Positions 1 to 64,000 of a stretch of 64,000 nucleotides of DNA are shown here, piece by piece (position 1 is the first letter of the stretch; each line of letters begins with the position of its first letter). The stretch spans positions 1,120,001 to 1,184,000 of the forward strand of contig CM000436.1 of assembly GCA_000165345.1 (NCBI GenBank), read 5' to 3'. The notes under the pieces are model-generated. The model worked only from the letters and a program-made list of their open reading frames with translations. It had not been told where the DNA came from and ran no database searches. Both the position numbers and the translations under genes were made by a program.

Positions 1-488
1 TTAATAATACAGAACTAAGTGCCGTTGAAAATTATAAGGTATGTTTGATTAAATATTCATAATATAAATTTTTAAATATTTAAAATAATTAAAAAATAAT
101 TATAATGTTAAAAAAAAATATATATATACATAGAAAAAACTGGAAGAACATAAAGACTTTTTGCATGAATCAATGACAAGTAAGTAATAATATACTTTAC
201 CAATTACTTTTTCCATAAATCTGGGAAATATATTAAATTCCCAGTTAAATAAAAAATAAAGATAATTAACTATAAAATCTTAATTTAGAATTTCTCAATT
301 CTTTATATGACGAATTAGAAAATTCAAGAGTGAATTTAGAAGCATCATGTGTAAGATCTTTACAAAGATATGGAGATTCAATCAAAAAATTGGAATCATT
401 AAAAAATCAGAATATGGAAAGCTCTCTCAAATTACAAAAAATGCAAAACATGATTCAGAAGTTCTCTGATAAAATTACTCAAGTTTAA
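1..488 (+). CDS. 3' terminal exons of a spliced gene encoding a coiled-coil protein (partial; 5' end outside window)
   Basis: Open frame ...SLYDELENSRVNLEASCVRSLQRYGDSIKKLESLKNQNMESSLKLQKMQNMIQKFSDKITQV* ends at TAA 486-488. It is preceded by a TTTAG acceptor at 284-288, and there are upstream GTATGT/GTAAGT donor-like sites at 39-44 and about 176. Exon boundaries upstream of 289 are tentative. Confidence 0.3.
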
Positions 489-515
489 TTATATATAAAG
501 AAAATGATATAAAAA

Positions 516-3500
516 TTAAATAATACTAGCTTTGATAATTTCAGAAATTTCCATCCTTTCATGATTACTAATCATATTTGAAAGAATATTAGAATTGTTT
601 GAGTTACCAGAAAATAATGGTAAGAGTCTTGAAACAATATATTTGTTATTCAAGTGGAATATTAGAAATTTAACTGGCCAAACCCACCAAAGTACTCTAG
701 ATTTAACTTGAGTTACATCTTCAAAATCGTAAATGTCAACAAGATCATTCTGTCTGAACCTATTATAATACAAAATAGAGAACTTATAAAGTTCTAATAT
801 AATTGTTTCCAAAATTGAATCAAATTGCTGAAGAGATACTCTGAAATTCATTCCGCTTCTAATACTTTGATTATTTTGATTGATAATGAGATCATAGGGC
901 ATAGAATTCTCACATAATCGTAATAGATCAGCTATATCAACCTCGAATAATATCGGAGATTCAAAGAAAAATGCTTGTTTAGTTCTGTATTCACATAATG
1001 ATGGAATTTTAATAATGATATGGTTTATAATTCTTGGTTGATTTTTTGAGTTTTCCATCAACCATTTAATTTCTGTAATAGATGAAAAGCCTGTCAAATT
1101 GTAAAATTCTGTAATAAATTCTAGTAAAGTTTCATCATTATGAACCATACTTTGGATATGGAAGATTCCCATAATCAAGCTTTTGAATATATCAATTCCT
1201 TCTTGAGAAATATCAACATTTTCATTTAAATGTGAGACTTCAATATTATTACCAACAGAAGTAGCAAAGATATCAAAAATTTGTTTGACTAGTGGATTAA
1301 TATTAACGTTTTGCTCTAATGCTGAGAGAATATAGTAATTAATAAACTCTGCAATCTGTAACAATATCTCTATCTGTGTATCTACATTAAAGATATCGTT
1401 TCTAATACTTTTAATAAATTCCTTATTCTTATCATCATTCATGTCTCTCTCAATACAAGTTTGAGATTGCAATAATAATGATCTTCTTTGAATTAATGTG
1501 GGATCTTGTTGCATTTTCAAAACCTGCAAGTGTATATCAGACAATAAATCAAAAATATTTTCAAGCCTTTTCCCACCTTGGATGAAACTTGAGCTAGAAA
1601 CTCTTCTTTTGTAATTCTCAAGGCTTTTTTTCATAAAATCTTGCATTTTAACGATTTCATCATTATTTACTTCTTTAAGTATAGTTGAAGAGCTCAAATC
1701 CTTCCCCCTTGAAACCGACTTTAATACATCTGATTGAGTTCTTAAAATCATTGAATTCACTCCAGGAGTAATTTTCCACAAAGCTCTAGACTTTGAGTAG
1801 TAATATTGACCAGCAGAAAGGTATTGCTTAGCATTATAAAGCAGATAACCCTGATCTTTCTTAAGATTATTTTCATTGTTGTAATTGTTAGAAATCAGTG
1901 CTAAACTATTATTTACACTTGGTTGATCATTTTCTAATTTATTAGTAAAATTATTGCTATATCTTTGCTTTGTCAACAAACCAGCTGTAGTATTGTCAAA
2001 ACTACCAGAAGTTTTAGTATTATTTATTAACCCTGGACTCTTTTGTTCTTTATTTTTATTACCTTTAATACTATATCTGTGGGTATCATTCAAATGAAAG
2101 TGCTCCAACCAATTCTTTAAATAAATTGAGTGCTCACTAAATTGAAATACTGATATACATAAATTCTTTATTAGCCAATTTTCCAATCTATCCCCGCCTT
2201 TTCTGCTAACTATTTCTTCATGTACCGTTTTTTGCATGCAAGAATCAATATATGACACGTAAGAAAATAAATAATAGTGGAGCCATTCTTTGCATGTGGA
2301 CAAAAATGATTTTTGGCTTTGTTTATTGAATTTTAAATTGTAATTGGACTCTTGTTGTTTAAGTCCGCAAAGAATGAATTCAATGATAGATGATTTTTTT
2401 TTAAGAATATTTTCTCTGTGATTTTTAAACGCAGAGAGTCTATCTTCAAGAAGTTGCTTTTCAGAAGCTGTGTTTGTATTTTTCAAATGATTGAATGAAA
2501 CATCTAGTTCTCTAAGATAGTCAAAAGATGGGTCATCGACAAGATCAACTTTTGAAAGGAACATTTCAATTTCCACGATATATTCACTATAAATTATATC
2601 CAAGGTATGTTGAAGATTTTGGTAAATCCATAGAGAACAATGGAATTCATAAGTATAAATGGATCTGACAGCATGGGTTATTGAAGAAGTTTTGCAGAAT
2701 TCAAGTAAAGTTTTGCACCCGCTTTGTTCGAAATTTACTATTATATCTTGAAAACTCATCAGCCTGTTGTTATATTGAGGCTCGCATTGATTGATTTCAA
2801 AAAGTAGAATAGAAAGGAAGTATTTAATGAAAGAGTTTGACTTTGAAATATGACTAGAAAATTCCGAAATTGAAGATGGAATGTGTATTTCAACTTTTTC
2901 TCCATTTGAAAGCCAAGGAGGTAGGAGTCCTGTATGATGAATGTATTCAGATTGGGAGTTAATTAGAGTAATAATGGATGGAATCTCCTTCTTGTAATAT
3001 AAAAGGCTCAAAACAATATTCAATGGTACCTCATAAATATTTTCAAATAAAATGGACATTATCTGTGGATGTGATGAATTCCCATGTTGTTCATTACCTT
3101 TGACTTTAGGTCTAGATACGCGAGTTAGGTTCCTACGAGCCAAAAAGTTCTCATTGTGAGATGCTTTATTTCTTTTGTTAATGATTACATCCTTATTTAA
3201 GGAAGATATGCTGTGCTCAATTGCAACCTGTTGAGATGTGATTAAAGAATATTTCGAATTTGATGGGATTGCAGACATATATTGGGATGCCGAAAGAATG
3301 TTATATCTGAATAATAGACGAAGAATAAATTGGAGTCCTTTATTATTTGATAATTCAAATAGTGTAAATTTCGTCAGTGATTTCTTCAAAATATCCATAT
3401 AAGTAAAACATAAAATTGCTTCGTTTGTTATCCTGGCATTATATTTCAGTCCAAGTGGATAAGTCTTACAGAAAAGATTCATCATTTCCAAAATTTCGAT

Positions 3501-6500
3501 GGTTTTTGAAACAAAGTTCTTAACTTCAATAAATAACTGAAGCTCAGAAATATTCAATAAAGAGTATGAATTAGAATTGGAATTAGAATTTGACTTTGAA
3601 TTAAAATTTGTGTTTGTTGAGTAATGATTTGCAAGATATACTTCATCTTCATTATTATTACGGTTAACCTCCACATTATAATTTGGGAACCACCAAGGTA
3701 ACAATAAATCTAAGAGGTTATTAATTGGTATTAAATTATTCTTCAGATGTGTAATATGTTCTTCTTTTAAAGATGAAAATATTGTCACTGAAATCGAATC
3801 ATTCATGGCAAAATCATTCGTATTATTTTCTGGAATAAGCCCATTGTCTTTGTTACTCATTTTTTTGCCATTATAAATTACTTCTGAAGATCCTGAAGTA
3901 TGAACTTGATTATGGGTTAACCAATCTGAAGCTTCAGATTTAAAGAATTCATTAATGCAAGAATTAATCTCCAATACCACATTCTTGTTTTTACAGCTAG
4001 AGGATTTCTGAATATTAGAGTCTTTCAATAAAAAAAAGCTGTTTTGATAAGAATGGCAGAAGTTGTCTGAACTATCAATCTGAGATTTAATAAATTCTGA
4101 AACAAATTTAAGACCATTATCATTTAATGAAAAATCTTTTGATTCAAACTCATCGTAATCATTGCTCTGATTAAGTTGATTCTTCAATAAATCATCTTCA
4201 TCAATGTATTTTGAAAAGTCTGAAGAATTTTTACTAATTAACTCAAAGCTAGTTTGTTGGAATAAAGGAATATCCCAAATACTCCTAATAATTCTTCCAA
4301 TTAGAAGAATTAGCCCTTTGCATCTAGGAGTAATAGCTAATTTGTGATTACAAGAATTAATACTCAAAAAGCAGTTCGAGTTTGACCTAGATTGTATATT
4401 TATATCTGTTAAAAGAGTAAGCCAAATCTTAATTAAAGTAATTGAAGGAAAGTCATTTTGAGCAAAATTCTTATCAAACATTTCAAAATCTTTATTTCTA
4501 ATATGGATTTCAAAAGGATTATCATTCTTGATATCGTTTGAGTAAAATCTTTGTATAAGTTCAGAATCGAGGATTTCTTTGGTATTCATTCCAATAATAC
4601 CTTGCCAAATTAAGGCAAAAAATTGTTCAAAAGTAATAGTTTGAGCAAAAGTACCTAAAAGTTTCATAACAAAAGTAATTGATCTATTATTTTGTAAACT
4701 ATCATCCTTAGATCTTCCTCCAAAAGATCTTAAACCATTCATTGGACTGAAACATTCATGATCATCAAAAACATTCATCATAAAAGAGTAATTATGTGGC
4801 TCCAAAGTCATCTTTGTAATAATATCCAAGAGCCTTTTTTTTTCCAAAATAAATATTCCCTTGGTTGAAATGATTGTCCAGTATCTACATTCAGTTATTT
4901 GATCTAAAATCAAGTCATTTAGTCCATTTGGAGGACATTGGGGAATGTTTATACCAAAAACAGAACATGATGTTGATGAATTCAAATATTTTTGAATTAA
5001 GCAATGTGGTTTGGCTTCTTCATTTGTTTCATTAGTATAAACAGACTTGGAACTTAATCTATTAAAGAAATATCTCCAAAGATGGAAAAATTTTGACCCA
5101 GAAGTTCTACATCCAAATCCTGATAAATTGTTATTAGAAAGTAGTTGATCGTGATTTGAAGCTGAAATATTTGGTCGAATTAAGAGGATTTCTTTCAAAT
5201 TATTATTTCCATAAGAAAATGGATTTGGAGTATTCCAAAGATTCTCGAATAATCTCTGGTATTTATTTGGTACATTTCTTTCTTGTATACTTAAAATAAG
5301 TCCCAAATTTGGATCAGAAAAAGAGTAATTCCATTCATTAAAGTAAGGAGGTGTATTTTGTACACTGGAAGATCCCAAATTTCTATTGGATAAATTCTTT
5401 GCAATAATTGTTTGATCAATACAAGAAGCTGATATACTTGAAGTAATTAATGATAATATTGCCTCATTATCATCACATAAATTCTCAGAAATTTCACCAA
5501 AATTCATTTCAGATCTTTGTGAAAAGATGGATTCTGGTAAATCTAAACCGTCTCCCATGTTTACAGTGGTTAAAATAGAAACTCCATTCGAATAAAGACT
5601 TGAATTAATCAATTTTTCTTCAGAATCTTCTGAGATTATCGAAGTTTTTTTAAACTCTTTAACTCTCATATTTATTGGAATTGAATAATTCAAATTATGT
5701 AGGAATTGATTATTAAATTGTGAATTAGAAACAAAGCAAGGTTTATTTCCACACTCAAAAACAGATTCTAAATATATACGATCTCCATGATCAGTAACTA
5801 AAATGGCATAAATAAAGTCACTTTCTTGTGGATTTGTGGGATGAATTGAATGAATATTAATATATGAAATAAAATTGGAGTTCTTCTTTTGTTGAATAAC
5901 TGATGATTGTTTCTTATTATAATTTGCATTAATTAATTTACTTAATTCACTTTTTAAAGTATTAATATTCAATCTAAATATTAAATTAATTGGTGTAAAA
6001 GAATTCGAGCTTAAAGTATTTGAACTTAAGTATTTTGTTAAAAAAGCACTTAAAGAATTTGAAGAATTTTCTTTTTCAATATAAGTTAAATCATCTGAGA
6101 TTTTTTTGATCAGAAAATTTCCTATTGGTATTAAAAATACATCAATATCTGAGTTCAAATAAAGCACATAAAGTAAACCTCTAAATTCATCAATAAACAT
6201 GGATTTAATACAACTCTGTGATTGACCAAAGAAATAATTTCGAATAAATCTTGGTAAATATGAAATAAAATTATTACCAGAAATCTTTATTAATCTAGCA
6301 AATGAATGGGTTTGATTATCATTATGAATAAATCCAGATATTTTCTGAACTTTTCTTTTTATCCAAGAATTTTCTTGTTCCATTGTATATTCATAAACAC
6401 TACCAGTATTACCACATCCGAGAAAAAATCTTCCTGAAGCTTGATGAGAAATAATCTTAGTAAAAGAAATATCTTTAAATCCAGAAAGAGAATGGTAACT

Positions 6501-7184
6501 ATCTTTTATACGATTAATAATATAATTTCCATTTGTATTTTTTATAATATTTAAAAGTATAATATAGTAATTCGTACAAACTAAAATTTTTATTAAAGAA
6601 GAGCTTTCATCCTCTATAGATCCAACACTGGTAATTATTGCTTTTTTATTGGTATTTTCTTGAAAGAATTCTTCAGTTTGAACAGAATATATGGGATCAT
6701 CTTTTGACCAATTCCAAAAAATTATCTCATTTTCATAATATATATAAAATATACTATGATTATTTAAAGTTTTTGATTTCAAAGCTAAATTTTCTGAAGA
6801 GAGTTTATAAATTAAATTTCTTCTATCATTGGAATCTTTTAAATTCAATTTCATACTTTTTAAATTATTTAAAATGGCTTGTTTAATTTTTTTGGGAAAA
6901 TATCCATTTAAAGCTTTAACTTCAAATGTTTCTGGTCGATATTCATAATCTGTTGAATAAATACCTTTAAGAAAATGGCTTAATTCAGAAAATTCTTCAT
7001 CTTGTTTAATACAAGAATTTAAAGAAATTCCAATAATATTAGATTTTGAAATGGTATCTAATGAATTATTTTCTTTATTCATTAAGTTTAAAGANTTCTC
7101 CATATTCTTTCCTCCTTTATTTATTTGGTTTCCAGTGTCAAATTGGAAAAAATCTTCATTTCTGGTACGAATATTATTAAACAT
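516..7184 (-). CDS. Giant 2222-aa protein. The N-terminal region resembles the beta-propeller of Nup155/Nup170-type nucleoporins; the rest is long and helical.
   Basis: Single uninterrupted ORF. The N-terminal segments IIFWNWSKDDPIYSV and AILVTDHGDRIYLES recall the Nup155 motifs (IFMWNYEDGG; TDNGRIFLAGKDG). The NSNSNSNS low-complexity tract is encoded by an (AATTAG/AATTGG)-like repeat at about 3570-3600. One N base lies in codon 29. Confidence 0.4.
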   Translation of the reverse strand: MFNNIRTRNEDFFQFDTGNQINKGGKNMEXSLNLMNKENNSLDTISKSNIIGISLNSCIKQDEEFSELSHFLKGIYSTDYEYRPETFEVKALNGYFPKKIKQAILNNLKSMKLNLKDSNDRRNLIYKLSSENLALKSKTLNNHSIFYIYYENEIIFWNWSKDDPIYSVQTEEFFQENTNKKAIITSVGSIEDESSSLIKILVCTNYYIILLNIIKNTNGNYIINRIKDSYHSLSGFKDISFTKIISHQASGRFFLGCGNTGSVYEYTMEQENSWIKRKVQKISGFIHNDNQTHSFARLIKISGNNFISYLPRFIRNYFFGQSQSCIKSMFIDEFRGLLYVLYLNSDIDVFLIPIGNFLIKKISDDLTYIEKENSSNSLSAFLTKYLSSNTLSSNSFTPINLIFRLNINTLKSELSKLINANYNKKQSSVIQQKKNSNFISYINIHSIHPTNPQESDFIYAILVTDHGDRIYLESVFECGNKPCFVSNSQFNNQFLHNLNYSIPINMRVKEFKKTSIISEDSEEKLINSSLYSNGVSILTTVNMGDGLDLPESIFSQRSEMNFGEISENLCDDNEAILSLITSSISASCIDQTIIAKNLSNRNLGSSSVQNTPPYFNEWNYSFSDPNLGLILSIQERNVPNKYQRLFENLWNTPNPFSYGNNNLKEILLIRPNISASNHDQLLSNNNLSGFGCRTSGSKFFHLWRYFFNRLSSKSVYTNETNEEAKPHCLIQKYLNSSTSCSVFGINIPQCPPNGLNDLILDQITECRYWTIISTKGIFILEKKRLLDIITKMTLEPHNYSFMMNVFDDHECFSPMNGLRSFGGRSKDDSLQNNRSITFVMKLLGTFAQTITFEQFFALIWQGIIGMNTKEILDSELIQRFYSNDIKNDNPFEIHIRNKDFEMFDKNFAQNDFPSITLIKIWLTLLTDINIQSRSNSNCFLSINSCNHKLAITPRCKGLILLIGRIIRSIWDIPLFQQTSFELISKNSSDFSKYIDEDDLLKNQLNQSNDYDEFESKDFSLNDNGLKFVSEFIKSQIDSSDNFCHSYQNSFFLLKDSNIQKSSSCKNKNVVLEINSCINEFFKSEASDWLTHNQVHTSGSSEVIYNGKKMSNKDNGLIPENNTNDFAMNDSISVTIFSSLKEEHITHLKNNLIPINNLLDLLLPWWFPNYNVEVNRNNNEDEVYLANHYSTNTNFNSKSNSNSNSNSYSLLNISELQLFIEVKNFVSKTIEILEMMNLFCKTYPLGLKYNARITNEAILCFTYMDILKKSLTKFTLFELSNNKGLQFILRLLFRYNILSASQYMSAIPSNSKYSLITSQQVAIEHSISSLNKDVIINKRNKASHNENFLARRNLTRVSRPKVKGNEQHGNSSHPQIMSILFENIYEVPLNIVLSLLYYKKEIPSIITLINSQSEYIHHTGLLPPWLSNGEKVEIHIPSSISEFSSHISKSNSFIKYFLSILLFEINQCEPQYNNRLMSFQDIIVNFEQSGCKTLLEFCKTSSITHAVRSIYTYEFHCSLWIYQNLQHTLDIIYSEYIVEIEMFLSKVDLVDDPSFDYLRELDVSFNHLKNTNTASEKQLLEDRLSAFKNHRENILKKKSSIIEFILCGLKQQESNYNLKFNKQSQKSFLSTCKEWLHYYLFSYVSYIDSCMQKTVHEEIVSRKGGDRLENWLIKNLCISVFQFSEHSIYLKNWLEHFHLNDTHRYSIKGNKNKEQKSPGLINNTKTSGSFDNTTAGLLTKQRYSNNFTNKLENDQPSVNNSLALISNNYNNENNLKKDQGYLLYNAKQYLSAGQYYYSKSRALWKITPGVNSMILRTQSDVLKSVSRGKDLSSSTILKEVNNDEIVKMQDFMKKSLENYKRRVSSSSFIQGGKRLENIFDLLSDIHLQVLKMQQDPTLIQRRSLLLQSQTCIERDMNDDKNKEFIKSIRNDIFNVDTQIEILLQIAEFINYYILSALEQNVNINPLVKQIFDIFATSVGNNIEVSHLNENVDISQEGIDIFKSLIMGIFHIQSMVHNDETLLEFITEFYNLTGFSSITEIKWLMENSKNQPRIINHIIIKIPSLCEYRTKQAFFFESPILFEVDIADLLRLCENSMPYDLIINQNNQSIRSGMNFRVSLQQFDSILETIILELYKFSILYYNRFRQNDLVDIYDFEDVTQVKSRVLWWVWPVKFLIFHLNNKYIVSRLLPLFSGNSNNSNILSNMISNHERMEISEIIKASII

Positions 7185-8002
7185 CAGAAATTAAATCAAT
7201 TAATAACAATAATAGTTATTTGAAAAGTTGTTTTTCTTCTTTATTCTTATAAAGAATGTAAAATAATTATGGTTATTAATTAATAATTACTTAATTTCCC
7301 ACCCTTTTTACTAATAATATTCGGTAATTATTTCATATCCAATATAATATATTATCAAAATAATAATAATAATAATAATGGCGATACTTTTCTTTTTAAT
7401 TTGTTGGGAAAAAAAAAGGATAAATCTTGAATAAAAAAGAATTAACAAGTTTTTTTTTTTATCAATACAATTTAATTAATATTTACATATACATTTGGCA
7501 ACTTTTTAATCAATGGATTTCTTAATATTTTTTTTAAAGAAAAAAAGAATATTATTATGGNAACTTTTTTTTTCTCAAATTATTTATATTGATTTAATTA
7601 AATATATAAGCATAAATGACGTGGGGTTGCGCGCGCAAATTATATTTTGAATTATAATATATATATACCGGTATCGTTATTACGTGGTACCAAGTAAATA
7701 TAAAATATATTATTTAATTTAAAAAAAAAAAAAAAAAAATATGTATATAATAGTAATAGGTAAAAAGTACATGAATAAGATAGATTGAAGAATAAATAAG
7801 TAAATAAATGAGTGGAAATAATAAGATCTATAAGTGTGTGTAAAAAAAAAAAAAGAAAAAGAAAACAATTCAAGAATATAATGGAAATACAGGTAAATTA
7901 ACAAATAACATGAAATAAAATTTACATGTGAATTAAAGGATAATTAAATAGATATAATGAATATATGTATGAGTAGTTGTGAATAATTGATAATGAAACA
8001 AA

Positions 8003-9462
8003 TTACTCCAATACAGAAACAATGGGTTTTTGTCTTTCTGGAAGTGGTTTTGATGAATCTTTGGTATGATCTCTAAGATTCTGTTCTCTTTTTTTCTTGG
8101 CATTAATCTGCACAAGTTTTCTTTCTTGAATTGATTTAATCATCTTTGGCACGTGATGATGTCTGGAAATCTTTTTAATTTCAGGTAAATGCTGGTATCT
8201 ATCAATAAGCTGATTTCTATAAGCTAATGTTTGTCTTTCTCTATAAGATCTGGGTCCAAGTGGTTGACTGGCTTCATTTTTTCCATAAACGAACACAAAA
8301 ATCAGATGAGCCACTCACAATAAATNTACCATCAGCAGTNAATTTAGTANCCCATACATTATGCATTCTTTTTGNATGATAAATATCTNTANAAGCACCT
8401 TGGTCAATATTAAAATATTCTNATAGTATTATNTNTTACTACCAGCAACAAAAACTGTTTCCCCATTGGTATTATTANTCAACATCTAAAAACAGCATGA
8501 ACCAAAACCTTTTANATNTAAAATCTANCCAATGGTTAAGCCTTTTCTTCATAATCAAAATGTTATATAACATTGTAAATNATCATTAAGCAATATTGTG
8601 AAATATTAATNGGTTGGTCTGGAGGCGTNCCAACAAATATGCCATTTGGATTTTATTTTGATNAAANAACNNTNNNTNANNCTGTTGATGATCTTATATC
8701 AAATAGTCCAACAGAATTATCAGAAGAAACTGTTGCAACAATATGAGGCTCACTTGGATTAATTTTTGCAGAATAAACAGTTTCATTTCCCCATTCAAAT
8801 TCTTGTAATGGCGTACTTCTATGACGATCCCATACATGCAAACCACCAACTCCACTACTTATTAATACACCACTATTCCAATGGTGATCTAAACTATATA
8901 ATTGATTATTTGCAAGAAATGTAGTTTCAGGAATAATTGCTTTTGAAAAGCTAGAAATATTATCATATCCATTAAATACATCCTCAACATTTCCTCCATC
9001 TTCTAATTCCATTAAATTCATTTCATTTACAGATTCTCTTTTAGATATTTTCCACATTTGTAATTTCTTATCGTCACCACATGAAAATAAATGCTTATCA
9101 TTATTTGTAACACATAATCCACGTACTGCTCCTTCATGTGCTCTAATCATATATTCACATCTTCTGCTACCTGCTAAATTCCAATATCTAATAGTTCCAT
9201 CAAATCCACCACTATATATATCAGAAAGATGATGATGAGCTCTTGCTAAACATTGAACAGTATCTGAATGACCCTCAAATACAGAAACCAAAGGCTTTGA
9301 AAACATTTTCCTTAATTTTACGCTCATTAATGCTCTGCTATATTCTCTAGCTTTCTCAAAAGGGTGGATATTTGGATCAGGATTATGATAAATCCTTTGT
9401 ACGGAACCTTTCGATCTATCTTGATATTTATTTACATCTCTTTGTAATACTTTAACTTTCAT
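8003..9462 (-). CDS. SOF1: Sof1/DCAF13 WD40 protein of the U3 snoRNP (SSU processome). The gene is interrupted by a run of ambiguous bases at 8315-8700.
   Basis: N-terminal ORF 8653-9462 begins MKVKVLQRDVNKYQDRSKG...HPFEKAREYSRALMSVKLRKMFSKPLVSVFEGHSDTVQC, matching the Sof1 N-terminus and WD repeats. C-terminal ORF 8003-8314 (...RHHHVPKMIKSIQERK...) matches the Sof1 C-terminal domain. The two parts are separated only by the N-rich low-quality stretch. Confidence 0.7.
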
Positions 9463-9742
9463 ATTTTCTATCTATCACTATTTAATAGTTGCCTTTTTAT
9501 ATTATAATATTAGTAAGTTTAATTTTCATTTAGTTTACAATCAAGTAACTATAAACTTAAAAATCTTGTAATTATCTAGAAGTAATTGTAATTCAATATA
9601 TCTTTTTATATTATAACTCCTTTTAAACTTCTTTTGATGTACAAGGCCTACTTGATATTTTTTTCTTTTTCTTCTAAATCTTTAATTTTTTTTTTCCTCC
9701 AATGTTCCTTTTGACTTTTTACAAATTTAAAAAATAATTTGT

Positions 9743-9757
9743 TGGCGCCGGCGCCAT
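9743..9757. promoter_or_regulatory. Tandem E2F-like site TTGGCGCCGGCGCCA, about 285 bp upstream of SOF1
   Basis: Read directly. Two overlapping GGCGCC hexamers. Confidence 0.5.
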
Positions 9758-9975
9758 CTGTCATGCGGACACGTAATAAATTTTTTTTAAAAATTACTAA
9801 ATACATGCAATACTAAAAAATAAATAAATAACAATCGTAATGAATCATCATAAATTGACAATATTAGATATATAAATTAATAATTTAAGTTTCATATAAA
9901 TAAATTAAATTGGATTTCTGTTGGTGAATATTATCGTAGAAATGAGTTGAAATATAATTGATGTAGTTATTAATA

Positions 9976-12336
9976 TTAATTAATATCATCAGTAATATCA
10001 TTCTCATTACTATTAGAGTTTTGGCTAATTGATCTCTTTGCTATATTGTTATTCATTGAAATACTCTTTGATTCATTATAAATTGACTTTGAGCTGCCAT
10101 CCTTATGGAAAGATCTGATACTTTCAATTCCACGGTTATTTTCACTCGAATCTATGGTTTTGTTTCCATTATCTAAACTTCCCGAACTTGGAGCATGTTG
10201 ATGATCTACATGATCCATATTAATATTTGATTTGGATGAATCTTCCAGGTTATTCCCGGTTGAAAAGTCCATAAGACTTCCAGCTCGTGTATTTTGTCTA
10301 TATGTCTTTTTATTCATTGATTTGATCATTTTAGTCAATTTCTGAATCTTTTCAGACATTATTTCATTCTCCCCCTCTAGAATACGATACTTTTCTTGCA
10401 TTTCTCTAAAATTGTTTTTAATTCTTTCATATTCTGATTCAGGTACATTTTTTTCTGGTGGACTAAGTAAATCAACTTGAATCTTTGGAATATACTGAGT
10501 ATTTGCCATAATTGAAGATTTTAATGAAGAATATTCAATTAATCCGCCATCATCCCCTCTTGATGAACTATTTAAACTTCCACTTACACTACTAATATTA
10601 CCAGATCCTTCAATATTTGTTGAGTTCTCAATAATTTCTTCAATCTTTCCTGCCATTTTACTTTTTGAATTACCAAATACTGAAGGTAATACTGATAATG
10701 GTGGTTGTTTAAAGTTTCCACCATCCCAAATTGGACTTTTTGCCAGATTTTTATTCATTTGATTACGAACTCTTAAAGGTTCAAAACCTAAATTTGCATT
10801 GCCAATATCCTCATATAGAAATTCAGATCTTGTCACAACAGAAAATTCTTCTTCTCTAAAAATATATTGAAGCTTATGAAGAAGTTCCTGTATAATTGCA
10901 TAATGTGTTGGAAGTGGGTGGCCTAGAGTATAAGCCTTCATTTGTTCTCCAAGAACTATACTTCTATGTTTTAAATAAGATGCTCTTGCTACAGCTTCAT
11001 CTACTTTCCATTGATTTTGAAGTTGTTGTATCCAAAATAATAAATTCTCAGCTTGATTATCTGGCATTCTCCAAGCTTCTTGTTGATATTGAAGCTTTGC
11101 TTGAACTAATTCCATTTGTCTAATTAATAGTTGAAAAACGTCCTGTTGTGAAAGTAATTCCTTAATTGTATTTAATTGTTTTGTTGACTTTTCTTGTTCT
11201 TCCCTATAATGGTCTAGAATTGACTTAATTTCATTCTTATACTTTCTATTTTCAATCAGTAATTCTTGACTTGAGGTCTTCAAATACTGAAGTCTTGTAA
11301 TCAACTTGGTTAATCCTGCATCGCCACTTTTATATGATGAAATATTATCTTGTAAATCTGTTAATTCATCCATTATCTCAAATTTCTCCATTAGTATTTG
11401 TTGATTAGATTTTTGTAATTGTGAAATCTTTTCATGTAACTGATTCTTTTCCTCAATAAGAAGCTCTTTTTCACTTCTAACATTACTTAAGTCTTCTCTA
11501 ACTTGAGTTAATTCTGCTGCTTTTTGTTCCACTGCTTCACTTGTTGCTTTTTCAGTGACAGTTAATGTACTTTGAAGCTTTTTAACTTGATTTTGAAGAC
11601 TTTCATTCTTAAATTTTAAACTTTTATTTTCATTTTCCATTTGCTTAAATTGATGTTTTAATTTATCTAATTGTTGCGATAATTGGTTTATATCTCTTCC
11701 TCTATAATATCCTCCAGCAACACTTGCAAACTCTCCTTTCATACTATGAGATACTCTAAAATTTTCTTCATCAAATTCTTGGTCAGAATTATCTACAACA
11801 TATCTCATTTGTCCATATTGTATTGATTGGTTCATTGCAATACACCATCTAGCTGAAACATTTGGTGAGCTTGCTGCAAATATTAAAGGATTTGATTCTA
11901 TCCCAAGAGAACTGTTATAATGTAAAAGAATAATTAAATGTACATCTTTTCCAATATTCTGACGTAGAATTGCCTCTTCTTCTCTTGTAATATATTCTCT
12001 CTGAAGTGCTGTAATTGAATCTATAGTGCTAATTACTGTATCGCATAATACATATACAACTTCTAATGTGGATCCATCTTTCTTACTTGTACCAAACATC
12101 ATTCCACCCTTTAAGTTAAAATAATATTGTTCCCAATTATCTTCTTCTAAACTAATATCACGTCCATATTGATTTCCTTTCAAGTTTAGTACATAGAGCC
12201 ATCCACAACATTCAGGATTTATAGAAGCAGATCTTGACAATGAGAGAAGAGATGAATCTTGGATTCGAATTTCTACTTTGTTTATTAGTTCAAATCCACT
12301 CTCTTTTGATTGGTTGTAATCATGTTTCTTAGTCAT
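9976..12336 (-). CDS. Hypothetical 786-aa protein. It has an N-terminal globular (PH-like?) region, a long central coiled coil and a Ser/Asn-rich C-terminus.
   Basis: Uninterrupted ORF. Heptad-rich central segment (LDKLKHQFKQMENENKSLKFKNESLQNQVKKLQSTL...). I recognise no specific family. Confidence 0.55.
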   Translation of the reverse strand: MTKKHDYNQSKESGFELINKVEIRIQDSSLLSLSRSASINPECCGWLYVLNLKGNQYGRDISLEEDNWEQYYFNLKGGMMFGTSKKDGSTLEVVYVLCDTVISTIDSITALQREYITREEEAILRQNIGKDVHLIILLHYNSSLGIESNPLIFAASSPNVSARWCIAMNQSIQYGQMRYVVDNSDQEFDEENFRVSHSMKGEFASVAGGYYRGRDINQLSQQLDKLKHQFKQMENENKSLKFKNESLQNQVKKLQSTLTVTEKATSEAVEQKAAELTQVREDLSNVRSEKELLIEEKNQLHEKISQLQKSNQQILMEKFEIMDELTDLQDNISSYKSGDAGLTKLITRLQYLKTSSQELLIENRKYKNEIKSILDHYREEQEKSTKQLNTIKELLSQQDVFQLLIRQMELVQAKLQYQQEAWRMPDNQAENLLFWIQQLQNQWKVDEAVARASYLKHRSIVLGEQMKAYTLGHPLPTHYAIIQELLHKLQYIFREEEFSVVTRSEFLYEDIGNANLGFEPLRVRNQMNKNLAKSPIWDGGNFKQPPLSVLPSVFGNSKSKMAGKIEEIIENSTNIEGSGNISSVSGSLNSSSRGDDGGLIEYSSLKSSIMANTQYIPKIQVDLLSPPEKNVPESEYERIKNNFREMQEKYRILEGENEIMSEKIQKLTKMIKSMNKKTYRQNTRAGSLMDFSTGNNLEDSSKSNINMDHVDHQHAPSSGSLDNGNKTIDSSENNRGIESIRSFHKDGSSKSIYNESKSISMNNNIAKRSISQNSNSNENDITDDIN

Positions 12337-12376
12337 TTTTCTCTATTCTTTGAAAAATTAAGATTGATATGGAAGT

Positions 12377-12435
12377 ATATTATATATATATATATATATA
12401 TGTATATTATATATATATATATATATAATATATTT
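12377..12435. repeat. (TA)n microsatellite
   Basis: Read directly. Confidence 0.7.
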
Positions 12436-13276
12436 AATAATTATATAATAGAAACAATAATTAAATGATTTGCAATAGCAATAATAATATTTATTGAAGC
12501 TTCTTTGATTCTTTGCTTAAATATAATATTGTGAGCTCTTCTGATTGTATTGAAATCGAATCATAATACTTATTAATTTAGGATCTAAAAATATCTGGAT
12601 AAATTAAATTATATTGCGTAAAGAAACTTTTGATTTTATAAATTTTAAGTAGAGATTCAAGTAGTAATATTTAAGGCTTGAGTTAATTTTAATTTCAGTC
12701 ACTGAACTAATTTTTATTAAGAATATTTTGAATTTTAATTTTTGATTACATGAATTAATATTTTGACTGCCTCAACTTTTCCCGCCTTTTAAATTAATAT
12801 TTAAAATAATATTTTTGTTCTAATATAAAATGGCCACTAAGTATTGTCTAAGTCTAAAAGGACATTAAAATAATTAAAAATGTGAAGAAAAAAAAATCTA
12901 AGAGAATTTGAGAGTAAAGGAATAAAATATAAGCTAAATAAGTATGATAAATCTAAGTTGCAAGAACTAAAATGAGTAAATTTGTTAGATATTGAATATA
13001 GAAAATAATAAATATTATTTAAAAAAAAAAAAAAATGTGTGCATTTTGTGTGCGCACAAAATAACTTAATAATCAATAATATTCATTTAGTAAAAAAACT
13101 TAACTTGAAAATATGGAACGATATTTTTAAACTAAATTAGAACTTCTCCTCTTTTTGGTATAATAATTTTAATAACACTATAAACAAAAAATAAAAGTTA
13201 AATCTTCCTCTTTTTTTTTTTTTTTTGTTAGAGAATTAATTTAAATGTATATAAATTAATATAAATCAAACTAATA

Positions 13277-14581
13277 ATGGTAATTAATGAAAAAGGAAAA
13301 AAAGAAAACAATAATGAAATATCACCTAAACATAAATTATCAGATCTTTGTTTATTGGATTTATCAAGGGAAACATCATCTCTTCAATTACCAAATGCAT
13401 TTAGTAAATTAATGTCAATTAGTAAACAGTTACAAAATGAATTAAAGCTAACAAGAAAAGAAAGAGATGATGCCTACAACTCTTTAATTCTACAGAGGGA
13501 TTACTATGAACAGTCAGTGGGGTGTCCAATGAATAATGATAATGGTAGAAATGAAATAGTAAGTTAAAAATTTTTATATTTACCTATTTATAATTGAATC
13601 AATGAATTTGAACTAAAATATTTGAATTTGAATTAATTTTAGTTAGAAAAGTTGCTTAATGATACAGCTAATATTGAATATAGGGCAGAATTGAATAATT
13701 TAAAGAGAGAATATGAAAGAAAGGTAAGTAATTCAATAAGGAGACAGAAAATATTGCAATAATGATTAAACCTTATGTTTTTGAATAATAATATTGATAA
13801 TTTTTCTGTCATTATTCCTTGTTTATTTATTATTTTTTTTATATATAACTTTGATAACTATTGATTAATAAATAAATAATTAATCATTACTTTAGATTTT
13901 TGAAATGGAAAAGGAATTTGAAGAAGAAAGTAAGACATTAAAAACACAAATTTTGAAGGATGTAGAGATTTACTTGGCTAAATATAGAGATTTAGCAATG
14001 TTAGCAACAGAAGAAGCAAAAAGACAGCAAAAAAAGGCAGAATTAATAAAGTTAAAAACAAGAGAATTAACAGAAATAACATGTAAATCTTTTGAAGAAA
14101 AGCTACGTAGTAAAATGCAAGAAGATTTGAAGAAATACGAGGAGGCTACTCAATCAGCATATTCAAAAATGATTTTGAAGGAAAAATCTATGAATATTAA
14201 ATGGAATGAAAGGGAAAAGTTTATTGAAAGAGAAAAGAAGGATTTCGAAAAATCGATATTAAAGCAAGCAGAAAAAAGAATTGAAGAATTTAGAAGAGGG
14301 TTAATGACAACTCAAGCACAATTAAATAAAGAAAGAGAAATATTCGAAGATATGATGGGAAATTTGAGGGAAAGGGTAAGTTATAAATTAATTATGAATA
14401 TTAAAATATTTTTTTTTTTCATTTTAAAATTATACCAATTTATTAGATTTCCTCTGAATGTGCTGAATTTGAAAAAGAAATGTATCATAGGTTTGCTGTT
14501 ACATTCAGTTTGGATGAAAATGAAGTCTCAAGAAGAATGCAAAATTATAATGATGCATTAGAAAAGAAAGGTATTAATTAA
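13277..14581 (+). CDS. Four-exon gene encoding a coiled-coil protein of about 325 aa (hypothetical)
   Basis: Exons 13277-13558, 13643-13723, 13896-14375 and 14447-14581. Each intron starts GTAAGT (13559, 13724, 14376) and ends TTTTAG/CTTTAG/TATTAG. Reading frame is maintained across all junctions (...NEIV|LEKLLNDTANIEYRAELNNLKREYERK|IFEMEKEFEE...GNLRER|ISSECAEFEKEMYHRF...EKKGIN*). The ORF track shows only two fragments. Confidence 0.5.
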
Positions 14582-15114
14582 TTAAGATATTTATTATAGA
14601 AATTTATAGTTTAATTATTTATATATTCAACAAAAAATTGTAAAAATTTTTTCTAATCATTTTCTTTTGTCAATTCTATTCAATATTACGTCATTATTAC
14701 GTCATTGTAACGCCAGAGATATTATTTAATTAAAAAAAAAATTCGTGTGAATTGCATGTAAATTTGTTTATTACAATAAATAACCTTATAATAAATAGGT
14801 GAGGGGCCAAAAAGTTACCGCCAAAACATTGTCTTATTAATGGTCAAATTAATAATTACCAGAAATTAAAAGCAAATCAAATCTAATCAGATTTATAAAA
14901 AATTGTAAAGTTTGATTCTAAAATTTTTTTTGTTTGAAGTAAAATTTAAAGATTAAAAAAATAACAATTGAACTATTTTATTTTTTTATCTCCAAACAAA
15001 CATATTCATAAAATTAAACAGAATTTTTCCCAGAATATTACACAAAAAATATTTAATCTATTATTAATATCATAATCAATTAAGCTTTTTGAATTTAAAT
15101 TAAATTAAAAAAAA

Positions 15115-15600
15115 ATGGGGTTTCCAGTATTTTCAGGAATAACATTAATGATACTATTAATGGGACCATATTATTTAATGTATAATATCTCAAGTGTTTT
15201 TGAAACAACAGGAACAAATCCATTGTTATTTACTTCAATATCTTACTCTGTATCGGGTTGTTTTTTGAAATCATTACTTTTAGCTTCAATCCCTATTCCA
15301 TCTCAAAGCACTATGGAATATTTGAGTATTATTACTAAAGTTATTTATTTATTTTTCATTAGGTTAATTTTACAAAGCAAAAATGCAAAAAATCACGAAG
15401 TACATGTAAGAATAAATGTTGGTATACTAGGATGGTGTATTGCACATACTGCTCTAACTTATTTTATTCCTCTTGCTACTGATACGTCATTAAGTTCAGA
15501 TTTCTCATTGGATTATGTTAGATTAATATTATCTTCATATTCAGCATCACTTTCTACATATACATGTTTCNTATTGTATGTACATGTTAACGAAGCCTAA
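15115..15600 (+). CDS. TMEM147-like small multipass membrane protein
   Basis: VHVRINVGILGWCIAHTAL and the C-terminal LSTYTCFxLYVHVNEA align with human TMEM147 (YKIMVAALGWATAELIMSR ... LSTLALYVAVVNVHS). Several hydrophobic helices. One N base near the 3' end. Confidence 0.5.
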   Translation: MGFPVFSGITLMILLMGPYYLMYNISSVFETTGTNPLLFTSISYSVSGCFLKSLLLASIPIPSQSTMEYLSIITKVIYLFFIRLILQSKNAKNHEVHVRINVGILGWCIAHTALTYFIPLATDTSLSSDFSLDYVRLILSSYSASLSTYTCFXLYVHVNEA

Positions 15601-16174
15601 TGCTTTATGACCTATAATGTGCAACAATAACTGCAATAAGTAGCTGCTGCTGGATTCAGCCCTTTACATTGGGACTATAAAGCATGGAAGGCATAAATAA
15701 TATCGCTCCTTTTATTAATCATCCAATATCTAGCTTTATTGGCATACTATATCAACTTGAACTTTAATCGAAAGAGAGAAACAATTTCTAACAATAAAAA
15801 AGAATAATTCTAGTTATATAACAATTATTTCTATTTTACTTTATTTTATTTTATTTTTCTCCCATTATTTTTCTTCTTTGTATATTATTTATATTATTTA
15901 TAACACGTAATATATTGTTTTGTTAAACTATTTTGATAATTTACACAAATCAACCTTGAAACTTTGCATATTTCAAAATTTTCTAGTTGTTCATCGACCA
16001 AAATTTAATCACTAAATTATGAAATTCTTATTATTTATTCGAATTCCCCTCATTTTGTTTTCAATTAGTAGAAAACTTAAAGATAATACTAAATTAATAT
16101 GAACATGTAATTTATTCCCAAAAATTAAAATATAAATTATTATTATTATTATTACCTCTCCTCATGCATGCAAT

Positions 16175-17617
16175 TCACACGTAATAATTGACTCTAAACT
16201 CTTTAGAACTAATATCATCACTAGGAAGAGGATCAATAATATGATTTCTTGAAAATCCAACAAAGAACCAAATTATATTTGAAGTTAAAAATAATAAAAA
16301 GAATATTCCAATACTACATGGAATAGAAACAGCAGGATCTGCAAAGTTAATAGCTGAGTAAATAAAGCCAAGATCATCTTGAGATTGTGGATTTGGAAGC
16401 TTAAGAATAAAGTAAACAATTGTAAAAATCAGGTATATTAAGCAATAAAGGAATGAATAGAATGCTTGAGAGATAAAAAATGGTATTGTAGTAAAATAAG
16501 TATCTAGTGAAAGTAAAATTGCTGTTAAACCATGTTTATTAAAAGTTAAGAAAGAGAAACCATCAACTCCAACAGGTGATATTATACTCATTGACCAATA
16601 AACAATGGAAACAATGAAAGATGCTGGTAATGCAATTGCATGAAATACCCACATAAGTCTAATTAATAATGGTAAATTAATATTTGTTGTAGTATTATCC
16701 ATTCTTTGGTTAATTTCATCAGCAAAATGTGGTCTGTCTGTTTCTTTGCAATATTTTATAATAAACATATGAGATTTTAAATGATTGTAATATCTTACAA
16801 AAATATTTCTTGTCTTTCTGGGTATAATATATTCATTATTTCTTTCAGTATTATTTTTTATTGCATTCTTATTTAAATTTTCAGGCGATTCAAAAGCTGT
16901 CGAAATTGAAACAATACTTGCATGACCATAAGAAGCTTCTTTATTTTTATTACTATTATTATTTTCAAGATTTAAATCAACCATTTGAATTTCGTTTAAT
17001 TGTGCATTTTTTGGACTACTTGAGTATCCATTAGTTGTATGATCTGATACAACAACTTGTTCATTATGTTTTGAAGGGTTAATATGTTCAAATTTTCGAT
17101 CTAAAATATTTAATATGGAACCACGTGGTCTAGAATTGACATTTTGATGACCAATAATATCATCATCAAGTTTTAAATGAATTCTTCCACCAATTGATGG
17201 ACTATTAGTCATTTTCAAAGACTTTATATACTTTTTTCTACCAAAAGAGTTATTTGCATATGAATATATAGTTGAAGTTGTTGCAAAAAAATAGTAAATA
17301 ATTGTTATAGCATAAGTCCAATTTGTAACATATACACCCCAGTACATAGCATATCCTAACTTATAATAATTAGATACATCCAATCCAAGCATAATAAGTA
17401 GATATAGAAAAACAGATAGTCTAAGGTAAATCAAAAACCATTGTGGAATAATCCAAGAACAGTTAAAGTGATTAGTTTGTTCAAATTCATCAAAAGTGAA
17501 TGTGATTCTATTAATAGCTCTACTTAATTTATACTCCCATATAAATCTATGTAAAATTAATTTCCATCCTCTTTTAATATTTTCTGAAACATTCACCATT
17601 TTTTTTTTTGTTTTCAA
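16175..17617 (-). CDS. Multipass membrane protein with a large hydrophilic N/S-rich insertion. It may be FAR-17a/AIG1/Rolling-stone-like; I cannot firmly assign a family.
   Basis: About 6-8 predicted hydrophobic helices at both ends of the 480-aa ORF. The central approx. 200 aa are low complexity. Confidence 0.45.
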   Translation of the reverse strand: MKTKKKMVNVSENIKRGWKLILHRFIWEYKLSRAINRITFTFDEFEQTNHFNCSWIIPQWFLIYLRLSVFLYLLIMLGLDVSNYYKLGYAMYWGVYVTNWTYAITIIYYFFATTSTIYSYANNSFGRKKYIKSLKMTNSPSIGGRIHLKLDDDIIGHQNVNSRPRGSILNILDRKFEHINPSKHNEQVVVSDHTTNGYSSSPKNAQLNEIQMVDLNLENNNSNKNKEASYGHASIVSISTAFESPENLNKNAIKNNTERNNEYIIPRKTRNIFVRYYNHLKSHMFIIKYCKETDRPHFADEINQRMDNTTTNINLPLLIRLMWVFHAIALPASFIVSIVYWSMSIISPVGVDGFSFLTFNKHGLTAILLSLDTYFTTIPFFISQAFYSFLYCLIYLIFTIVYFILKLPNPQSQDDLGFIYSAINFADPAVSIPCSIGIFFLLFLTSNIIWFFVGFSRNHIIDPLPSDDISSKEFRVNYYV

Positions 17618-18926
17618 TTCAAATTATATATTACGACACTTCCTTGCTGAATACAATATCTTATTTAATATTTACTATAAGTTATATTTTATCTTACTTT
17701 TCACACAGTATCAATTAAGATCTTCTTAAACTTTAATTCTGTATTAGTAATAATTGATTTAGTATTATTTCAAATTAGTTTTCTTTTTAAACTGTTTTTA
17801 CAGTTTAATAATAAAAGAGATCTTAATTAATGAATTGTGGAATTCTAATTACGATAATGTATCTACAACGGAACTCTGAAATGAGATATTTCCTGGTACT
17901 TTTTATTTTTAATTACATACAGTATTGTCGAGGGTGATCAATGTACACTTAAATATTTTTACCTTTAAAATTCAAAGTAATACAAACCTAATTTTTTTTA
18001 ATTAGATCTGAGGACACTCAAAAACTTGTTCATTCCATCAAAAAGAAATGTAATAGTAATCAAATAGTATATTTAAATACTCATTTGATTACTTCTAATC
18101 GGTTCTCTTTTCTATTATTATATTAATCTAATTAATACTTCACACTTTCAATTATTTACCACCTCGATATTTACCGCCAATTCCCCCCTTAATTTTTACA
18201 CCCTTGAAATTAATATTGAATTTAATCACATTGGCGCCAAATTTTCCAAATTGTTATTGTGGACAATTATTAACAGATAAAATAGAAAATAATTGTGGGG
18301 AAATGGGTAAATGATAGTATAAATAATAAAACTATTACAGCTAAAAACTTGTTACAATTTATTTGCTTGATTTTTTTTTGTCATCTTTCTTTATGAATAG
18401 TTAATGCAAATATCTTTTTGAAATATTCATAAGTTCTATTATTATTATTTTTTTTTTTAAGAATATGGAATTAAAACTAATGGGTGCAGTTGCATGCACT
18501 AAATTTATTTCAATAATTTCTCAATTAGATTTTATTTGTAAATTATTGGATAGTTTTATGAATAGTTTAGTTATTCATTAATTTAATGATTAATTAAATA
18601 GTATAAAAGCTTTTAATTATTGAATAATTTTGTTGTTTTATATGAGAAAAAAAATTGCTGTATTTGATCTTTAGTGGCGTATAATGTCTTTGTGAAAATG
18701 TTAATAAGTGATTATTTGAAAATAATTGAAAAAATAAACTTAGAAAAATTTTAATAAAAAGTTGAGTAATTGATATTTTCTTCTAGTATGAATGTATGTT
18801 ATAAGCTCATTTAAGTAAAATATATTAGGGTAAAAAGTGAGTATTGGTCAATTTTAATATTTTCCTTTTTAAGATTAAATAAAATATATTAATAAGAAGG
18901 AAAAAAAAATTTAAATCAAAAGAAAG

Positions 18927-20510
18927 ATGTCGGTAACATCAAGGACCAATACTTTATTTACTTTACCATTACCAGGAGCTTCACAATATACAAGAACTGG
19001 CAGTCTTAATACAGTGGTTGATAATTCAGAATTAGAAAATAATAATTTGGATATAATTAAAGAACATAATGCAAAAAGAGTATTTAATGTTGTAAGACCA
19101 AATAAAAAAATTGAACAACCAGAAATCAAAAAAATTGAACCAGAAAGTAAAAAAGAAATATTATGTCAAAAAAAAAACAAAAATGTGAATTACCATGAAT
19201 TGGAAGTTCAATTAATGATGAAGGATAGAATGATAGAAGAGTTATTAGAAGAGAATGGAAAATTAATTGAAAGTATGAATAAGATAGAACAAGATAAGAT
19301 AGATGAAACAAATAGAATACAACAAGGAACAGAAATGATATTACAACAAGTAGTAGAAGATAATGAATGGTATAAAGCACAATTTTTGGAGATGAAGAAT
19401 GAATTAGAAAAGGCAATATCTCAAACAAGAAACAAAGGAAGAGAAATAGCAACATTAGAGAAACGATGTAAAAATTTAATAGAAGAAAAAGAAACAATAC
19501 AAAATTTCTTGGATGAATTGACTGTACAATATGATGAGAGAATTTATCAATTACAGAAACACAATCAAAATATATGTAATATAAGTCAGTTAATGAAGAA
19601 ATATCTTGGATATGGTAAAAAAGTGAGAAGACATAAGGGAAAACAACAAGATGGTTCAAATTGTTCAATAAGTGAAATAATAAAGAAAATTAAAGAAATA
19701 TTAAATGTTGAACATAATTTTTCAGAAATTAAGTATTTAGTAGACCAGATAGAATTAAATGCGTTAAACTTTGAAACAGAAATTGAAGAATTAATTAATA
19801 AATTTAACTTTAAAAATTATAATAATCAACATTTGGATGAAAATATTAATGATCAAGTTGATTTTAATGATCATAATCAGCCAGTAATAGATAAACAAGA
19901 TGATTTAATGTTAAATAATGATTATCAGAAAATAAATAATGAATTAGAAAGTGCAAAAAATGAAATTGAACAATTAAAATTTGAAATTACAAGAAAAGCT
20001 GAAATAATTGAAGAATTGAAGAAAGTGAATAAAAATGATAAATTAGAAATTCTAGATAATATTGATAATACAAAGGAAAATTCAAAAATTAAATCATTGG
20101 AAGAAAAGATTAGTATTCTAGAGAAAGAAAAGCATGAATTAATTAAAAAAATTGCAAACATGAATCGAAGTAATATAAATAAACATAATATTAATAATGA
20201 ATATATTAATAGAAAATTATTAGTAATTACAGAAGAAGAATTTTCTTCAAATATGAATATAAATGGAAATAAAGAAATTGATAATCACGATGAAGAAAAG
20301 ATTTCAATAGATCAAAGTTTAAATATAAAAAATTCTATCAAAGATTTTGATAAAGATGAAAAGAATGAATTAAATAATAATGAGCTAGTACAAACAGTTT
20401 CAGTTTCTGATATTATTGATAAATATATAAAATATCCAATAGATTATAATAATGGAAAAAAACAGATTATACAAAAAAACTCTATTCAAAGAAATAGATA
20501 TTATAAATAA
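18927..20510 (+). CDS. Hypothetical 527-aa coiled-coil protein
   Basis: Uninterrupted ORF. K/E/N-rich heptad repeats throughout. No recognisable catalytic motif. Confidence 0.5.
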   Translation: MSVTSRTNTLFTLPLPGASQYTRTGSLNTVVDNSELENNNLDIIKEHNAKRVFNVVRPNKKIEQPEIKKIEPESKKEILCQKKNKNVNYHELEVQLMMKDRMIEELLEENGKLIESMNKIEQDKIDETNRIQQGTEMILQQVVEDNEWYKAQFLEMKNELEKAISQTRNKGREIATLEKRCKNLIEEKETIQNFLDELTVQYDERIYQLQKHNQNICNISQLMKKYLGYGKKVRRHKGKQQDGSNCSISEIIKKIKEILNVEHNFSEIKYLVDQIELNALNFETEIEELINKFNFKNYNNQHLDENINDQVDFNDHNQPVIDKQDDLMLNNDYQKINNELESAKNEIEQLKFEITRKAEIIEELKKVNKNDKLEILDNIDNTKENSKIKSLEEKISILEKEKHELIKKIANMNRSNINKHNINNEYINRKLLVITEEEFSSNMNINGNKEIDNHDEEKISIDQSLNIKNSIKDFDKDEKNELNNNELVQTVSVSDIIDKYIKYPIDYNNGKKQIIQKNSIQRNRYYK

Positions 20511-20669
20511 TTTAGATAGGATTTAATTTGTTATTAATTTTGTATCTATACTTGTGGGGATATTCTTTCTCTCTTTTCATGCGCATTAATTAAATTATTT
20601 TTTCCAGGGTTTAAACTATTCAACCTGGCGCTCAATTTTGCATGCCCTCTTGAAATTAATATACATTTG

Positions 20670-20701
<32 letters not shown>

Positions 20702-20731
20702 TACAACAATAAATTCAAAATTTTAATTTAA

Positions 20732-21406
20732 ATGGCTGAAGTTATTGATATAGAGGAATTTTTAAATAGTATTGAAAGAAGAATACAAAAATGTGAAAAT
20801 ATTATTTCTTCAAAAAAAGAAGATTTTAGAAATAATTATGATCAAGGGGTTTCAAATAAATCAAAGGAGAATAATTCATTAACTCCTACTATTCAAAATA
20901 GGCTTGCAGTTGGTCAAAATAGTTTAATGGCTAATTTAGAAAATGAAATTCAAGAGCTTGATAAAGTTAAAGATGATCAAAGCTACTCCATTAATTATAA
21001 GTTAGATTGTATTGAATCAATAATTAAAAAAATATTTAGTTTAGGACCTTTGGAAAATTGGTTATCTACTTATGAAACAATTAAAGCTTATTTAGAAATG
21101 GACTCTGCAGATTTTGAATCATCTGTATTAACTTTAGATTTAAGAAAAGCTTACATCATGGAACATTTTGATGAATTTAATACAATGAAGTCTCAATTAA
21201 TTGAGTTAGAAAATTTGTTACCATTTTTAAATCAAGAAATAGATATTCAAAGTATTAATGATACTGGGAAAAGATTGAAGGATTTGGAAAATAGATCTAA
21301 AAGAATCAGTAATGAAACAAAGTTATTATGGGAAAATCTTGAAAAATTAGTATTTTCATATTCAAATTTCGTCTATAAATATAATATTTTAACTTTAAAT
21401 CAATAA
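20732..21406 (+). CDS. Hypothetical 224-aa helical protein
   Basis: Uninterrupted ORF. Coding-like composition compared with the flanking AT-rich spacers. No family recognised. Confidence 0.45.
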   Translation: MAEVIDIEEFLNSIERRIQKCENIISSKKEDFRNNYDQGVSNKSKENNSLTPTIQNRLAVGQNSLMANLENEIQELDKVKDDQSYSINYKLDCIESIIKKIFSLGPLENWLSTYETIKAYLEMDSADFESSVLTLDLRKAYIMEHFDEFNTMKSQLIELENLLPFLNQEIDIQSINDTGKRLKDLENRSKRISNETKLLWENLEKLVFSYSNFVYKYNILTLNQ

Positions 21407-21437
21407 ATCAAATATTTATTCAAATTATATTATTTAA

Positions 21438-22925
21438 CTAGCCAAATTCATCAATATAATAAGATTCTTTTTTAGTACTTTTAATCATACTTTTAAGAAT
21501 ATTAATTCTCTCACTTATATCTTTAGTGTTCGATAATTTACTCATTAGTTGTTCTTTTGTATATAATGGAGTTATTTTTCTTTTATTTGTTGGAGATTTT
21601 AATTCAAAATTATTCTTATTCCAATTATTAATCAAATAATTATTAATATCAGCCTTTTCATAGTTATTTTGTCTTTTTATATTTTTATTGAATTTTTGTA
21701 AATATTTGTAATAAGAATTATTATCAGATTCAAATTCAGAAGGAATTATTGAATTATTATATTTTGGTGCATGTTCTCTGTAATTGCTGAATTCATATTG
21801 ATCGTTATTTGAATTGAATCTATTACTAAAAGCACTGGTTGTTTCTCTATAAAGTGAATCATTTTTAGTCCTACGAATAGTTTCTATTGCAGATCTCAAA
21901 GCTGAATTCTTTCCATTTGTTCTTAAGGAGGAAGAAAATGAAGAGTAATATGCAGGAAGAGAGCTTGTAGAATAAGAGCCATAATATTGATGATTCCCAG
22001 TTTTGGAAGAATCTTTAATAAATCTATAGGTTTTTATTTGATTATGTAATAATTCTGAGTTTGAAATTTTCGAGTTAAAAATGTTAATATTATTATTATG
22101 TTTGTCAATTAATGGAGAATTATTCAAATACGATGGAACTCTTAGTTCAGATAATTCTAAAGTTCCACGTGTATTTGGTGAATTAAATTGAATTGTTACG
22201 TTATCATAAATATCTTCAATTTTTTGAGACAATTCTTGCTTTTGTTCTTGTTCTTGTTCTTGCTCTTGTTCTTGCTCTTGTTCATTTTCCTGTATCAGTT
22301 CCTGTTCTAGTTTTTGTTTTTGTTCTAGTTCCTGAACTTTAACTTGAACTTGACTATTCTCTCTGTTTTCCATTATTTGCTTATAATTTTTATTACTAAA
22401 TTCAGCCAAGTTACGTAAATTTTCATGTAGATTAAAATTTTCAAGTTTAATTAATTCAACCATTTCTTTAAGACATGATATGACATTAATATTCTCCAAA
22501 GTTGATAAATCTTTAATATTATTATAAAATGTGGATCTTAAATGCAATATAATTTCTGATTCAATTTCTTCCAATTTAATAATTAATATATAATCCTTTT
22601 CTTTTGCATGATCATCAAAGGTATTACCAAATGGTCTTTTATCAGGAATTTTATCCATATATTCATAATACTTCATTAAATTTAATGAAAATAAATCTTT
22701 ATATGAAGAGTCTTCGTCAATCATTTCAAGAAAATTCAGTATTGAATACTTTTGATTAATATTATCACGATAATTTAGTATCTTTCCTCTAATAATATCC
22801 CATAGAAAATAACCTTCCCAAGGTCCACCCAACTTTGTAGTAAGTTCTATTGGATTAAATGATGTCAATATAATTTTTAAAATATAATTTGATTCATTAA
22901 TATCATTAATATCTTTATTATCCAA
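21438..22925 (-). CDS. Hypothetical 495-aa protein with an (EQ)n repeat and a Ser/Asn-rich tail
   Basis: Uninterrupted ORF. The EQEQEQEQEQEQEQ tract is encoded by the hexanucleotide repeat (CTTGTT)n at 22236-22284. The 5' end abuts a run of N bases at 22937-23056, so the true start is uncertain. Only 31 bp separates its 3' end from the convergent gene at 21406. Confidence 0.5.
   Translation of the reverse strand: MDNKDINDINESNYILKIILTSFNPIELTTKLGGPWEGYFLWDIIRGKILNYRDNINQKYSILNFLEMIDEDSSYKDLFSLNLMKYYEYMDKIPDKRPFGNTFDDHAKEKDYILIIKLEEIESEIILHLRSTFYNNIKDLSTLENINVISCLKEMVELIKLENFNLHENLRNLAEFSNKNYKQIMENRENSQVQVKVQELEQKQKLEQELIQENEQEQEQEQEQEQEQKQELSQKIEDIYDNVTIQFNSPNTRGTLELSELRVPSYLNNSPLIDKHNNNINIFNSKISNSELLHNQIKTYRFIKDSSKTGNHQYYGSYSTSSLPAYYSSFSSSLRTNGKNSALRSAIETIRRTKNDSLYRETTSAFSNRFNSNNDQYEFSNYREHAPKYNNSIIPSEFESDNNSYYKYLQKFNKNIKRQNNYEKADINNYLINNWNKNNFELKSPTNKRKITPLYTKEQLMSKLSNTKDISERINILKSMIKSTKKESYYIDEFG
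22236..22284. repeat. (CTTGTT)n / (CTTGCT)n hexanucleotide repeat encoding the (EQ)n tract
   Basis: Read directly. It lies in frame within the CDS 21438-22925. Confidence 0.7.
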
Positions 22926-24415
22926 GGATCCTACTTNATCTTCAGAATCTAATAATATTGCTGAAATCGCCCCAGCTTAANTTNCAATTCCCATTCTGGG
23001 AGATTATGTNNAAAAATCTTCTTTACACACTTTNCCCTTCATTTTTTTTTTTCAANTTATACTTCCCAATATATATATATATATATATATTTCTATAATT
23101 GTTTGAAACTTGTAATCCATTATTCAAATTATATTTATGTATTTGTTTTAAAATATTATTTGATATAAATTATTTTGATACATGCACGCATTACTTTGCA
23201 ATAATATAGCTTAAGATTCAGAGAATTTTCAGACTCCACATTTATTTAAAAAAATGCATTAATATATACAATAGCATAAAGATAATGTGAAGTGAAATTT
23301 TTTTGAATCTACTTTCTTTTAATTCTATGCAATTACAAAACAACTGGAATTCAAGTATATTGGTATAAGCAATTTTTTCTTTCTAATGATTGCTTAAACT
23401 TCTTCTTTACTTTCTTGGGTAATTTGAGTGCATATTTCAATAATTAAATGAATTATTGAAATATGCTAAAGTTAGAACAGGAGGAAAAAAAAAAATTACC
23501 AAATTCAAAGTTATTCACTAAAAATTCTTAATATATTTAATTTAAATATTTTTGTTTTGGCGCCAGACTTTGTTTCTACTAATAATAATGTGGGGAATTC
23601 CTAGTAAAAAAAAAAAATAATNTATNATAAAATAAAATTTGAATAATAATAATTTTTATATAAAATNAATGATTTTCTATAAGAGTNTTTGATTAANTTT
23701 TATTACATTTCCCTATTAAAACTGGTGTAGATTTTTCTAATTGAATGATTTTTTTTTGTTTTGGTTTAATTTAAAAGATATATATATTTGTGTATCTATT
23801 TATAGATTTATTTATAATTTTAATATTTAAATTAATTTATGAGGTTTTTTTTTGTTTTATTAATATAATTTTGATTAAATATTTTAAAATTAATTTTCCA
23901 GTTTTAAATTTTCTATTTTCTAGATGTTTTCTGCATGCATTGCATGCATTTTTATATATTTATAATTTTTCGTGTGGACGAAATTTTAAGTTTATATAAA
24001 AGTAAAATTTTAAAGAAAAATAATAGAAGATATTTGAGTAATATAATTAAAAAAAAATTGTTTTGATCAAACAAAATAATATTACAATTCATATTAATAA
24101 ATTCTTTTTTCTTCTTCTTTTTTCTCTTTCTAATTTCTTCTTATTTCTTAATATTATCGATTAAGAAAATACTACATATACATAAGAATTAAAATTGAAA
24201 TTAAAATGATTGATAATTTGAATTTGAGTTGAGTTAAGGTTTACATTTTATAATTTTCTTAATAAATGGAAAAAGAAAATAATCAGAATAAAAAGAATAG
24301 TCGAGTTGAGTTAATAAAAGAAAGAGAAAGAAAGAGAATGGAAGAAAGAAAGAGAGTGAAAGTCGTTATATTTTGAAAATAATTAAATACAAATAATTTA
24401 ATATTATTTAAAATA

Positions 24416-25039
24416 ATGAAAATGAAAAATAACAACTATCCAAATAAATTTAGATCATTTATTATTGTTATTCATCAAGAATATGGATGTTTACTTTTAA
24501 AGTCAACTAAAAAAAGTGAATATGGCATTTTTCAATTACCAGGAGGAAGATTAGATGAGAAAGATTTGATGATTAATATTTCAGAAGCTAATAATAATAA
24601 TGGTAGAATAAATCCAATACCTGCAGAGAATGATTTTAAAATAGCTGCTGCAAGAGAATTATATGAAGAAACCGGATTAGATTTTAGAAATCGTCTTTAT
24701 ATGTTAAAACCATTGAAATTTGATTTGCCTAATAAATGGAGATTTTTTTACTTGAATATTACTAATTATGAAATAGTTAACCAAAATCAAAATAAAAATT
24801 ACTATTTTAATATATTCAAAGAAATTTCCCAATACTTTAACTCGATAATATTTAAAACAAAGAATAATAACATTGATGTAAATAATATTATTATAAAACT
24901 GTCCAAAGAACATGAAAGTTTCTTGTTTGAAAAAGACTTGGTAAAAGCTTCTCAGCTAGTTAAATCCCATAGCAAAGGTGTATGCTCCAAGGCACTATTA
25001 CTTTTCCAACAAAATTACCAAATATATACAAATTACTAG
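24416..25039 (+). CDS. Nudix-hydrolase-like protein, 207 aa
   Basis: Nudix box G-x5-E ... REUxEExGU is recognisable as GGRLDE...AAARELYEETGL, with an unusually long insert (NISEANNNNGRINPIPAENDFKI) inside the box. Confidence 0.45.
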   Translation: MKMKNNNYPNKFRSFIIVIHQEYGCLLLKSTKKSEYGIFQLPGGRLDEKDLMINISEANNNNGRINPIPAENDFKIAAARELYEETGLDFRNRLYMLKPLKFDLPNKWRFFYLNITNYEIVNQNQNKNYYFNIFKEISQYFNSIIFKTKNNNIDVNNIIIKLSKEHESFLFEKDLVKASQLVKSHSKGVCSKALLLFQQNYQIYTNY

Positions 25040-25533
25040 TTTTTTTTTTTTTCTTTTTTTTTTCTCCTGTTTCAAATTTTAATTCTAACTTTTCCTCTCA
25101 ACACATATTATTACAAAAACAATAGGAATTCACTGGAACATTGAAATCAATTCACTAAATATTAAAAGAAAAGATTGTAATTGAATAATAACAAAATCTA
25201 CCAGCTAAAATAGAACAATTATAAATCATTATATTACTACCATTAAAATATTGATAATCAACTAACTTTCCCAAAAATAATCCCAACTTTATCTAAATAA
25301 ATTTCCATCATTTTTTCATCAAATTATTCTTATATTCTAAATGCAGTAATTAACTATTATTTATCCACATAAATGTGCGTGCATGCATGATGGCGCTCAT
25401 GTAAAAAATGACGTGTTAAAAAATAAATCGAATAAAAATAGAAAGTGATAATAGTAGTTTTAGTTGTTGTCTTGATGAAGTAATTTTGAATAAATAGTTG
25501 AAGATAATGTGAACTTCACCTTTTTTCTCAAAT

Positions 25534-25569
<36 letters not shown>

Positions 25570-25630
25570 TAGAAATAATTCTCCAATTATAATTCCCAAG
25601 AAACGAGAGAATAATTACTTGGGCTATAAA

Positions 25631-32053
<6,423 letters not shown>

Positions 32054-32160
32054 TATTGTTAATCCTGAGGTAGATATAAATATGAATAAAAGGCTTCTAG
32101 TTTAGATTCTGGATGTATTTGTATAGAATAGAAACTTTAAGTAATCAAAATATATTCATA

Positions 32161-32243
32161 CATATACATATACATATATATATATATATATACATAAATA
32201 TATATATTTATATATATATATATATATTTATATATATAAATAT
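32161..32243. repeat. (TA)n / (CATATA)n microsatellite in the CHD upstream region
   Basis: Read directly. Confidence 0.7.
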
Positions 32244-33341
32244 GGCTACTCTTTCCAAAAAGTTGTATGCCTGTCCAATATTGTAATGTAAATCTTCAGG
32301 TCCAAATTACGAGATTCTGCATAAATCTCAGTCCAGAATTAGAGTATAAGCTTTCCAAGATGTTGATTTCCTTTAATTTCTAATATTTTATCGGTACCTT
32401 ATAGTTTTTTTATCTTGGATCCTCAGTAAATTTTCTCAAACTTGTATATGTAGAACCCCTCAATCAAATACTCATAATAGTATATCATCAAATTATTGAG
32501 TTCGACTCCTCCTTTAGTCAGTAAATTAAAAAAAAAGCAACTGAGCTCTTTCTCTTATTTTCTTCTTTTTTATTTACTCTTTGAACATTTTCATATTTTG
32601 TGCAAACTATCTACTCAAATAGCAGACATACAGACGTACATACGTATTGACTGTCCAATAATATGTGTAGTTACTTGCTATTCCATCACGCGGCTGTCTG
32701 CACCTACCCTCCCTTTTTAATATCTATTATTGAGACATATATGTATCAATAATTTTATTAAAAAAAAACTGAACTTGCTTTTCAGTTTTTTAATTCAACC
32801 TTAATTTTTTTATTTAATTAAGATAATCTTATTCAACAAAATTTGATTTTTCTAATGTTTTCAATGTCATGCAATTTACACCCATTTTGCCAATTTTCGC
32901 CGGTATACATTTTTTTTTTATCAGACATGTGGGGATTGACACGTGTATTTTTTTTCTAATTGATTTTTTTTTCTTAAACAGTTGTATAATAATTTTATTA
33001 AGCTTCATAAATTCGCTTGAAGCCTGATCATCATTCATATAGAACAAGAGATTTTAACTAAGAGAAAATACTAGATATTGGTCAAACTAAATCACTAATC
33101 TAACACTTTGATAATAATTAAACGTTAATTTCCACATTGATACTTTATACCATTTTCCGAGCATATTGACAAAAAAAAAATACGTGAAAATTAATTAGTT
33201 AAATTTTTTTTTTTCTTGAAATTTAGAAACAAATTATATCTTATTTTAACTAAATATTTTACTTTAATATTAATTAGATAAATCACTTTGCTTATCAATT
33301 ATTTACTTCAATTCAATAGATTTCAATTTATACCGCCTATC

Positions 33342-33357
33342 AATTTGGCGCCAAATT
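33342..33357. promoter_or_regulatory. Perfect 16-bp palindrome AATTTGGCGCCAAATT (E2F/DP-like site) in the CHD/ELO divergent spacer
   Basis: Read directly from the sequence. A GGCGGG site lies 35 bp downstream (33392-33397). Confidence 0.55.
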
Positions 33358-33943
33358 GTGGTTATGAATTTATGAATAATATTGCTGTGAAGGCGGGCTA
33401 AAAAGGGGGGAGTCAGGTATTTGTTCATTCAGAATAAATAAAAAAATGTATATAATATATATATATATATATTATATACATATGAATTGAAAATGATGGG
33501 TACCGTAAATAAATTTGTTGAACAAGTAATACAAAATTTGAATGTATTTATAGTTTAAAAAAGTTAGTATTAAATCATTAATTATTACACAAGTGAGAAC
33601 ATATATAAATATAAATATACTTGGAGATTTAATAATAATAAATTAATATTAAGAAAAGAAGAAGTATTTTGAATATAAAAAGTTCTCCTGTACAAGTACG
33701 AGCTCGAAGATATTTTTAATAAGCCTATTTTGTTTCAACTTTTTGTATTATTTGAAGTTCATGTAAAATAATTCTTGGATATATTTTTATATTACTTTTC
33801 ACTCAAATATTCAATTGGGAATCTATTAGCCTATATCTAATAGCACTCAATACAAATTTGCAATAAATTAAAAGTATAATGCAATTATAACATTAAATTA
33901 TTAAAGAATTATATTATAAAGATAATTAATAAAGGAGACAAAA

Positions 33944-34915
33944 ATGATCATAAAAAATAATAATAATGGGTATTTTATTGATAACGTTAATAAAATTTGG
34001 GAGATCCCTATAAATAGTGAGCATATGGACATTTTAAAGGAAATTCCATGGTTTAAATATCTTACTCTACCAATTGAAAGAAATTGGAATGGTATGAAAT
34101 TATTCCTTTGGACCAATGATAATTATTATCTTGCACACACAATCTGCATAATATATGCATTTTTCATATACTTTGGACCCAAAATTATGGAGAAACGAAA
34201 ACCTTTCAAATTGGAAAAACCTTTAAAATATTGGAACTTGTTTTTGGCACTTTTTTCATTTATTGGAACCCTACGTTTAATGCCATATGTTCTAACCAAC
34301 CTCATTAAGTATGGCTTTGTATCATCCATCTGTTCTCCTCCTATTGCTCCACTAACAAAAGGTCCAGCTGGCTTATGGCTCAGCTTATTTATATATTCTA
34401 AATATATTGAATTAATTGATACATTTTTTATTATTGCTAGAAAAAAATCACTTTCTTTTTTACACTGGTTCCATCACCTTACTGTACTCCTTTACACATG
34501 GGATGCTTATGTCTGCTGCCAAACTATTGGAGTCTTTTTTTGCGCCATAAACTACTTTGTTCATTCAATTATGTACTTTTACTATTATTTATCCTCTTGT
34601 GGTAAGAGACCAAAATGGGGTATGATCATCACAATCTTACAAATTGTACAAATGATTATTGGTACAATTCTAACCACTTCAGGTATGTATTACTCTTATA
34701 AACACCCATTTGCCAATGTATTTCCAGTTGAATATCTAAGTCAACCTCTCAAAGTTGGTTGTCACTTTATCAGAACCAACGGTGTTTTTGCCTGCCTTAT
34801 GTACATCTCCTACTTTGCTTTATTCTTTGACTTCTTTATCAAAAGATATATCACAAAAGGTACACCTCTTGCTGAATGGGTAACTGCCAATAAAAAACCA
34901 ACTAAGCGCGATTAG
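33944..34915 (+). CDS. ELO-family fatty-acid elongase (3-ketoacyl-CoA synthase), 323 aa
   Basis: Histidine box HWFHHLTVLLYTW, which is the diagnostic ELO motif HxxHH. Multiple transmembrane helices. K-rich C-terminal tail (KKPTKRD), consistent with ER retention. Confidence 0.85.
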   Translation: MIIKNNNNGYFIDNVNKIWEIPINSEHMDILKEIPWFKYLTLPIERNWNGMKLFLWTNDNYYLAHTICIIYAFFIYFGPKIMEKRKPFKLEKPLKYWNLFLALFSFIGTLRLMPYVLTNLIKYGFVSSICSPPIAPLTKGPAGLWLSLFIYSKYIELIDTFFIIARKKSLSFLHWFHHLTVLLYTWDAYVCCQTIGVFFCAINYFVHSIMYFYYYLSSCGKRPKWGMIITILQIVQMIIGTILTTSGMYYSYKHPFANVFPVEYLSQPLKVGCHFIRTNGVFACLMYISYFALFFDFFIKRYITKGTPLAEWVTANKKPTKRD

Positions 34916-35261
34916 TACCCCTGGCCTTATTATATTCAAAATGGCGGGAAAATGTGCATATAAGAGATATATAATATATATGCTTGTATATATTTAAAAT
35001 CAGGATAAGCAAGTTGTATAAGAATTATCACAACTCTTTGAATTGACTATAATAAGCCTATTCTACATCAGTAATTAAAAAAATGGATAATTCTAATTCA
35101 GGAATGAGAAAAGGAAATAACTTATTTAAAGGAAGATAATTAATTATAAAATATTAGAAATTGTTTAGCCTAGTAATTAAGATAATAATGTAAATGGCTA
35201 TATGATTCTTACATATTTTTGAGCTCTCTTTTTTATTGCTTTAATAATTTTCCTATGATGA

Positions 35262-36503
35262 CTATTCTATAGTTAAGAAACCAACAAACGGAGTATTTGG
35301 ACCATTTAGTCCACTTGAAATGATCTTATTATAATGTATTGATGACGTGTTGGTTCCAATATTAGAGCTACTTGTGTTATTAGCATTATTAGATTCTAGA
35401 GAGTTGCAGGCTATCGCCAAAATCTGTCTATAAGGATGCCAAGACGACGATGTTATTCTACCAGGAACATCGAAACGACTGAGAATCTTTAGTTGAGTAT
35501 TGTTTAGCATTAATGTGTCATTGGAGTCCTCACCTGGTTTCTTCTTTTCTGAAGAAATTGCTGTTGATATAATCTCGCCAGTATTATTGAATTCTATACT
35601 AGTTGCCGCTCCATCTATTCCTCCAAGTGTTGAAATTATTGATTTGGAACGCAAATCCAAAAGTGAAATTGTCTGGTCTTGTCCAAAGCTTGCAATCATA
35701 TTAGAAAACTCTCTTACAATCACTGAGCTATAAAGATGAGTTTGAATAAGCTCTGATTTGTTTTGATTCAATATATCGTTTGAATTTTCTAAAAAAATAA
35801 TTTCCAATTTTCCATCATTTCTAGCCATAATCAGATGTTTACTATCTGAACTAAATGTAATATCATTAATTTCTTCTGAAGATCTTTTATGGCTTTGAAT
35901 ATTATATGGAAGTTCTCTTCTTTTTTGCCTTTCATTTACAATATTAGAATCTATATTCATCTTGTTTTCTTCATCATTCTTTAATTTCATAATTGGAATT
36001 GGAAGTTGTTTACTATTTGGAAACCTTAAGTCTATTGCATATAAGTTATCAGCTCTATCTCCTGTTACTACAGTTTTATCATCTTTTGACCAAGCTACAT
36101 TTAGAAAAGAATCATTTGGAATAGTAATTTCAAAATGAGATAATCCAGATCTCAAATCATAAAATTCAATGCAAGGCTTATTCAAAGCAATACAAATCAT
36201 TTGAAACGGATTCAAACTACTTGGAATAGCTTTGAACCATTGCCCTGGAATGCTTGTTTCTGCTATAAATAATTGAGGATTCATTAATTGTATACTATCT
36301 CTTGCACTATAGACAAGCTTATTTCCATCACATGTCCAGTTTATACCGCATACCTTACTCTTCTTCTTTGTATCATGTAATCTTGTAATCTTCACTACTG
36401 ACTGGTGACCTAAACAATTCTCCAAAATAGAGTAGTCCTGATTAAATGTAGGTAGGACATTTTCTGGAGCTGTTGTTCTTCTTTCTAATACCTTCGATAT
36501 CAT
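35262..36503 (-). CDS. THO complex subunit 3 (THOC3/Tex1)-like WD40 protein
   Basis: WD40 repeats. The C-terminal SSWHPYRQILAIAC aligns with human THOC3 VAWHPKRPLLAFAC. The N-terminal GHQSVV...WTCDGNKL matches GHSKTREF...WSCDGRRL. Confidence 0.55.
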   Translation of the reverse strand: MISKVLERRTTAPENVLPTFNQDYSILENCLGHQSVVKITRLHDTKKKSKVCGINWTCDGNKLVYSARDSIQLMNPQLFIAETSIPGQWFKAIPSSLNPFQMICIALNKPCIEFYDLRSGLSHFEITIPNDSFLNVAWSKDDKTVVTGDRADNLYAIDLRFPNSKQLPIPIMKLKNDEENKMNIDSNIVNERQKRRELPYNIQSHKRSSEEINDITFSSDSKHLIMARNDGKLEIIFLENSNDILNQNKSELIQTHLYSSVIVREFSNMIASFGQDQTISLLDLRSKSIISTLGGIDGAATSIEFNNTGEIISTAISSEKKKPGEDSNDTLMLNNTQLKILSRFDVPGRITSSSWHPYRQILAIACNSLESNNANNTSSSNIGTNTSSIHYNKIISSGLNGPNTPFVGFLTIE

Positions 36504-36738
36504 TAAATAGAAACCGGATATATTCTATATAAGTTTATTTACGCAACAAATATGATACCCCCTCTTTATTCTCTTTTTGTTCAATTCGTTTAAAATGTCA
36601 ATTTTTTTTGTTTTTGTTTTTAATAATTTTGTAATAAACAAAAAGGCGCCAAATCGCCAACTATTATAATATAAATGAATTATCAAATAGAGATGACATA
36701 ATAAATATTAATAATAGAATTATATAATATTCTAAATG

Positions 36739-37125
36739 CTAATCAGCATAATGTTTCATTAATTTATCTATTATTGAAACTGACATCTCACTATTAACAT
36801 CTCCACAGTGTTTATTTATCATCTTTTCTAAATTCAAGTCTATAGCTATTCCAAATTTTTTGGCTCTCTCAAGTCTTTTGGATCTGGAAATTTCACTGCA
36901 TGGGCCAAAAGTGTGGTCCAAGTCAAAACTATGCAATGTATTTAAAAGTTGTTCATTATCATTAGCACTCTGTACTGGCTTTAAATCTGTAGCTTCCAAT
37001 TCTGGATTTACTATTGGTCTAACAATACTAGTCTTGAATCCTACTAGTTTTGATTGATTTTCCTTTTCACTTTCTTTTAAGCCTTTGGCTGACCTTTTTC
37101 TCTTCTTATTTACATTGGGAGGCAT
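36739..37125 (-). CDS. DNA polymerase delta subunit 4 (POLD4/p12/Cdm1)-like small protein, 128 aa
   Basis: Basic N-terminus (KKRKRSAKG), then FDLDHTFGPCSEISRSKRLERAKKFG, which aligns with the POLD4 core FDLAWQYGPCTGITRLQRWCRAKQMG. Confidence 0.45.
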   Translation of the reverse strand: MPPNVNKKRKRSAKGLKESEKENQSKLVGFKTSIVRPIVNPELEATDLKPVQSANDNEQLLNTLHSFDLDHTFGPCSEISRSKRLERAKKFGIAIDLNLEKMINKHCGDVNSEMSVSIIDKLMKHYAD

Positions 37126-37653
37126 TTTTTTTTTTAAATCTCAAGTTACACTCAATTTCCCAACTTATTTCAATTTCACACGTCTAAAAAAACAATATTC
37201 ACAAAATTTCAGTCAATAATCACAATTCTTAAAACAAATTAATTCTAAAAGTCTCAGCAATAATAGAATCCTTGTTTCAATTAAAGTAAGAATGTGCTCC
37301 AATCTTTACTTCCATTTCATAATACATTTCTATTTTGATACTTTAATTTCATAATACATACTATTAATAATTTAACATCAGCCCGCCAACACGTTTGAGC
37401 GCGCAAATATTTACTATTAAACATGTAAAAGATAAACATTTTTTAAATGTGAAAAATACCTAAAAATGTCAAGGATTGCAAGGAATCTGTCATTTGAATT
37501 AATGTGTGCTAGTTTATACTTTCTTTAATATAATATTTCCATTTATGTTTATATTATACTTTAACTAAACAAATATTAAGTCTAGAAAAACTTTGCTCTT
37601 AACAACATAATCTAGAGAAAATTCTTGAAAAGTAAGAATTAGGTTAATCTATT

Positions 37654-38856
37654 CTAGTGGTTTAGTAAGAACTCGCTACAATGCTTTCCAGGTACAAATA
37701 ATGGTCCTAATGGGTCCTGGAAATCATATGGATCATACTTGGATGGGTATTTATCTACACTTCCTGTAAACTTTGGAGGAACAACAAGTCCAGGATTTGA
37801 GGGGGATGAAATTGTGGCAGTTTTAAGATAATAAAATGTATTTCCAGTGCTAATAATACCGGTATCACTAATAATAGACATTGAACCGTCATATTGTCCA
37901 ATCTCAGGATACTTTCCTTGTTTGATGAAAGGTTCTGAGAATGCAAAATGTCTAGAAAAGATATGCATAAGAAGCTTTTCATTATTAGTTTCAGGTGCTG
38001 GACTAGCAAAACTACCAATGCTTGTCATTTTACCTTCTGGATAAGTAACCATAAATCCATACCATAGTGTTTGGCCTTTCTTTGCAAGTACATTAGCTTT
38101 TTGAGGCTCACTTGGAATATAAGATGGAGTATTTGATTCTGTTGAAAGTTGTTCTTGTACTAGTTCCTGACAGATATAGTTACCTCCCCATCTAAAAGCA
38201 TTATCCTCCAAAACTTCAAATACAAGAGCTAACTCTTTTGGATTTGTTAAAAGACCTGTTTCATTTCTATAAGTACTCATTGTAAAATTTGTTTCTGTAA
38301 TTGAACCAGATTCTAAAAAACTAATCTTAGCCCATTTTTCTGTCTCGTTTGGCCAATAGAAAGAAGTTGGTAAAGTTTTAGATCCATTATTTTCATCTTG
38401 ATTCTCTTCCTTCAAGCTTCTAATATTATTCCTAGGTAATGTTTTTTGTCTAAGTTTATCCATAATTTTCTTTCTATTAATTCTTTTAAATTTGAAATCA
38501 TTTTCATCAACAGTAGTATTACTTTGAGTTGCAAATTCAACAATTTCTACTCCAAATCCATAAAAGAAATAATCAAAAAGATGATCAACATTTTCTTCAA
38601 ATAACGTCATTGATTCATTTGAAGCTGTTTTGTAGTTTGAAAACAACTTAGATTGATCTGGAGTACCATCTATTTGAGAATATTCATAAATAGTAGTATA
38701 AGATCTTAAGTTTGTTAGCCAAGCATCAGCTTGCCTACTAAATATCCATTCAACTTTTGCTTGATCAAATATTAATGCATGGACTATACCGATCAATAAT
38801 ATAACACCAAGTAAATATTGTAATTGTTTTGTTTGAATTGAATTCATATTAATCAA
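37654..38856 (-). CDS. Secreted or membrane-anchored hypothetical protein, 400 aa, with an N-terminal signal peptide
   Basis: N-terminal hydrophobic stretch LLGVILLIGIVHALIF after a short polar leader. No family recognised. N-glycosylation-type NxS/T sites are frequent. Confidence 0.45.
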   Translation of the reverse strand: MINMNSIQTKQLQYLLGVILLIGIVHALIFDQAKVEWIFSRQADAWLTNLRSYTTIYEYSQIDGTPDQSKLFSNYKTASNESMTLFEENVDHLFDYFFYGFGVEIVEFATQSNTTVDENDFKFKRINRKKIMDKLRQKTLPRNNIRSLKEENQDENNGSKTLPTSFYWPNETEKWAKISFLESGSITETNFTMSTYRNETGLLTNPKELALVFEVLEDNAFRWGGNYICQELVQEQLSTESNTPSYIPSEPQKANVLAKKGQTLWYGFMVTYPEGKMTSIGSFASPAPETNNEKLLMHIFSRHFAFSEPFIKQGKYPEIGQYDGSMSIISDTGIISTGNTFYYLKTATISSPSNPGLVVPPKFTGSVDKYPSKYDPYDFQDPLGPLFVPGKHCSEFLLNH

Positions 38857-39469
38857 AATAGTAATTAATGTTTATTTTATTTTTTTATTTGAATCTTTAA
38901 AACTGAAAAAAGGCTTTTTACTTAATAATTTATTTGTATTAGCAATACTATTGAATATTTCTCTATTACTTATCAGAGTATTGATATAGTATTGATGATA
39001 GTATTGTGACTTTAAGATTTGTTATAACTGCAAAAGCAATAGTAATATTATTTATTATAGTTTTAGTAGATCTGGTTGATTTGTTAGTAGAAGTGGTAGT
39101 ATTAGTTTCAAACTATTTATAACGGCAATAATAATAACAATAATAATATTTCAATACTATTAAAGTATAATAAAATTATATTTAGTAACTTATTTAATAT
39201 TGATAAATATTAGTAATCAATTGATTGAAATTTAAAAATTCAACTGTTTTCTGGCTCTAAATATTATTTTATCACAACAATAAAGACTAATATACTTATT
39301 CTTAAATACAATTTTTTATATACTTAACTTGTTTTTCTTGTATTTATTAATTACTCAATACTTGTCTCCTATTTTCTAACTTTGTTCTGACTTAAATTCT
39401 AATCCAACTGAACCTTTAATCTTTAACTATTTATTTCCTATCTCATTTTTTCCTTATCGCTTTTTTATT

Positions 39470-39489
39470 AATTTGCATGCATGCAAATT
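39470..39489. promoter_or_regulatory. Perfect 20-bp palindrome AATTTGCATGCATGCAAATT (double GCATGC motif), with a GGCGCC site 36 bp downstream (39525-39530)
   Basis: Read directly. Located in the 1-kb divergent spacer between the genes starting at 38856 (-) and 39847 (+). Confidence 0.55.
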
Positions 39490-39846
39490 TTCCATTTTTT
39501 TAATCCCGGTATCGAGCCACGTATGGCGCCAAAGTTTGTAGATGAATAATAAATTATGTGGAAGAATTTTATGCAATAAAAAAAGTTTTAAATAAAGACA
39601 AAAAAAGGAAAGAGAGAAGAAAAAGGGGAGGAAATATTTCAAGTAATAATTAAATAAAATAGTAAGGTGGAAGAGTGAAATAAACTAATAAATATTGTTT
39701 GGCTTAGCCACTAATTTGTTTTCATTTTCTGACACGTAATTAAAATTAACTTTGAAATGGATTGAGATCTGGAAAGCTTAGTATATATTTCTTTCTTTCT
39801 TTTTATATTATTTAACTTAAAAAAAATAAGTGAGTAGTAAATAAAT

Positions 39847-40431
39847 ATGAAAGAAGTTAGTGATGATATTTATAGCCGAGTTAGAAAAATTAAGTTTAAG
39901 AGATTAGGCTTAGACCCAAGTAAAAAAAGTAATCAAAGTGAAAAAGTTGATTATAACAATAACAAGAAAGATAAAGATGATGAACATCAATATTTAGTTT
40001 CTTTTAATTCCAAAGTTGAAGAGAAAAAGAAAAAAGGAGAAGGGAGAATTATAACATCAAATACTACAGTACAAGGATTTCATACCAAATTTCAACAAGA
40101 ACTTAAAATTGGTGATTATATAGAAATTGAACATCCAAATACATTAATTAAAGAAAGTAGACAAGTGGTCAGTATTGTGAGCGAAAGAACATTAATCGTA
40201 GATAGTGAATTTTCTTGTGACTTGGTTTCAACTAGTGAATATTACTATTATACGAATACAAATGACAATGATTTGGATATTTTAAATAAAAGTAATACAT
40301 ACTCTTATAGAGAAAAGGATGGAATGTTTAAATATAAGACTGTAGTTAAATCAGTGAATTCAAAATTGTCAAGGGAAGATATTTTAGATATTAGAGCAAA
40401 AAAACAAAGAGATAAATATTGTTGGATATAG
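39847..40431 (+). CDS. Hypothetical 194-aa basic protein
   Basis: Uninterrupted ORF, K-rich N-terminal half, no family recognised. Its stop lies only 100 bp from the convergent RPF2 stop. Confidence 0.4.
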   Translation: MKEVSDDIYSRVRKIKFKRLGLDPSKKSNQSEKVDYNNNKKDKDDEHQYLVSFNSKVEEKKKKGEGRIITSNTTVQGFHTKFQQELKIGDYIEIEHPNTLIKESRQVVSIVSERTLIVDSEFSCDLVSTSEYYYYTNTNDNDLDILNKSNTYSYREKDGMFKYKTVVKSVNSKLSREDILDIRAKKQRDKYCWI

Positions 40432-40531
40432 TAGAGTTAAAAAAGAAAAAATAAACAAATAGCCTAGCATCTTCAAATTAATTAAATTATAAGTACTAAT
40501 TAATTAACTTCTTATAATAAATATTAAATCT

Positions 40532-41536
40532 TTACTCTTTACTACGGTTAATCTTTGATAAAATACCTGCATGAGGAGTATTTAATGTACTTAAATCCTG
40601 TTTACCAACATGGATTCTACCAATAGATTCTCCCAAAACATTTGTTGTCACATTCTTAATCTTTTTAGGCTTAATTTCACGTGGAACTATCATTGCTGAC
40701 TTTAATATACTCTTATCCGGTATCTGATGTTTTACTAATTCCATCTTTATTTGTAAACCAATTTCTGACAAAACTACTCTAGGTGATCCATTTAAAACAA
40801 GATTTTGATCTGATCTAATTAATAGTTCACTTGGTACTTGTTCTGATGGTCTATTTAGACGAATTAAATAGCTTCTAATATCAATATAAATCTTAGAATT
40901 CATTGATCCAATAATTGTAGATTGTTTATTAATTTCCTCGTTATCAGTTTCATAAGCTGTAACTAGAATTAAATGATCAAATCCTTTAAGAAATAATTTA
41001 GATCCTCTAACTATTGGACCAGAAAAAGTATCAAAGAACATTGTTCTTATACTTTTATAAACATCATCTGATTCAAAAGGAGCTCCTTGACATATTACTA
41101 TTGGTTTTGATCCATACTTTGGTAATTCCATATTTGGAGAAATTCCTTTATAATTTAATACATTAAATTCATACATATCCAAAATATGACTATCATAATA
41201 TCTTGTAAATATTAATCTAAATGGATGCTTCTTTGAACTATTTGCAAATATACTTATACTTGAACCATGTTTATATGATAACTGTTCCATTTTATGAGGA
41301 TCTACCCATGGAGAAGTAATCGCTTCTCCTTTTGTAATTCCTCTAACAATTTTTGTGTATGCTTTTGGGAAAATCTTATATAAATCCTTTAACAAATTTT
41401 GTATATTTTCCTTGCATTTTGAACCTTTAATAATAAGCCTTCTTTTTGTTTCTTCATTTACCTGACTCTCCCTCTTTATTACCACACTTTTCTTTGATCC
41501 TTTAATTTTACCGGAACTCGATTTTGCCATTTTCAA
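40532..41536 (-). CDS. RPF2: Ribosome production factor 2 (RPF2), a Brix-domain ribosome biogenesis protein
   Basis: LKGSKCKENIQNLLKDLYKI..., SISIFANSSKKHPFRLIFTRYYDSHILDMYEFNV aligns with RPF2 [34 protein letters not shown]. The 334-aa length fits. Confidence 0.7.
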   Translation of the reverse strand: MKMAKSSSGKIKGSKKSVVIKRESQVNEETKRRLIIKGSKCKENIQNLLKDLYKIFPKAYTKIVRGITKGEAITSPWVDPHKMEQLSYKHGSSISIFANSSKKHPFRLIFTRYYDSHILDMYEFNVLNYKGISPNMELPKYGSKPIVICQGAPFESDDVYKSIRTMFFDTFSGPIVRGSKLFLKGFDHLILVTAYETDNEEINKQSTIIGSMNSKIYIDIRSYLIRLNRPSEQVPSELLIRSDQNLVLNGSPRVVLSEIGLQIKMELVKHQIPDKSILKSAMIVPREIKPKKIKNVTTNVLGESIGRIHVGKQDLSTLNTPHAGILSKINRSKE

Positions 41537-42070
41537 ATCTCACAGCTTTTTTTTGACTTTAATATACTACTTATCTTTCTATTTATTAATAATTTACATA
41601 TATTCATATATATATATAAATATATATTATATGTATATATACACGTAAATATAAATATAATTATAAATAAACAAATATTCCCAGATTTTCTTTGAAAAAT
41701 CTCTTATTAGTTCAAAATCAAATTATTATTATTTTTCTATGTCAACTTTTACCTCTTATTTTATTATTTTTTTTTTTTCTTTACACTTATTTTCCATTAT
41801 TCTTAAATAATATATTTAAAATAATATTAAATGAACCGCCTATTCTTCCCGCCTAAAATTCTTTATATTATTTATACCGACAGAAAAAAAGCAAAAAGTA
41901 CATGCGGACGAGTTAAGGAGGATAAATTAAAAGTAATTTAATTCTGAATTAAGACTTTAAGTTTATTCAAATCTTTTTACTACTTTTTTTCTTTATGCTT
42001 CACATTTCTCTTCACCTCAATCTAATTCATCCCATCTCTAATCTTTTGATATTTTGACTTTAATTTTTAA

Positions 42071-45000
42071 TTATTTGGTTTGACTTTGTATTAAAACAAG
42101 GATTTTTATTTCGTTGAGTAAAGCAAAAAATGTTGAAATACTCAAGTAATTATTGATTGTAGAGGTAAATTGTTCAAATAGAAGCGAGTATATCTTCCAT
42201 TTTGCATTACAATTTGTAAGCCACTCAGAATTATTATTACTCTCACCAAATATACTAATAATACATGGATTAAAGTAAAATTGAGTGGAATTAAAATTTG
42301 AATTGCTTGAAATAGTCTGTTTCTTACTAAAGAGATTATAAAAAAATAAGTTATTTGGATCATTAATTACATCAATTTTCTTCCATTTACTAATATAGAA
42401 TTGTTGCTTTTCATTAATAATTTCCAATATATTATTATCCTTTTTATTACTAAAATTCAAATCTCCCTTATTTAAACCATTAGGATTAACCAATTCAACT
42501 TCCTCAAGAATAACAGATTCCAAAATTTCTTTTGATATAATTTCTTTTGGTAAGAATGAACCTAAATCAAGAAAAGAGTTAGGATTTTCAGAATTTACTG
42601 GAAGCTCCAACCATGTAGAATTCATTTCTCTCAAAAATTCTTCCGAATTCTCCAAAAGATTAATATCTTGTTCTTTAATATTCTTTTCTATTGATAGTCT
42701 TGGATAAAACTGTGATTGCCAAACCATCCACCAAGGAGGACTAGTAATAATAGAATCATCCAAATTCAAAGAATTTTGGTAAATATAATTAATAAATGCA
42801 ATATTAAATCCAAAATTACTTAAGTTATTCTTGAAAACTAAGTCATTTTGATCAAAATCCATATTTCCTTTAATTTCTGAAAACTTTTTAATCAACTTTG
42901 GTGCTTCAATTGAATAATCATTATTAGTATCATTTTTAATTGATTTAAAATTCTTAAAATAGTTTTCATTTATACCAAAATCAAAATCCTCGTCTTCATT
43001 AATTATTTCTTCATCTTCTTGTTCTATTTCATATTTTATTGGAGTAAAATATTCTTTCAAATATTTCAAATCTAAGATATTGTTATCACTAATCTCAGGT
43101 TTTATATCAAAATACTTTATTAAAGGATTAATCCTGCTTTTGAAGATACTATTAATTCTTGCTTGATCATAATATGTAAGACTTGTATTTATAACAAAGA
43201 CTTGTATTTCAGATGAATAAACCATTTTTCCAAATTTATTTTTGTAGCTATCAGTCTCATATGATTTATAATGAGAAATCAATGAGTAAATATGAAAAAT
43301 ATTGAATCTATAGAATCTGTCTTTGCTGTAAAACTTTTGTCGATTAACAAGTTTAACTAAAGTAAGATACTCAGAAAGAAGAGAATTAATGAATTGATTT
43401 TGCTTAGTTAAACCATTCCTTGTAGATTTATCATACCATGGAAGAAAAATCCCATTCTTATTAACCTTTTCATATTTTAATACAAATAATATATTTTGTA
43501 TAAATATTAAAACTTGTTCAATATCTAATACAAGCTTTTGTTTAGTAATTGGTTTTATTACATTAATCAATGGATATTCTTCTTTAAATAATGTTTTGTG
43601 AGATGAACTTAGTACTGTAAAGCCTTTGCTTAAATGATTAATCTTGAGTTTATATTTTGTACTTCCAAGAATTTGCCTTAAGCTGATTAAATTCTGTGAG
43701 AATTTAGATATCTTTTCATATCTAATATTAAAGAATTCTCCACTCTTTTGATTTCTATTTCTAGAAATAATAAAACTATTAGATTCCAAAATCTCATCAA
43801 TTACAATGATTTTACCAATTTGTTTAGGTTTAAGTACTTTATCTACCACTAAATCTGTGAATATATTACTAAAATACTTTTCAATCTGACCATTTAACAT
43901 AGGATCCAAAATATTTTCAACAAAATGTACTTTTTCTCTCAATTTTTCATTCAATATACTAATTTCCATATATTCCAATTCAAATCCTATACAATTGTGG
44001 AATACTAATCTATCACACCAATTATAACTTTTTATTAAATTTATCTCAGTTTTATCTCCACTATCTTCATCTTCTTTCTCATTTCTATTAAGAAATTTCC
44101 CAATTTTCCTTGTCCATTGTACCCTGTTTTGTAAGTCCCTGATAATACATTTTAATTCGCAAACAGGATAACCCCTTGCTAGCAAATTTTTTGAAACCTT
44201 TACTTTCTGATACTCTTCCTTACTATTATAATCTTCTTCCAATATTTCATAATCCTCATCATATTCATAACTATCTTTAATTTCATGGTTAGTACTTGAT
44301 TTTCTATTAAATTTATTGGGAGAAATATTATTATCAAGCTTGAAATTAATCTTTTGATTATATAAAATCTTTAATTCATTCAATAAAATCAACTCTTCAA
44401 AGTCAATAATTTCCATTGGAGACTCAATTTTAATAGTATAATTGTAATTACTCAACTTATTTTCTTTCATTTTCTTCTTTTTAACCAAATAATACCCATC
44501 GGAATATTTCATAAAATCTTCTGAGATGTATTTGTTTATTTCTTTCTGATCCAATTCTCTTATTAGTTTATGTTCTTGATCAATAATTCTATCCACTTTG
44601 AATTTGAATTCATATTCCTTTAAACCTTTATTCATTTTATTTAAATACTTATTTTTGACTATTTCTGTGAAACTAATTTTTAATCTATTAGTTCCAAGGC
44701 TGTCAAAATGTTCAAATCCTCCTTCAATCTCACTTATATAATGATAATAGTTATTATCCAGATTTGAACTTAGTATCATCTTATCAAAATAATCCTTCAA
44801 TTCAATACCCTCGTCTATTAAATCCTCCTCTTCCTCTTGTTTATCATTCTCTAACAATTTCATTAAATCAATGAGTCTTTCTGATCCACCTAAGCTATTC
44901 AAAACTTGGTTTTTGTGGATTTTTAATAAATTATTTGCTATATTAGTTTCAATAGAAGTATTACTTTCTTTTGTAAGTGTAAAATCATCGTCAATATAAA

Positions 45001-45211
45001 CTAGATCACTTTCCAAATATATTTTATCCAAGTGTTCTTGAATATAATTATCAGCCAAATCATTTCTTAAAAATGCATTCACCTTCAAATTTACTATTAA
45101 GTAGTAGCTCAAAAAAATTACGAAATAAAATATTCTCAAAAACATCTTCTTATCATTCCATTTCTTATAACTAATAGGCCAATATCCAATTATAGTATTT
45201 TCTAACTTCAC
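42071..45211 (-). CDS. Large (1046-aa) type-II membrane (signal-anchor) hypothetical protein. Possibly a lumenal or Golgi enzyme, but no family assigned.
   Basis: A single N-terminal hydrophobic segment (FLRIFYFVIFLSYYLIVNL) at about residues 24-44, followed by a long hydrophilic domain. Uninterrupted ORF. Confidence 0.5.
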   Translation of the reverse strand: MKLENTIIGYWPISYKKWNDKKMFLRIFYFVIFLSYYLIVNLKVNAFLRNDLADNYIQEHLDKIYLESDLVYIDDDFTLTKESNTSIETNIANNLLKIHKNQVLNSLGGSERLIDLMKLLENDKQEEEEDLIDEGIELKDYFDKMILSSNLDNNYYHYISEIEGGFEHFDSLGTNRLKISFTEIVKNKYLNKMNKGLKEYEFKFKVDRIIDQEHKLIRELDQKEINKYISEDFMKYSDGYYLVKKKKMKENKLSNYNYTIKIESPMEIIDFEELILLNELKILYNQKINFKLDNNISPNKFNRKSSTNHEIKDSYEYDEDYEILEEDYNSKEEYQKVKVSKNLLARGYPVCELKCIIRDLQNRVQWTRKIGKFLNRNEKEDEDSGDKTEINLIKSYNWCDRLVFHNCIGFELEYMEISILNEKLREKVHFVENILDPMLNGQIEKYFSNIFTDLVVDKVLKPKQIGKIIVIDEILESNSFIISRNRNQKSGEFFNIRYEKISKFSQNLISLRQILGSTKYKLKINHLSKGFTVLSSSHKTLFKEEYPLINVIKPITKQKLVLDIEQVLIFIQNILFVLKYEKVNKNGIFLPWYDKSTRNGLTKQNQFINSLLSEYLTLVKLVNRQKFYSKDRFYRFNIFHIYSLISHYKSYETDSYKNKFGKMVYSSEIQVFVINTSLTYYDQARINSIFKSRINPLIKYFDIKPEISDNNILDLKYLKEYFTPIKYEIEQEDEEIINEDEDFDFGINENYFKNFKSIKNDTNNDYSIEAPKLIKKFSEIKGNMDFDQNDLVFKNNLSNFGFNIAFINYIYQNSLNLDDSIITSPPWWMVWQSQFYPRLSIEKNIKEQDINLLENSEEFLREMNSTWLELPVNSENPNSFLDLGSFLPKEIISKEILESVILEEVELVNPNGLNKGDLNFSNKKDNNILEIINEKQQFYISKWKKIDVINDPNNLFFYNLFSKKQTISSNSNFNSTQFYFNPCIISIFGESNNNSEWLTNCNAKWKIYSLLFEQFTSTINNYLSISTFFALLNEIKILVLIQSQTK

Positions 45212-45883
45212 CTCGTTAATTTTAACTTTGCGATTTAATCCTTAGTAGAAAAAAAAAGTAGGAAATAAAACAAAAATTCTCTTATCTTTAAATAGGTTAT
45301 TATTTTCTATATTATTGGCTTGACTTACTTCAAGTTTAGTTGTGATGTTCCATTTCAATCAAAATCTATTTCTTATAACTCTATATTCTTATTTTCTTTC
45401 TAAATTCGAAAGAATTTCTTTTTTTTTTTTTGTTTTATTTCCAATTGTCACACAGGTATTCCGTAAGTGTCTACTTTGACTATTGGGCAAAAAAAAAATA
45501 TGGAGGCTCCCCACACATGCAACGCCGGTATTAAAAGTTAAACAAAACTTAGTAATAACATGTGGATTAATAATTGGAAAAATGGTAATTTGAAAATTCT
45601 TAAAATTTTTAATAAAAATTATTTCAATTATAACAAAATATTCATTACTATAATTAAAAATGACTAATATTTTGACTAATTCTATTTTTATTATTTTTTT
45701 TCAATTATTTTTATCATTTTTTCGATTTTAATTGACTTATCGTACTTACGTGTATATAATTTAATAATTACATGCAATTCATGTAATTGCTATTAATTAA
45801 TACACGCAATACATTACGTAATTTGAAAAAAAATAATTAATAAAAAAATAATATATATATATAATATAAATGAGTTTTTGATA

Positions 45884-46828
45884 TTAATCTTTTTTTCTTC
45901 CCCTTGCTTGAACTGTAATAGAATTAAAATAATTGAAAAATTAAATTCAATTTAAATTGTTTTGGTTTCTCTTTCACTTACCTTGTTTATATTTGTTTAA
46001 AATAGATTTTCCATCTGGATGTACTTCACAATATGCTTTTAATATATTGTCCATCTTTTTGAACAAAAAATTAGGGGAAAATATATAAAGAGTAGGTTTC
46101 ATAATTAAACTTACAATTTTAATATTTGGATGTGTAACTTCTAGAGACCTTTCTAATACATATAAATCTACAGCTTTATCCTCAATAGTTAAAGAATCTG
46201 AATAACTTAGTCCAAAATCAATAAAGATTATCTGATTATCGTGAGAATCATCGTTAATAATAATGTTTGAAGTAGTTAAATCACCATGAATTATATGACT
46301 ATGAAGTTTTGAAATTGCATTTCCTATTGATATTGAAATATCTATTAATAATATAATATAATAAAAATATTTGAATAAAAGTCAATAATATTATACTGGA
46401 GATGATTAAATTATTTATTCACTTACCTAATAACTTTGAATCATAATTGCTAGAATTTGATATTATATTGTTCAAATAATCATTCAATATTGTACCTTGA
46501 ACATAGTCCATAATAATGATTCCATTTTCAACATCAACAAAATGAACATTTGGGCAATTTATTCCTTTTTGATTACATTTTACCAAATTTCTAGATTCTC
46601 TCAAAATTCGACTAGTTTTCAAACTTTTATCTAATTGAGGATGTCTATACTTTTTTTCAAATCTATGTTTAATTACCACTTTTTTATTTAATAATGTTGT
46701 TTCATATATTCTCTATTTTGTGGTTTATAAAATTATTAAATAAATTTAAAAATAATCAGTTTATTAACTTACAGCCTCTGCTCCTTGAAATAATAACTTT
46801 TCATAAGAATCTGGTGGAATTATATTCA
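45884..46828 (-). CDS. BUD32: Bud32/PRPK (TP53RK) atypical kinase of the KEOPS complex; 5 exons, 217 aa
   Basis: Exons on the minus strand: 46772-46828 (MNIIPPDSYEKLLFQGAEA), 46427-46712 (RIYETT...KKYRHPQLD...IIMDYVQG...), 46115-46323 (...IIHGDLTTSNIII...IDFGLSYS...EDKAVDLYVLERS...THPNIKI), 45982-46054 (MDNILKAYCEVHPDGKSILNKYKQ) and 45884-45912 (VQARGRKKD*). Every intron begins GTAAGT and ends TAG/CAG/AAG, and the frame is conserved. Motifs YRHPxLD, HGDLTTSN, DFGLS and the C-terminal RGRKK are Bud32 hallmarks. The ORF track shows only exon 2. Confidence 0.75.
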
Positions 46829-47062
46829 TTCTAAGCAAATAAAAAACCTTCCTTCTAGGCAAATCAGAGTTTTAGGAAAAATTTAGAATTCAAAGATTAT
46901 TTTAATATAGTTTAGCTATCTATCACTTAATTTCAAATTTACTAATACAACTTTTACGCGCCAACTAATAGTAATTGTTAGCATGTAATAAGTCTTTGAC
47001 AATACAAGAATATTTCTTTCAACATTCTAAGTTCCTCAAAAGGAATTTATTCCCAAAAGGAC

Positions 47063-48880
47063 TTATTTCTTTCTTCTACTTCTAGAAGCAGGTCTTCTCG
47101 ATTTTTTCCTTGATTTGCGAATATTCTTACTTCTAACAGAAGTTGATTTATCTTTAGATTCACTCAGATTTTTATTATGATAATAGTTATAGTAATCATA
47201 ATTATTATTATCATTATTATTGTCATCACAATCATTGTTTTCATTATAATTATGGTCATTACAATTACCCATTAATTTAAAAAGAGACTTGTTTTTGTAG
47301 TAGATTCTTGCTCTTTGAAACTTATGAAAAGGATTCACTCCATCTTCAGTTTGGGGATTCATATATTTTGTGTGAAACATTTCATTAGTTTGATCTTCAT
47401 CCAAATCGCTAGCACTACTTTCACAGATACTATTAGAACGTTCACTTAGGCTAAAGTCTCTTTCAATACTCTTCGAAGCATTGCTCATTCTTTCTTTTCT
47501 TTGTTTTCTTCTTTTCGTCTTTCTTGAATTTCTTGTAATAACTGTAGAATCACATGATCTGCTTGTTGCTTTTCTGAGACTACTTACGCTTGCACGCTCT
47601 ACTATATCATAATCATCATCATCACTTTCCATATACTCTTCGAGATAGTCACTCTCGCAGAAACTATCTTCCTTGTAATATTTCACACGTTTACCTTCTT
47701 TTTCGTGATCTCTCTCATCTTTGTAGTCCACACCTTCTACTTCTTCCTCATTATCTTCTTCTTCCTCATTATCTTCTTCTTCCTCATTGTCTTCTTCTTC
47801 CTCATTATCATTGGCCTCTTCATTGCTTTCATAATCTTCCTGATCATTTTCATCTAAATAAAAGTACTGACTATTTCCTAAATTATGATATCCTGAAAAA
47901 TTTTCATTAAGTCTAGAATTATTAAACCTATTACAAAGTTGATAATTGTGTCCAGGATTTCCACAAAGAGCACAATAGGCCTTTTTAATTGCATTTTTGA
48001 AAGGAATTTCATTATTACAAATGATATGACCAAATCCAGAACAGTTATAACACTCAATATCTAAATCTGTAATTTTTTCTGTAGAATCATGATCTCCAAT
48101 AGCAAGTATACTTTCTTCATATCCTTTCTTAATACAAGGATGAATAGATATATTTTTTGACATCTCTAAGTTCAAATCTTGATTATTTTTATCATTATGA
48201 TTACTACAAACTGGCCTTCTGTAAGTTGAAAAGTCCAAACGTGAATTCAAATAATAGTTGCCTCCACTACATGAATCACATAATCTAATAGGATGGTCAG
48301 GATCTGTTTTCCAGGGACAGTCTTGCGGGTGATGAAATCTACTAGAACAAATTTGACATCTAGCTTTTCTACAATGTTCTTTTGGATGTATTTTAAGGCA
48401 TCTAATGCATATACTATTTTTTCTGGAATCTAATAATCTTTTTTGCTGAACAATTATTTCTTCAGGTATTTCATGAGGATCAATATCTTCATTTTTTGCA
48501 TCATTTTGAAAATTAGAGAAAAAGCGTAAATTATCGTTGTTTGTAGTTTCATTTTGCTTGATAGAGTCCAATTTTACATCCTCATAAGTATCCCATAACA
48601 TGCTTTCATAGTGCTTCATCCACTCAAAAGTCGATCTTTCTTGAATACTTTGATTATTATATACTCTATTTCCGCTGTATTTGTGTAAACCTCTCCTTTT
48701 CCATGAATTATTCTGGTAATAAGTATTGTCGTACCTATTATAAGAGGAATGCTCAGGTCTAGATTCTGAATAGTCATTTTGGTTATATCTTCTGGTTTTT
48801 CTACCCGAGTAATGCCAATTATTATTATTTGGTCTAATTTGATATCTAAAATTGTTATTCTCAAGCCTGTCTGCGTCCAT
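47063..48880 (-). CDS. CCHC zinc-knuckle protein with an acidic repeat and basic RS/K-rich termini; 605 aa
   Basis: Several Cx2Cx3-4(G)Hx4C knuckles (CIRCLKIHPKEHC, CQICSSRFHHPQDC, CYNCSGFGHIIC, CALCGNPGHNYQLC). An 18-bp in-frame repeat at 47741-47810 encodes (NEEEED)n. The C-terminus reads RKSRKKSRRPASRSRRKK. Confidence 0.55.
   Translation of the reverse strand: MDADRLENNNFRYQIRPNNNNWHYSGRKTRRYNQNDYSESRPEHSSYNRYDNTYYQNNSWKRRGLHKYSGNRVYNNQSIQERSTFEWMKHYESMLWDTYEDVKLDSIKQNETTNNDNLRFFSNFQNDAKNEDIDPHEIPEEIIVQQKRLLDSRKNSICIRCLKIHPKEHCRKARCQICSSRFHHPQDCPWKTDPDHPIRLCDSCSGGNYYLNSRLDFSTYRRPVCSNHNDKNNQDLNLEMSKNISIHPCIKKGYEESILAIGDHDSTEKITDLDIECYNCSGFGHIICNNEIPFKNAIKKAYCALCGNPGHNYQLCNRFNNSRLNENFSGYHNLGNSQYFYLDENDQEDYESNEEANDNEEEEDNEEEEDNEEEEDNEEEVEGVDYKDERDHEKEGKRVKYYKEDSFCESDYLEEYMESDDDDYDIVERASVSSLRKATSRSCDSTVITRNSRKTKRRKQRKERMSNASKSIERDFSLSERSNSICESSASDLDEDQTNEMFHTKYMNPQTEDGVNPFHKFQRARIYYKNKSLFKLMGNCNDHNYNENNDCDDNNNDNNNYDYYNYYHNKNLSESKDKSTSVRSKNIRKSRKKSRRPASRSRRKK
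47741..47810. repeat. 18-bp tandem repeat (TTCCTCATTATCTTCTTC) x about 4, encoding the (NEEEED)n acidic repeat
   Basis: Read directly. It lies in frame within the zinc-knuckle CDS. Confidence 0.7.
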
Positions 48881-49040
48881 TTCAAAAAAAAAACGAACCT
48901 AGATGACTAAAGATATAAATAAAATGACGGTATTCATTAAATAATTCCTCTTAATATTGGAATTTGATCTTTTCAACTACTTTGTACAGTCTAATTTTTG
49001 TATGCAAATTTAATTATGAAAATCTATAAAGTTGGCTTTT

Positions 49041-49463
49041 GGCGCCTCATGTCGATACTTAATTTGCCAAAAAAAAAGTGTTGATGCATAAGATCCAAAA
49101 AAAAAAAAAAAAAAAAAAAATCAAATAATAAATTTTTATAATTAAATAAAATATATATCTGCATAAGGATCTAAACTACTTATACAAGGTTTTCTTTTTA
49201 TTATTTTTTCTAATTTCTTTGATTTCCAAATTTTTATTTTTAAATAAATTAGAATATTTGGCGTCATGGCAAATTGGCGCCAGATGAAGTGCATTTTTAT
49301 GTTTGGTTAAAATATTGAAAAAAATTTTTAAAAAACAAAACATTCACAATCAAAATTTCAACAATCATTTTTTTATACTCTAGCTGCTTTAAAAATCTGA
49401 AATTTTAAAATTTTAATTTTAATGGTTTGTTTCTAATATTAATAAAAAAAAAAAAAATGGCGC
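49041..49463. promoter_or_regulatory. Cluster of three exact GGCGCC sites (49041, 49276, 49458) plus a GGCGTC variant (49260) in the divergent promoter between the zinc-knuckle gene and seryl-tRNA synthetase
   Basis: Read directly. Each site is flanked by T/A runs (TTTTGGCGCC, AAATTGGCGCCAG, AAATGGCGCCCAT). Confidence 0.5.
49097..49120. repeat. Poly(A) run of 24 nt in the intergenic region
   Basis: Read directly. Confidence 0.7.
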
Positions 49464-49693
49464 CCATATTCAAAATATTTGTATATTTAATTATGGCAAA
49501 TTGACTCACATAAATTTAATACATAATATAAGACAAAAAAAAATTATTGAGGGGATTTATATCAAAAATAAAAGGCAATAAAAATTACCTTATTAAATTG
49601 TAAGTAATAGCAAGTTATTCGAAATTATTTGAAAAAGAAAAGCTCAATATAAATAAGATTAGTTTTAAACATATTACAATATAAGTATTTATT

Positions 49694-51058
49694 ATGCCTA
49701 TAGATATTAATAGAATTAGAGTGGAGAAAGGTGGAGATTATCAAAAGATAGCCGAGTCAGAAATGGCAAGGTATAAAGGACTAGAAACTCTTGAGGAACT
49801 CGTTAAAGTAGATCAGAAATGGAGAGAGGATATGTTTAAATTAGAGCAAAGCAAAAAGGAGTTAAATTCAATTTCAAAAGAAATTGCTCAAATTAAAAAG
49901 AAAGATCCAAAGGCAGATTGCAAGGATTTACAAGACAAAAGCGTTCAATTAAAGAAGAATCTTCCAATTATCGAGAAACAAGCATTGGAAACTGAAGAAG
50001 TAAGAGATAAGTTATGGCATAAAATTGGTAATGTCTTACAACCTGATGTTCCTATTTCCAATACAGAGGATGACAACCTTGTATTGAGAACATGGGGAGA
50101 AATACCAGATATTAAGGTTGATGGAACACCAGGGAAATTGCATCACAATGAAATCATGTCCAGATTAGGATTCTATGATAGTGTGAAAGGTGCAGAATTA
50201 GCAGGCCATCGTGGTTACTTTTTAAAGGATTATGGTGTAATAATGAGTATGGCTCTCTCACATTATGCTATGGGATTCTTGTTAAAAAAAGGATATTTGG
50301 CAATTCAACCGCCATACTTTATGAAAAGAGATTTGATGGGTAAAGCAGCTGAATTGCAGGACTTTGAGGAGACACTTTATCACATTCCTTCTGATAACAG
50401 CAAAGGCGAGGTTGATTCAAATAGCTTATTTTTGATTGCAACATCTGAGCAACCAATAGCTGCAATGCATCATAATGTGACACTTGAAGATAAGGACTTA
50501 CCAATCAAATATGCTGGTATTTCAACATGCTTTAGAAAAGAGGCAGGCGCTCATGGTAAAGATACCTGGGGAATATTTAGAATTCATCAATTTGAAAAAG
50601 TTGAGCAATTCTGTGTTACTTTACCAGAAGACTCACAAAAGATTCATGAGGAAATGATTAGCATTTCCGAGGAATTTTATCAATCTTTGGAATTACCTTA
50701 TAGAGTAATTTCAATCGTATCAGGAGCGCTTAATGACGCTGCATCGAAAAAGTATGATTTAGAAGCTTGGTTCCCCGGATATAACTCATATAGGGAACTT
50801 GTTTCATGCTCAAACTGTACTGATTACCAATCTAGAGCGCTTGAATGTCGTCTGGGATTCAGAAAAGAAGGAGAGCGTGAAAAACATTACTGCCATTTCC
50901 TAAACGGTACTTTATGTGCAATCCAAAGAACAATGTGCTGTATTGTTGAAAACTATCAAACTCCAGATGGTCTTAGAATACCAAAAGTCTTACAGCCTTA
51001 TATGAATGGCGTCGAATTCATTCCATTCAAAAACGAAACCGCTACTTGTGCCAATTAG
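49694..51058 (+). CDS. Seryl-tRNA synthetase (class II), cytosolic type, 454 aa
   Basis: N-terminal MPIDINRIRVEKGG, typical of the SerRS coiled-coil arm. Class II motifs: motif 2 FRKEAGAHGKDTWGIFRIHQFEKVEQF, motif 3 GTLCAIQRTMCCIVENYQ. Confidence 0.85.
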   Translation: MPIDINRIRVEKGGDYQKIAESEMARYKGLETLEELVKVDQKWREDMFKLEQSKKELNSISKEIAQIKKKDPKADCKDLQDKSVQLKKNLPIIEKQALETEEVRDKLWHKIGNVLQPDVPISNTEDDNLVLRTWGEIPDIKVDGTPGKLHHNEIMSRLGFYDSVKGAELAGHRGYFLKDYGVIMSMALSHYAMGFLLKKGYLAIQPPYFMKRDLMGKAAELQDFEETLYHIPSDNSKGEVDSNSLFLIATSEQPIAAMHHNVTLEDKDLPIKYAGISTCFRKEAGAHGKDTWGIFRIHQFEKVEQFCVTLPEDSQKIHEEMISISEEFYQSLELPYRVISIVSGALNDAASKKYDLEAWFPGYNSYRELVSCSNCTDYQSRALECRLGFRKEGEREKHYCHFLNGTLCAIQRTMCCIVENYQTPDGLRIPKVLQPYMNGVEFIPFKNETATCAN

Positions 51059-51219
51059 TCTTTTTTTAGCATACGTGGGAAGGCGGGCTTTTCCCAACAT
51101 AGAATTGCATGCAAACTTAAATATATATAGGAAATATTCACAAAATTATAAATATGAACAATTAAGTTTGTGAAATTTAGAAAATCTATATTTTAACACT
51201 AGAATTTAATAAGTTATTT

Positions 51220-52908
51220 CTAAATACGGCTTGGAGGCTTTCTTTCCCAAATTATTTCTCCCTCTTCTCCTATTATAAGATCGTCCACGTAATAGGGAAT
51301 ACAAAAGATTGCCATATTATATATATGCCCCTTAGAAAATGGAGAGTTTTGCGTATCTGGAAATGGTTTTAGATATGAAATCTTATTCCATGCAAGATTC
51401 TCCCAAGTAGTTAAGTTATTATAGGCAAGAAAAAGGTGATATATAACAAGCAATAGAGAGAGAAAAGCAATAAAGAGTGCATTCCCAGCAATGAAAATCA
51501 TTGAGCAAATATCAAAGATTGTTAGGCGGCTACCATTCAGATCTGCTTTGAATAGACAAATTGAGATACAATAAAGAATCCAAATACACTCGGGAAATTG
51601 AACAAGCGAAAGCCACCAAAATTTGCATCTATTATATTCACCAATGCATACACCAAGCCAAGGACAATGGTGATCATGGGTCCGAATACATCTTTCACAA
51701 GAAGTACAATGCTTTGTACGAAGAGGTTGATACATTCTGCAATAATCACAAAATCTTAACCTAACTCCATTCTGATACATTTTCCCCTCTTTAAAGACAA
51801 AGTAGCCATCATTACTTTGAAAACAGCTATTTTTGAGACTATTACCACTCATTTCTCTTCTTGGTAGGAGATCAATGCCGTCTGAAGAACATGGAGAAAG
51901 CGGAAATGATAAACTATTACTATTCAAATTTGATACTGGATGAGTTAGTTGTTCCAATTTTGGTGTTTTTTGATCCATATCATTAAAATTTAATTTAAAA
52001 GTTGATCCTTCTTCATTTAAGTTTCCCCTGTCAATAAAGCTACATTCAGGAGATTTATTATCACCATCTATAAGATCTATAGATAATTTGCAGCATTCCG
52101 AGCTATTATTACTTAACAAGTTATCCAAGATCCTATTATTATTCAAAGAAAACTGAGAAACTCCTATTGAATTTAGAAGTTGTCCAGGCGCACTTTCCAT
52201 TACTAAACTTAAACTAGCTGTGCTTTTATCAATTCTTATTGGAGATTTTATCAAATTACTTGTATTTAAAAGTGGGAAAGATGTGGTACCGCTTCCCAGT
52301 CTTAAAATACTGTTTGATAAATTTAAATCATTTGTATTTGAATCGCATCTAGAATCAGCCAATGATTTATCATCCAAAATCTCAAAACTAGAGTTATTGA
52401 TTGATTCATTTATAGTCTGTAAATTATTTATTGACCCAGCTTCAAGGTCAAATTCATCAAATTCTTCATCCCTTTCTTCATCTGAAGATCCAAATATATC
52501 ACTATTACTTATTTTTTTTTCATTAGTGCCTCTTTTCAAATTTCTTAATTCCAAATTAAATTTTAGTTTTAATGGATCCCTAATTTTGTCCACTGGTTTC
52601 AATTTTGTTGATGGACAACTTTTCAGGTATCCTGGATCTCCAAACGATATTAATATATATAAAGTATAATTTAACATACCAAATATTAAAGAGTAAACTA
52701 TTAAAAAAGGAGCATTATTTATATACCAATCATTACTTGTATTATTTAACAACAACCATACTGGATAATATGCATATAATCTAAGTATACATACAAATAT
52801 ACCTGTAATATTCCAATTATTCTTTGAATTCACAATAAAACGAGATGGTAACAATCCCAGAGGGTTATCTGTATATGATGATAAGTCATTCTCCTTGTAT
52901 CTTACCAT
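51220..52908 (-). CDS. DHHC-type protein S-acyl (palmitoyl) transferase with a long low-complexity insert
   Basis: CDYCRMYQPLRTKHCTSCERCIRTHDHHCPWLGVCIGEYN is the DHHC cysteine-rich domain. It is flanked by transmembrane helices. Confidence 0.8.
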   Translation of the reverse strand: MVRYKENDLSSYTDNPLGLLPSRFIVNSKNNWNITGIFVCILRLYAYYPVWLLLNNTSNDWYINNAPFLIVYSLIFGMLNYTLYILISFGDPGYLKSCPSTKLKPVDKIRDPLKLKFNLELRNLKRGTNEKKISNSDIFGSSDEERDEEFDEFDLEAGSINNLQTINESINNSSFEILDDKSLADSRCDSNTNDLNLSNSILRLGSGTTSFPLLNTSNLIKSPIRIDKSTASLSLVMESAPGQLLNSIGVSQFSLNNNRILDNLLSNNSSECCKLSIDLIDGDNKSPECSFIDRGNLNEEGSTFKLNFNDMDQKTPKLEQLTHPVSNLNSNSLSFPLSPCSSDGIDLLPRREMSGNSLKNSCFQSNDGYFVFKEGKMYQNGVRLRFCDYCRMYQPLRTKHCTSCERCIRTHDHHCPWLGVCIGEYNRCKFWWLSLVQFPECIWILYCISICLFKADLNGSRLTIFDICSMIFIAGNALFIAFLSLLLVIYHLFLAYNNLTTWENLAWNKISYLKPFPDTQNSPFSKGHIYNMAIFCIPYYVDDLIIGEEGEIIWERKPPSRI

Positions 52909-53737
52909 ATCATTATTTTTCTTTTTTTTCCCTTAGTAAAATAGATTTCTGTTTTCAATATAGTTTACTTTTTATTTTACTTTAACTTTTATTCTTTATT
53001 TTATACTTATATTTTGATAAGCCTATTTAGTTACTTACCTTAACACACTTCCCCCCACTAAAAAAAAAGCCAAGAATATTAATATCAAGTGATTAATATT
53101 TCACTAAATAGATTTTCAAATCACACAGATCTCAAGGGAATAGTGTCAGATTACCTTATTTTCTCGAAATTCTAATTTTTTTTAATACTTAATTAAATTT
53201 GTTTATTGCTTTAGCATGCACACCATTTAAGAATATTTACTAATACCTTAATTTCTGACCTAAATGTGTGTAATACAACAAATAACTTGCCAGGACTCTT
53301 TTATTCTTATAATAAACCTTTAAAATATTATCAAGATGTATTATATATATATATTTTTTAGTTACACCTTCTTTAACCCGGCCTTTGAAAATTTAAATAT
53401 TTCAATTTAGTATTCATCCTTTTTTTTTTTTTTTCAAATTACCCCATCAATTGCATTTCACAGTTTACCGCCAAGTCCCTGCCTACAAATGTGAGAGTTC
53501 CCGCCTTTAATTAACAGTTTTGGCGGGAGCTGATTGTTAGTCTTCGAGAACTGAGCGCGTAAATGTGGAATTGGGGCAAAAATGCATATATACTATCGGT
53601 TGGGACCGGAGAGGGGTAAATGGGATCTTATAAGGAGAAAAAAAAAAGAAAGAAGAATAGTATTGTCTTTGAAGTGATCATTTAATTGTTTGTTATTGAT
53701 TTTTTTTCTATTTGTTTATATCACCTAATAGTATGAA

Positions 53738-54813
53738 ATGCAAGTAGAATTAGATTTAAAGAAAAGATTGGAAATAAATGATACTTGTATATTATGGTGC
53801 ACCTTGGATGTGTTTGATAATTTGGACTTTAGTAATTTGATTAACAAATTAAGACTCGAAGTATTGGAAGATGAAGAGTTTGAAAGAATTTTAAGGTTAG
53901 TTATAAATTATTCATAGTTTAATCAAAAATTATTATGAAGGATTAATGTTAAATTGACTTATTTTATTACTTAAATTAGGTATAAAATTCTGGATGATAG
54001 AAAAAGATCTTTATTAAGTGTATTATTAATGAAATTAGCCTTAATGAATTACTATGATATTTCACCAAAACAGGTAAAAATAATTCGTGAAAAAGGAATG
54101 AAGCCGTATTTTAAATATGACTCGGAAAGTGATTCATTACTGCATTTTAATGTTTCACATGATGGAGATGTTGTGGTGATTATTTTGTCTAAATATATGG
54201 TTGGAATTGATATTATGAAAACCGAGTTATCACCTTCCAGAGTTCAGTTATCAAATAATATTATGGAAGCAAATGAGAAATTTTTGAATAATATGAAAAA
54301 TGTTTTCCATCCATCTGAGTGGGAATATATTCAGAAAGATATCTCAAAATTTATGCATTATTGGACAATTAAAGAGTCATTTGTAAAATATATTGGGCTA
54401 GGGCTTTATGTTGATCCAAGAAGGCTATTAATAGATTCAAGTTTAGTAAAAGAAAATCATCAATGTAATTTGAATTCTCCCTATTTAAAACAAAGTAATA
54501 TATATCTGGACAATCAATTACAGGTAAGGAAATCAATTTTGTTAAATATAAGTATATATATATTAATTAATGCTACTGAATATGTTAAATTAATTTATTG
54601 TCTTATTTTCAGAATTGTGAGATCTATTCATCTAACAAAATTATTTCCAATTATTATATTTCTTTCTGTATATCAGAAAGTTATTCTCAGAAATTCAACA
54701 CATACAATATTTCTAGCGATCAAGTTAAGTATATTAATGAGTTTAAGAGATCACAACTTTGTAAAAATTCTACTATAAAGGTAAGCTCATATTTCTTAGT
54801 ACTTTCTAATTAA
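53738..54813 (+). CDS. Sfp/Lys5-type 4'-phosphopantetheinyl transferase (AASDHPPT-like); spliced (3, possibly 4 exons)
   Basis: Exon 1 53738-53895 (MQVELDLKKRLEINDTCILWCTLDV...EEFERIL-), donor GTTAGT. Exon 2 53980-54523 contains FNVSHDGDVVVI...GIDIM and WTIKESFVKYIGLG (PPTase motifs G-x-D and W-x-x-KE-S/A-x-x-K); donor GTAAGG at 54524. Exon 3 54613-54780+. The 3' end is uncertain: either read-through to TAA 54811-54813, or a further intron (donor GTAAGC at 54781) whose acceptor phase I could not reconcile. Confidence 0.6.
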
Positions 54814-55261
54814 ACTCTGAACTAGATTTGACTCTTTTTTTAACATTATTATTATTACTATATATAGATACATACTCAGCAACTAAAAGTAATGAATTTT
54901 TTTTCCTTTTGATACACTCTCAAGATAATGTAATATTCAATATTATCACACAGAAAATATCTAGAAATTTGAAGAAAATTCATATATCAGTAGCCACACT
55001 ACTATTTCATATTTCTAAACTTAAAGAACTCTTATATTTTATGGTGATGATGATTTTGATTTCTTTAACCATTTTTACTTTTTTCAATTAATATATTATC
55101 GCTCGTAATAATTAAAAAAAAAAACAAAATTACCCGCCAAAACCCTCACAGTGATTAGTGCATTTTTGCAGAGGAAAAAAAATTAATACCTAAATAAAAT
55201 TAATTAATTTACTATTTTCAAGCACAGAATAATTAGTTAAATTAAATATAAGAGAATCAGG

Positions 55262-55549
55262 ATGTTAGTAAACACAGATGTTGATATTTCAAATGAATTA
55301 GAATCTATGTCCATTTTAAGGCCAAAGTACCCAACACATGTAGTGACTAAACAAGGAATAGAGTTAAGAAGTTCATCTTATGGAGTTGAAGATAGAGAGG
55401 GTAATATTGGTGAATTATTAGCAGTAACTCAGATCACAGGAGTTGTTTATATGACATTTGATTCTTCTGGAAGGCTTTATTCAATTGAAAAAGATATTGC
55501 AAGAGAATTTCTTGGAGAGTTGCAGGATGAAAAGATGAGTTGGGAATAA
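55262..55549 (+). CDS. Small hypothetical protein (95 aa)
   Basis: Uninterrupted ORF with coding-like composition. An E2F-like CCCGCC site lies about 125 bp upstream. No family recognised. Confidence 0.3.
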   Translation: MLVNTDVDISNELESMSILRPKYPTHVVTKQGIELRSSSYGVEDREGNIGELLAVTQITGVVYMTFDSSGRLYSIEKDIAREFLGELQDEKMSWE

Positions 55550-55986
55550 GCCTAAGAATATTTAGGTTAATTTTGGTAGAATTTGAAAGAGGTTGGGATC
55601 AGCTTTAAGAGAGGAGAGAAAGGAATAATCAAGAAGCTGAATAGTTATTAGTAAAATATTAATTTTACTAATTTAATAAAAGGAGAGAAAAAAAAAATCT
55701 GTAAGGAGGTAGCTACTTAAAATTACTATTTGAATTTTTATTCCTTGATAAGAAATGTTTGTCAAATAAAAATGAGATGAAATTTGGAACTGGTTAGAGA
55801 TTTATTTGATCTAGATTTGTAGATGTATAAGTCCTTTTCTATCATTTATACTACTAATTCTCCTTCTCTTCCTTCATATTTACTCATTAAAATTACGTAA
55901 TAAATAAATTTCAGATTAATTATTATGTACATTTTTTTTAAGTTTTTTTTAATTATATCACTTTTTTATCGAAGTGACTTATTCTA

Positions 55987-56068
55987 GGCAAAGTGCTCGA
56001 GTGGTTAAGAGGTCAGTCTCGAAAACTGATAGCGTTTCGCTGCGCAGGTTCGAATCCTGCCTTTGTCG
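55987..56068 (+). tRNA. tRNA-Ser (anticodon CGA), type II with long variable arm
   Basis: Acceptor stem GGCAAAG/CTTTGTC with discriminator G. D-loop GTGGTTAAG. Anticodon stem TCAGT/ACTGA with loop CTCGAAA (anticodon CGA). Long variable arm. T-arm GCAGG-TTCGAATC-CTGC. Immediately followed by a T6 Pol III terminator. Confidence 0.85.
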
Positions 56069-56069
56069 G

Positions 56070-56075
56070 TTTTTT
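56070..56075 (+). terminator. Pol III oligo-T terminator of tRNA-Ser
   Basis: TTTTTT run directly after the tRNA 3' end. Confidence 0.6.
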
Positions 56076-56322
56076 CCCCCCTATATAATTGGTAATAATT
56101 GGAGAAGAATCAAATTAATTGAAAAAATGAGGGAAATGGAGTGAAGAAAATGAAAAGGAATGTAGTAAAAAAATATTATGTATAACTAAGTGAATCAAAT
56201 GATCGTAAATATACTTTAGTATATTTTATCCTTTATATGCTATTATGGTTGATTTAAAAAGAAAGATAATTAAAATTCTTTTTATTTTTCCTATATTATA
56301 GGAATATTAAAGTTATCTACTA

Positions 56323-57882
56323 TCAAGATCTTAAAGACTTAAGGATCTGCTCAAGATGTTCGAGATCCTTGTCAATTAGTTGAATATTACAATCATAATA
56401 ATCTTGAATTTGTTGAATTAAAGAAAGCTGATGAGGAAGAATAAAGTTAATAGATATACCATTTAATCCAAATCTTCCAGTTCTTCCAATTCTATGCAAA
56501 TATGTCTCATTTTCAACTTGAACTGAAGATGTCTGATTAACAATATCAATAGAATTTGTGGAGCTGAATCTGACAGGAATATCAAAATTAATCACAAGAG
56601 TGACTTGAGGAACATCAATACCTCTTGATAAAACATCAGTAGCAATTAAAACTTTGCTTTCACCTGATCTAAATGAATCCATAACTTGATCACGAATTTC
56701 ATGATCCATTTTCTCACCAGAATTAGTTTGGGTACCACATATAACAGAAATTGCATGTCCATCTCTTCTCATATTTTCAGCTATAGAAAAGGCTGTTTTT
56801 CTAGTATTAACAAAAATGATAGACTGTCCAATTGACATACAAGCATACAAATCTGATAAAAATGAAAGCTTATCAGCATCATCATTACAAATTACATAGA
56901 ACTGTTGAATAGTATTCAATGTTAACTCTTCTTTTTTAACATTAATTTTATTTGCATTGGGTACAATCTTTTCAGCAAAAAGACGAACTTCCTCGTGGTA
57001 AGTTGCACTGAATAAAAGGATTTGTAAATTTTGTCTAAAGAATTTCCTGATTTGTCCAACTTGAGAAGCCATCATATTTCTATGATCAATCATTTCATCA
57101 GCTTCATCAATAACCATTAACTTCATAAATTCTGTTGGAAAAGATCTTTTCTTTAAAAAGTCTTGCATTTTTCCAGGAGTACATATAATTATCTGAGATC
57201 CAATAGTCTTATCGTATTTATCTCCTTGAGCAACAACAAGCCATGTTGTGATTCCTGTAAACTTTCCAAGTTCATTTACAACATCCTGGTTTTGACGTGC
57301 AAGCTCTCTAGTTGGACATAAACACATACATTGGGGATGAATAATCCTTGTATCAACTTTCCCCAACATAGCTAAAGCAAAAGTCGCAGTTTTACCACTT
57401 CCATTATGAGCTTGAGCAATTAAATTCATTGGTGAATTTAATATGAGTGGTAATGCTGCAGCTTGAATCTTAGATGGACGATTAAAACCTTTATTATAAA
57501 TACCTTTAAGTAGATCAGGTGAAAGATTAAGATCTGACCAATCTTTCGCAGAATACAGCTGAGCTTTAGGATCTACAGTTTGAACTGATATTGATGAGTT
57601 ATTTTGAACATCTCTAAATTGAAAAGCAGAATTATCGCTTTTTGGAGACTTAAAATCATCTATATCATCATTTTCAGTGTCTTTCCTTTCCATATCGTCT
57701 TCTTTAGATGTTCTTTCTTCCTCTTCTTGAACCTTTTTTGAATCTTCTAATTGAGAATTTGATGAAGTAATATTCTTAAAATATTCCTTAAGTTCATCTA
57801 CATTTGCAACTTCTCCATTTTCCTCTGTTTCTATCCTACTAGAGTTGCTATTGTTAATAACGGAATCTTCAGTTGACATCAA
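56323..57882 (-). CDS. DBP5: Dbp5/DDX19-type DEAD-box RNA helicase (mRNA export)
   Basis: Q motif F..L.L...LLKGIY..GF..PSKIQ. Motif I is PMNLIAQAHNGSGKTATF, and the xNLIAQSQSGTGKTAAF form is characteristic of Dbp5. Also VIDEADEM (DEAD box), LFSAT, HRIGRTGRFG. Confidence 0.8.
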   Translation of the reverse strand: MMSTEDSVINNSNSSRIETEENGEVANVDELKEYFKNITSSNSQLEDSKKVQEEEERTSKEDDMERKDTENDDIDDFKSPKSDNSAFQFRDVQNNSSISVQTVDPKAQLYSAKDWSDLNLSPDLLKGIYNKGFNRPSKIQAAALPLILNSPMNLIAQAHNGSGKTATFALAMLGKVDTRIIHPQCMCLCPTRELARQNQDVVNELGKFTGITTWLVVAQGDKYDKTIGSQIIICTPGKMQDFLKKRSFPTEFMKLMVIDEADEMIDHRNMMASQVGQIRKFFRQNLQILLFSATYHEEVRLFAEKIVPNANKINVKKEELTLNTIQQFYVICNDDADKLSFLSDLYACMSIGQSIIFVNTRKTAFSIAENMRRDGHAISVICGTQTNSGEKMDHEIRDQVMDSFRSGESKVLIATDVLSRGIDVPQVTLVINFDIPVRFSSTNSIDIVNQTSSVQVENETYLHRIGRTGRFGLNGISINFILPHQLSLIQQIQDYYDCNIQLIDKDLEHLEQILKSLRS

Positions 57883-58171
57883 GGCTTACTTCACTCTCCA
57901 AATCTTTTCTTGATATATATTCAAAGTGATAATTTTCGTATCGGGACAAATTCCAAGTAGCTGCAATTCAAATATATTACTATTGTAATGCTTGAATTAC
58001 TGATATAATAATCAAATCTAGATGAAAAATAGTAAATAAATTCCCTTCCTCTGATCTTTTAGATTATTGATTATTATTCTAATTCCTTTTGTTCCACCCC
58101 CTAGAAAGAATTTTTTTTAAATATTAACCTTCCTTTATTCTTTTCTTCCTTAATAATTCGGTACCAGTTTC

Positions 58172-58191
58172 GGCGCCAGACCTTTGGCGGG
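58172..58191. promoter_or_regulatory. E2F-like pair TTTCGGCGCCAG ... TTTGGCGGGC in the DBP5/PRMT1 divergent promoter
   Basis: Read directly. Confidence 0.5.
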
Positions 58192-58405
58192 CATATTAAA
58201 GACATTATAATGTCAAATATTTTGTGATGAAAAAAGAGGAAAATTTGCAGAGAAAATTAGGTGGAGAAAAAATACTTTAATTTGGTTAAAGTAGATTCTT
58301 TTAAAGGAAGGATTTAGGGTATTAATATTAAAATTATTTGAATAAATAGTTTTAACTAAAAATTAAAAAAATAGTGGAATTGGGTTGAGTTTATTATATT
58401 GAATA

Positions 58406-59452
58406 ATGATTAAACCAACAGAAGAAGAGCTTAAAGAGTTTAAGAACTCCTGGAATCCATTAGTTCAAGAGGATATTAGCAGTGCAGATTATTACTTTAA
58501 TTCTTATGCTCATTTTGGAATACATGAAGAAATGTTAAAAGATTCAGTCAGAACTGGTTCATACCAGAAGGCCATAATGTCTAATAAACATTTGTTCCAA
58601 GATAAGATTGTCTTGGATGTAGGAAGTGGTACAGGAATTCTATGTATGTTTGCTGCAATGGCAGGAGCAAAGCACGTATATGGTATAGAATGTTCAGAAA
58701 TTGTACATGTTGCCAGAAATATAATTAAGGATAATAATCTATCTGATAAGATTACCTTTATACAGAGTAAAGCTGAAGAAGCTGTTCTTCCTGTAGAAAA
58801 GGTTGATATTATCATTTCCGAATGGATGGGATATTTACTATTATATGAATCTATGTTGGATACTGTATTATTTTGCAGAGATAAATGGCTTAAGGAAGAT
58901 GGTTTAATCTTCCCAGATAGAGCACAAATGTATATTGCAGGTATCGAAGATGCTGAATATAAACAAGAAAAGCTTGGATATTGGAATAATGTTTATGGAT
59001 TTAATTATCAATATGTCAAACCTTGTATTATGGAAGAACCAATAATAGATACCGTTGGAGAGAATGCTGTTAATACAAGCTCTTATTGTATTCTTGATAT
59101 TGACCTTTACAAGTGTAAGAAAGAAGACTTAGAATTTGTATCTCCTTTTTATCTTAAGGCTGCTAGAAAAGACTTTGTTCATGCTTTCATTGTATGGTTT
59201 GATATCATTTTTGGATGTGGTCATAAACCTGTTACTTTTACTACAAGCCCTTTTGGGAAATATACTCATTGGAAACAATCAGTATTCTACTTTGAAGAAG
59301 ATCTTGTTTGCGATACTAATGATATGATTTCAGGAATATTTGCTTTAAAGAAGAACACTAAAAATGTCCGAGATCTTGACATTAAAATCAAATTCAACTT
59401 TACAAAAAATAATTCTTCTATTGAAAGGATTAACTATTATAGACTAAGGTAA
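58406..59452 (+). CDS. PRMT1: Protein arginine N-methyltransferase, type I (PRMT1-like)
   Basis: VLDVGSGTGILCMFAAMAGA (SAM motif I), IISEWMGY (double-E loop), and the THW loop (KYTHWKQ). Confidence 0.85.
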   Translation: MIKPTEEELKEFKNSWNPLVQEDISSADYYFNSYAHFGIHEEMLKDSVRTGSYQKAIMSNKHLFQDKIVLDVGSGTGILCMFAAMAGAKHVYGIECSEIVHVARNIIKDNNLSDKITFIQSKAEEAVLPVEKVDIIISEWMGYLLLYESMLDTVLFCRDKWLKEDGLIFPDRAQMYIAGIEDAEYKQEKLGYWNNVYGFNYQYVKPCIMEEPIIDTVGENAVNTSSYCILDIDLYKCKKEDLEFVSPFYLKAARKDFVHAFIVWFDIIFGCGHKPVTFTTSPFGKYTHWKQSVFYFEEDLVCDTNDMISGIFALKKNTKNVRDLDIKIKFNFTKNNSSIERINYYRLR

Positions 59453-60167
59453 AAGCTTTAACATGATTGTTTTGTATGCTCTTTTCAATCATTAGTTATT
59501 ATTATTTTACAATATAAAGGTGAAACATAAACTTACAGATTCTTAAATTGAATATTTTATACACTCTTATTATGTATTTTTATGCTTTAATTCAATGATA
59601 TTTTGTATCTATTTACCACTATTCTTACTGCTTCTTATAACATTAACATTTATTTGAATTAATTTACATGCAATCTGATCTGATTATAACATAGTCATTC
59701 CAAAACATATAAAAGAATTATTCTAGACTAAATGAACCAAACTATTCAAAACTAACTAAATTAAATCTCCATATCTACTGTAATTGTTTCTATAAATTCT
59801 TTCTTTTTTTATTTACAATATTTGATCATGTATTTATATGTGTGGTTTCCCGCCGGCGCGCAACCACTTTAAAGGTATCGAAGTAATATATGAAATTATG
59901 TAGATGGAAAAAAAAATAAAAGAAAAAAAGAAAATAGCAATTTAGACAAATTATAAATATTTAAAATTGAATCTTGATTACAAGTATTTGAGCTTTTTAG
60001 GACAAATTGAGGGGGAGTAAAGCTAAGGCTTCGGATAAGGATACTTTGAAACCTTATTGTAGGAGTGTTAGGGAGAAATTTAATAAGGCCCTGCTCCTTA
60101 CAACAATAAACCTTTATTGGTTTAGTAATGAGAGTTTACTTCATCTGAACAAACGGAGGAGTCTAGA

Positions 60168-63100
60168 ATGACAGCCGTATTTGACACATACTGTTCCAGT
60201 GAGAGGCCTGAATTTTCAGTCTTTGGCCACTTTGTGGGGAGAAGAGATGAGCAAGATTCTCGATTAAATTTGTCTCTTGTAAAAAGTAACAGGATAGAGC
60301 TTTATGAGGTGAACAAAGATAAAAAGATTAGATTTATCGCATCATCAATACTTTTGCAAACTCCTGTGGCTTGTACTACCTTGAAAGGACATAATGGTAT
60401 GCCTGATTATATAGTACTATTATTTGCTCATTGGGAAATCATGATCTATAGGTACTCAAATCAATATGGAGAGTTAGAGCTAGTTAGTAAAGATCAAATC
60501 GAAATAGGAGACTTTGCAAGAGGCGCATCTTTGAAGTTTTCACGAGTTATTGAAGCTGATGACAATATTAAACTTGAACAAATTCTAATAGGAGCCAAAC
60601 CTAATTGTGATGATCTTGTTCTCATGATCACTTCTCCTAAATATCTATTATTTATTACATATAGATTGAAAGCGAATAGAAATGAATTTAATAAAGAGCT
60701 TTCTTTAGGAGTATGTTGGGGAATTCTTGTTGAAACAGATATTTATATGGATACTATTGTTGATTCTTGCCAAATTTTGGATGAAAACTCTAATCTTTGT
60801 TTACAACCCAAAATTGCTATTTTGACTAGAATTGGGCCAATAAGTACCGGATCTATTCAATCACATTCAAATTGTGTTTCTTTAATATATTTAACTATTA
60901 ATATGGAACTTACTGAATTTACTGTCTTGGATAAACTTGAACTTCTTCCAATGGATTCCTATAAACTTATTCCTTTTGATACTAGGAGAAATACTAATAT
61001 ATGTTTATCTGGAGGAGTAATGGTACTTTCCAGGAACTCTATAATTCTTCATGGAGGCATAAATAGACCATTTACATTAATCACAACTAATGATTCTTAT
61101 GACAAAGTTCCAGAGAAAAAGCTAGAAGTTGATTTATGTGCTCAAAAAGTTCATGGATTTAAGGCAAAAACATTTGGATTTGATACAGGTATCGTTAATG
61201 TAGATGGTAATAGTACAAGTACAACTTCTAATGATAATTCTGAATTCTTAAATACTATTTCTACTGATAATTCAAATAGTAATTTGGATCTTAGAACTTT
61301 ACTTACAAATCTTCAACCAATATTAATCAATCAACCAGAATTATCCATAGAATTCCAAATTTCATATTCGGTACCTTTCTTAATTACTAACGAATATTAT
61401 GGTATTTTACTTTTTAATCAAATTCAGCCATATTTAATTGGTTTAGTTCTACAATTATCAACAGACCGAACTAATGGAATCAAAGGATTCCATTGGTTTA
61501 AAGTTAATGAATATTGGGATTGGAGTAGAAACTATTTATCATGTAGAAATGATTCAGTTTTATACCTTGAAACTACGACTCATACAAAAAAGCTCGGGTC
61601 TGAGACAATTCTAGATGAGCATTATTTAATTACCGGTACCCCTATTTTTAGAGTTCAAAATGCTAGATTTGTCCAAAATAAAAATGATTCTTATAATTGT
61701 CAGTCATTATTATTAATTGGAAATAATGACTCTAATTCTGGAATCTCTATTTTAGATTTTACATTTAATAAAAAATTTACGGTACCTTTTATAAAAAATA
61801 TATCAAGTACCCAAGATCCACAATTAAGTTATAATGCTATAGTAAAATTAATTAATTCAAAAGAGGCACAATCTCGTATTAGTGACGAAAAGAATAAAAA
61901 AATCAAAAGGAATCAGGTAGATTCTGATAGTGTTAATCTAATACAACCTTATTCAGAAACTTACCTTTCATCTTCTAATCTAGAAGATCTTGAAAGATTT
62001 TACATATACTCAGATATTCCTATAAAGGAATATTGTAATGAATCTGAAGAAAATGTAGGTATTTTAAGAGATATTAAAATTAGGGATTATTTAGATCTTG
62101 GTCCAAACTCTCTTAGGGACTTTTGTATTATCCCAAGTTCTTATGAAAATTGGAATATTGAATTGGATGATGAAAAACGTCATAAGAAGTACCCAGTTGA
62201 TGAAAATCACTCAATACTTAGTACAAATGGAACTTATCCAATAGGACAACTTTCTCTATATGAGAAGTCTGTTTCTAAATCATTAATAACAAAGTTCTCC
62301 TTGGATGATATTCTGTTCCATTGGACTTTAAATGATCCAATTACTAGTAAAACTAAGTATTTAGTATTTACTTCGGATCCTTTAAAAAGTATCGGCAAGA
62401 CTTATTTCTTTTCATTAGATACTTGTATTAATAGTAGCCAAGAAACCTTTATTATTGGAGATGTGAATCAATTGGATCCTTCAGAAGGAGAATTTGATTA
62501 TGAAGCAGACTCAAATACTGTTGGAGTTGGAGTAATTAAAATGGGAAATGCATATGAGGATATTTTTGTGATCCAAGTTCTCCCATCAACCATTAATGTT
62601 TTAGATTTTGGAATCAAAACAAGATTAGTAGAACTGGATCTCATTTCAACTTTATTCTCTGATAATCCTGATGCTCCATTAGCAATTAAATCTTTTATTA
62701 TGGGTAACTTAATTATAATTTTATTTGAAGATTCTACTATTAAAGTTTTAAAGATCTTGAAATCGAATCCAGATAAAGATCAAGATCATAAAATAGGTAC
62801 CGAATATATTAATTCATTAAATAGCTTAAAAATTATTAATGAATTTTTAAGATACCAAATTATTATTGAGAATATGGATGATCTTTTTGAGGAACTTAAT
62901 AATCTTTTTGAAATTAACCAACTTGTAATTAAACAAAGAGTTATGGAAGGAGAGACTTCACAGCTTTTCGAAGATGAGCCTTTAGAAACAACATCAATAG
63001 AAGAGAGGAATCCTGATCAATTATGGAAAAACAAATTCTGGATCAGACATGTTTCTCCAGTAATTACTAATTCTGATCGTAATTTGAAAGATTCAGAAGA

Positions 63101-64000
63101 TTTCTTACTTGTTTTAGTCATTTATAGCAAATTATGGTTGAATGGATCTATAGCAATCTATAATATAGCTAAGAAGAGATTAATGTTCTTTTCACCTTTT
63201 ATATCTGCTGTACCATCTATAATGGGTAACGTATTATCACAAACTGGTAATAAGGAGGAGATCATATACAGATTTCTTGAGAATGAGTTTGATCTTGGAA
63301 GACCAATAACCTCAATATGCACTCCAATTATTGAACCAAAATATTATATAGCAAAAGAAGGAGGAGGGATTTCAATTTCTTCCACATTTTCTCTGAATCC
63401 TAGTGGATTAAGTACTTCCAGCCAAGGAGGTAATGATTCGAACTTTACACAAAGCTCTAATTCTTATTTGATTTCTTGTGAACTTATTAAGATGGAAGAA
63501 GAAGATAGCAAAGAGGGTAATAGTGAAATGATACTGGTTGCTTCAGTTTCACAGAAGCCAATCCTGGTTTATAGGCTTGATCTTAGAAATAATAACTCAA
63601 ATATTTCTAGATCAGGAGATTTCATCTTCTCTAGGAAATGGAAGCTGGAAATACAGACAAACTTTAATCATGTACAGATGGATATTACAAGATTCTTTGC
63701 TCAGTTTCCAAACACCATATCAAGTTCCAATATCCAAGAAACATTTTCAATTGAATCACCATTATCTATTTATAATTGTGGTCATGGTATTTCATTTAAT
63801 TCAAAGATCTCAAATAATGTGGATACCTGGATAATTCAGCCACCATCTCCCTTAGATATAGAATTCAGACAAGAAATAATGAGTGATGAAAGAAAGGTAT
63901 GCGAAATGGGGGATATCTCGTCTTATTCTCCATCTTCTCTTGTTATTATGACAGACAAAGGAAGATTTTCAGTGGTAAGCTTGTACGAGACGAGAACATC
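60168..64000 (+). CDS. CPSF-A family beta-propeller protein (CPSF160/DDB1/SF3b130 family; the N-terminus is most like CPSF160), partial; continues beyond the window
   Basis: ATG at 60168 is the first ATG after an in-frame TGA. The frame is open for more than 1277 codons to the window end. N-terminal MTAVFDTYCSSERPEFSVFGHFVG...LVKSNRIELYEV aligns with CPSF160 [22 protein letters not shown] and DDB1 GHFTS..LNLLIAKNTRLEIYVV. It is missing from the ORF track because no stop codon lies in the window. Confidence 0.55.
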   Translation, partial: MTAVFDTYCSSERPEFSVFGHFVGRRDEQDSRLNLSLVKSNRIELYEVNKDKKIRFIASSILLQTPVACTTLKGHNGMPDYIVLLFAHWEIMIYRYSNQYGELELVSKDQIEIGDFARGASLKFSRVIEADDNIKLEQILIGAKPNCDDLVLMITSPKYLLFITYRLKANRNEFNKELSLGVCWGILVETDIYMDTIVDSCQILDENSNLCLQPKIAILTRIGPISTGSIQSHSNCVSLIYLTINMELTEFTVLDKLELLPMDSYKLIPFDTRRNTNICLSGGVMVLSRNSIILHGGINRPFTLITTNDSYDKVPEKKLEVDLCAQKVHGFKAKTFGFDTGIVNVDGNSTSTTSNDNSEFLNTISTDNSNSNLDLRTLLTNLQPILINQPELSIEFQISYSVPFLITNEYYGILLFNQIQPYLIGLVLQLSTDRTNGIKGFHWFKVNEYWDWSRNYLSCRNDSVLYLETTTHTKKLGSETILDEHYLITGTPIFRVQNARFVQNKNDSYNCQSLLLIGNNDSNSGISILDFTFNKKFTVPFIKNISSTQDPQLSYNAIVKLINSKEAQSRISDEKNKKIKRNQVDSDSVNLIQPYSETYLSSSNLEDLERFYIYSDIPIKEYCNESEENVGILRDIKIRDYLDLGPNSLRDFCIIPSSYENWNIELDDEKRHKKYPVDENHSILSTNGTYPIGQLSLYEKSVSKSLITKFSLDDILFHWTLNDPITSKTKYLVFTSDPLKSIGKTYFFSLDTCINSSQETFIIGDVNQLDPSEGEFDYEADSNTVGVGVIKMGNAYEDIFVIQVLPSTINVLDFGIKTRLVELDLISTLFSDNPDAPLAIKSFIMGNLIIILFEDSTIKVLKILKSNPDKDQDHKIGTEYINSLNSLKIINEFLRYQIIIENMDDLFEELNNLFEINQLVIKQRVMEGETSQLFEDEPLETTSIEERNPDQLWKNKFWIRHVSPVITNSDRNLKDSEDFLLVLVIYSKLWLNGSIAIYNIAKKRLMFFSPFISAVPSIMGNVLSQTGNKEEIIYRFLENEFDLGRPITSICTPIIEPKYYIAKEGGGISISSTFSLNPSGLSTSSQGGNDSNFTQSSNSYLISCELIKMEEEDSKEGNSEMILVASVSQKPILVYRLDLRNNNSNISRSGDFIFSRKWKLEIQTNFNHVQMDITRFFAQFPNTISSSNIQETFSIESPLSIYNCGHGISFNSKISNNVDTWIIQPPSPLDIEFRQEIMSDERKVCEMGDISSYSPSSLVIMTDKGRFSVVSLYETRT

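What the first reader, a model, noticed from the sequence alone, without database searches (positions are those of the whole stretch)
9743..59866. GGCGCC / TTTCCCGCC (E2F-DP-like) palindromes are almost confined to promoter-sized intergenic spacers
I count 11 exact GGCGCC hexamers outside coding sequence, at 9744, 9750, 18233, 23559, 33347, 36645, 39525, 49041, 49276, 49458 and 58172. Many sit in TTTGGCGCCAAA-type palindromes. There are also CCCGCC/GGCGGG variants at 12777-12786 (TTTTCCCGCC), 14817-14826, 33392, 34943, 37382, 41848, 51083, 53499/53522, 55133, 58186 and 59847-59866 (TTTCCCGCCGGCGCGCAACC), and GCGCGC palindromes at 7627-7638 and 37399-37404. In DNA of roughly 30% GC, a given GC-only hexamer should appear about once or less in 64 kb by chance. 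Only one further GGCGCC lies inside a CDS (31082, in a GC-richer part of the CHD gene). Nearly every divergent or upstream spacer in the window carries one or more sites. This matches the E2F consensus TTTSSCGC. It resembles the E2F-like upstream motif described for Cryptosporidium, which is the basis for my tentative taxonomic guess. The promoters of the POLD4-like gene (37382-37404) and of CHD, Sof1 and RPF2 carry sites, so a cell-cycle / biogenesis regulon is plausible.
Basis: partly seen in the sequence, partly recalled or inferred. Interest (0 to 1): 0.55.

Follow-up and report, generated by a model that had tools for sequence, protein, structure and literature searches.

The report
Known E2F-like promoter motif of Cryptosporidium
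The GC-only palindromes between genes are real, far above chance and conserved across Cryptosporidium species, but they are the E2F-like upstream motif already described for Cryptosporidium parvum since 2003-2013, so the finding is correct and ordinary.

Summary
GGCGCC occurs 12 times against 0.35 expected, 11 of them between genes. Taking SGCGCS plus GGCGGG/CCCGCC, 25 of 29 sites lie in the 27% of the window that is intergenic and AT-richest.

Sites occur in 16 of 19 spacers that contain a promoter and in 2 of 7 convergent spacers. The median distance is about 290 nt upstream of the nearest ATG. Flanks are T-rich 5' and A-rich 3', as in TTTSGCGCSAAA.

The window is Cryptosporidium parvum: 99.5-99.9% identical to C. 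parvum assemblies, with an exact seryl-tRNA synthetase match.

In aligned orthologous spacers, 9 of 13 sites are identical in C. canis (background 5.7% of hexamers). Six of 8 are identical in C. ubiquitum.

This is the published "E2F" motif (TGGCGCCA, [C/G]GCGC[G/C], GGCGGG). It is the most over-represented upstream motif in C. parvum and dominates ATAC-seq peaks. The parasite has two E2F and two DP genes, but binding has not been shown experimentally.

The suggested cell-cycle/biogenesis regulon is not supported, because nearly every promoter carries a site, whatever the gene's function.

Novelty: already known. Interest is low.

The parts
7627..7638 (.). TTGCGCGCGCAA palindrome (contains CGCGCG), 446 nt upstream of the 2222-aa gene (516-7184, - strand)
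9744..9755 (.). Tandem GGCGCCGGCGCC, 282-288 nt upstream of the Sof1 gene (8003-9462, - strand; PF04158)
12777..12786 (-). TTTTCCCGCC (GGCGGGAAAA on the - strand), near the middle of the divergent spacer (445 | 491 nt to the two ATGs)
14817..14826 (-). Weak variant ACCGCCAAAA (5/6 core), about 290 nt upstream of the DUF2053 gene
18232..18239 (.). TGGCGCCA within TTGGCGCCAA, mid-spacer (634 | 689 nt) between divergent genes; conserved exactly in C. ubiquitum
20626..20631 (+). Weak variant TGGCGC in the 221-nt tandem spacer upstream of the 224-aa gene
23558..23565 (.). TGGCGCCA in the divergent spacer between the 532-aa gene and NUDIX; conserved in C. ubiquitum and present in C. felis
31056..31114 (.). 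Intragenic cluster GGCGCG / GGCGCC / GGCGGG within 59 nt, about 940-1000 nt into the CHD/SNF2 coding sequence; holds 3 of the 4 genic sites in the window
33344..33398 (.). TTTGGCGCCAAA (the centre of the 16-nt palindrome AATTTGGCGCCAAATT, 33342-33357) plus GGCGGGC at 33392; 547-592 nt upstream of ELO and about 1300 nt from the CHD ATG
34943..34948 (+). GGCGGGAAAA 28 nt after the ELO stop codon in a convergent spacer; conserved exactly in C. ubiquitum, where TGCATGCA follows it
36645..36650 (.). GGCGCC 142 nt upstream of the 413-aa WD40 gene; exactly one GGCGCC in the orthologous spacer of all five species examined
37381..37404 (-). GCCCGCC plus GCGCGC, 257-274 nt upstream of the POLD4-like gene; the GGCGGG is conserved in C. 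ubiquitum and C. felis
39524..39531 (.). TGGCGCCA in the divergent spacer between the 397-aa and 194-aa genes (317 nt from the nearer ATG); conserved in C. ubiquitum and C. andersoni
41848..41853 (-). CCCGCC 318 nt upstream of the Brix-domain gene; conserved in C. canis, C. bovis and C. ryanae
46957..46962 (.). CGCGCC 128 nt upstream of the RIO1 kinase gene; identical in C. canis, GGCGCC in C. ryanae and C. muris
49041..49465 (.). Three GGCGCC sites (49041, 49276, 49459) in the 813-nt divergent spacer between the 605-aa gene and seryl-tRNA synthetase
51082..51088 (+). GGCGGGC 24 nt after the seryl-tRNA synthetase stop codon (convergent spacer); AAGGCGGGCTT is conserved in C. canis; TGCATGCA lies at 51106
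53500..53527 (.). Inverted pair CCCGCC-N16-GGCGGG, 211-233 nt upstream of the phosphopantetheinyl transferase ATG (53738); the pair is conserved in C. canis
55133..55138 (-). CCCGCCAAAA 124 nt upstream of the 95-aa ORF; conserved in C. canis
58172..58192 (.). GGCGCC-N8-GGCGGGC in the middle of the DEAD helicase | PRMT divergent spacer (293 | 229 nt); it and the palindrome beside it are the conserved stretches visible in the C. canis alignment
59846..59861 (.). TTTCCCGCCGGCGCGC, about 310 nt upstream of the CPSF_A-domain gene; conserved in C. canis

Best explanation
These are the E2F-type cis-elements of Cryptosporidium parvum promoters. The cores are SGCGCS (mostly the palindrome GGCGCC) and GGCGGG, usually with T-rich 5' and A-rich 3' flanks.

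They sit about 120-650 nt upstream of start codons. In divergent spacers they often lie near the midpoint. The most likely reader of these sites is the parasite's E2F/DP winged-helix heterodimers. Those dimers would act as a near-general promoter-proximal activator or open-chromatin organiser for one or both flanking genes, not as a switch for one regulon.

Shown here: enrichment, register-specific sequence, promoter-side location, and purifying selection across species.

Taken from the literature: the presence of two E2F and two DP genes, the absence of Rb, and the dominance of the motif in ATAC-seq peaks.

Inferred: that E2F/DP is the binding factor, and that binding activates transcription.
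For: Enrichment. GGCGCC occurs 12 times against 0.35 expected, GGCGGG 13 against 0.70, and TGGCGCCA 5 against 0.02. In an unbiased ranking of intergenic 6-mers, GCGCCA, GGCGCC, CGCCAA and CCCGCC come directly after low-complexity words.

Sequence specificity, not general GC-richness. Other GC-only hexamers are absent from intergenic DNA, for example GGGCGG/CCGCCC, GCCGCC and CCCCGC.

Location. Twenty-five of 29 sites lie in the 27% of the window that is intergenic. Sixteen of 19 promoter spacers carry a site, against 2 of 7 convergent spacers. Across nine loci from eight Cryptosporidium species the figures are 49 of 79 against 6 of 39 (Fisher P = 1.5e-6). Genic density is 0.12 per kb and promoter-spacer density 1.21 per kb.

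Flanks. T is the commonest base at each of the three positions 5' of GGCGCC, and GGCGGG is followed by A(A)(A) in about half the sites. Both fit TTTSGCGCSAAA and TTTCCCGCC.

Conservation. Nine of 13 sites are identical in aligned C. canis spacers, where only 5.7% of hexamers are (P = 3.5e-9). Six of 8 are identical in C. ubiquitum (P = 1.7e-4). One GGCGCC lies upstream of the WD40-413 orthologue in all five species examined.

Literature. The same motif is described and named in PMC3734150 and PMC4117751. ATAC-seq data and E2F/DP expression are in 10.1101/2025.01.17.633476.
Against: No experiment has yet shown E2F/DP binding to these sites in Cryptosporidium (review PMC12246861). I could not retrieve the E2F/DP proteins with these tools to check their DNA-contacting residues.

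Transcription start sites are not known to me for this window, so 'promoter' rests on gene orientation and distance to the ATG.

Per kilobase, convergent spacers are not significantly poorer in sites than promoter spacers (0.83 against 1.21 per kb, Poisson P = 0.14). Two conserved sites lie just after stop codons, and a three-site cluster lies inside the CHD coding sequence. Not every site is therefore a classical mRNA promoter element.

Strict sites look sparser in C. bovis, C. muris and C. andersoni (about 0.4-1.0 per kb of promoter-containing spacer, against 1.6 in the window).
Confidence: 0.8

Rival explanations
1. The sites are functional promoter elements, but a factor other than E2F/DP reads them, for example an ApiAP2, C2H2 zinc-finger or other GC-recognising protein. 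On this view the resemblance to the E2F consensus is coincidental.
For: No direct binding data exist. Oberstaller et al. note that the expression profiles of the E2F genes do not track all motif-bearing clusters, and that presence of a motif does not prove binding.
Against: Both canonical E2F variants co-occur with the expected T/A flanks: the symmetric SGCGCS and the asymmetric GGCGGGAAA (= TTTCCCGCC). The Sp1-type register GGGCGG is absent from intergenic DNA. The motifs reported for C. parvum AP2 domains on protein-binding microarrays were TGCAT, CACACA and the G-box, and the paper treats the E2F motif as recognised by a non-AP2 protein (PMC4117751). Cryptosporidium is reported as the only apicomplexan genus that keeps E2F/DP, and this motif is the most over-represented one upstream of its genes.
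Confidence: 0.12
2. One reading: the sites define a specific cell-cycle / ribosome-biogenesis regulon (POLD4, CHD, Sof1, RPF2-like), as classical E2F targets do in animals and plants.
For: Sof1 (9744-9755), the POLD4-like gene (37381-37404) and the Brix-domain gene (41848) do carry conserved upstream sites. Earlier work reported enrichment upstream of DNA-replication and ribosomal-protein genes.
Against: Sixteen to 18 of 19 promoter spacers carry a site. The genes include seryl-tRNA synthetase, DHHC palmitoyltransferase, phosphopantetheinyl transferase, ELO, NUDIX, PRMT, RIO1 and several genes with no recognisable domain. Genome-wide, the motif is upstream of 161 of 200 expression clusters, which peak at every time point.
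Confidence: 0.05
3. The sites have a non-transcriptional or architectural role, such as a chromatin boundary, nucleosome exclusion, a replication origin, or a 3'-end/termination signal. Alternatively they are a compositional or chance artefact.
For: Two conserved sites sit 24-28 nt after stop codons in convergent spacers. The site-density difference between promoter and convergent spacers is modest.
Against: Chance is excluded by the shuffles and by conservation at single-hexamer resolution. Most sites sit at promoter-like distances from an ATG (median 288 nt in the window). Published ATAC-seq places the motif in 5' open-chromatin peaks. E2F/DP1 motifs were found within 100 bp upstream of 93+ antisense lncRNAs (PMC7840661), which gives a transcriptional explanation for the sites at 3' ends.
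Confidence: 0.03

Closest known systems
C. parvum 'E2F-like' over-represented upstream motif (Bankier 2003; Mullapudi 2007; Oberstaller 2013 motifs 3 and 4; Xiao 2025 ATAC-seq)
   Same: Same organism and same sequences (TGGCGCCA, [C/G]GCGC[G/C], GGCGGG). Same upstream and bidirectional-promoter location, and the same near-ubiquity across functional classes.
   Different: Nothing essential. This window adds a local illustration, plus explicit cross-species footprinting. I did not see such footprinting in the passages I read, but it may have been done elsewhere.
Canonical animal/plant E2F-DP site TTTSGCGCSAAA / TTTCCCGCC (structural basis cited: Zheng et al. 1999, E2F4-DP2-DNA)
   Same: A 6-bp GC core with T/A flanks. 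Both symmetric and asymmetric variants occur, and the sites are promoter-proximal.
   Different: In animals and plants the site marks a cell-cycle/replication regulon gated by Rb pocket proteins. No Rb orthologue was found in C. parvum, and here the site is present at nearly all promoters.
ApiAP2 motif TGCATGCA (AP2_1) of apicomplexan promoters
   Same: Also a short palindrome strongly enriched in this window's intergenic DNA: 9 against 0.52 expected, 8 of them intergenic. It sometimes lies close to an E2F-like site, for example 51082/51106 and 39474/39525.
   Different: A different sequence and a different factor family, with protein-binding-microarray evidence of AP2 binding. It is shared with other Apicomplexa, whereas the E2F/DP family is reported only in Cryptosporidium within the phylum.
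Sp1/KLF GC box (GGGCGG)
   Same: A GC-only promoter hexamer that superficially resembles GGCGGG.
   Different: The GGGCGG/CCGCCC register has 0 intergenic occurrences here, against 11 for GGCGGG/CCCGCC. The sites are therefore not GC boxes.

Membership tests
C. parvum E2F-like upstream motif (Oberstaller 2013) | Sequence 5'-[C/G]GCGC[G/C]-3' (TGGCGCCA) or 5'-GGCGGG-3' | tested here: met
   SGCGCS occurs 16 times, GGCGGG 13 times and TGGCGCCA 5 times, each far above the shuffle expectation.
C. parvum E2F-like upstream motif (Oberstaller 2013) | The organism is Cryptosporidium parvum | tested here: met
   Exact seryl-tRNA synthetase match to C. parvum Iowa II / ATCC. DNA identity to three C. parvum assembly loci is 99.5-99.9%.
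C. parvum E2F-like upstream motif (Oberstaller 2013) | Over-represented in upstream non-coding regions relative to coding sequence | tested here: met
   Twenty-five intergenic against 4 genic sites (17-fold by density). Sixteen of 19 promoter spacers carry a site. The motif-related words rank at the top of the intergenic 6-mer list.
Canonical E2F/DP binding site | A 6-bp GC core with T-rich 5' and A-rich 3' flanks (TTTSGCGCSAAA) | tested here: met
   In the symmetrised flanks of GGCGCC, T is found in 16, 12 and 13 of 22 cases at positions -1, -2 and -3. GGCGGG is followed by A in 6 of 11 sites. TTTSSCGC occurs 11 times against 0.72 expected.
Canonical E2F/DP binding site | E2F and DP winged-helix proteins are encoded in the genome | not testable with these tools
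   No searchable C. parvum proteome was available and the genes are not in this window. The literature reports two E2F genes (cgd1_1560/1570, cgd6_1430) and two DP genes (cgd7_3650, cgd8_1850).
Canonical E2F/DP binding site | Physical occupancy by E2F/DP and an effect on transcription | not testable with these tools
   This needs EMSA, DAP-seq, CUT&RUN and reporter mutagenesis. The 2025 review says such components lack functional validation.
Canonical E2F/DP binding site | Marks a cell-cycle / DNA-replication regulon controlled through Rb pocket proteins | tested here: not met
   Sites occur at nearly all promoters, whatever the gene's function. Rb orthologues are reported absent. The element works like an E2F site in sequence terms but not as a regulon-specific switch.
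Functional cis-element (generic) | Purifying selection relative to the surrounding spacer | tested here: met
   Nine of 13 sites are identical in C. canis, where the background is 5.7% of hexamers (P = 3.5e-9). Six of 8 are identical in C. ubiquitum, background 14% (P = 1.7e-4).
Sp1-type GC box | Core GGGCGG | tested here: not met
   CCGCCC/GGGCGG has 0 intergenic and 1 genic occurrence.

The most novel reading that the evidence does not exclude
A minority of the sites may be something other than mRNA promoter elements. Candidates are the conserved GGCGGG 24-28 nt after the stop codons of ELO (34943) and seryl-tRNA synthetase (51082), each with a TGCAT-type (AP2_1-like) motif nearby in at least one of the two species compared. 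A further candidate is the three-site cluster inside the CHD coding sequence (31056-31114), kept through GC-rich codon choices in C. parvum, C. ubiquitum and C. felis.

These could be dedicated promoters of unannotated antisense or internal transcripts. More speculatively, they could be E2F-dependent 3'-end or insulator elements in a genome where genes are packed tail to tail.

A related reading is that a single palindromic E2F site at the midpoint of a divergent spacer acts as the core bidirectional promoter across the genus.
Probability: 0.3. Interest if true: 0.4.

Novelty: already known. Interest (0 to 1): 0.15.

Why it matters
The E2F-like motif is regarded as the most abundant candidate transcription-factor site in Cryptosporidium. 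It is also one of the features that separates gene control in this genus from the ApiAP2-dominated control of other Apicomplexa.

This window adds no new biology. It confirms that the motif can be recognised from raw sequence alone. It also shows that individual sites are under selection across species as divergent as C. parvum and C. canis, and that presence of a site is kept as far as C. andersoni.

The open question is whether E2F/DP actually binds these sites and what it does without Rb. That question needs experiments, not sequence analysis.

Tried and rejected
1. Chance or base composition. Rejected by dinucleotide shuffles and by a first-order Markov expectation for intergenic DNA.

2. 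General GC-richness or CpG-island-like patches. Rejected because only particular hexamers are enriched, and the sites sit in the AT-richest fraction of the window.

3. Sp1-like GC box. Rejected because GGGCGG is absent from intergenic DNA.

4. Artefact of ORF-based gene boundaries. I re-mapped the gene calls that accompany three NCBI C. parvum assembly records. This moved the phosphopantetheinyl transferase ATG to 53738, joined two ORFs into one intron-containing gene (13277-14581), extended Sof1 to 8003-9462 and added the RIO1 gene. The conclusions were unchanged.

5. Multiple alignment of spacers from distant species (C. muris, C. bovis, C. andersoni). The spacers are too diverged to align (32-41% column identity). 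For these species only presence or absence of a site per orthologous spacer can be scored.

6. Hidden RNA genes in the long spacers. ARAGORN and Rfam found only one tRNA-Ser.

7. Retrieving the Cryptosporidium E2F/DP proteins to check their DNA-contact residues. Not feasible: a search with a remembered metazoan E2F domain would be swamped by thousands of closer hits, so I ran no further search on it.

8. A newer experimental paper on E2F binding in Cryptosporidium. None was found in the held library for 2025-2026.

Full report

Yes. GGCGCC occurs 12 times in the 64-kb window. Dinucleotide-preserving shuffles give a mean of 0.35 and never more than 2.

Only 31082 lies in a coding sequence.

The related words are also far above expectation:
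- GGCGGG/CCCGCC: 13 against 0.70.
- SGCGCS: 16 against 0.65.
- TTTSSCGC: 11 against 0.72.
- TGGCGCCA: 5 against 0.02.

Other coordinate slips are by one base: 51082, 53500 and 59846. The '14817' site is ACCGCCAAAA, a 5/6 variant. The two GCGCGC palindromes are present.

**2. What organism, and what gene map?**

The seryl-tRNA synthetase ORF (49694-51058) is identical to the protein of C. parvum Iowa II and C. parvum ATCC. The C. hominis, C. meleagridis and other versions are distinct members of the same 90% cluster.

The window aligns end to end with three C. parvum assembly loci at 99.5-99.9% identity. It contains scattered N's, which break two ORFs.

I mapped the gene calls that come with those records onto the window. 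This gave 27 genes: 46.8 kb genic and 17.2 kb intergenic.

**3. Distribution**

I defined strict sites as SGCGCS or GGCGGG/CCCGCC. By that definition, 25 of 29 sites are intergenic, a 17-fold excess in density, although intergenic DNA is the AT-richest fraction.

All 8 divergent spacers carry at least one site. So do 8 of 11 tandem spacers and 2 of 7 convergent spacers. A relaxed core (WGGCGS) adds a site to each of two of the three empty tandem spacers.

The median distance to the nearest downstream ATG is 288 nt, with a range of 124-634 nt. In several divergent spacers the site is close to the midpoint:
- 12781: 445 | 491 nt.
- 18233: 634 | 689 nt.
- 49276: 396 | 413 nt.
- 58172: 293 | 229 nt.

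All five perfect TGGCGCCA octamers are in divergent spacers. With so few sites this is not statistically significant.

An unbiased ranking of intergenic 6-mers puts GCGCCA, GGCGCC, CGCCAA and CCCGCC immediately after poly-A and AT repeats. CATGCA, the ApiAP2 motif, ranks alongside them.

The enrichment is register-specific. GGGCGG, GCCGCC and CCCCGC are absent from intergenic DNA. This is therefore not general GC-richness, nor an Sp1-type GC box.

The flanks are T-rich 5' and A-rich 3', as in the E2F consensus.

**4. Conservation**

I fetched syntenic loci around the seryl-tRNA synthetase gene from C. muris, C. bovis, C. ryanae and C. canis. I also fetched loci around the CHD gene from C. ubiquitum, C. 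felis, C. bovis and C. andersoni.

Sites are overwhelmingly intergenic in every species except C. felis, where the GC-rich CHD gene holds 12 of the 13 genic sites. This includes the C. canis locus, which is 45% GC and has 21 intergenic sites against 1 genic.

Pooled over nine loci, genic density is 0.12 per kb and promoter-spacer density is 1.21 per kb. Forty-nine of 79 promoter spacers carry a site, against 6 of 39 convergent spacers (Fisher P = 1.5e-6). Convergent spacers are shorter, and the per-kb difference from promoter spacers is not significant on its own.

In pairwise alignments of orthologous spacers, 9 of 13 C. parvum sites are identical in C. canis. Only 5.7% of hexamers there are fully conserved (P = 3.5e-9). 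In C. ubiquitum 6 of 8 are identical, against a background of 14% (P = 1.7e-4).

Three further sites are conserved but were shifted by the aligner: 51082, 53522 and 49276.

In the alignment of the DEAD|PRMT spacer, the GGCGCC-N8-GGCGGGC pair and the adjacent palindrome are the clearest conserved stretches.

The short spacer upstream of the 413-aa WD40 gene has exactly one GGCGCC in each of C. parvum, C. ubiquitum, C. felis, C. bovis and C. andersoni. The distant spacers no longer align, however.

**5. What it is**

This is the E2F-like upstream motif of C. parvum.

Oberstaller et al. 2013 list E2F (5'-TGGCGCCA-3') first among the most over-represented upstream motifs. They give the cores [C/G]GCGC[G/C] and GGCGGG, and credit Bankier 2003 with first noticing the motif on chromosome 6. 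They also cite Templeton 2004 for the E2F/DP genes, which are absent from Plasmodium.

Later work adds three points:
- The motif lies upstream of 161 of 200 co-expression clusters.
- It is the dominant motif in sporozoite ATAC-seq peaks, more than half of which are bidirectional promoters. E2F and DP transcripts are enriched in asexual stages, highest early in development.
- It lies within 100 bp upstream of many antisense lncRNAs.

[quoted passage not shown] I found no later experimental paper.

**6. Mechanism**

The best-supported reading is that E2F/DP heterodimers bind these sites. They would act as a near-general promoter-proximal element, often shared by divergent gene pairs, in a genome without Rb.

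Shown here: sequence specificity, placement and selection. Inferred: the identity of the factor and the direction of its effect.

Genes of every functional class in the window carry the site. The sites assigned to CHD are nearer to ELO.

**7. Loose ends**

Two conserved GGCGGG sites lie 24-28 nt after stop codons in convergent spacers. A TGCAT-type motif lies close by in C. parvum, in the compared species, or in both. They are plausibly antisense-lncRNA promoters, in line.

Three of the four genic sites form a 59-nt cluster about 1 kb into the CHD coding sequence. GC-rich codons (CCC GCC, GGC GCC) are retained there in C. parvum, C. ubiquitum and C. felis. This could be an internal or antisense promoter. 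It is unproven.

**8. Verdict**

Interest is low.

Noticed in passing
window 31056-31114 (inside the CHD/SNF2 coding sequence, - strand gene 25631-32053): Three E2F-like hexamers (GGCGCG, GGCGCC, GGCGGG) lie within 59 nt, about 940-1000 nt into the coding sequence. They are 3 of the only 4 genic sites in the window. The codons (CCC GCC ... GGC GCC) are GC-rich choices kept in C. ubiquitum (GGC GCC) and C. felis (CCC GCG CGC GCC ... GGC GCG), but not in C. bovis or C. andersoni. This may be an internal or antisense promoter.
   Followed up: partly
window 34943-34948 and 51082-51088: GGCGGG sites lie 28 and 24 nt after the stop codons of ELO and seryl-tRNA synthetase, in convergent spacers. Both are conserved, in C. 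ubiquitum and C. canis respectively. A TGCATGCA/TGCAT motif lies about 10-25 nt away in one or both species. This fits the published finding that E2F and AP2_1 motifs precede antisense lncRNAs.
   Followed up: partly
window 58201-58214: A perfect 14-nt palindrome, GACATTATAATGTC, lies immediately beside the GGCGCC/GGCGGGC pair in the DEAD|PRMT divergent spacer. It sits within a 16-nt block (AAGACATTATAATGTC) that is identical in C. canis, and it occurs only once in the window. It could be a TATA-like or other core-promoter element.
   Followed up: partly
window 2233, 16165, 18491, 23932, 23941, 25380, 39474, 39478, 51106: TGCATGCA, the known ApiAP2 'AP2_1' motif, occurs 9 times against 0.52 expected. 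Eight copies are intergenic, and three of those lie in convergent (3'-3') spacers.
   Followed up: partly
window 7095-8681, 15571, 22937-23697: Scattered single N's and small indels relative to three C. parvum assembly loci (99.5% identity in this part). They truncate the Sof1 ORF (269 aa here, 474 aa in the assembly locus) and the DUF2053 ORF (161 aa against 229 aa). These look like sequence-quality defects in the window, not biology.
   Followed up: yes
window 55987-56068 (+): tRNA-Ser (anticodon CGA) lies in the spacer between the 95-aa ORF and the DEAD-box helicase gene. No strict E2F-like site is nearby.
   Followed up: no
L012 7201-8172 (-) and L013 7302-8273 (-): The gene calls for C. 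ubiquitum and C. felis lack the ELO elongase. A short 81-85-aa ORF on the opposite strand is called there instead. An intact 323-aa ORF is present at the syntenic position in both.
   Followed up: partly
L011 (C. canis) whole locus; L013 (C. felis) CHD gene: The C. canis locus is 45% GC, against 28% in C. parvum, yet keeps E2F-like hexamers almost exclusively intergenic (21 against 1). In C. felis the GC-rich CHD gene holds 12 of the locus's 13 genic matches, so hexamer counting loses specificity there. Strict sites appear sparser in C. bovis, C. muris and C. andersoni.
   Followed up: partly
window 18232, 23558, 33346, 39524, 49275: All five perfect TGGCGCCA octamers lie in divergent (bidirectional) spacers. 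Tandem spacers carry shorter or asymmetric variants. The sample is too small to be significant (about P = 0.08).
   Followed up: partly

Follow-up and report, generated by a model that had tools for sequence, protein, structure and literature searches.

A GCATGC palindrome between two divergent Cryptosporidium parvum genes as a predicted pair of overlapping AP2_1 sites near an E2F/DP site

Introduction

A perfect 20-bp palindrome lies in the ~1-kb spacer between two divergent genes of Cryptosporidium parvum. This location raises the question of whether the palindrome itself, a shorter motif within it, or neither is important for the genes on either side. The stretch of DNA analysed (hereafter 'the window') comprises 64,000 nucleotides of C. 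parvum chromosome 8, and all positions given below are those of this window. It is AT-rich (GC content 22-40% across the window), and long open reading frames (ORFs) occupy ~68% of it, with the remaining 32% being treated as non-coding. A preliminary description of the window had proposed that its GCATGC sequences are elements of the kind bound by ApiAP2 factors, and that they form a composite module with E2F-like sites.

Both types of element have a published history in this organism. Reports from 2003, 2007 and 2013 describe an excess of the octamers TGCATGCA and TGGCGCCA in the non-coding DNA of C. parvum (Bankier 2003; Mullapudi 2007; Oberstaller 2013). In protein-binding microarray experiments, cgd2_3490 and cgd1_3520 recognize TGCATGCA through their AP2 domains (De Silva 2008; Oberstaller 2014), and a 2025 review lists cgd1_3520, cgd2_3490 and cgd4_1110 (AP2-F) as AP2_1-like binders, the last two being female-specific. 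AP2 proteins with AP2_1-type specificity number at least three. In the promoters of macrogamont-specific genes the top motif is TGCATG(T/C)(G/A) (TGCATGYR), and cgd2_3490 has been proposed as the regulator. E2F is the most abundant upstream motif in C. parvum and dominates the ATAC-seq peaks of sporozoites. The species has genes for two E2F and two DP proteins, whose binding has been deduced from motif similarity and from these peaks.

Results

The palindrome separates a female-specific gene from an 'apicomplexan specific' gene

The palindrome and the genes that flank it are as follows, with the strand given where one is assigned.

37654-38847, minus strand: cgd8_4660, encoding a secreted protein of 397 aa with a signal peptide; ATG 627 bp from the AP2_1 core
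39470-39489: perfect 20-bp palindrome AATTTGCATGCATGCAAATT, read directly from the sequence
39474-39485: conserved core TGCATGCATGCA, containing two TGCATGCA matches (at 39474 and 39478) that overlap by 4 bp
39847-40431, plus strand: cgd8_4670, 194 aa, 'apicomplexan specific'; ATG 316 bp from the E2F core and 362 bp from the AP2_1 core

The ORF at 37654-38856 (minus strand) is 100% identical to C. parvum Iowa II EAK89601, and its orthologues are found in other Cryptosporidium species only. The N-terminus of the 397-aa protein is hydrophobic, and the gene identifier cgd8_4660 was deduced through Table S2 of Oberstaller 2013, where the entry reads 'hypothetical protein, signal peptide'. The 194-aa ORF was taken to be cgd8_4670 because its NCBI name, 'apicomplexan specific Pf 23612804 and Py 23478322', is verbatim the description in that same table, in whose naming the neighbouring Brix-domain gene is cgd8_4680.

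Published expression data are available for both genes. For example, cgd8_4660 is tagged 'Female specific' with a log2FC of 8.98 (Hasan 2024 S3 File), and seven inhibitors of macrogamont differentiation strongly lower its expression (Hasan 2024). Its expression cluster, 116, shows over-representation of AP2_1, G-box, E2F motif 3 and motif 14, whereas that of cgd8_4670, cluster 66, has E2F motif 4 and motif 14 without AP2_1 (Oberstaller 2013).

The overlapping sites match the published AP2_1 motif and lie near an E2F/DP site

GCATGC/TGCATGCA corresponds to the published C. parvum AP2_1 motif, which bears out its earlier reading as an ApiAP2-type element. Within the palindrome, TGCATGCAT (39474-39482) and TGCATGCAA (39478-39486) each match the AP2_1 consensus (BGCATGCAH, or [T/C]GCATGC[A/G]), such that the exact consensus occurs twice. 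Restriction to non-coding DNA, placement upstream of genes and a palindromic core also agree with C. parvum AP2_1. Nothing essential differs from this motif, except that here it is doubled and overlapping, with AT-rich flanks that by chance extend it to 20 bp.

As the preliminary description had reported, GGCGCC is present at 39525-39530, 36 bp beyond the end of the palindrome. This hexamer is part of TTTGGCGCCA (39522-39531), which fits the published E2F motif 3, DTTGSCGCCH (Oberstaller 2013 Table 1), one form of the C. parvum E2F/DP element (TGGCGCCA or TTTGGCGGGAAA; [A/T][C/G]GCGC[G/C][A/T]). The surrounding TTTGGCGCCATA has the palindromic [C/G]GCGC[G/C] core and the T-rich/A-rich flanks (TTTSSCGC) of E2F/DP sites. 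The identification of both motifs (GCATGC/TGCATGCA as AP2_1, and TGGCGCCA/GGCGGG as E2F/DP) is correct and already published.

Both motifs are concentrated in non-coding DNA of the window

Dinucleotide shuffles of the window were used to establish the expected numbers of each motif. GCATGC is found 12 times versus 3.9 expected, TGCATGCA nine times versus 0.52, and GGCGCC 12 times versus 0.35, and in no case did any of 100 shuffles reach the observed count. Most copies are non-coding, including 10 of the 12 for GCATGC (binomial P = 4e-4), 11 of the 12 for GGCGCC (P = 3e-5) and eight of the nine for TGCATGCA, the last of these being enriched ~115-fold in non-coding DNA. Equal frequency of GCATGC in coding sequence, which the preliminary description had named as evidence against its proposal, is not what the window shows. 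Under a Markov-2 model there are 10 non-coding copies versus 0.49 expected and two coding copies versus 2.34. Moreover, an unbiased ranking of non-coding 6-mers and 8-mers places CATGCA/GCATGC/TGCATGCA, together with GGCGCC/GCGCCA/CCCGCC, directly below poly-A and (TA)n.

All of the GCATGC sites listed previously exist, some of them shifted by 1 bp, and those at 2234, 18492 and 30720 are to be added. Sites elsewhere in the window are as follows.

16163-16171: AP2_1 site CATGCATGC, containing GCATGC; TGCATGCA at 16165-16172 abuts the stop codon of the ORF at 16175-17599 (minus strand)
18491-18498: AP2_1 site between divergent genes, at a distance of 259 bp from TGGCGCCA (18232)
20626-20645: pair of TGGCGC and GCATGC (20640-20645), 92-106 bp upstream of the ATG at 20732
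23932-23948: second doubled AP2_1 site, TGCATGCATTGCATGCA, in a divergent spacer; includes GCATGCATTGCATGCA at 23933-23948
25380-25396: pair of TGCATGCA and TGGCGC in a convergent (3'-3') spacer; GCATGCATG at 25381-25389, TGGCGC at 25391
51082-51113: pair of GGCGGG and TGCATGCA in a 161-bp convergent spacer between the seryl-tRNA synthetase and DHHC genes; TTGCATGCAA at 51105-51114
53214-53219: GCATGC in a divergent spacer, 306 bp upstream of the ATG of the DHHC gene

Two further AP2_1/E2F pairs are located within long ORFs (2193-2262 and 30720-31115). Three of the four E2F-like partners proposed earlier are half or variant sites (TGGCGCT, GGCGGGC) when compared with the full E2F/DP palindrome, consisting of TGGCGC at 20626 and 25391 and GGCGGG at 51082. 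Homotypic doubling is common, as seen in the second doubled site at 23932-23948 and in the two copies carried by six of the 19 lncRNA promoters that have AP2_1 only (Li 2021).

A 73-bp footprint of the spacer is conserved across the genus

The syntenic divergent spacer of C. parvum was compared with those of 10 other species, namely C. meleagridis, chipmunk genotype I, C. ubiquitum, the species represented by SRR31860986 (L006), C. canis, C. felis, C. xiaoi, C. ryanae, C. bovis and C. andersoni. The spacer as a whole is poorly conserved, averaging 0.40 in column identity to C. parvum. The four 12-mers with the highest conservation lie next to one another and make up a 73-bp footprint (39474-39546) in the order ATCTACAAA, TTGGCGCCAT (E2F), CTCGATACCGGG and TGCATGCATGCA. 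The conservation values of these boxes are given below.

39505-39516, minus strand: box CTCGATACCGGG, conservation 0.89, the highest of any 12-mer in the spacer
39522-39533, minus strand: E2F/DP site TTTGGCGCCATA, with core TGGCGCCA at 39524-39531, conservation 0.82
39474-39485: core 12-mer TGCATGCATGCA, conservation 0.74, third in the spacer
39535-39546, minus strand: box TTCATCTACAAA (core ATCTAcAAA), conservation 0.73, fourth in the spacer

The AP2_1 core and its E2F neighbour thus belong to the conserved footprint of an otherwise fast-evolving spacer. The E2F site is followed by (T)GCATG(CA), with E2F toward cgd8_4670, in the same order in all 11 species. This holds even for the gastric species C. 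andersoni, whose spacer is only 320 bp long, while the distance between the two sites ranges from 28 to 59 bp among the species. C. meleagridis, chipmunk genotype I, C. ubiquitum, C. canis and the SRR31860986 species retain the core TGCATGCATGCA. C. felis and C. andersoni have a shorter form, ATGCATGCAT(GC), whereas in C. bovis, C. xiaoi and C. ryanae the core has decayed to TGCATG or GCATGCA, corresponding to one half or full site. This conservation points to purifying selection on the core, which, together with the female-specific expression of cgd8_4660, would lend indirect support to occupancy of the site by an ApiAP2 protein and to an effect on transcription.

The flanks of the core behave differently. 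The palindrome measures 12 bp in C. meleagridis (whose arms read AATTT...AGATT), C. canis and the SRR31860986 species, 14 bp in C. ubiquitum, 10 bp in C. felis and C. andersoni, and at most 6 bp in C. ryanae, C. bovis and C. xiaoi. Only by the addition of one GCAT unit does it reach 20 bp in chipmunk genotype I. No compensatory changes in the arms were found in the 11-species comparison. Since only the core, and not the AATT arms, is kept across species, we judge the length of 20 bp to be incidental, and the arms appear to be AT-rich flank with no role of their own.

The two remaining boxes of the footprint were compared with known motifs and gene types. In our comparison, TTCATCTACAAA agrees at eight of nine positions with the published 'unknown' motif 24, KATYTRCAH. 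The CTCGATACCGGG box is present in every intestinal-clade species and absent in C. andersoni, and it has neither an Rfam nor a tRNA match. The window holds seven CTCGATACCGGG-like sites at up to two mismatches versus 1.9 expected, and a second exact CGGTATCG is located at 7669 in a context similar to that of CTCGATACCGGG. However, the 7-mer GRTACCG shows no non-coding enrichment in the window (five of 14 sites are non-coding), and we therefore treated CTCGATACCGGG as a conserved box specific to this locus rather than as a general motif.

Two other explanations for the conserved block were considered and set aside. An Rfam search of the spacer at E <=10 returned two chance-level matches, both outside the block, and ARAGORN returned nothing in the spacer, which argues against a noncoding RNA gene. 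At gathering thresholds, the only Rfam match in the whole window is a tRNA-Ser at 55987. Likewise, a hidden small exon or ORF is not indicated, as spacer ORFs are 31-62 aa long and of low complexity, and the block does not maintain a reading frame from species to species.

Proximity of E2F and AP2_1 sites does not extend to a fixed arrangement

The preliminary description had gone further and viewed the E2F-like and GCATGC sites as a composite module. In its strict form, this proposal holds that E2F/DP and ApiAP2 proteins bind cooperatively to a fixed cassette that recurs genome-wide. Close proximity of the two motifs in the window is consistent with it. An E2F-like site is found no more than 60 bp away from four of the eight non-coding GCATGC loci, versus 1.05 expected under random non-coding placement (P = 0.014) or 1.68 when loci are re-placed within their own spacers (P = 0.04), where both values derive from only eight loci and from distance thresholds set post hoc. 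The pair in the cgd8_4660/cgd8_4670 spacer is kept in all 11 species, including C. andersoni, and further close pairs are present in C. ubiquitum (L001:7771, 13 bp) and C. felis (L003:1543, 12 bp). In addition, glycolysis genes have been reported to carry AP2_1 and E2F motifs upstream of the same genes.

Other observations speak against an obligate element. The gap between the motifs varies (10, 14, 25 and 48 bp in the window, in addition to the range at the orthologous locus), and the other four GCATGC loci have no E2F-like site within 250 bp. Co-occurrence at the level of whole spacers is not significant (P = 0.38), and some would be expected in any event because E2F-like sites are present in 20 of 26 spacers.

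Published data sets point in the same direction. In an approximate transcription of the published 200-cluster table, E2F is over-represented in 29 of 46 AP2_1 clusters versus 121 of 154 others (odds ratio 0.47, two-sided P = 0.05), with the association leaning negative at most and in no way positive. Our unique-cluster totals in this transcription are 46 for AP2_1, 150 for E2F and 120 for motif 14, versus per-motif sums of 55, 161 and 122 in the paper, although the AP2_1/G-box overlap of 16 agrees. Among lncRNA promoters, 93 have E2F only, 19 have AP2_1 only and 17 have both, with no spacing pattern found (Li 2021). Moreover, no AP2 motif was found in the E2F-rich ATAC-seq peaks of sporozoites, more than half of which are bidirectional promoters. 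Across the window, ~9 kb of each orthologous locus and these published data, a composite AP2 and E2F module is weakly supported, and we consider obligate cooperative binding to be unlikely.

Chance and nucleic acid structure explain the palindrome poorly

Another possibility is that the palindrome has no function, and is either a chance occurrence or a (TGCA)n micro-repeat produced by replication slippage in an AT-rich spacer. Long palindromes are indeed not rare in DNA of this composition. Locally shuffled windows contain a mean of 0.48 palindromes of at least 20 bp, and 37% of shuffles have at least one, such that the earlier view of a perfect 20-mer as far beyond chance was overstated. The repeat number also varies, as seen in the extra unit of chipmunk genotype I. 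In contrast, only 5.5% of shuffles contain a palindrome of at least 20 bp with six or more G/C nucleotides, and among window palindromes of this length AATTTGCATGCATGCAAATT is the only one that is not of the (TA)n type. Both the ~115-fold non-coding enrichment of TGCATGCA and the conservation of the core back to C. andersoni, in a spacer with 40% mean column identity, are difficult to reconcile with the absence of function, and this explanation appears very improbable. Apart from the (TA)n tracts, the other long non-coding palindrome, CAATTTGGCGCCAAATTG at 33341, is centred on the E2F core.

The least credible alternative is that the inverted repeat acts as a DNA cruciform or RNA hairpin (for example, as a replication, recombination or UTR element) rather than as a protein-binding site, because although the palindrome is perfectly self-complementary with a predicted 8-bp stem and 4-nt loop, the region folds unremarkably (z = -1.75, with 10 of 200 shuffles folding equally well), the palindrome shrinks to 12, 10 and 6 bp among species that keep core sequence without compensation or covariation, the TGCATGCA 8-mer is found at eight other places without long arms, and no Rfam match was found.

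Discussion

The palindrome is very likely an overlapping pair of predicted TGCATGCA (AP2_1) sites for ApiAP2 proteins, located ~40 bp from the E2F/DP site TTTGGCGCCA and upstream of the divergent genes cgd8_4660 and cgd8_4670. It is a real feature with genus-wide conservation and is probably functional. The most likely role of the doubled AP2_1 site would be to activate cgd8_4660 in macrogamonts, where it may be read at the female stage by cgd2_3490, AP2-F, or both. The E2F site would serve cgd8_4670, keep the shared promoter open in asexual stages, or do both. The neighbouring AP2_1 and E2F sites would then belong to two compact promoters arranged back to back, and not to a single cooperative element.

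Several features of the locus bear on this model. Both motifs are palindromic and can therefore act in either orientation, which suits a bidirectional promoter. Since the two TGCATGCA registers overlap by 4 bp, the doubling probably raises the chance of occupancy rather than allowing two proteins to bind at once. Because the core is nearer to the ATG of cgd8_4670 than to that of cgd8_4660 (362 versus 627 bp), its assignment to cgd8_4660 leans on the expression data and the order of the motifs only.

A broader model can also be entertained, although we regard it as speculative and rather unlikely. The 73-bp cassette at 39474-39546 (ATCTAcAAA, E2F, CTCG(A/G)TACCGGG and (TGCA)3) might constitute a genus-wide bidirectional-promoter core, in which an undescribed third factor at CTCGRTACCGGG would couple the asexual expression of cgd8_4670, driven by E2F, to the female expression of cgd8_4660, driven by AP2. 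Close pairs (within 60 bp) might then mark a separate class of stage-switching promoters, including those of antisense lncRNAs in 3'-3' spacers.

Antisense transcription may account for sites that lie away from expected mRNA promoters. In C. parvum, most antisense lncRNAs begin where genes have their 3' ends, and E2F and ApiAP2_1 are the two leading motifs in the 100 bp upstream of these lncRNAs (Li 2021). Given these start sites, the AP2_1/E2F sites at 51082-51113, 25380-25396, 16165, 2193-2262 and 30720-31115 are plausible candidates for antisense promoters.

Related elements operate in other apicomplexans. Plasmodium AP2-Sp (PF14_0633 / PBANKA_132980), whose AP2 domain is orthologous to that of cgd2_3490, has the same 8-bp recognition sequence, TGCATGCA, upstream of sporozoite genes, and likewise binds it on protein-binding microarrays. 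However, the stage programme differs, with cgd2_3490 and cgd4_1110 of Cryptosporidium being female-specific. Plasmodium sites also have no E2F neighbour because this genus lacks E2F/DP. In Toxoplasma, the core motif is shared by TRP-2/TGCATGCA, which is enriched in non-coding DNA and found in ribosomal-protein promoters of the AP2XII-8 regulon. This regulon comprises ribosomal proteins and is associated with G1, whereas the same regulon in C. parvum has E2F instead.

A similar sequence is also known from plants, where the RY repeat CATGCATG is a developmental promoter element bound by B3-domain factors in seed promoters. The alternating CATGCATG is shared with AP2_1, but the class of DNA-binding domain is unrelated and the likeness is one of sequence only. 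To our knowledge, B3 factors are not documented in Cryptosporidium.

The palindrome at 39470-39489 is thus an ordinary instance of published promoter motifs and its novelty is low. It carries little weight as a discovery, as the motif octamers have been reported since 2003 and AP2 binders were identified between 2008 and 2014. What is added here is small, and consists of the genus-wide conservation of the E2F / CTCGRTACCGGG / (TGCA)3 cassette and the association of this cassette with a gene that is strongly female-specific. Conservation of the cgd8_4660/cgd8_4670 AP2_1 locus in 11 species is documented in the present analysis. Most Cryptosporidium regulatory components lack functional validation, according to the 2025 review. 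Because the doubled AP2_1 site is conserved across the genus, lies beside an E2F site and is upstream of cgd8_4660, which ranks among the most female-specific genes, it would make a convenient test promoter.

A conserved box and palindromic sites in the divergent spacer

Within the spacer shared by the divergent genes cgd8_4660 and cgd8_4670, the highest conservation (0.89) is reached by the box CTCG(A/G)TACCGGG at positions 39505-39516. The exact sequence CGGTATCG is found once more in the window, at position 7669 (region 7667-7688), where its neighbours are a CACGTA word and the E2F-like site GCGCGCGC, so that the context of the box at 39505-39516 is repeated there. The 7-mer GRTACCG, a shorter version of the box, shows no enrichment in the non-coding DNA of the window.

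The same spacer carries a 20-bp perfect palindrome whose core consists of two overlapping copies of the ApiAP2 site AP2_1. At the orthologous locus of Cryptosporidium sp. chipmunk genotype I (L009:2645-2664), a GCAT unit has been added once (TTTGCATGCATGCATGCAAA), and therefore this site also behaves as a short tandem repeat of changeable copy number. Outside this spacer, at 33341-33358, there is an 18-bp perfect palindrome centred on an E2F core, CAATTTGGCGCCAAATTG. The two palindromes are built alike, each having a palindromic core with TTT/AAA flanks.

Other recurrent words and features of the window

A further recurring word, (G/A/T)ACACGTAA, is present at positions 2255, 9769, 15903, 16177, 39732 and 41641. 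The non-coding DNA of the window holds five copies of the 8-mer ACACGTAA versus 0.18 expected, and this word is absent from the list of 25 motifs in Table 1 of Oberstaller 2013. The copy located 115 bp 5' of the cgd8_4670 ATG is retained only in C. meleagridis and chipmunk genotype I, which are the closest relatives.

The third known class of promoter motif in C. parvum, the G-box, is bound by cgd8_810, which a 2025 review of Cryptosporidium regulation describes as female-specific. G-box words likewise lie mostly outside coding DNA (8 of 10 sites in the window).

Features of the window
7621, 13517, 18295, 20554, 23590, 32929, 45509, 53053: G-box (G[TC]GGGG)
55987-56068, + strand: tRNA-Ser(CGA) gene
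2193-2262: CCCCGCC, TGCATGCA and GACACGTAA, within ORF 516-7184 (- strand)
30720-31115: GCATGC, TGGCGCG, GGCGCCA and GGCGGGA, within ORF 25631-32053 (- strand)

Isolated single N bases are scattered at 7095-8681, 15571 and 22937-23697, indicating that the assembly is of low quality in these stretches; in its 5' part, ORF 8653-9462 overlaps one of these clusters.

Candidate internal and antisense promoters

The motif clusters at 2193-2262 and 30720-31115 resemble promoters and are located within long ORFs; they could represent internal or antisense promoters. The ORF surrounding the latter (2140 amino acids) has a GC content of 0.37-0.40, clearly above that of the remaining window (0.21-0.35).

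AP2_1 sites are also found at the 3' ends of genes. Those at 51082-51113 and 25380-25396 are each paired with an E2F-like site in a convergent, 3'-3' spacer, and the site at 16165-16172 is unpaired and adjoins a stop codon. An mRNA promoter is not expected at any of these three locations. Their placement fits that of the antisense lncRNA promoters already published (Li 2021), and they are candidate promoters of this kind.

What the first reader, a model, noticed from the sequence alone, without database searches (positions are those of the whole stretch)
51059..51219. E2F-like and GCATGC motifs inside 3'-3' convergent spacers
The 160-bp spacer between the seryl-tRNA synthetase stop (51058) and the DHHC gene stop (51220, minus strand) contains GGAAGGCGGGCTTTTCCC (51079-51096) followed by TTGCATGCAA (51105-51114). 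Similar motif pairs sit in other convergent spacers: 25377-25400 (between the Nudix and CHD 3' ends), 16162-16170 (between the TMEM147 and membrane-protein 3' ends) and 34943-34952 (GGCGGGAAAA just after the ELO stop). Promoter-type elements where no protein-coding gene starts could mean unannotated antisense or non-coding transcripts, bidirectional termination or insulator elements, or that the motifs act as boundary elements rather than classical promoters.
Basis: inference. Interest (0 to 1): 0.5.

Follow-up and report, generated by a model that had tools for sequence, protein, structure and literature searches.

The report
Promoter motifs between convergent Cryptosporidium genes
The short gap between two tail-to-tail Cryptosporidium parvum genes carries real, evolutionarily conserved copies of the parasite's two main promoter motifs, most likely a start site for a non-coding antisense RNA of a kind already described genome-wide in 2021.

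Summary
The window is Cryptosporidium parvum, a ~1.34-1.38 Mb chromosome, at about 1.16 Mb. The motifs are present as described, with one 1-nt offset. GGCGGG is the core of the published C. parvum E2F/DP motif. TGCATGCA is the published ApiAP2 "AP2_1" site.

They are not chance. The seven convergent spacers (2,369 bp) hold 5 core hits, against 0.17 expected from shuffles. That density (2.1/kb) equals promoter-bearing spacers and is about 14 times the genic rate.

They are under selection. Four of the five hits are conserved in C. ubiquitum, against 14% for random intergenic 6-mers. AGGCGGGCTT in the SerRS|DHHC spacer is invariant in five species.

No conserved ORF, Rfam family or RNA structure explains them.

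They are not a general property of convergent spacers. Three of seven spacers in the window lack them, as do all eleven examined in C. bovis, C. ryanae and C. muris.

The best reading is transcription-factor sites driving antisense or non-coding transcripts. Li et al. 2021 found antisense lncRNAs starting at the 3' ends of sense genes, with these two motifs as the top upstream motifs.

I found no transcript for this locus: none of the 324 lncRNA sequences I could search matches it. The finding is real and conserved, but it is an instance of a known phenomenon.

The parts
49694..51058 (+). Seryl-tRNA synthetase gene, the left convergent partner (C. parvum EAK89605.1 / CPATCC_004343)
   Evidence: ORF. 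Pfam tRNA-synt_2b and Seryl_tRNA_N. Exact protein match to C. parvum assemblies.
51220..52908 (-). DHHC palmitoyltransferase gene, the right convergent partner
   Evidence: ORF. Pfam DHHC. Gene calls.
51059..51219 (.). Spacer D: the 161-bp 3'-3' convergent spacer that holds the motif pair
   Evidence: Two core motif hits against 0.038 expected.
51073..51092 (.). Conserved block ACGTGGGAAGGCGGGCTTTT with the E2F/DP-type core GGCGGG at 51082-51087. AGGCGGGCTT (51081-51090) is invariant in C. parvum, C. meleagridis, chipmunk genotype I, C. ubiquitum and C. canis.
   Evidence: Alignments. It is one of about 20 blocks of 8 bp or more that are invariant in all 5 species across 5.8 kb of intergenic DNA.
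51105..51114 (.). TTGCATGCAA: palindromic ApiAP2 'AP2_1' site ([T/C]GCATGC[A/G]). GCATGCA is kept in 4 species; C. canis has GCATACA.
   Evidence: Motif identity from PMC3734150.
34943..34952 (.). GGCGGGAAAA: canonical E2F-type site in spacer C (ELO | WD40, 34916-35261), 27 nt after the ELO stop. It is conserved in C. ubiquitum, which also has TTGCATGCATG 12 bp further on.
25362..25432 (.). Spacer B (Nudix | CHD, 25040-25630). TGCATGCA at 25380-25387 is not conserved in C. ubiquitum. It sits inside a conserved block: ATCCACATAAATG ... GGCGCTCATGTAAAAAATGACGTGTTAAAAAATAA.
   Evidence: alignment.
16165..16172 (.). TGCATGCA in spacer A (TMEM147 | membrane protein, 15808-16174), 3 nt from the stop codon of the minus-strand gene. 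Conserved in C. ubiquitum.

Best explanation
The GGCGGG-core and TGCATGCA elements in the SerRS|DHHC spacer, and in three other convergent spacers of this window, are genuine DNA binding sites for the Cryptosporidium E2F/DP and ApiAP2 (cgd2_3490-type) transcription factors, kept by selection. They most likely form a small promoter, possibly bidirectional, in the region shared by the two genes' 3' ends. From there RNA polymerase II would start a non-coding transcript running antisense through the 3' end of DHHC (+ strand, start around 51120-51220), of SerRS (- strand, start around 50980-51060), or both.

Shown here: presence, enrichment, conservation, and absence of coding or structured-RNA alternatives. 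Taken from published C. parvum data: this motif pair typically lies within 100 bp upstream of antisense lncRNAs, which begin at the 3' ends of sense genes. Inferred: that a transcript starts here, and its direction.
For: (1) Motif identity. GGCGGG and GCATGC(A) are the published C. parvum E2F/DP and AP2_1 cores. The cgd2_3490 ApiAP2 domain binds [T/C]GCATGC[A/G] on protein-binding arrays (PMC3734150).

(2) Enrichment. Convergent spacers carry 2.1 core hits per kb, promoter-bearing spacers 2.0 per kb, genic DNA 0.15 per kb. Shuffles give a mean of 0.165, and 0 of 5000 reach the observed 5.

(3) Selection.
- 4 of 5 convergent-spacer hits are conserved in C. ubiquitum, against 14.4% for random intergenic 6-mers (binomial P = 0.002).
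- That rate matches hits in bona fide promoter spacers, where E2F cores are conserved 16 of 19 times.
- AGGCGGGCTT is invariant in 5 species. It is among about 20 such blocks in 5.8 kb of intergenic DNA, and 6 of those blocks are E2F cores.

(4) Published precedent. Li et al. [quoted passage not shown] E2F/DP1 and ApiAP2_1 are the top two motifs within 100 bp upstream. Listed instances such as AGCCCGCCTTT and TGCCCGCCTTT are very close to AGCCCGCCTTC here. The CpBGF annotation now holds 766 lncRNAs.

(5) Alternatives excluded. There is no conserved ORF, no Rfam family, no stable or covarying RNA fold (z-scores of 0.1 to -0.6, no compensatory pairs).

(6) Spacer length. The motif-free convergent spacers can be as short as 31 and 100 bp. 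The motif-bearing ones are 161-591 bp, which fits extra content.
Against: There is no direct transcript evidence. Probes from both flanks of all four spacers, in antisense orientation, found nothing in the stored part of the Li 2021 lncRNA FASTA (324 of 396 sequences). The exact motif words of spacers C and D are also absent from that paper's upstream-motif table.

The sporozoite ATAC-seq study put 888 of 984 open-chromatin peaks upstream of genes and saw no AP2 motifs in open chromatin.

The GCATGC in spacer B is not conserved in C. ubiquitum. C. felis keeps the SerRS|DHHC arrangement but not the motifs.

The sample is small: 7 convergent spacers and 5 hits.
Confidence: 0.55

Rival explanations
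1. Roadblock, terminator or insulator. Transcription factors bound between convergent genes stop read-through polymerases, or separate the two transcription units, rather than starting transcription.
For: The sites sit exactly where convergent polymerases would meet. The two E2F-type cores lie 24 and 27 nt after the SerRS and ELO stop codons. They are conserved. The genome is very compact, and transcripts are reported to overlap.
Against: The sites are not general. 3 of 7 convergent spacers in the window lack them, including the tightest ones of 31 and 100 bp, where collisions would be worst. In C. bovis, C. ryanae and C. muris, 0 of 11 convergent spacers carry them, although promoter spacers in the same loci do. 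I found no precedent in Apicomplexa in the papers searched. The same words upstream of lncRNAs already have a published promoter reading.
Confidence: 0.12
2. RNA-level element. The conserved words act within the 3' UTRs of the flanking mRNAs as protein-binding sites for stability, localisation or translation, not as DNA sites.
For: The sites are almost certainly transcribed as 3' UTR. They lie 24-55 nt after the SerRS stop, 27 nt after the ELO stop, and 3 nt after the stop of the gene at 16175. Both GGCGGG cores are in the sense orientation of the upstream gene. The palindromic TGCATGCA would be present in both overlapping UTRs.
Against: No stable or covarying structure was found. Distances from stop codons range from 3 to 341 nt. 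The same words are the established, conserved DNA motifs of promoters in the same window, where they are not in UTRs of any fixed orientation.
Confidence: 0.1
3. A distal or orphaned regulatory element. The sites would be either an extra enhancer-like input to the neighbouring protein-coding promoters 1.4-1.7 kb away, or a promoter stranded by a rearrangement. In C. bovis and C. ryanae, SerRS is followed in tandem by an alpha-amylase gene, with TGCATGCA about 100 bp after the SerRS stop.
For: This spacer is a synteny breakpoint within the genus. DHHC follows SerRS in the parvum clade, alpha-amylase in bovis/ryanae, and a TRAM/LAG1 gene in muris. The bovis and ryanae spacers carry TGCATGCA at a similar distance.
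Against: A neutral relic would not stay invariant across five species. Both neighbours have their own promoter spacers with several conserved E2F sites. The bovis/ryanae similarity is a single short motif in a promoter-bearing spacer and could easily be coincidence. An orphaned promoter that still fires would merge with the best explanation.
Confidence: 0.13
4. Chance occurrences of short GC-rich words with no function.
For: The motifs are only 6-8 bp long. The E2F-like site in spacer D lacks canonical flanks. One of the five hits (spacer B) is not conserved.
Against: 0 of 5000 shuffles reach the observed count. 4 of 5 hits are conserved, against a 14% background. A 10-mer is invariant in 5 species.
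Confidence: 0.03

Closest known systems
Upstream regions of C. parvum antisense lncRNAs (Li, Baptista, Sateriale, Striepen & Kissinger 2021, PMC7840661)
   Same: Same organism. Same two motifs, E2F/DP1 and ApiAP2_1 BGCATGCAH, sometimes co-occurring (17 lncRNAs). Same location, at the 3' end of a sense CDS. Listed instances such as AGCCCGCCTTT and AATTGCATGCA are nearly identical to those here.
   Different: No lncRNA could be tied to these four spacers in the 324 of 396 sequences available to me. In that paper most antisense RNAs are head-to-head with an upstream mRNA, implying shared bidirectional promoters. Here the spacers are purely 3'-3', so the promoter would be stand-alone.
E2F/DP and AP2_1 cis-elements of C. 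parvum protein-coding promoters (Oberstaller et al. 2013, PMC3734150; ATAC-seq preprint 10.1101/2025.01.17.633476)
   Same: Same core words. Same density per kb and same degree of cross-species conservation as in the divergent and tandem spacers of this window.
   Different: No protein-coding gene starts next to them. The flanks of the 51082 site are non-canonical. AP2 motifs were not seen in sporozoite open chromatin.
Antisense transcription from 3' nucleosome-free regions in budding yeast (own knowledge: Xu et al. 2009, Neil et al. 2009)
   Same: A compact genome. Factor-bound regions at gene 3' ends give rise to non-coding antisense transcripts.
   Different: Different factors. Chromatin state was not measured here. 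This is an analogy only.
Reb1/Rap1 roadblock termination in yeast (own knowledge: Colin et al. 2014)
   Same: A promoter-type DNA-binding factor site located downstream of a gene's 3' end.
   Different: The sites here are not general to convergent spacers. No evidence for such a mechanism exists in Apicomplexa.

Membership tests
C. parvum E2F/DP-type cis-element | Core 5'-GGCGGG-3' or 5'-[C/G]GCGC[G/C]-3' (Oberstaller 2013) | tested here: met
   GGCGGG at 51082-51087 and at 34943-34948. The spacer B site has only GGCGC, a partial match.
C. parvum E2F/DP-type cis-element | Canonical flanks (TTTSSCGC; MEME motif TTSSCGCCWAA in Li 2021) | tested here: inconclusive
   34943 (TTTTCCCGCCATT on the minus strand) fits. 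51082 reads AGCCCGCCTTC, where 4 flank positions differ from the consensus. It still resembles accepted instances such as AGCCCGCCTTT (p = 5.9e-5) and TGCCCGCCTTT.
C. parvum E2F/DP-type cis-element | Cross-species conservation comparable to promoter E2F sites | tested here: met
   Both convergent-spacer cores are conserved in C. ubiquitum; 18 of 21 are conserved overall, against 14% background. AGGCGGGCTT is invariant in 5 species.
C. parvum E2F/DP-type cis-element | Bound by E2F/DP proteins | not testable with these tools
   Needs ChIP, CUT&RUN or EMSA.
ApiAP2 AP2_1 site | Palindrome [T/C]GCATGC[A/G], the binding site of cgd2_3490 | tested here: met
   TGCATGCA at 51106, 25380 and 16165. Definition.
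ApiAP2 AP2_1 site | Conservation at the orthologous position | tested here: met
   51107 and 16166 are conserved in C. ubiquitum; 25381 is not. That is 2 of 3, against 4 of 7 in promoter-bearing spacers.
Antisense lncRNA promoter (Li et al. 2021 class) | A non-coding transcript whose 5' end lies within about 100 bp of the motifs and overlaps a neighbouring gene in antisense | not testable with these tools
   No expression data are available here. Searches of the stored 324 of 396 lncRNA sequences were negative.
Antisense lncRNA promoter (Li et al. 2021 class) | Located at the 3' end of the sense CDS, with no protein-coding gene starting there | tested here: met
   Gene calls. No conserved ORF in the spacers.
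Structured ncRNA or cis-regulatory RNA | Rfam match, or a thermodynamically unusual or covarying fold | tested here: not met
   No Rfam hit in any of the four spacers, even at E <= 5. z-scores from 0.12 to -0.62. No compensatory pairs.
Generic convergent-gene boundary or terminator element | Present in most convergent spacers and across species | tested here: not met
   4 of 7 spacers in the window. 0 of 11 in the C. bovis, C. ryanae and C. muris loci.

The most novel reading that the evidence does not exclude
The conserved E2F/AP2 sites in 3'-3' spacers are not promoters. They would be factor-occupied roadblocks or insulators that the C. parvum clade evolved at selected convergent gene pairs, to stop polymerase collision or read-through in a very compact genome without RNAi. 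In a related variant, they are promoters stranded at synteny breakpoints and then co-opted. Either would be a new use of E2F/AP2 factors in Apicomplexa.
Probability: 0.1. Interest if true: 0.6.

Novelty: new member of a known kind. Interest (0 to 1): 0.22.

Why it matters
If a transcript starts here, it adds four conserved, factor-defined antisense or non-coding promoters to the C. parvum map. One of them faces a palmitoyltransferase and a tRNA synthetase. The comparison also shows that such 3'-end promoters can be selected as strongly as protein-coding promoters across C. parvum, C. meleagridis, C. ubiquitum and C. canis. That argues these antisense RNAs are functional rather than noise. The general phenomenon is already published, so the value is incremental: specific, testable sites rather than a new principle.

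Tried and rejected
1. Small ORF in the spacer. ORFs of 28-55 aa exist, but similarity to C. ubiquitum appears in several frames at once, which is DNA-level rather than coding conservation. Rejected.

2. An unannotated spliced mini-gene on the minus strand of spacer B (ATG near 25311, GTTAGT...TTTTAG intron). The 'intron' is better conserved than the 'exons', and the peptide is not kept in C. ubiquitum. Rejected as coding. The conserved blocks remain unexplained.

3. Hairpin GGGAA...TTCCC around the E2F core. z-score 0.12, outer stem not kept in C. ubiquitum or C. canis, no covariation. Rejected.

4. Rfam at gathering threshold and at E <= 5. The only hit is a tRNA-Ser elsewhere.

5. Direct lookup of a published lncRNA at these loci in the Li 2021 supplements. 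Six searches and reads found nothing. The files are truncated (324 of 396 sequences) and give no coordinates, so this is inconclusive. The T2T paper and the small-RNA paper have no stored supplements.

6. Fixed spacing or orientation of the E2F and GCATGC pair. Spacings are 10, 13 and 25 bp here and 46 bp or more in promoters. E2F orientation relative to the downstream gene is 2 versus 2 in tandem spacers. There is no fixed module.

7. Deep conservation. The C. felis spacer is unalignable and motif-free. The orthologues of spacers B and C in C. bovis are motif-free. The C. muris spacer is motif-free.

Full report
**What the window is.** The 454-aa ORF at 49694-51058 is a seryl-tRNA synthetase. 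The minus-strand ORF at 51220-52908 is a DHHC palmitoyltransferase (Pfam). The SerRS protein is identical to that of Cryptosporidium parvum (EAK89605.1 / CPATCC_004343). It lies at about 1.16 Mb on a chromosome of about 1.34-1.38 Mb in three C. parvum assemblies.
- A: 15808-16174
- B: 25040-25630
- C: 34916-35261
- D: 51059-51219

**Observation check.** The sequences are present as described. The only correction is that GGAAGGCGGGCTTTTCCC sits at 51078-51095, one base left of the stated range. GGCGGG and GCATGC(A) are not merely E2F-like. They are the published core words of the C. parvum E2F/DP and ApiAP2 'AP2_1' cis-elements, and the cgd2_3490 AP2 domain binds [T/C]GCATGC[A/G] (PMC3734150). 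The site in spacer D has the core but non-canonical flanks (AAGGCGGGCTT). The site in spacer C (GGCGGGAAAA) is canonical.

**Chance.**
- Across the window, GGCGGGAA occurs 5 times against 0.15 expected, and TGCATGCA 9 times against 0.52.
- I built a gene map from ORFs and NCBI calls and sorted the spacers into classes. Core hits (GGCGSS or GCATGC) run at 0.15/kb in genes, about 2.0/kb in divergent plus tandem spacers, and 2.1/kb in the seven convergent spacers (5 hits in 2,369 bp).
- Dinucleotide shuffles of the convergent spacers give a mean of 0.165 hits, and none of 5,000 reaches 5. Spacer D alone has 2 hits against 0.038 expected, P about 3e-4.

**Conservation.** I fetched orthologous loci from eight other Cryptosporidium species through the SerRS and CHD proteins.
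- The SerRS|DHHC arrangement holds in C. meleagridis, chipmunk genotype I, C. ubiquitum, C. canis and C. felis.
- In the spacer alignment, ACGTGGGAAGGCGGGCTTTT is kept in four species and AGGCGGGCTT in five. GCATGCA is kept in four, with GCATACA in C. canis. The C. felis spacer is unalignable.
- In long alignments of C. parvum to C. ubiquitum, a random intergenic 6-mer is fully conserved 14.4% of the time. E2F cores are conserved 18 of 21 times and GCATGC 6 of 10 times.
- The convergent-spacer hits are conserved 4 of 5 times (binomial P = 0.002), the same rate as hits in true promoter spacers.
- Across five species, AGGCGGGCTT is one of about 20 invariant blocks of 8 bp or more in 5.8 kb of intergenic DNA. 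Six of those blocks are E2F cores and one is a tRNA.
- In spacer C, C. ubiquitum keeps GGCGGGAA and adds TTGCATGCATG 12 bp away, the same motif order as in spacer D.
- In spacer B the GCATGC is specific to C. parvum, but an adjoining block (ATCCACATAAATG ... GGCGCTCATGTAAAAAATGACGTG...) is almost perfectly conserved.

**What it is not.**
- No ORF in the spacers is conserved as protein.
- A tempting spliced mini-ORF in spacer B fails because its 'intron' is better conserved than its 'exons'.
- Rfam finds nothing in the spacers, even at E <= 5.
- Neither strand of spacer D folds better than shuffles, and alignments show no compensatory pairs.
- The conserved unit is therefore the short DNA word itself.

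**Generality.** In the window, 4 of 7 convergent spacers carry a motif. The 31-bp and 100-bp spacers have none, and the seventh holds a tRNA-Ser gene. In the C. bovis, C. ryanae and C. muris loci, none of 11 convergent spacers has a core hit, although the promoter-type spacers in the same loci do. This argues against a generic terminator or insulator role. It favours locus-specific, clade-specific elements.

**Comparison with what is known.** Li et al. 2021 (PMC7840661) described 396 C. parvum lncRNAs.
- Their top two motifs within 100 bp upstream are E2F/DP1 and ApiAP2_1 (BGCATGCAH).
- Their motif table lists instances nearly identical to those here.
- The T2T CpBGF annotation now has 766 lncRNAs (PMC12179316).
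- ATAC-seq shows E2F as the dominant motif of open chromatin.

What I could not do is show the transcript. Probes for antisense RNAs on both sides of all four spacers found nothing in the 324 of 396 lncRNA sequences stored.

**Verdict.**
- Most likely (about 0.55): conserved E2F/DP and AP2 binding sites forming a stand-alone promoter for antisense or non-coding transcription at the shared 3' end of SerRS and DHHC, with the same reading in spacers A-C.
- Roadblock or insulator function: 0.12.
- 3'-UTR RNA element: 0.10.
- Distal or orphaned regulatory element at a synteny breakpoint: 0.13.
- Chance: 0.03.
- This is a new instance of a known kind, and its interest is low to moderate.

Noticed in passing
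window 55987-56068 (+): A tRNA-Ser (anticodon CGA) gene sits inside the 'convergent' spacer between the 95-aa ORF (55262-55549) and the DEAD-box helicase gene. It is invariant across five Cryptosporidium species.
   Followed up: partly
window 51059-51219; L007 11372-11640, L008 11372-11580, L009 11390-11804: The spacer after SerRS is a synteny breakpoint within the genus. DHHC (convergent) follows in the parvum/ubiquitum/canis/felis group. An alpha-amylase gene follows in tandem in C. bovis and C. ryanae, with TGCATGCA about 100 bp after the SerRS stop. A TRAM/LAG1 gene (convergent, no motifs) follows in C. muris.
   Followed up: partly
window 25190-25275 and 25362-25432: Two non-coding blocks in the 591-bp Nudix|CHD spacer are very highly conserved with C. 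ubiquitum. They contain a word resembling Li et al.'s lncRNA motif 5 (ATCCACAT), GGCGC and ACGTG. There is no Rfam hit and no conserved ORF. Possibly an unannotated ncRNA or its promoter.
   Followed up: partly
window 45448-45466: A 19-bp block, TCACACAGGTATTCCGTAA, is invariant in five species. It lies in the spacer between the 1023-aa gene and the RIO-type kinase gene. It could be an unannotated exon, an ncRNA or a regulatory site.
   Followed up: no
window 53439-53505: The DHHC|ACPS divergent promoter holds a cluster of five-species-invariant blocks (TTACCCCAT, TTGCATTTCACA, AAGTCCCTGCCTAC, TTCCCGCC). Besides the E2F site, these suggest further uncharacterised conserved promoter words.
   Followed up: no
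window 2233-2240: One TGCATGCA lies inside the coding region of the 2222-aa minus-strand gene (516-7184). It is the only one of nine copies that is not intergenic.
   Followed up: no
window 25538-25572 and 16139-16156: Trinucleotide microsatellites, (ATA)n and (ATT)n, occur in convergent spacers B and A. In the spacer alignments the ATT run is gapped in C. ubiquitum, and the ATA run is aligned only in part and poorly conserved there.
   Followed up: no
window 15571 and elsewhere: The window contains 41 N characters, for example inside the TMEM147 region at 15571. The source assembly has ambiguous bases.
   Followed up: no
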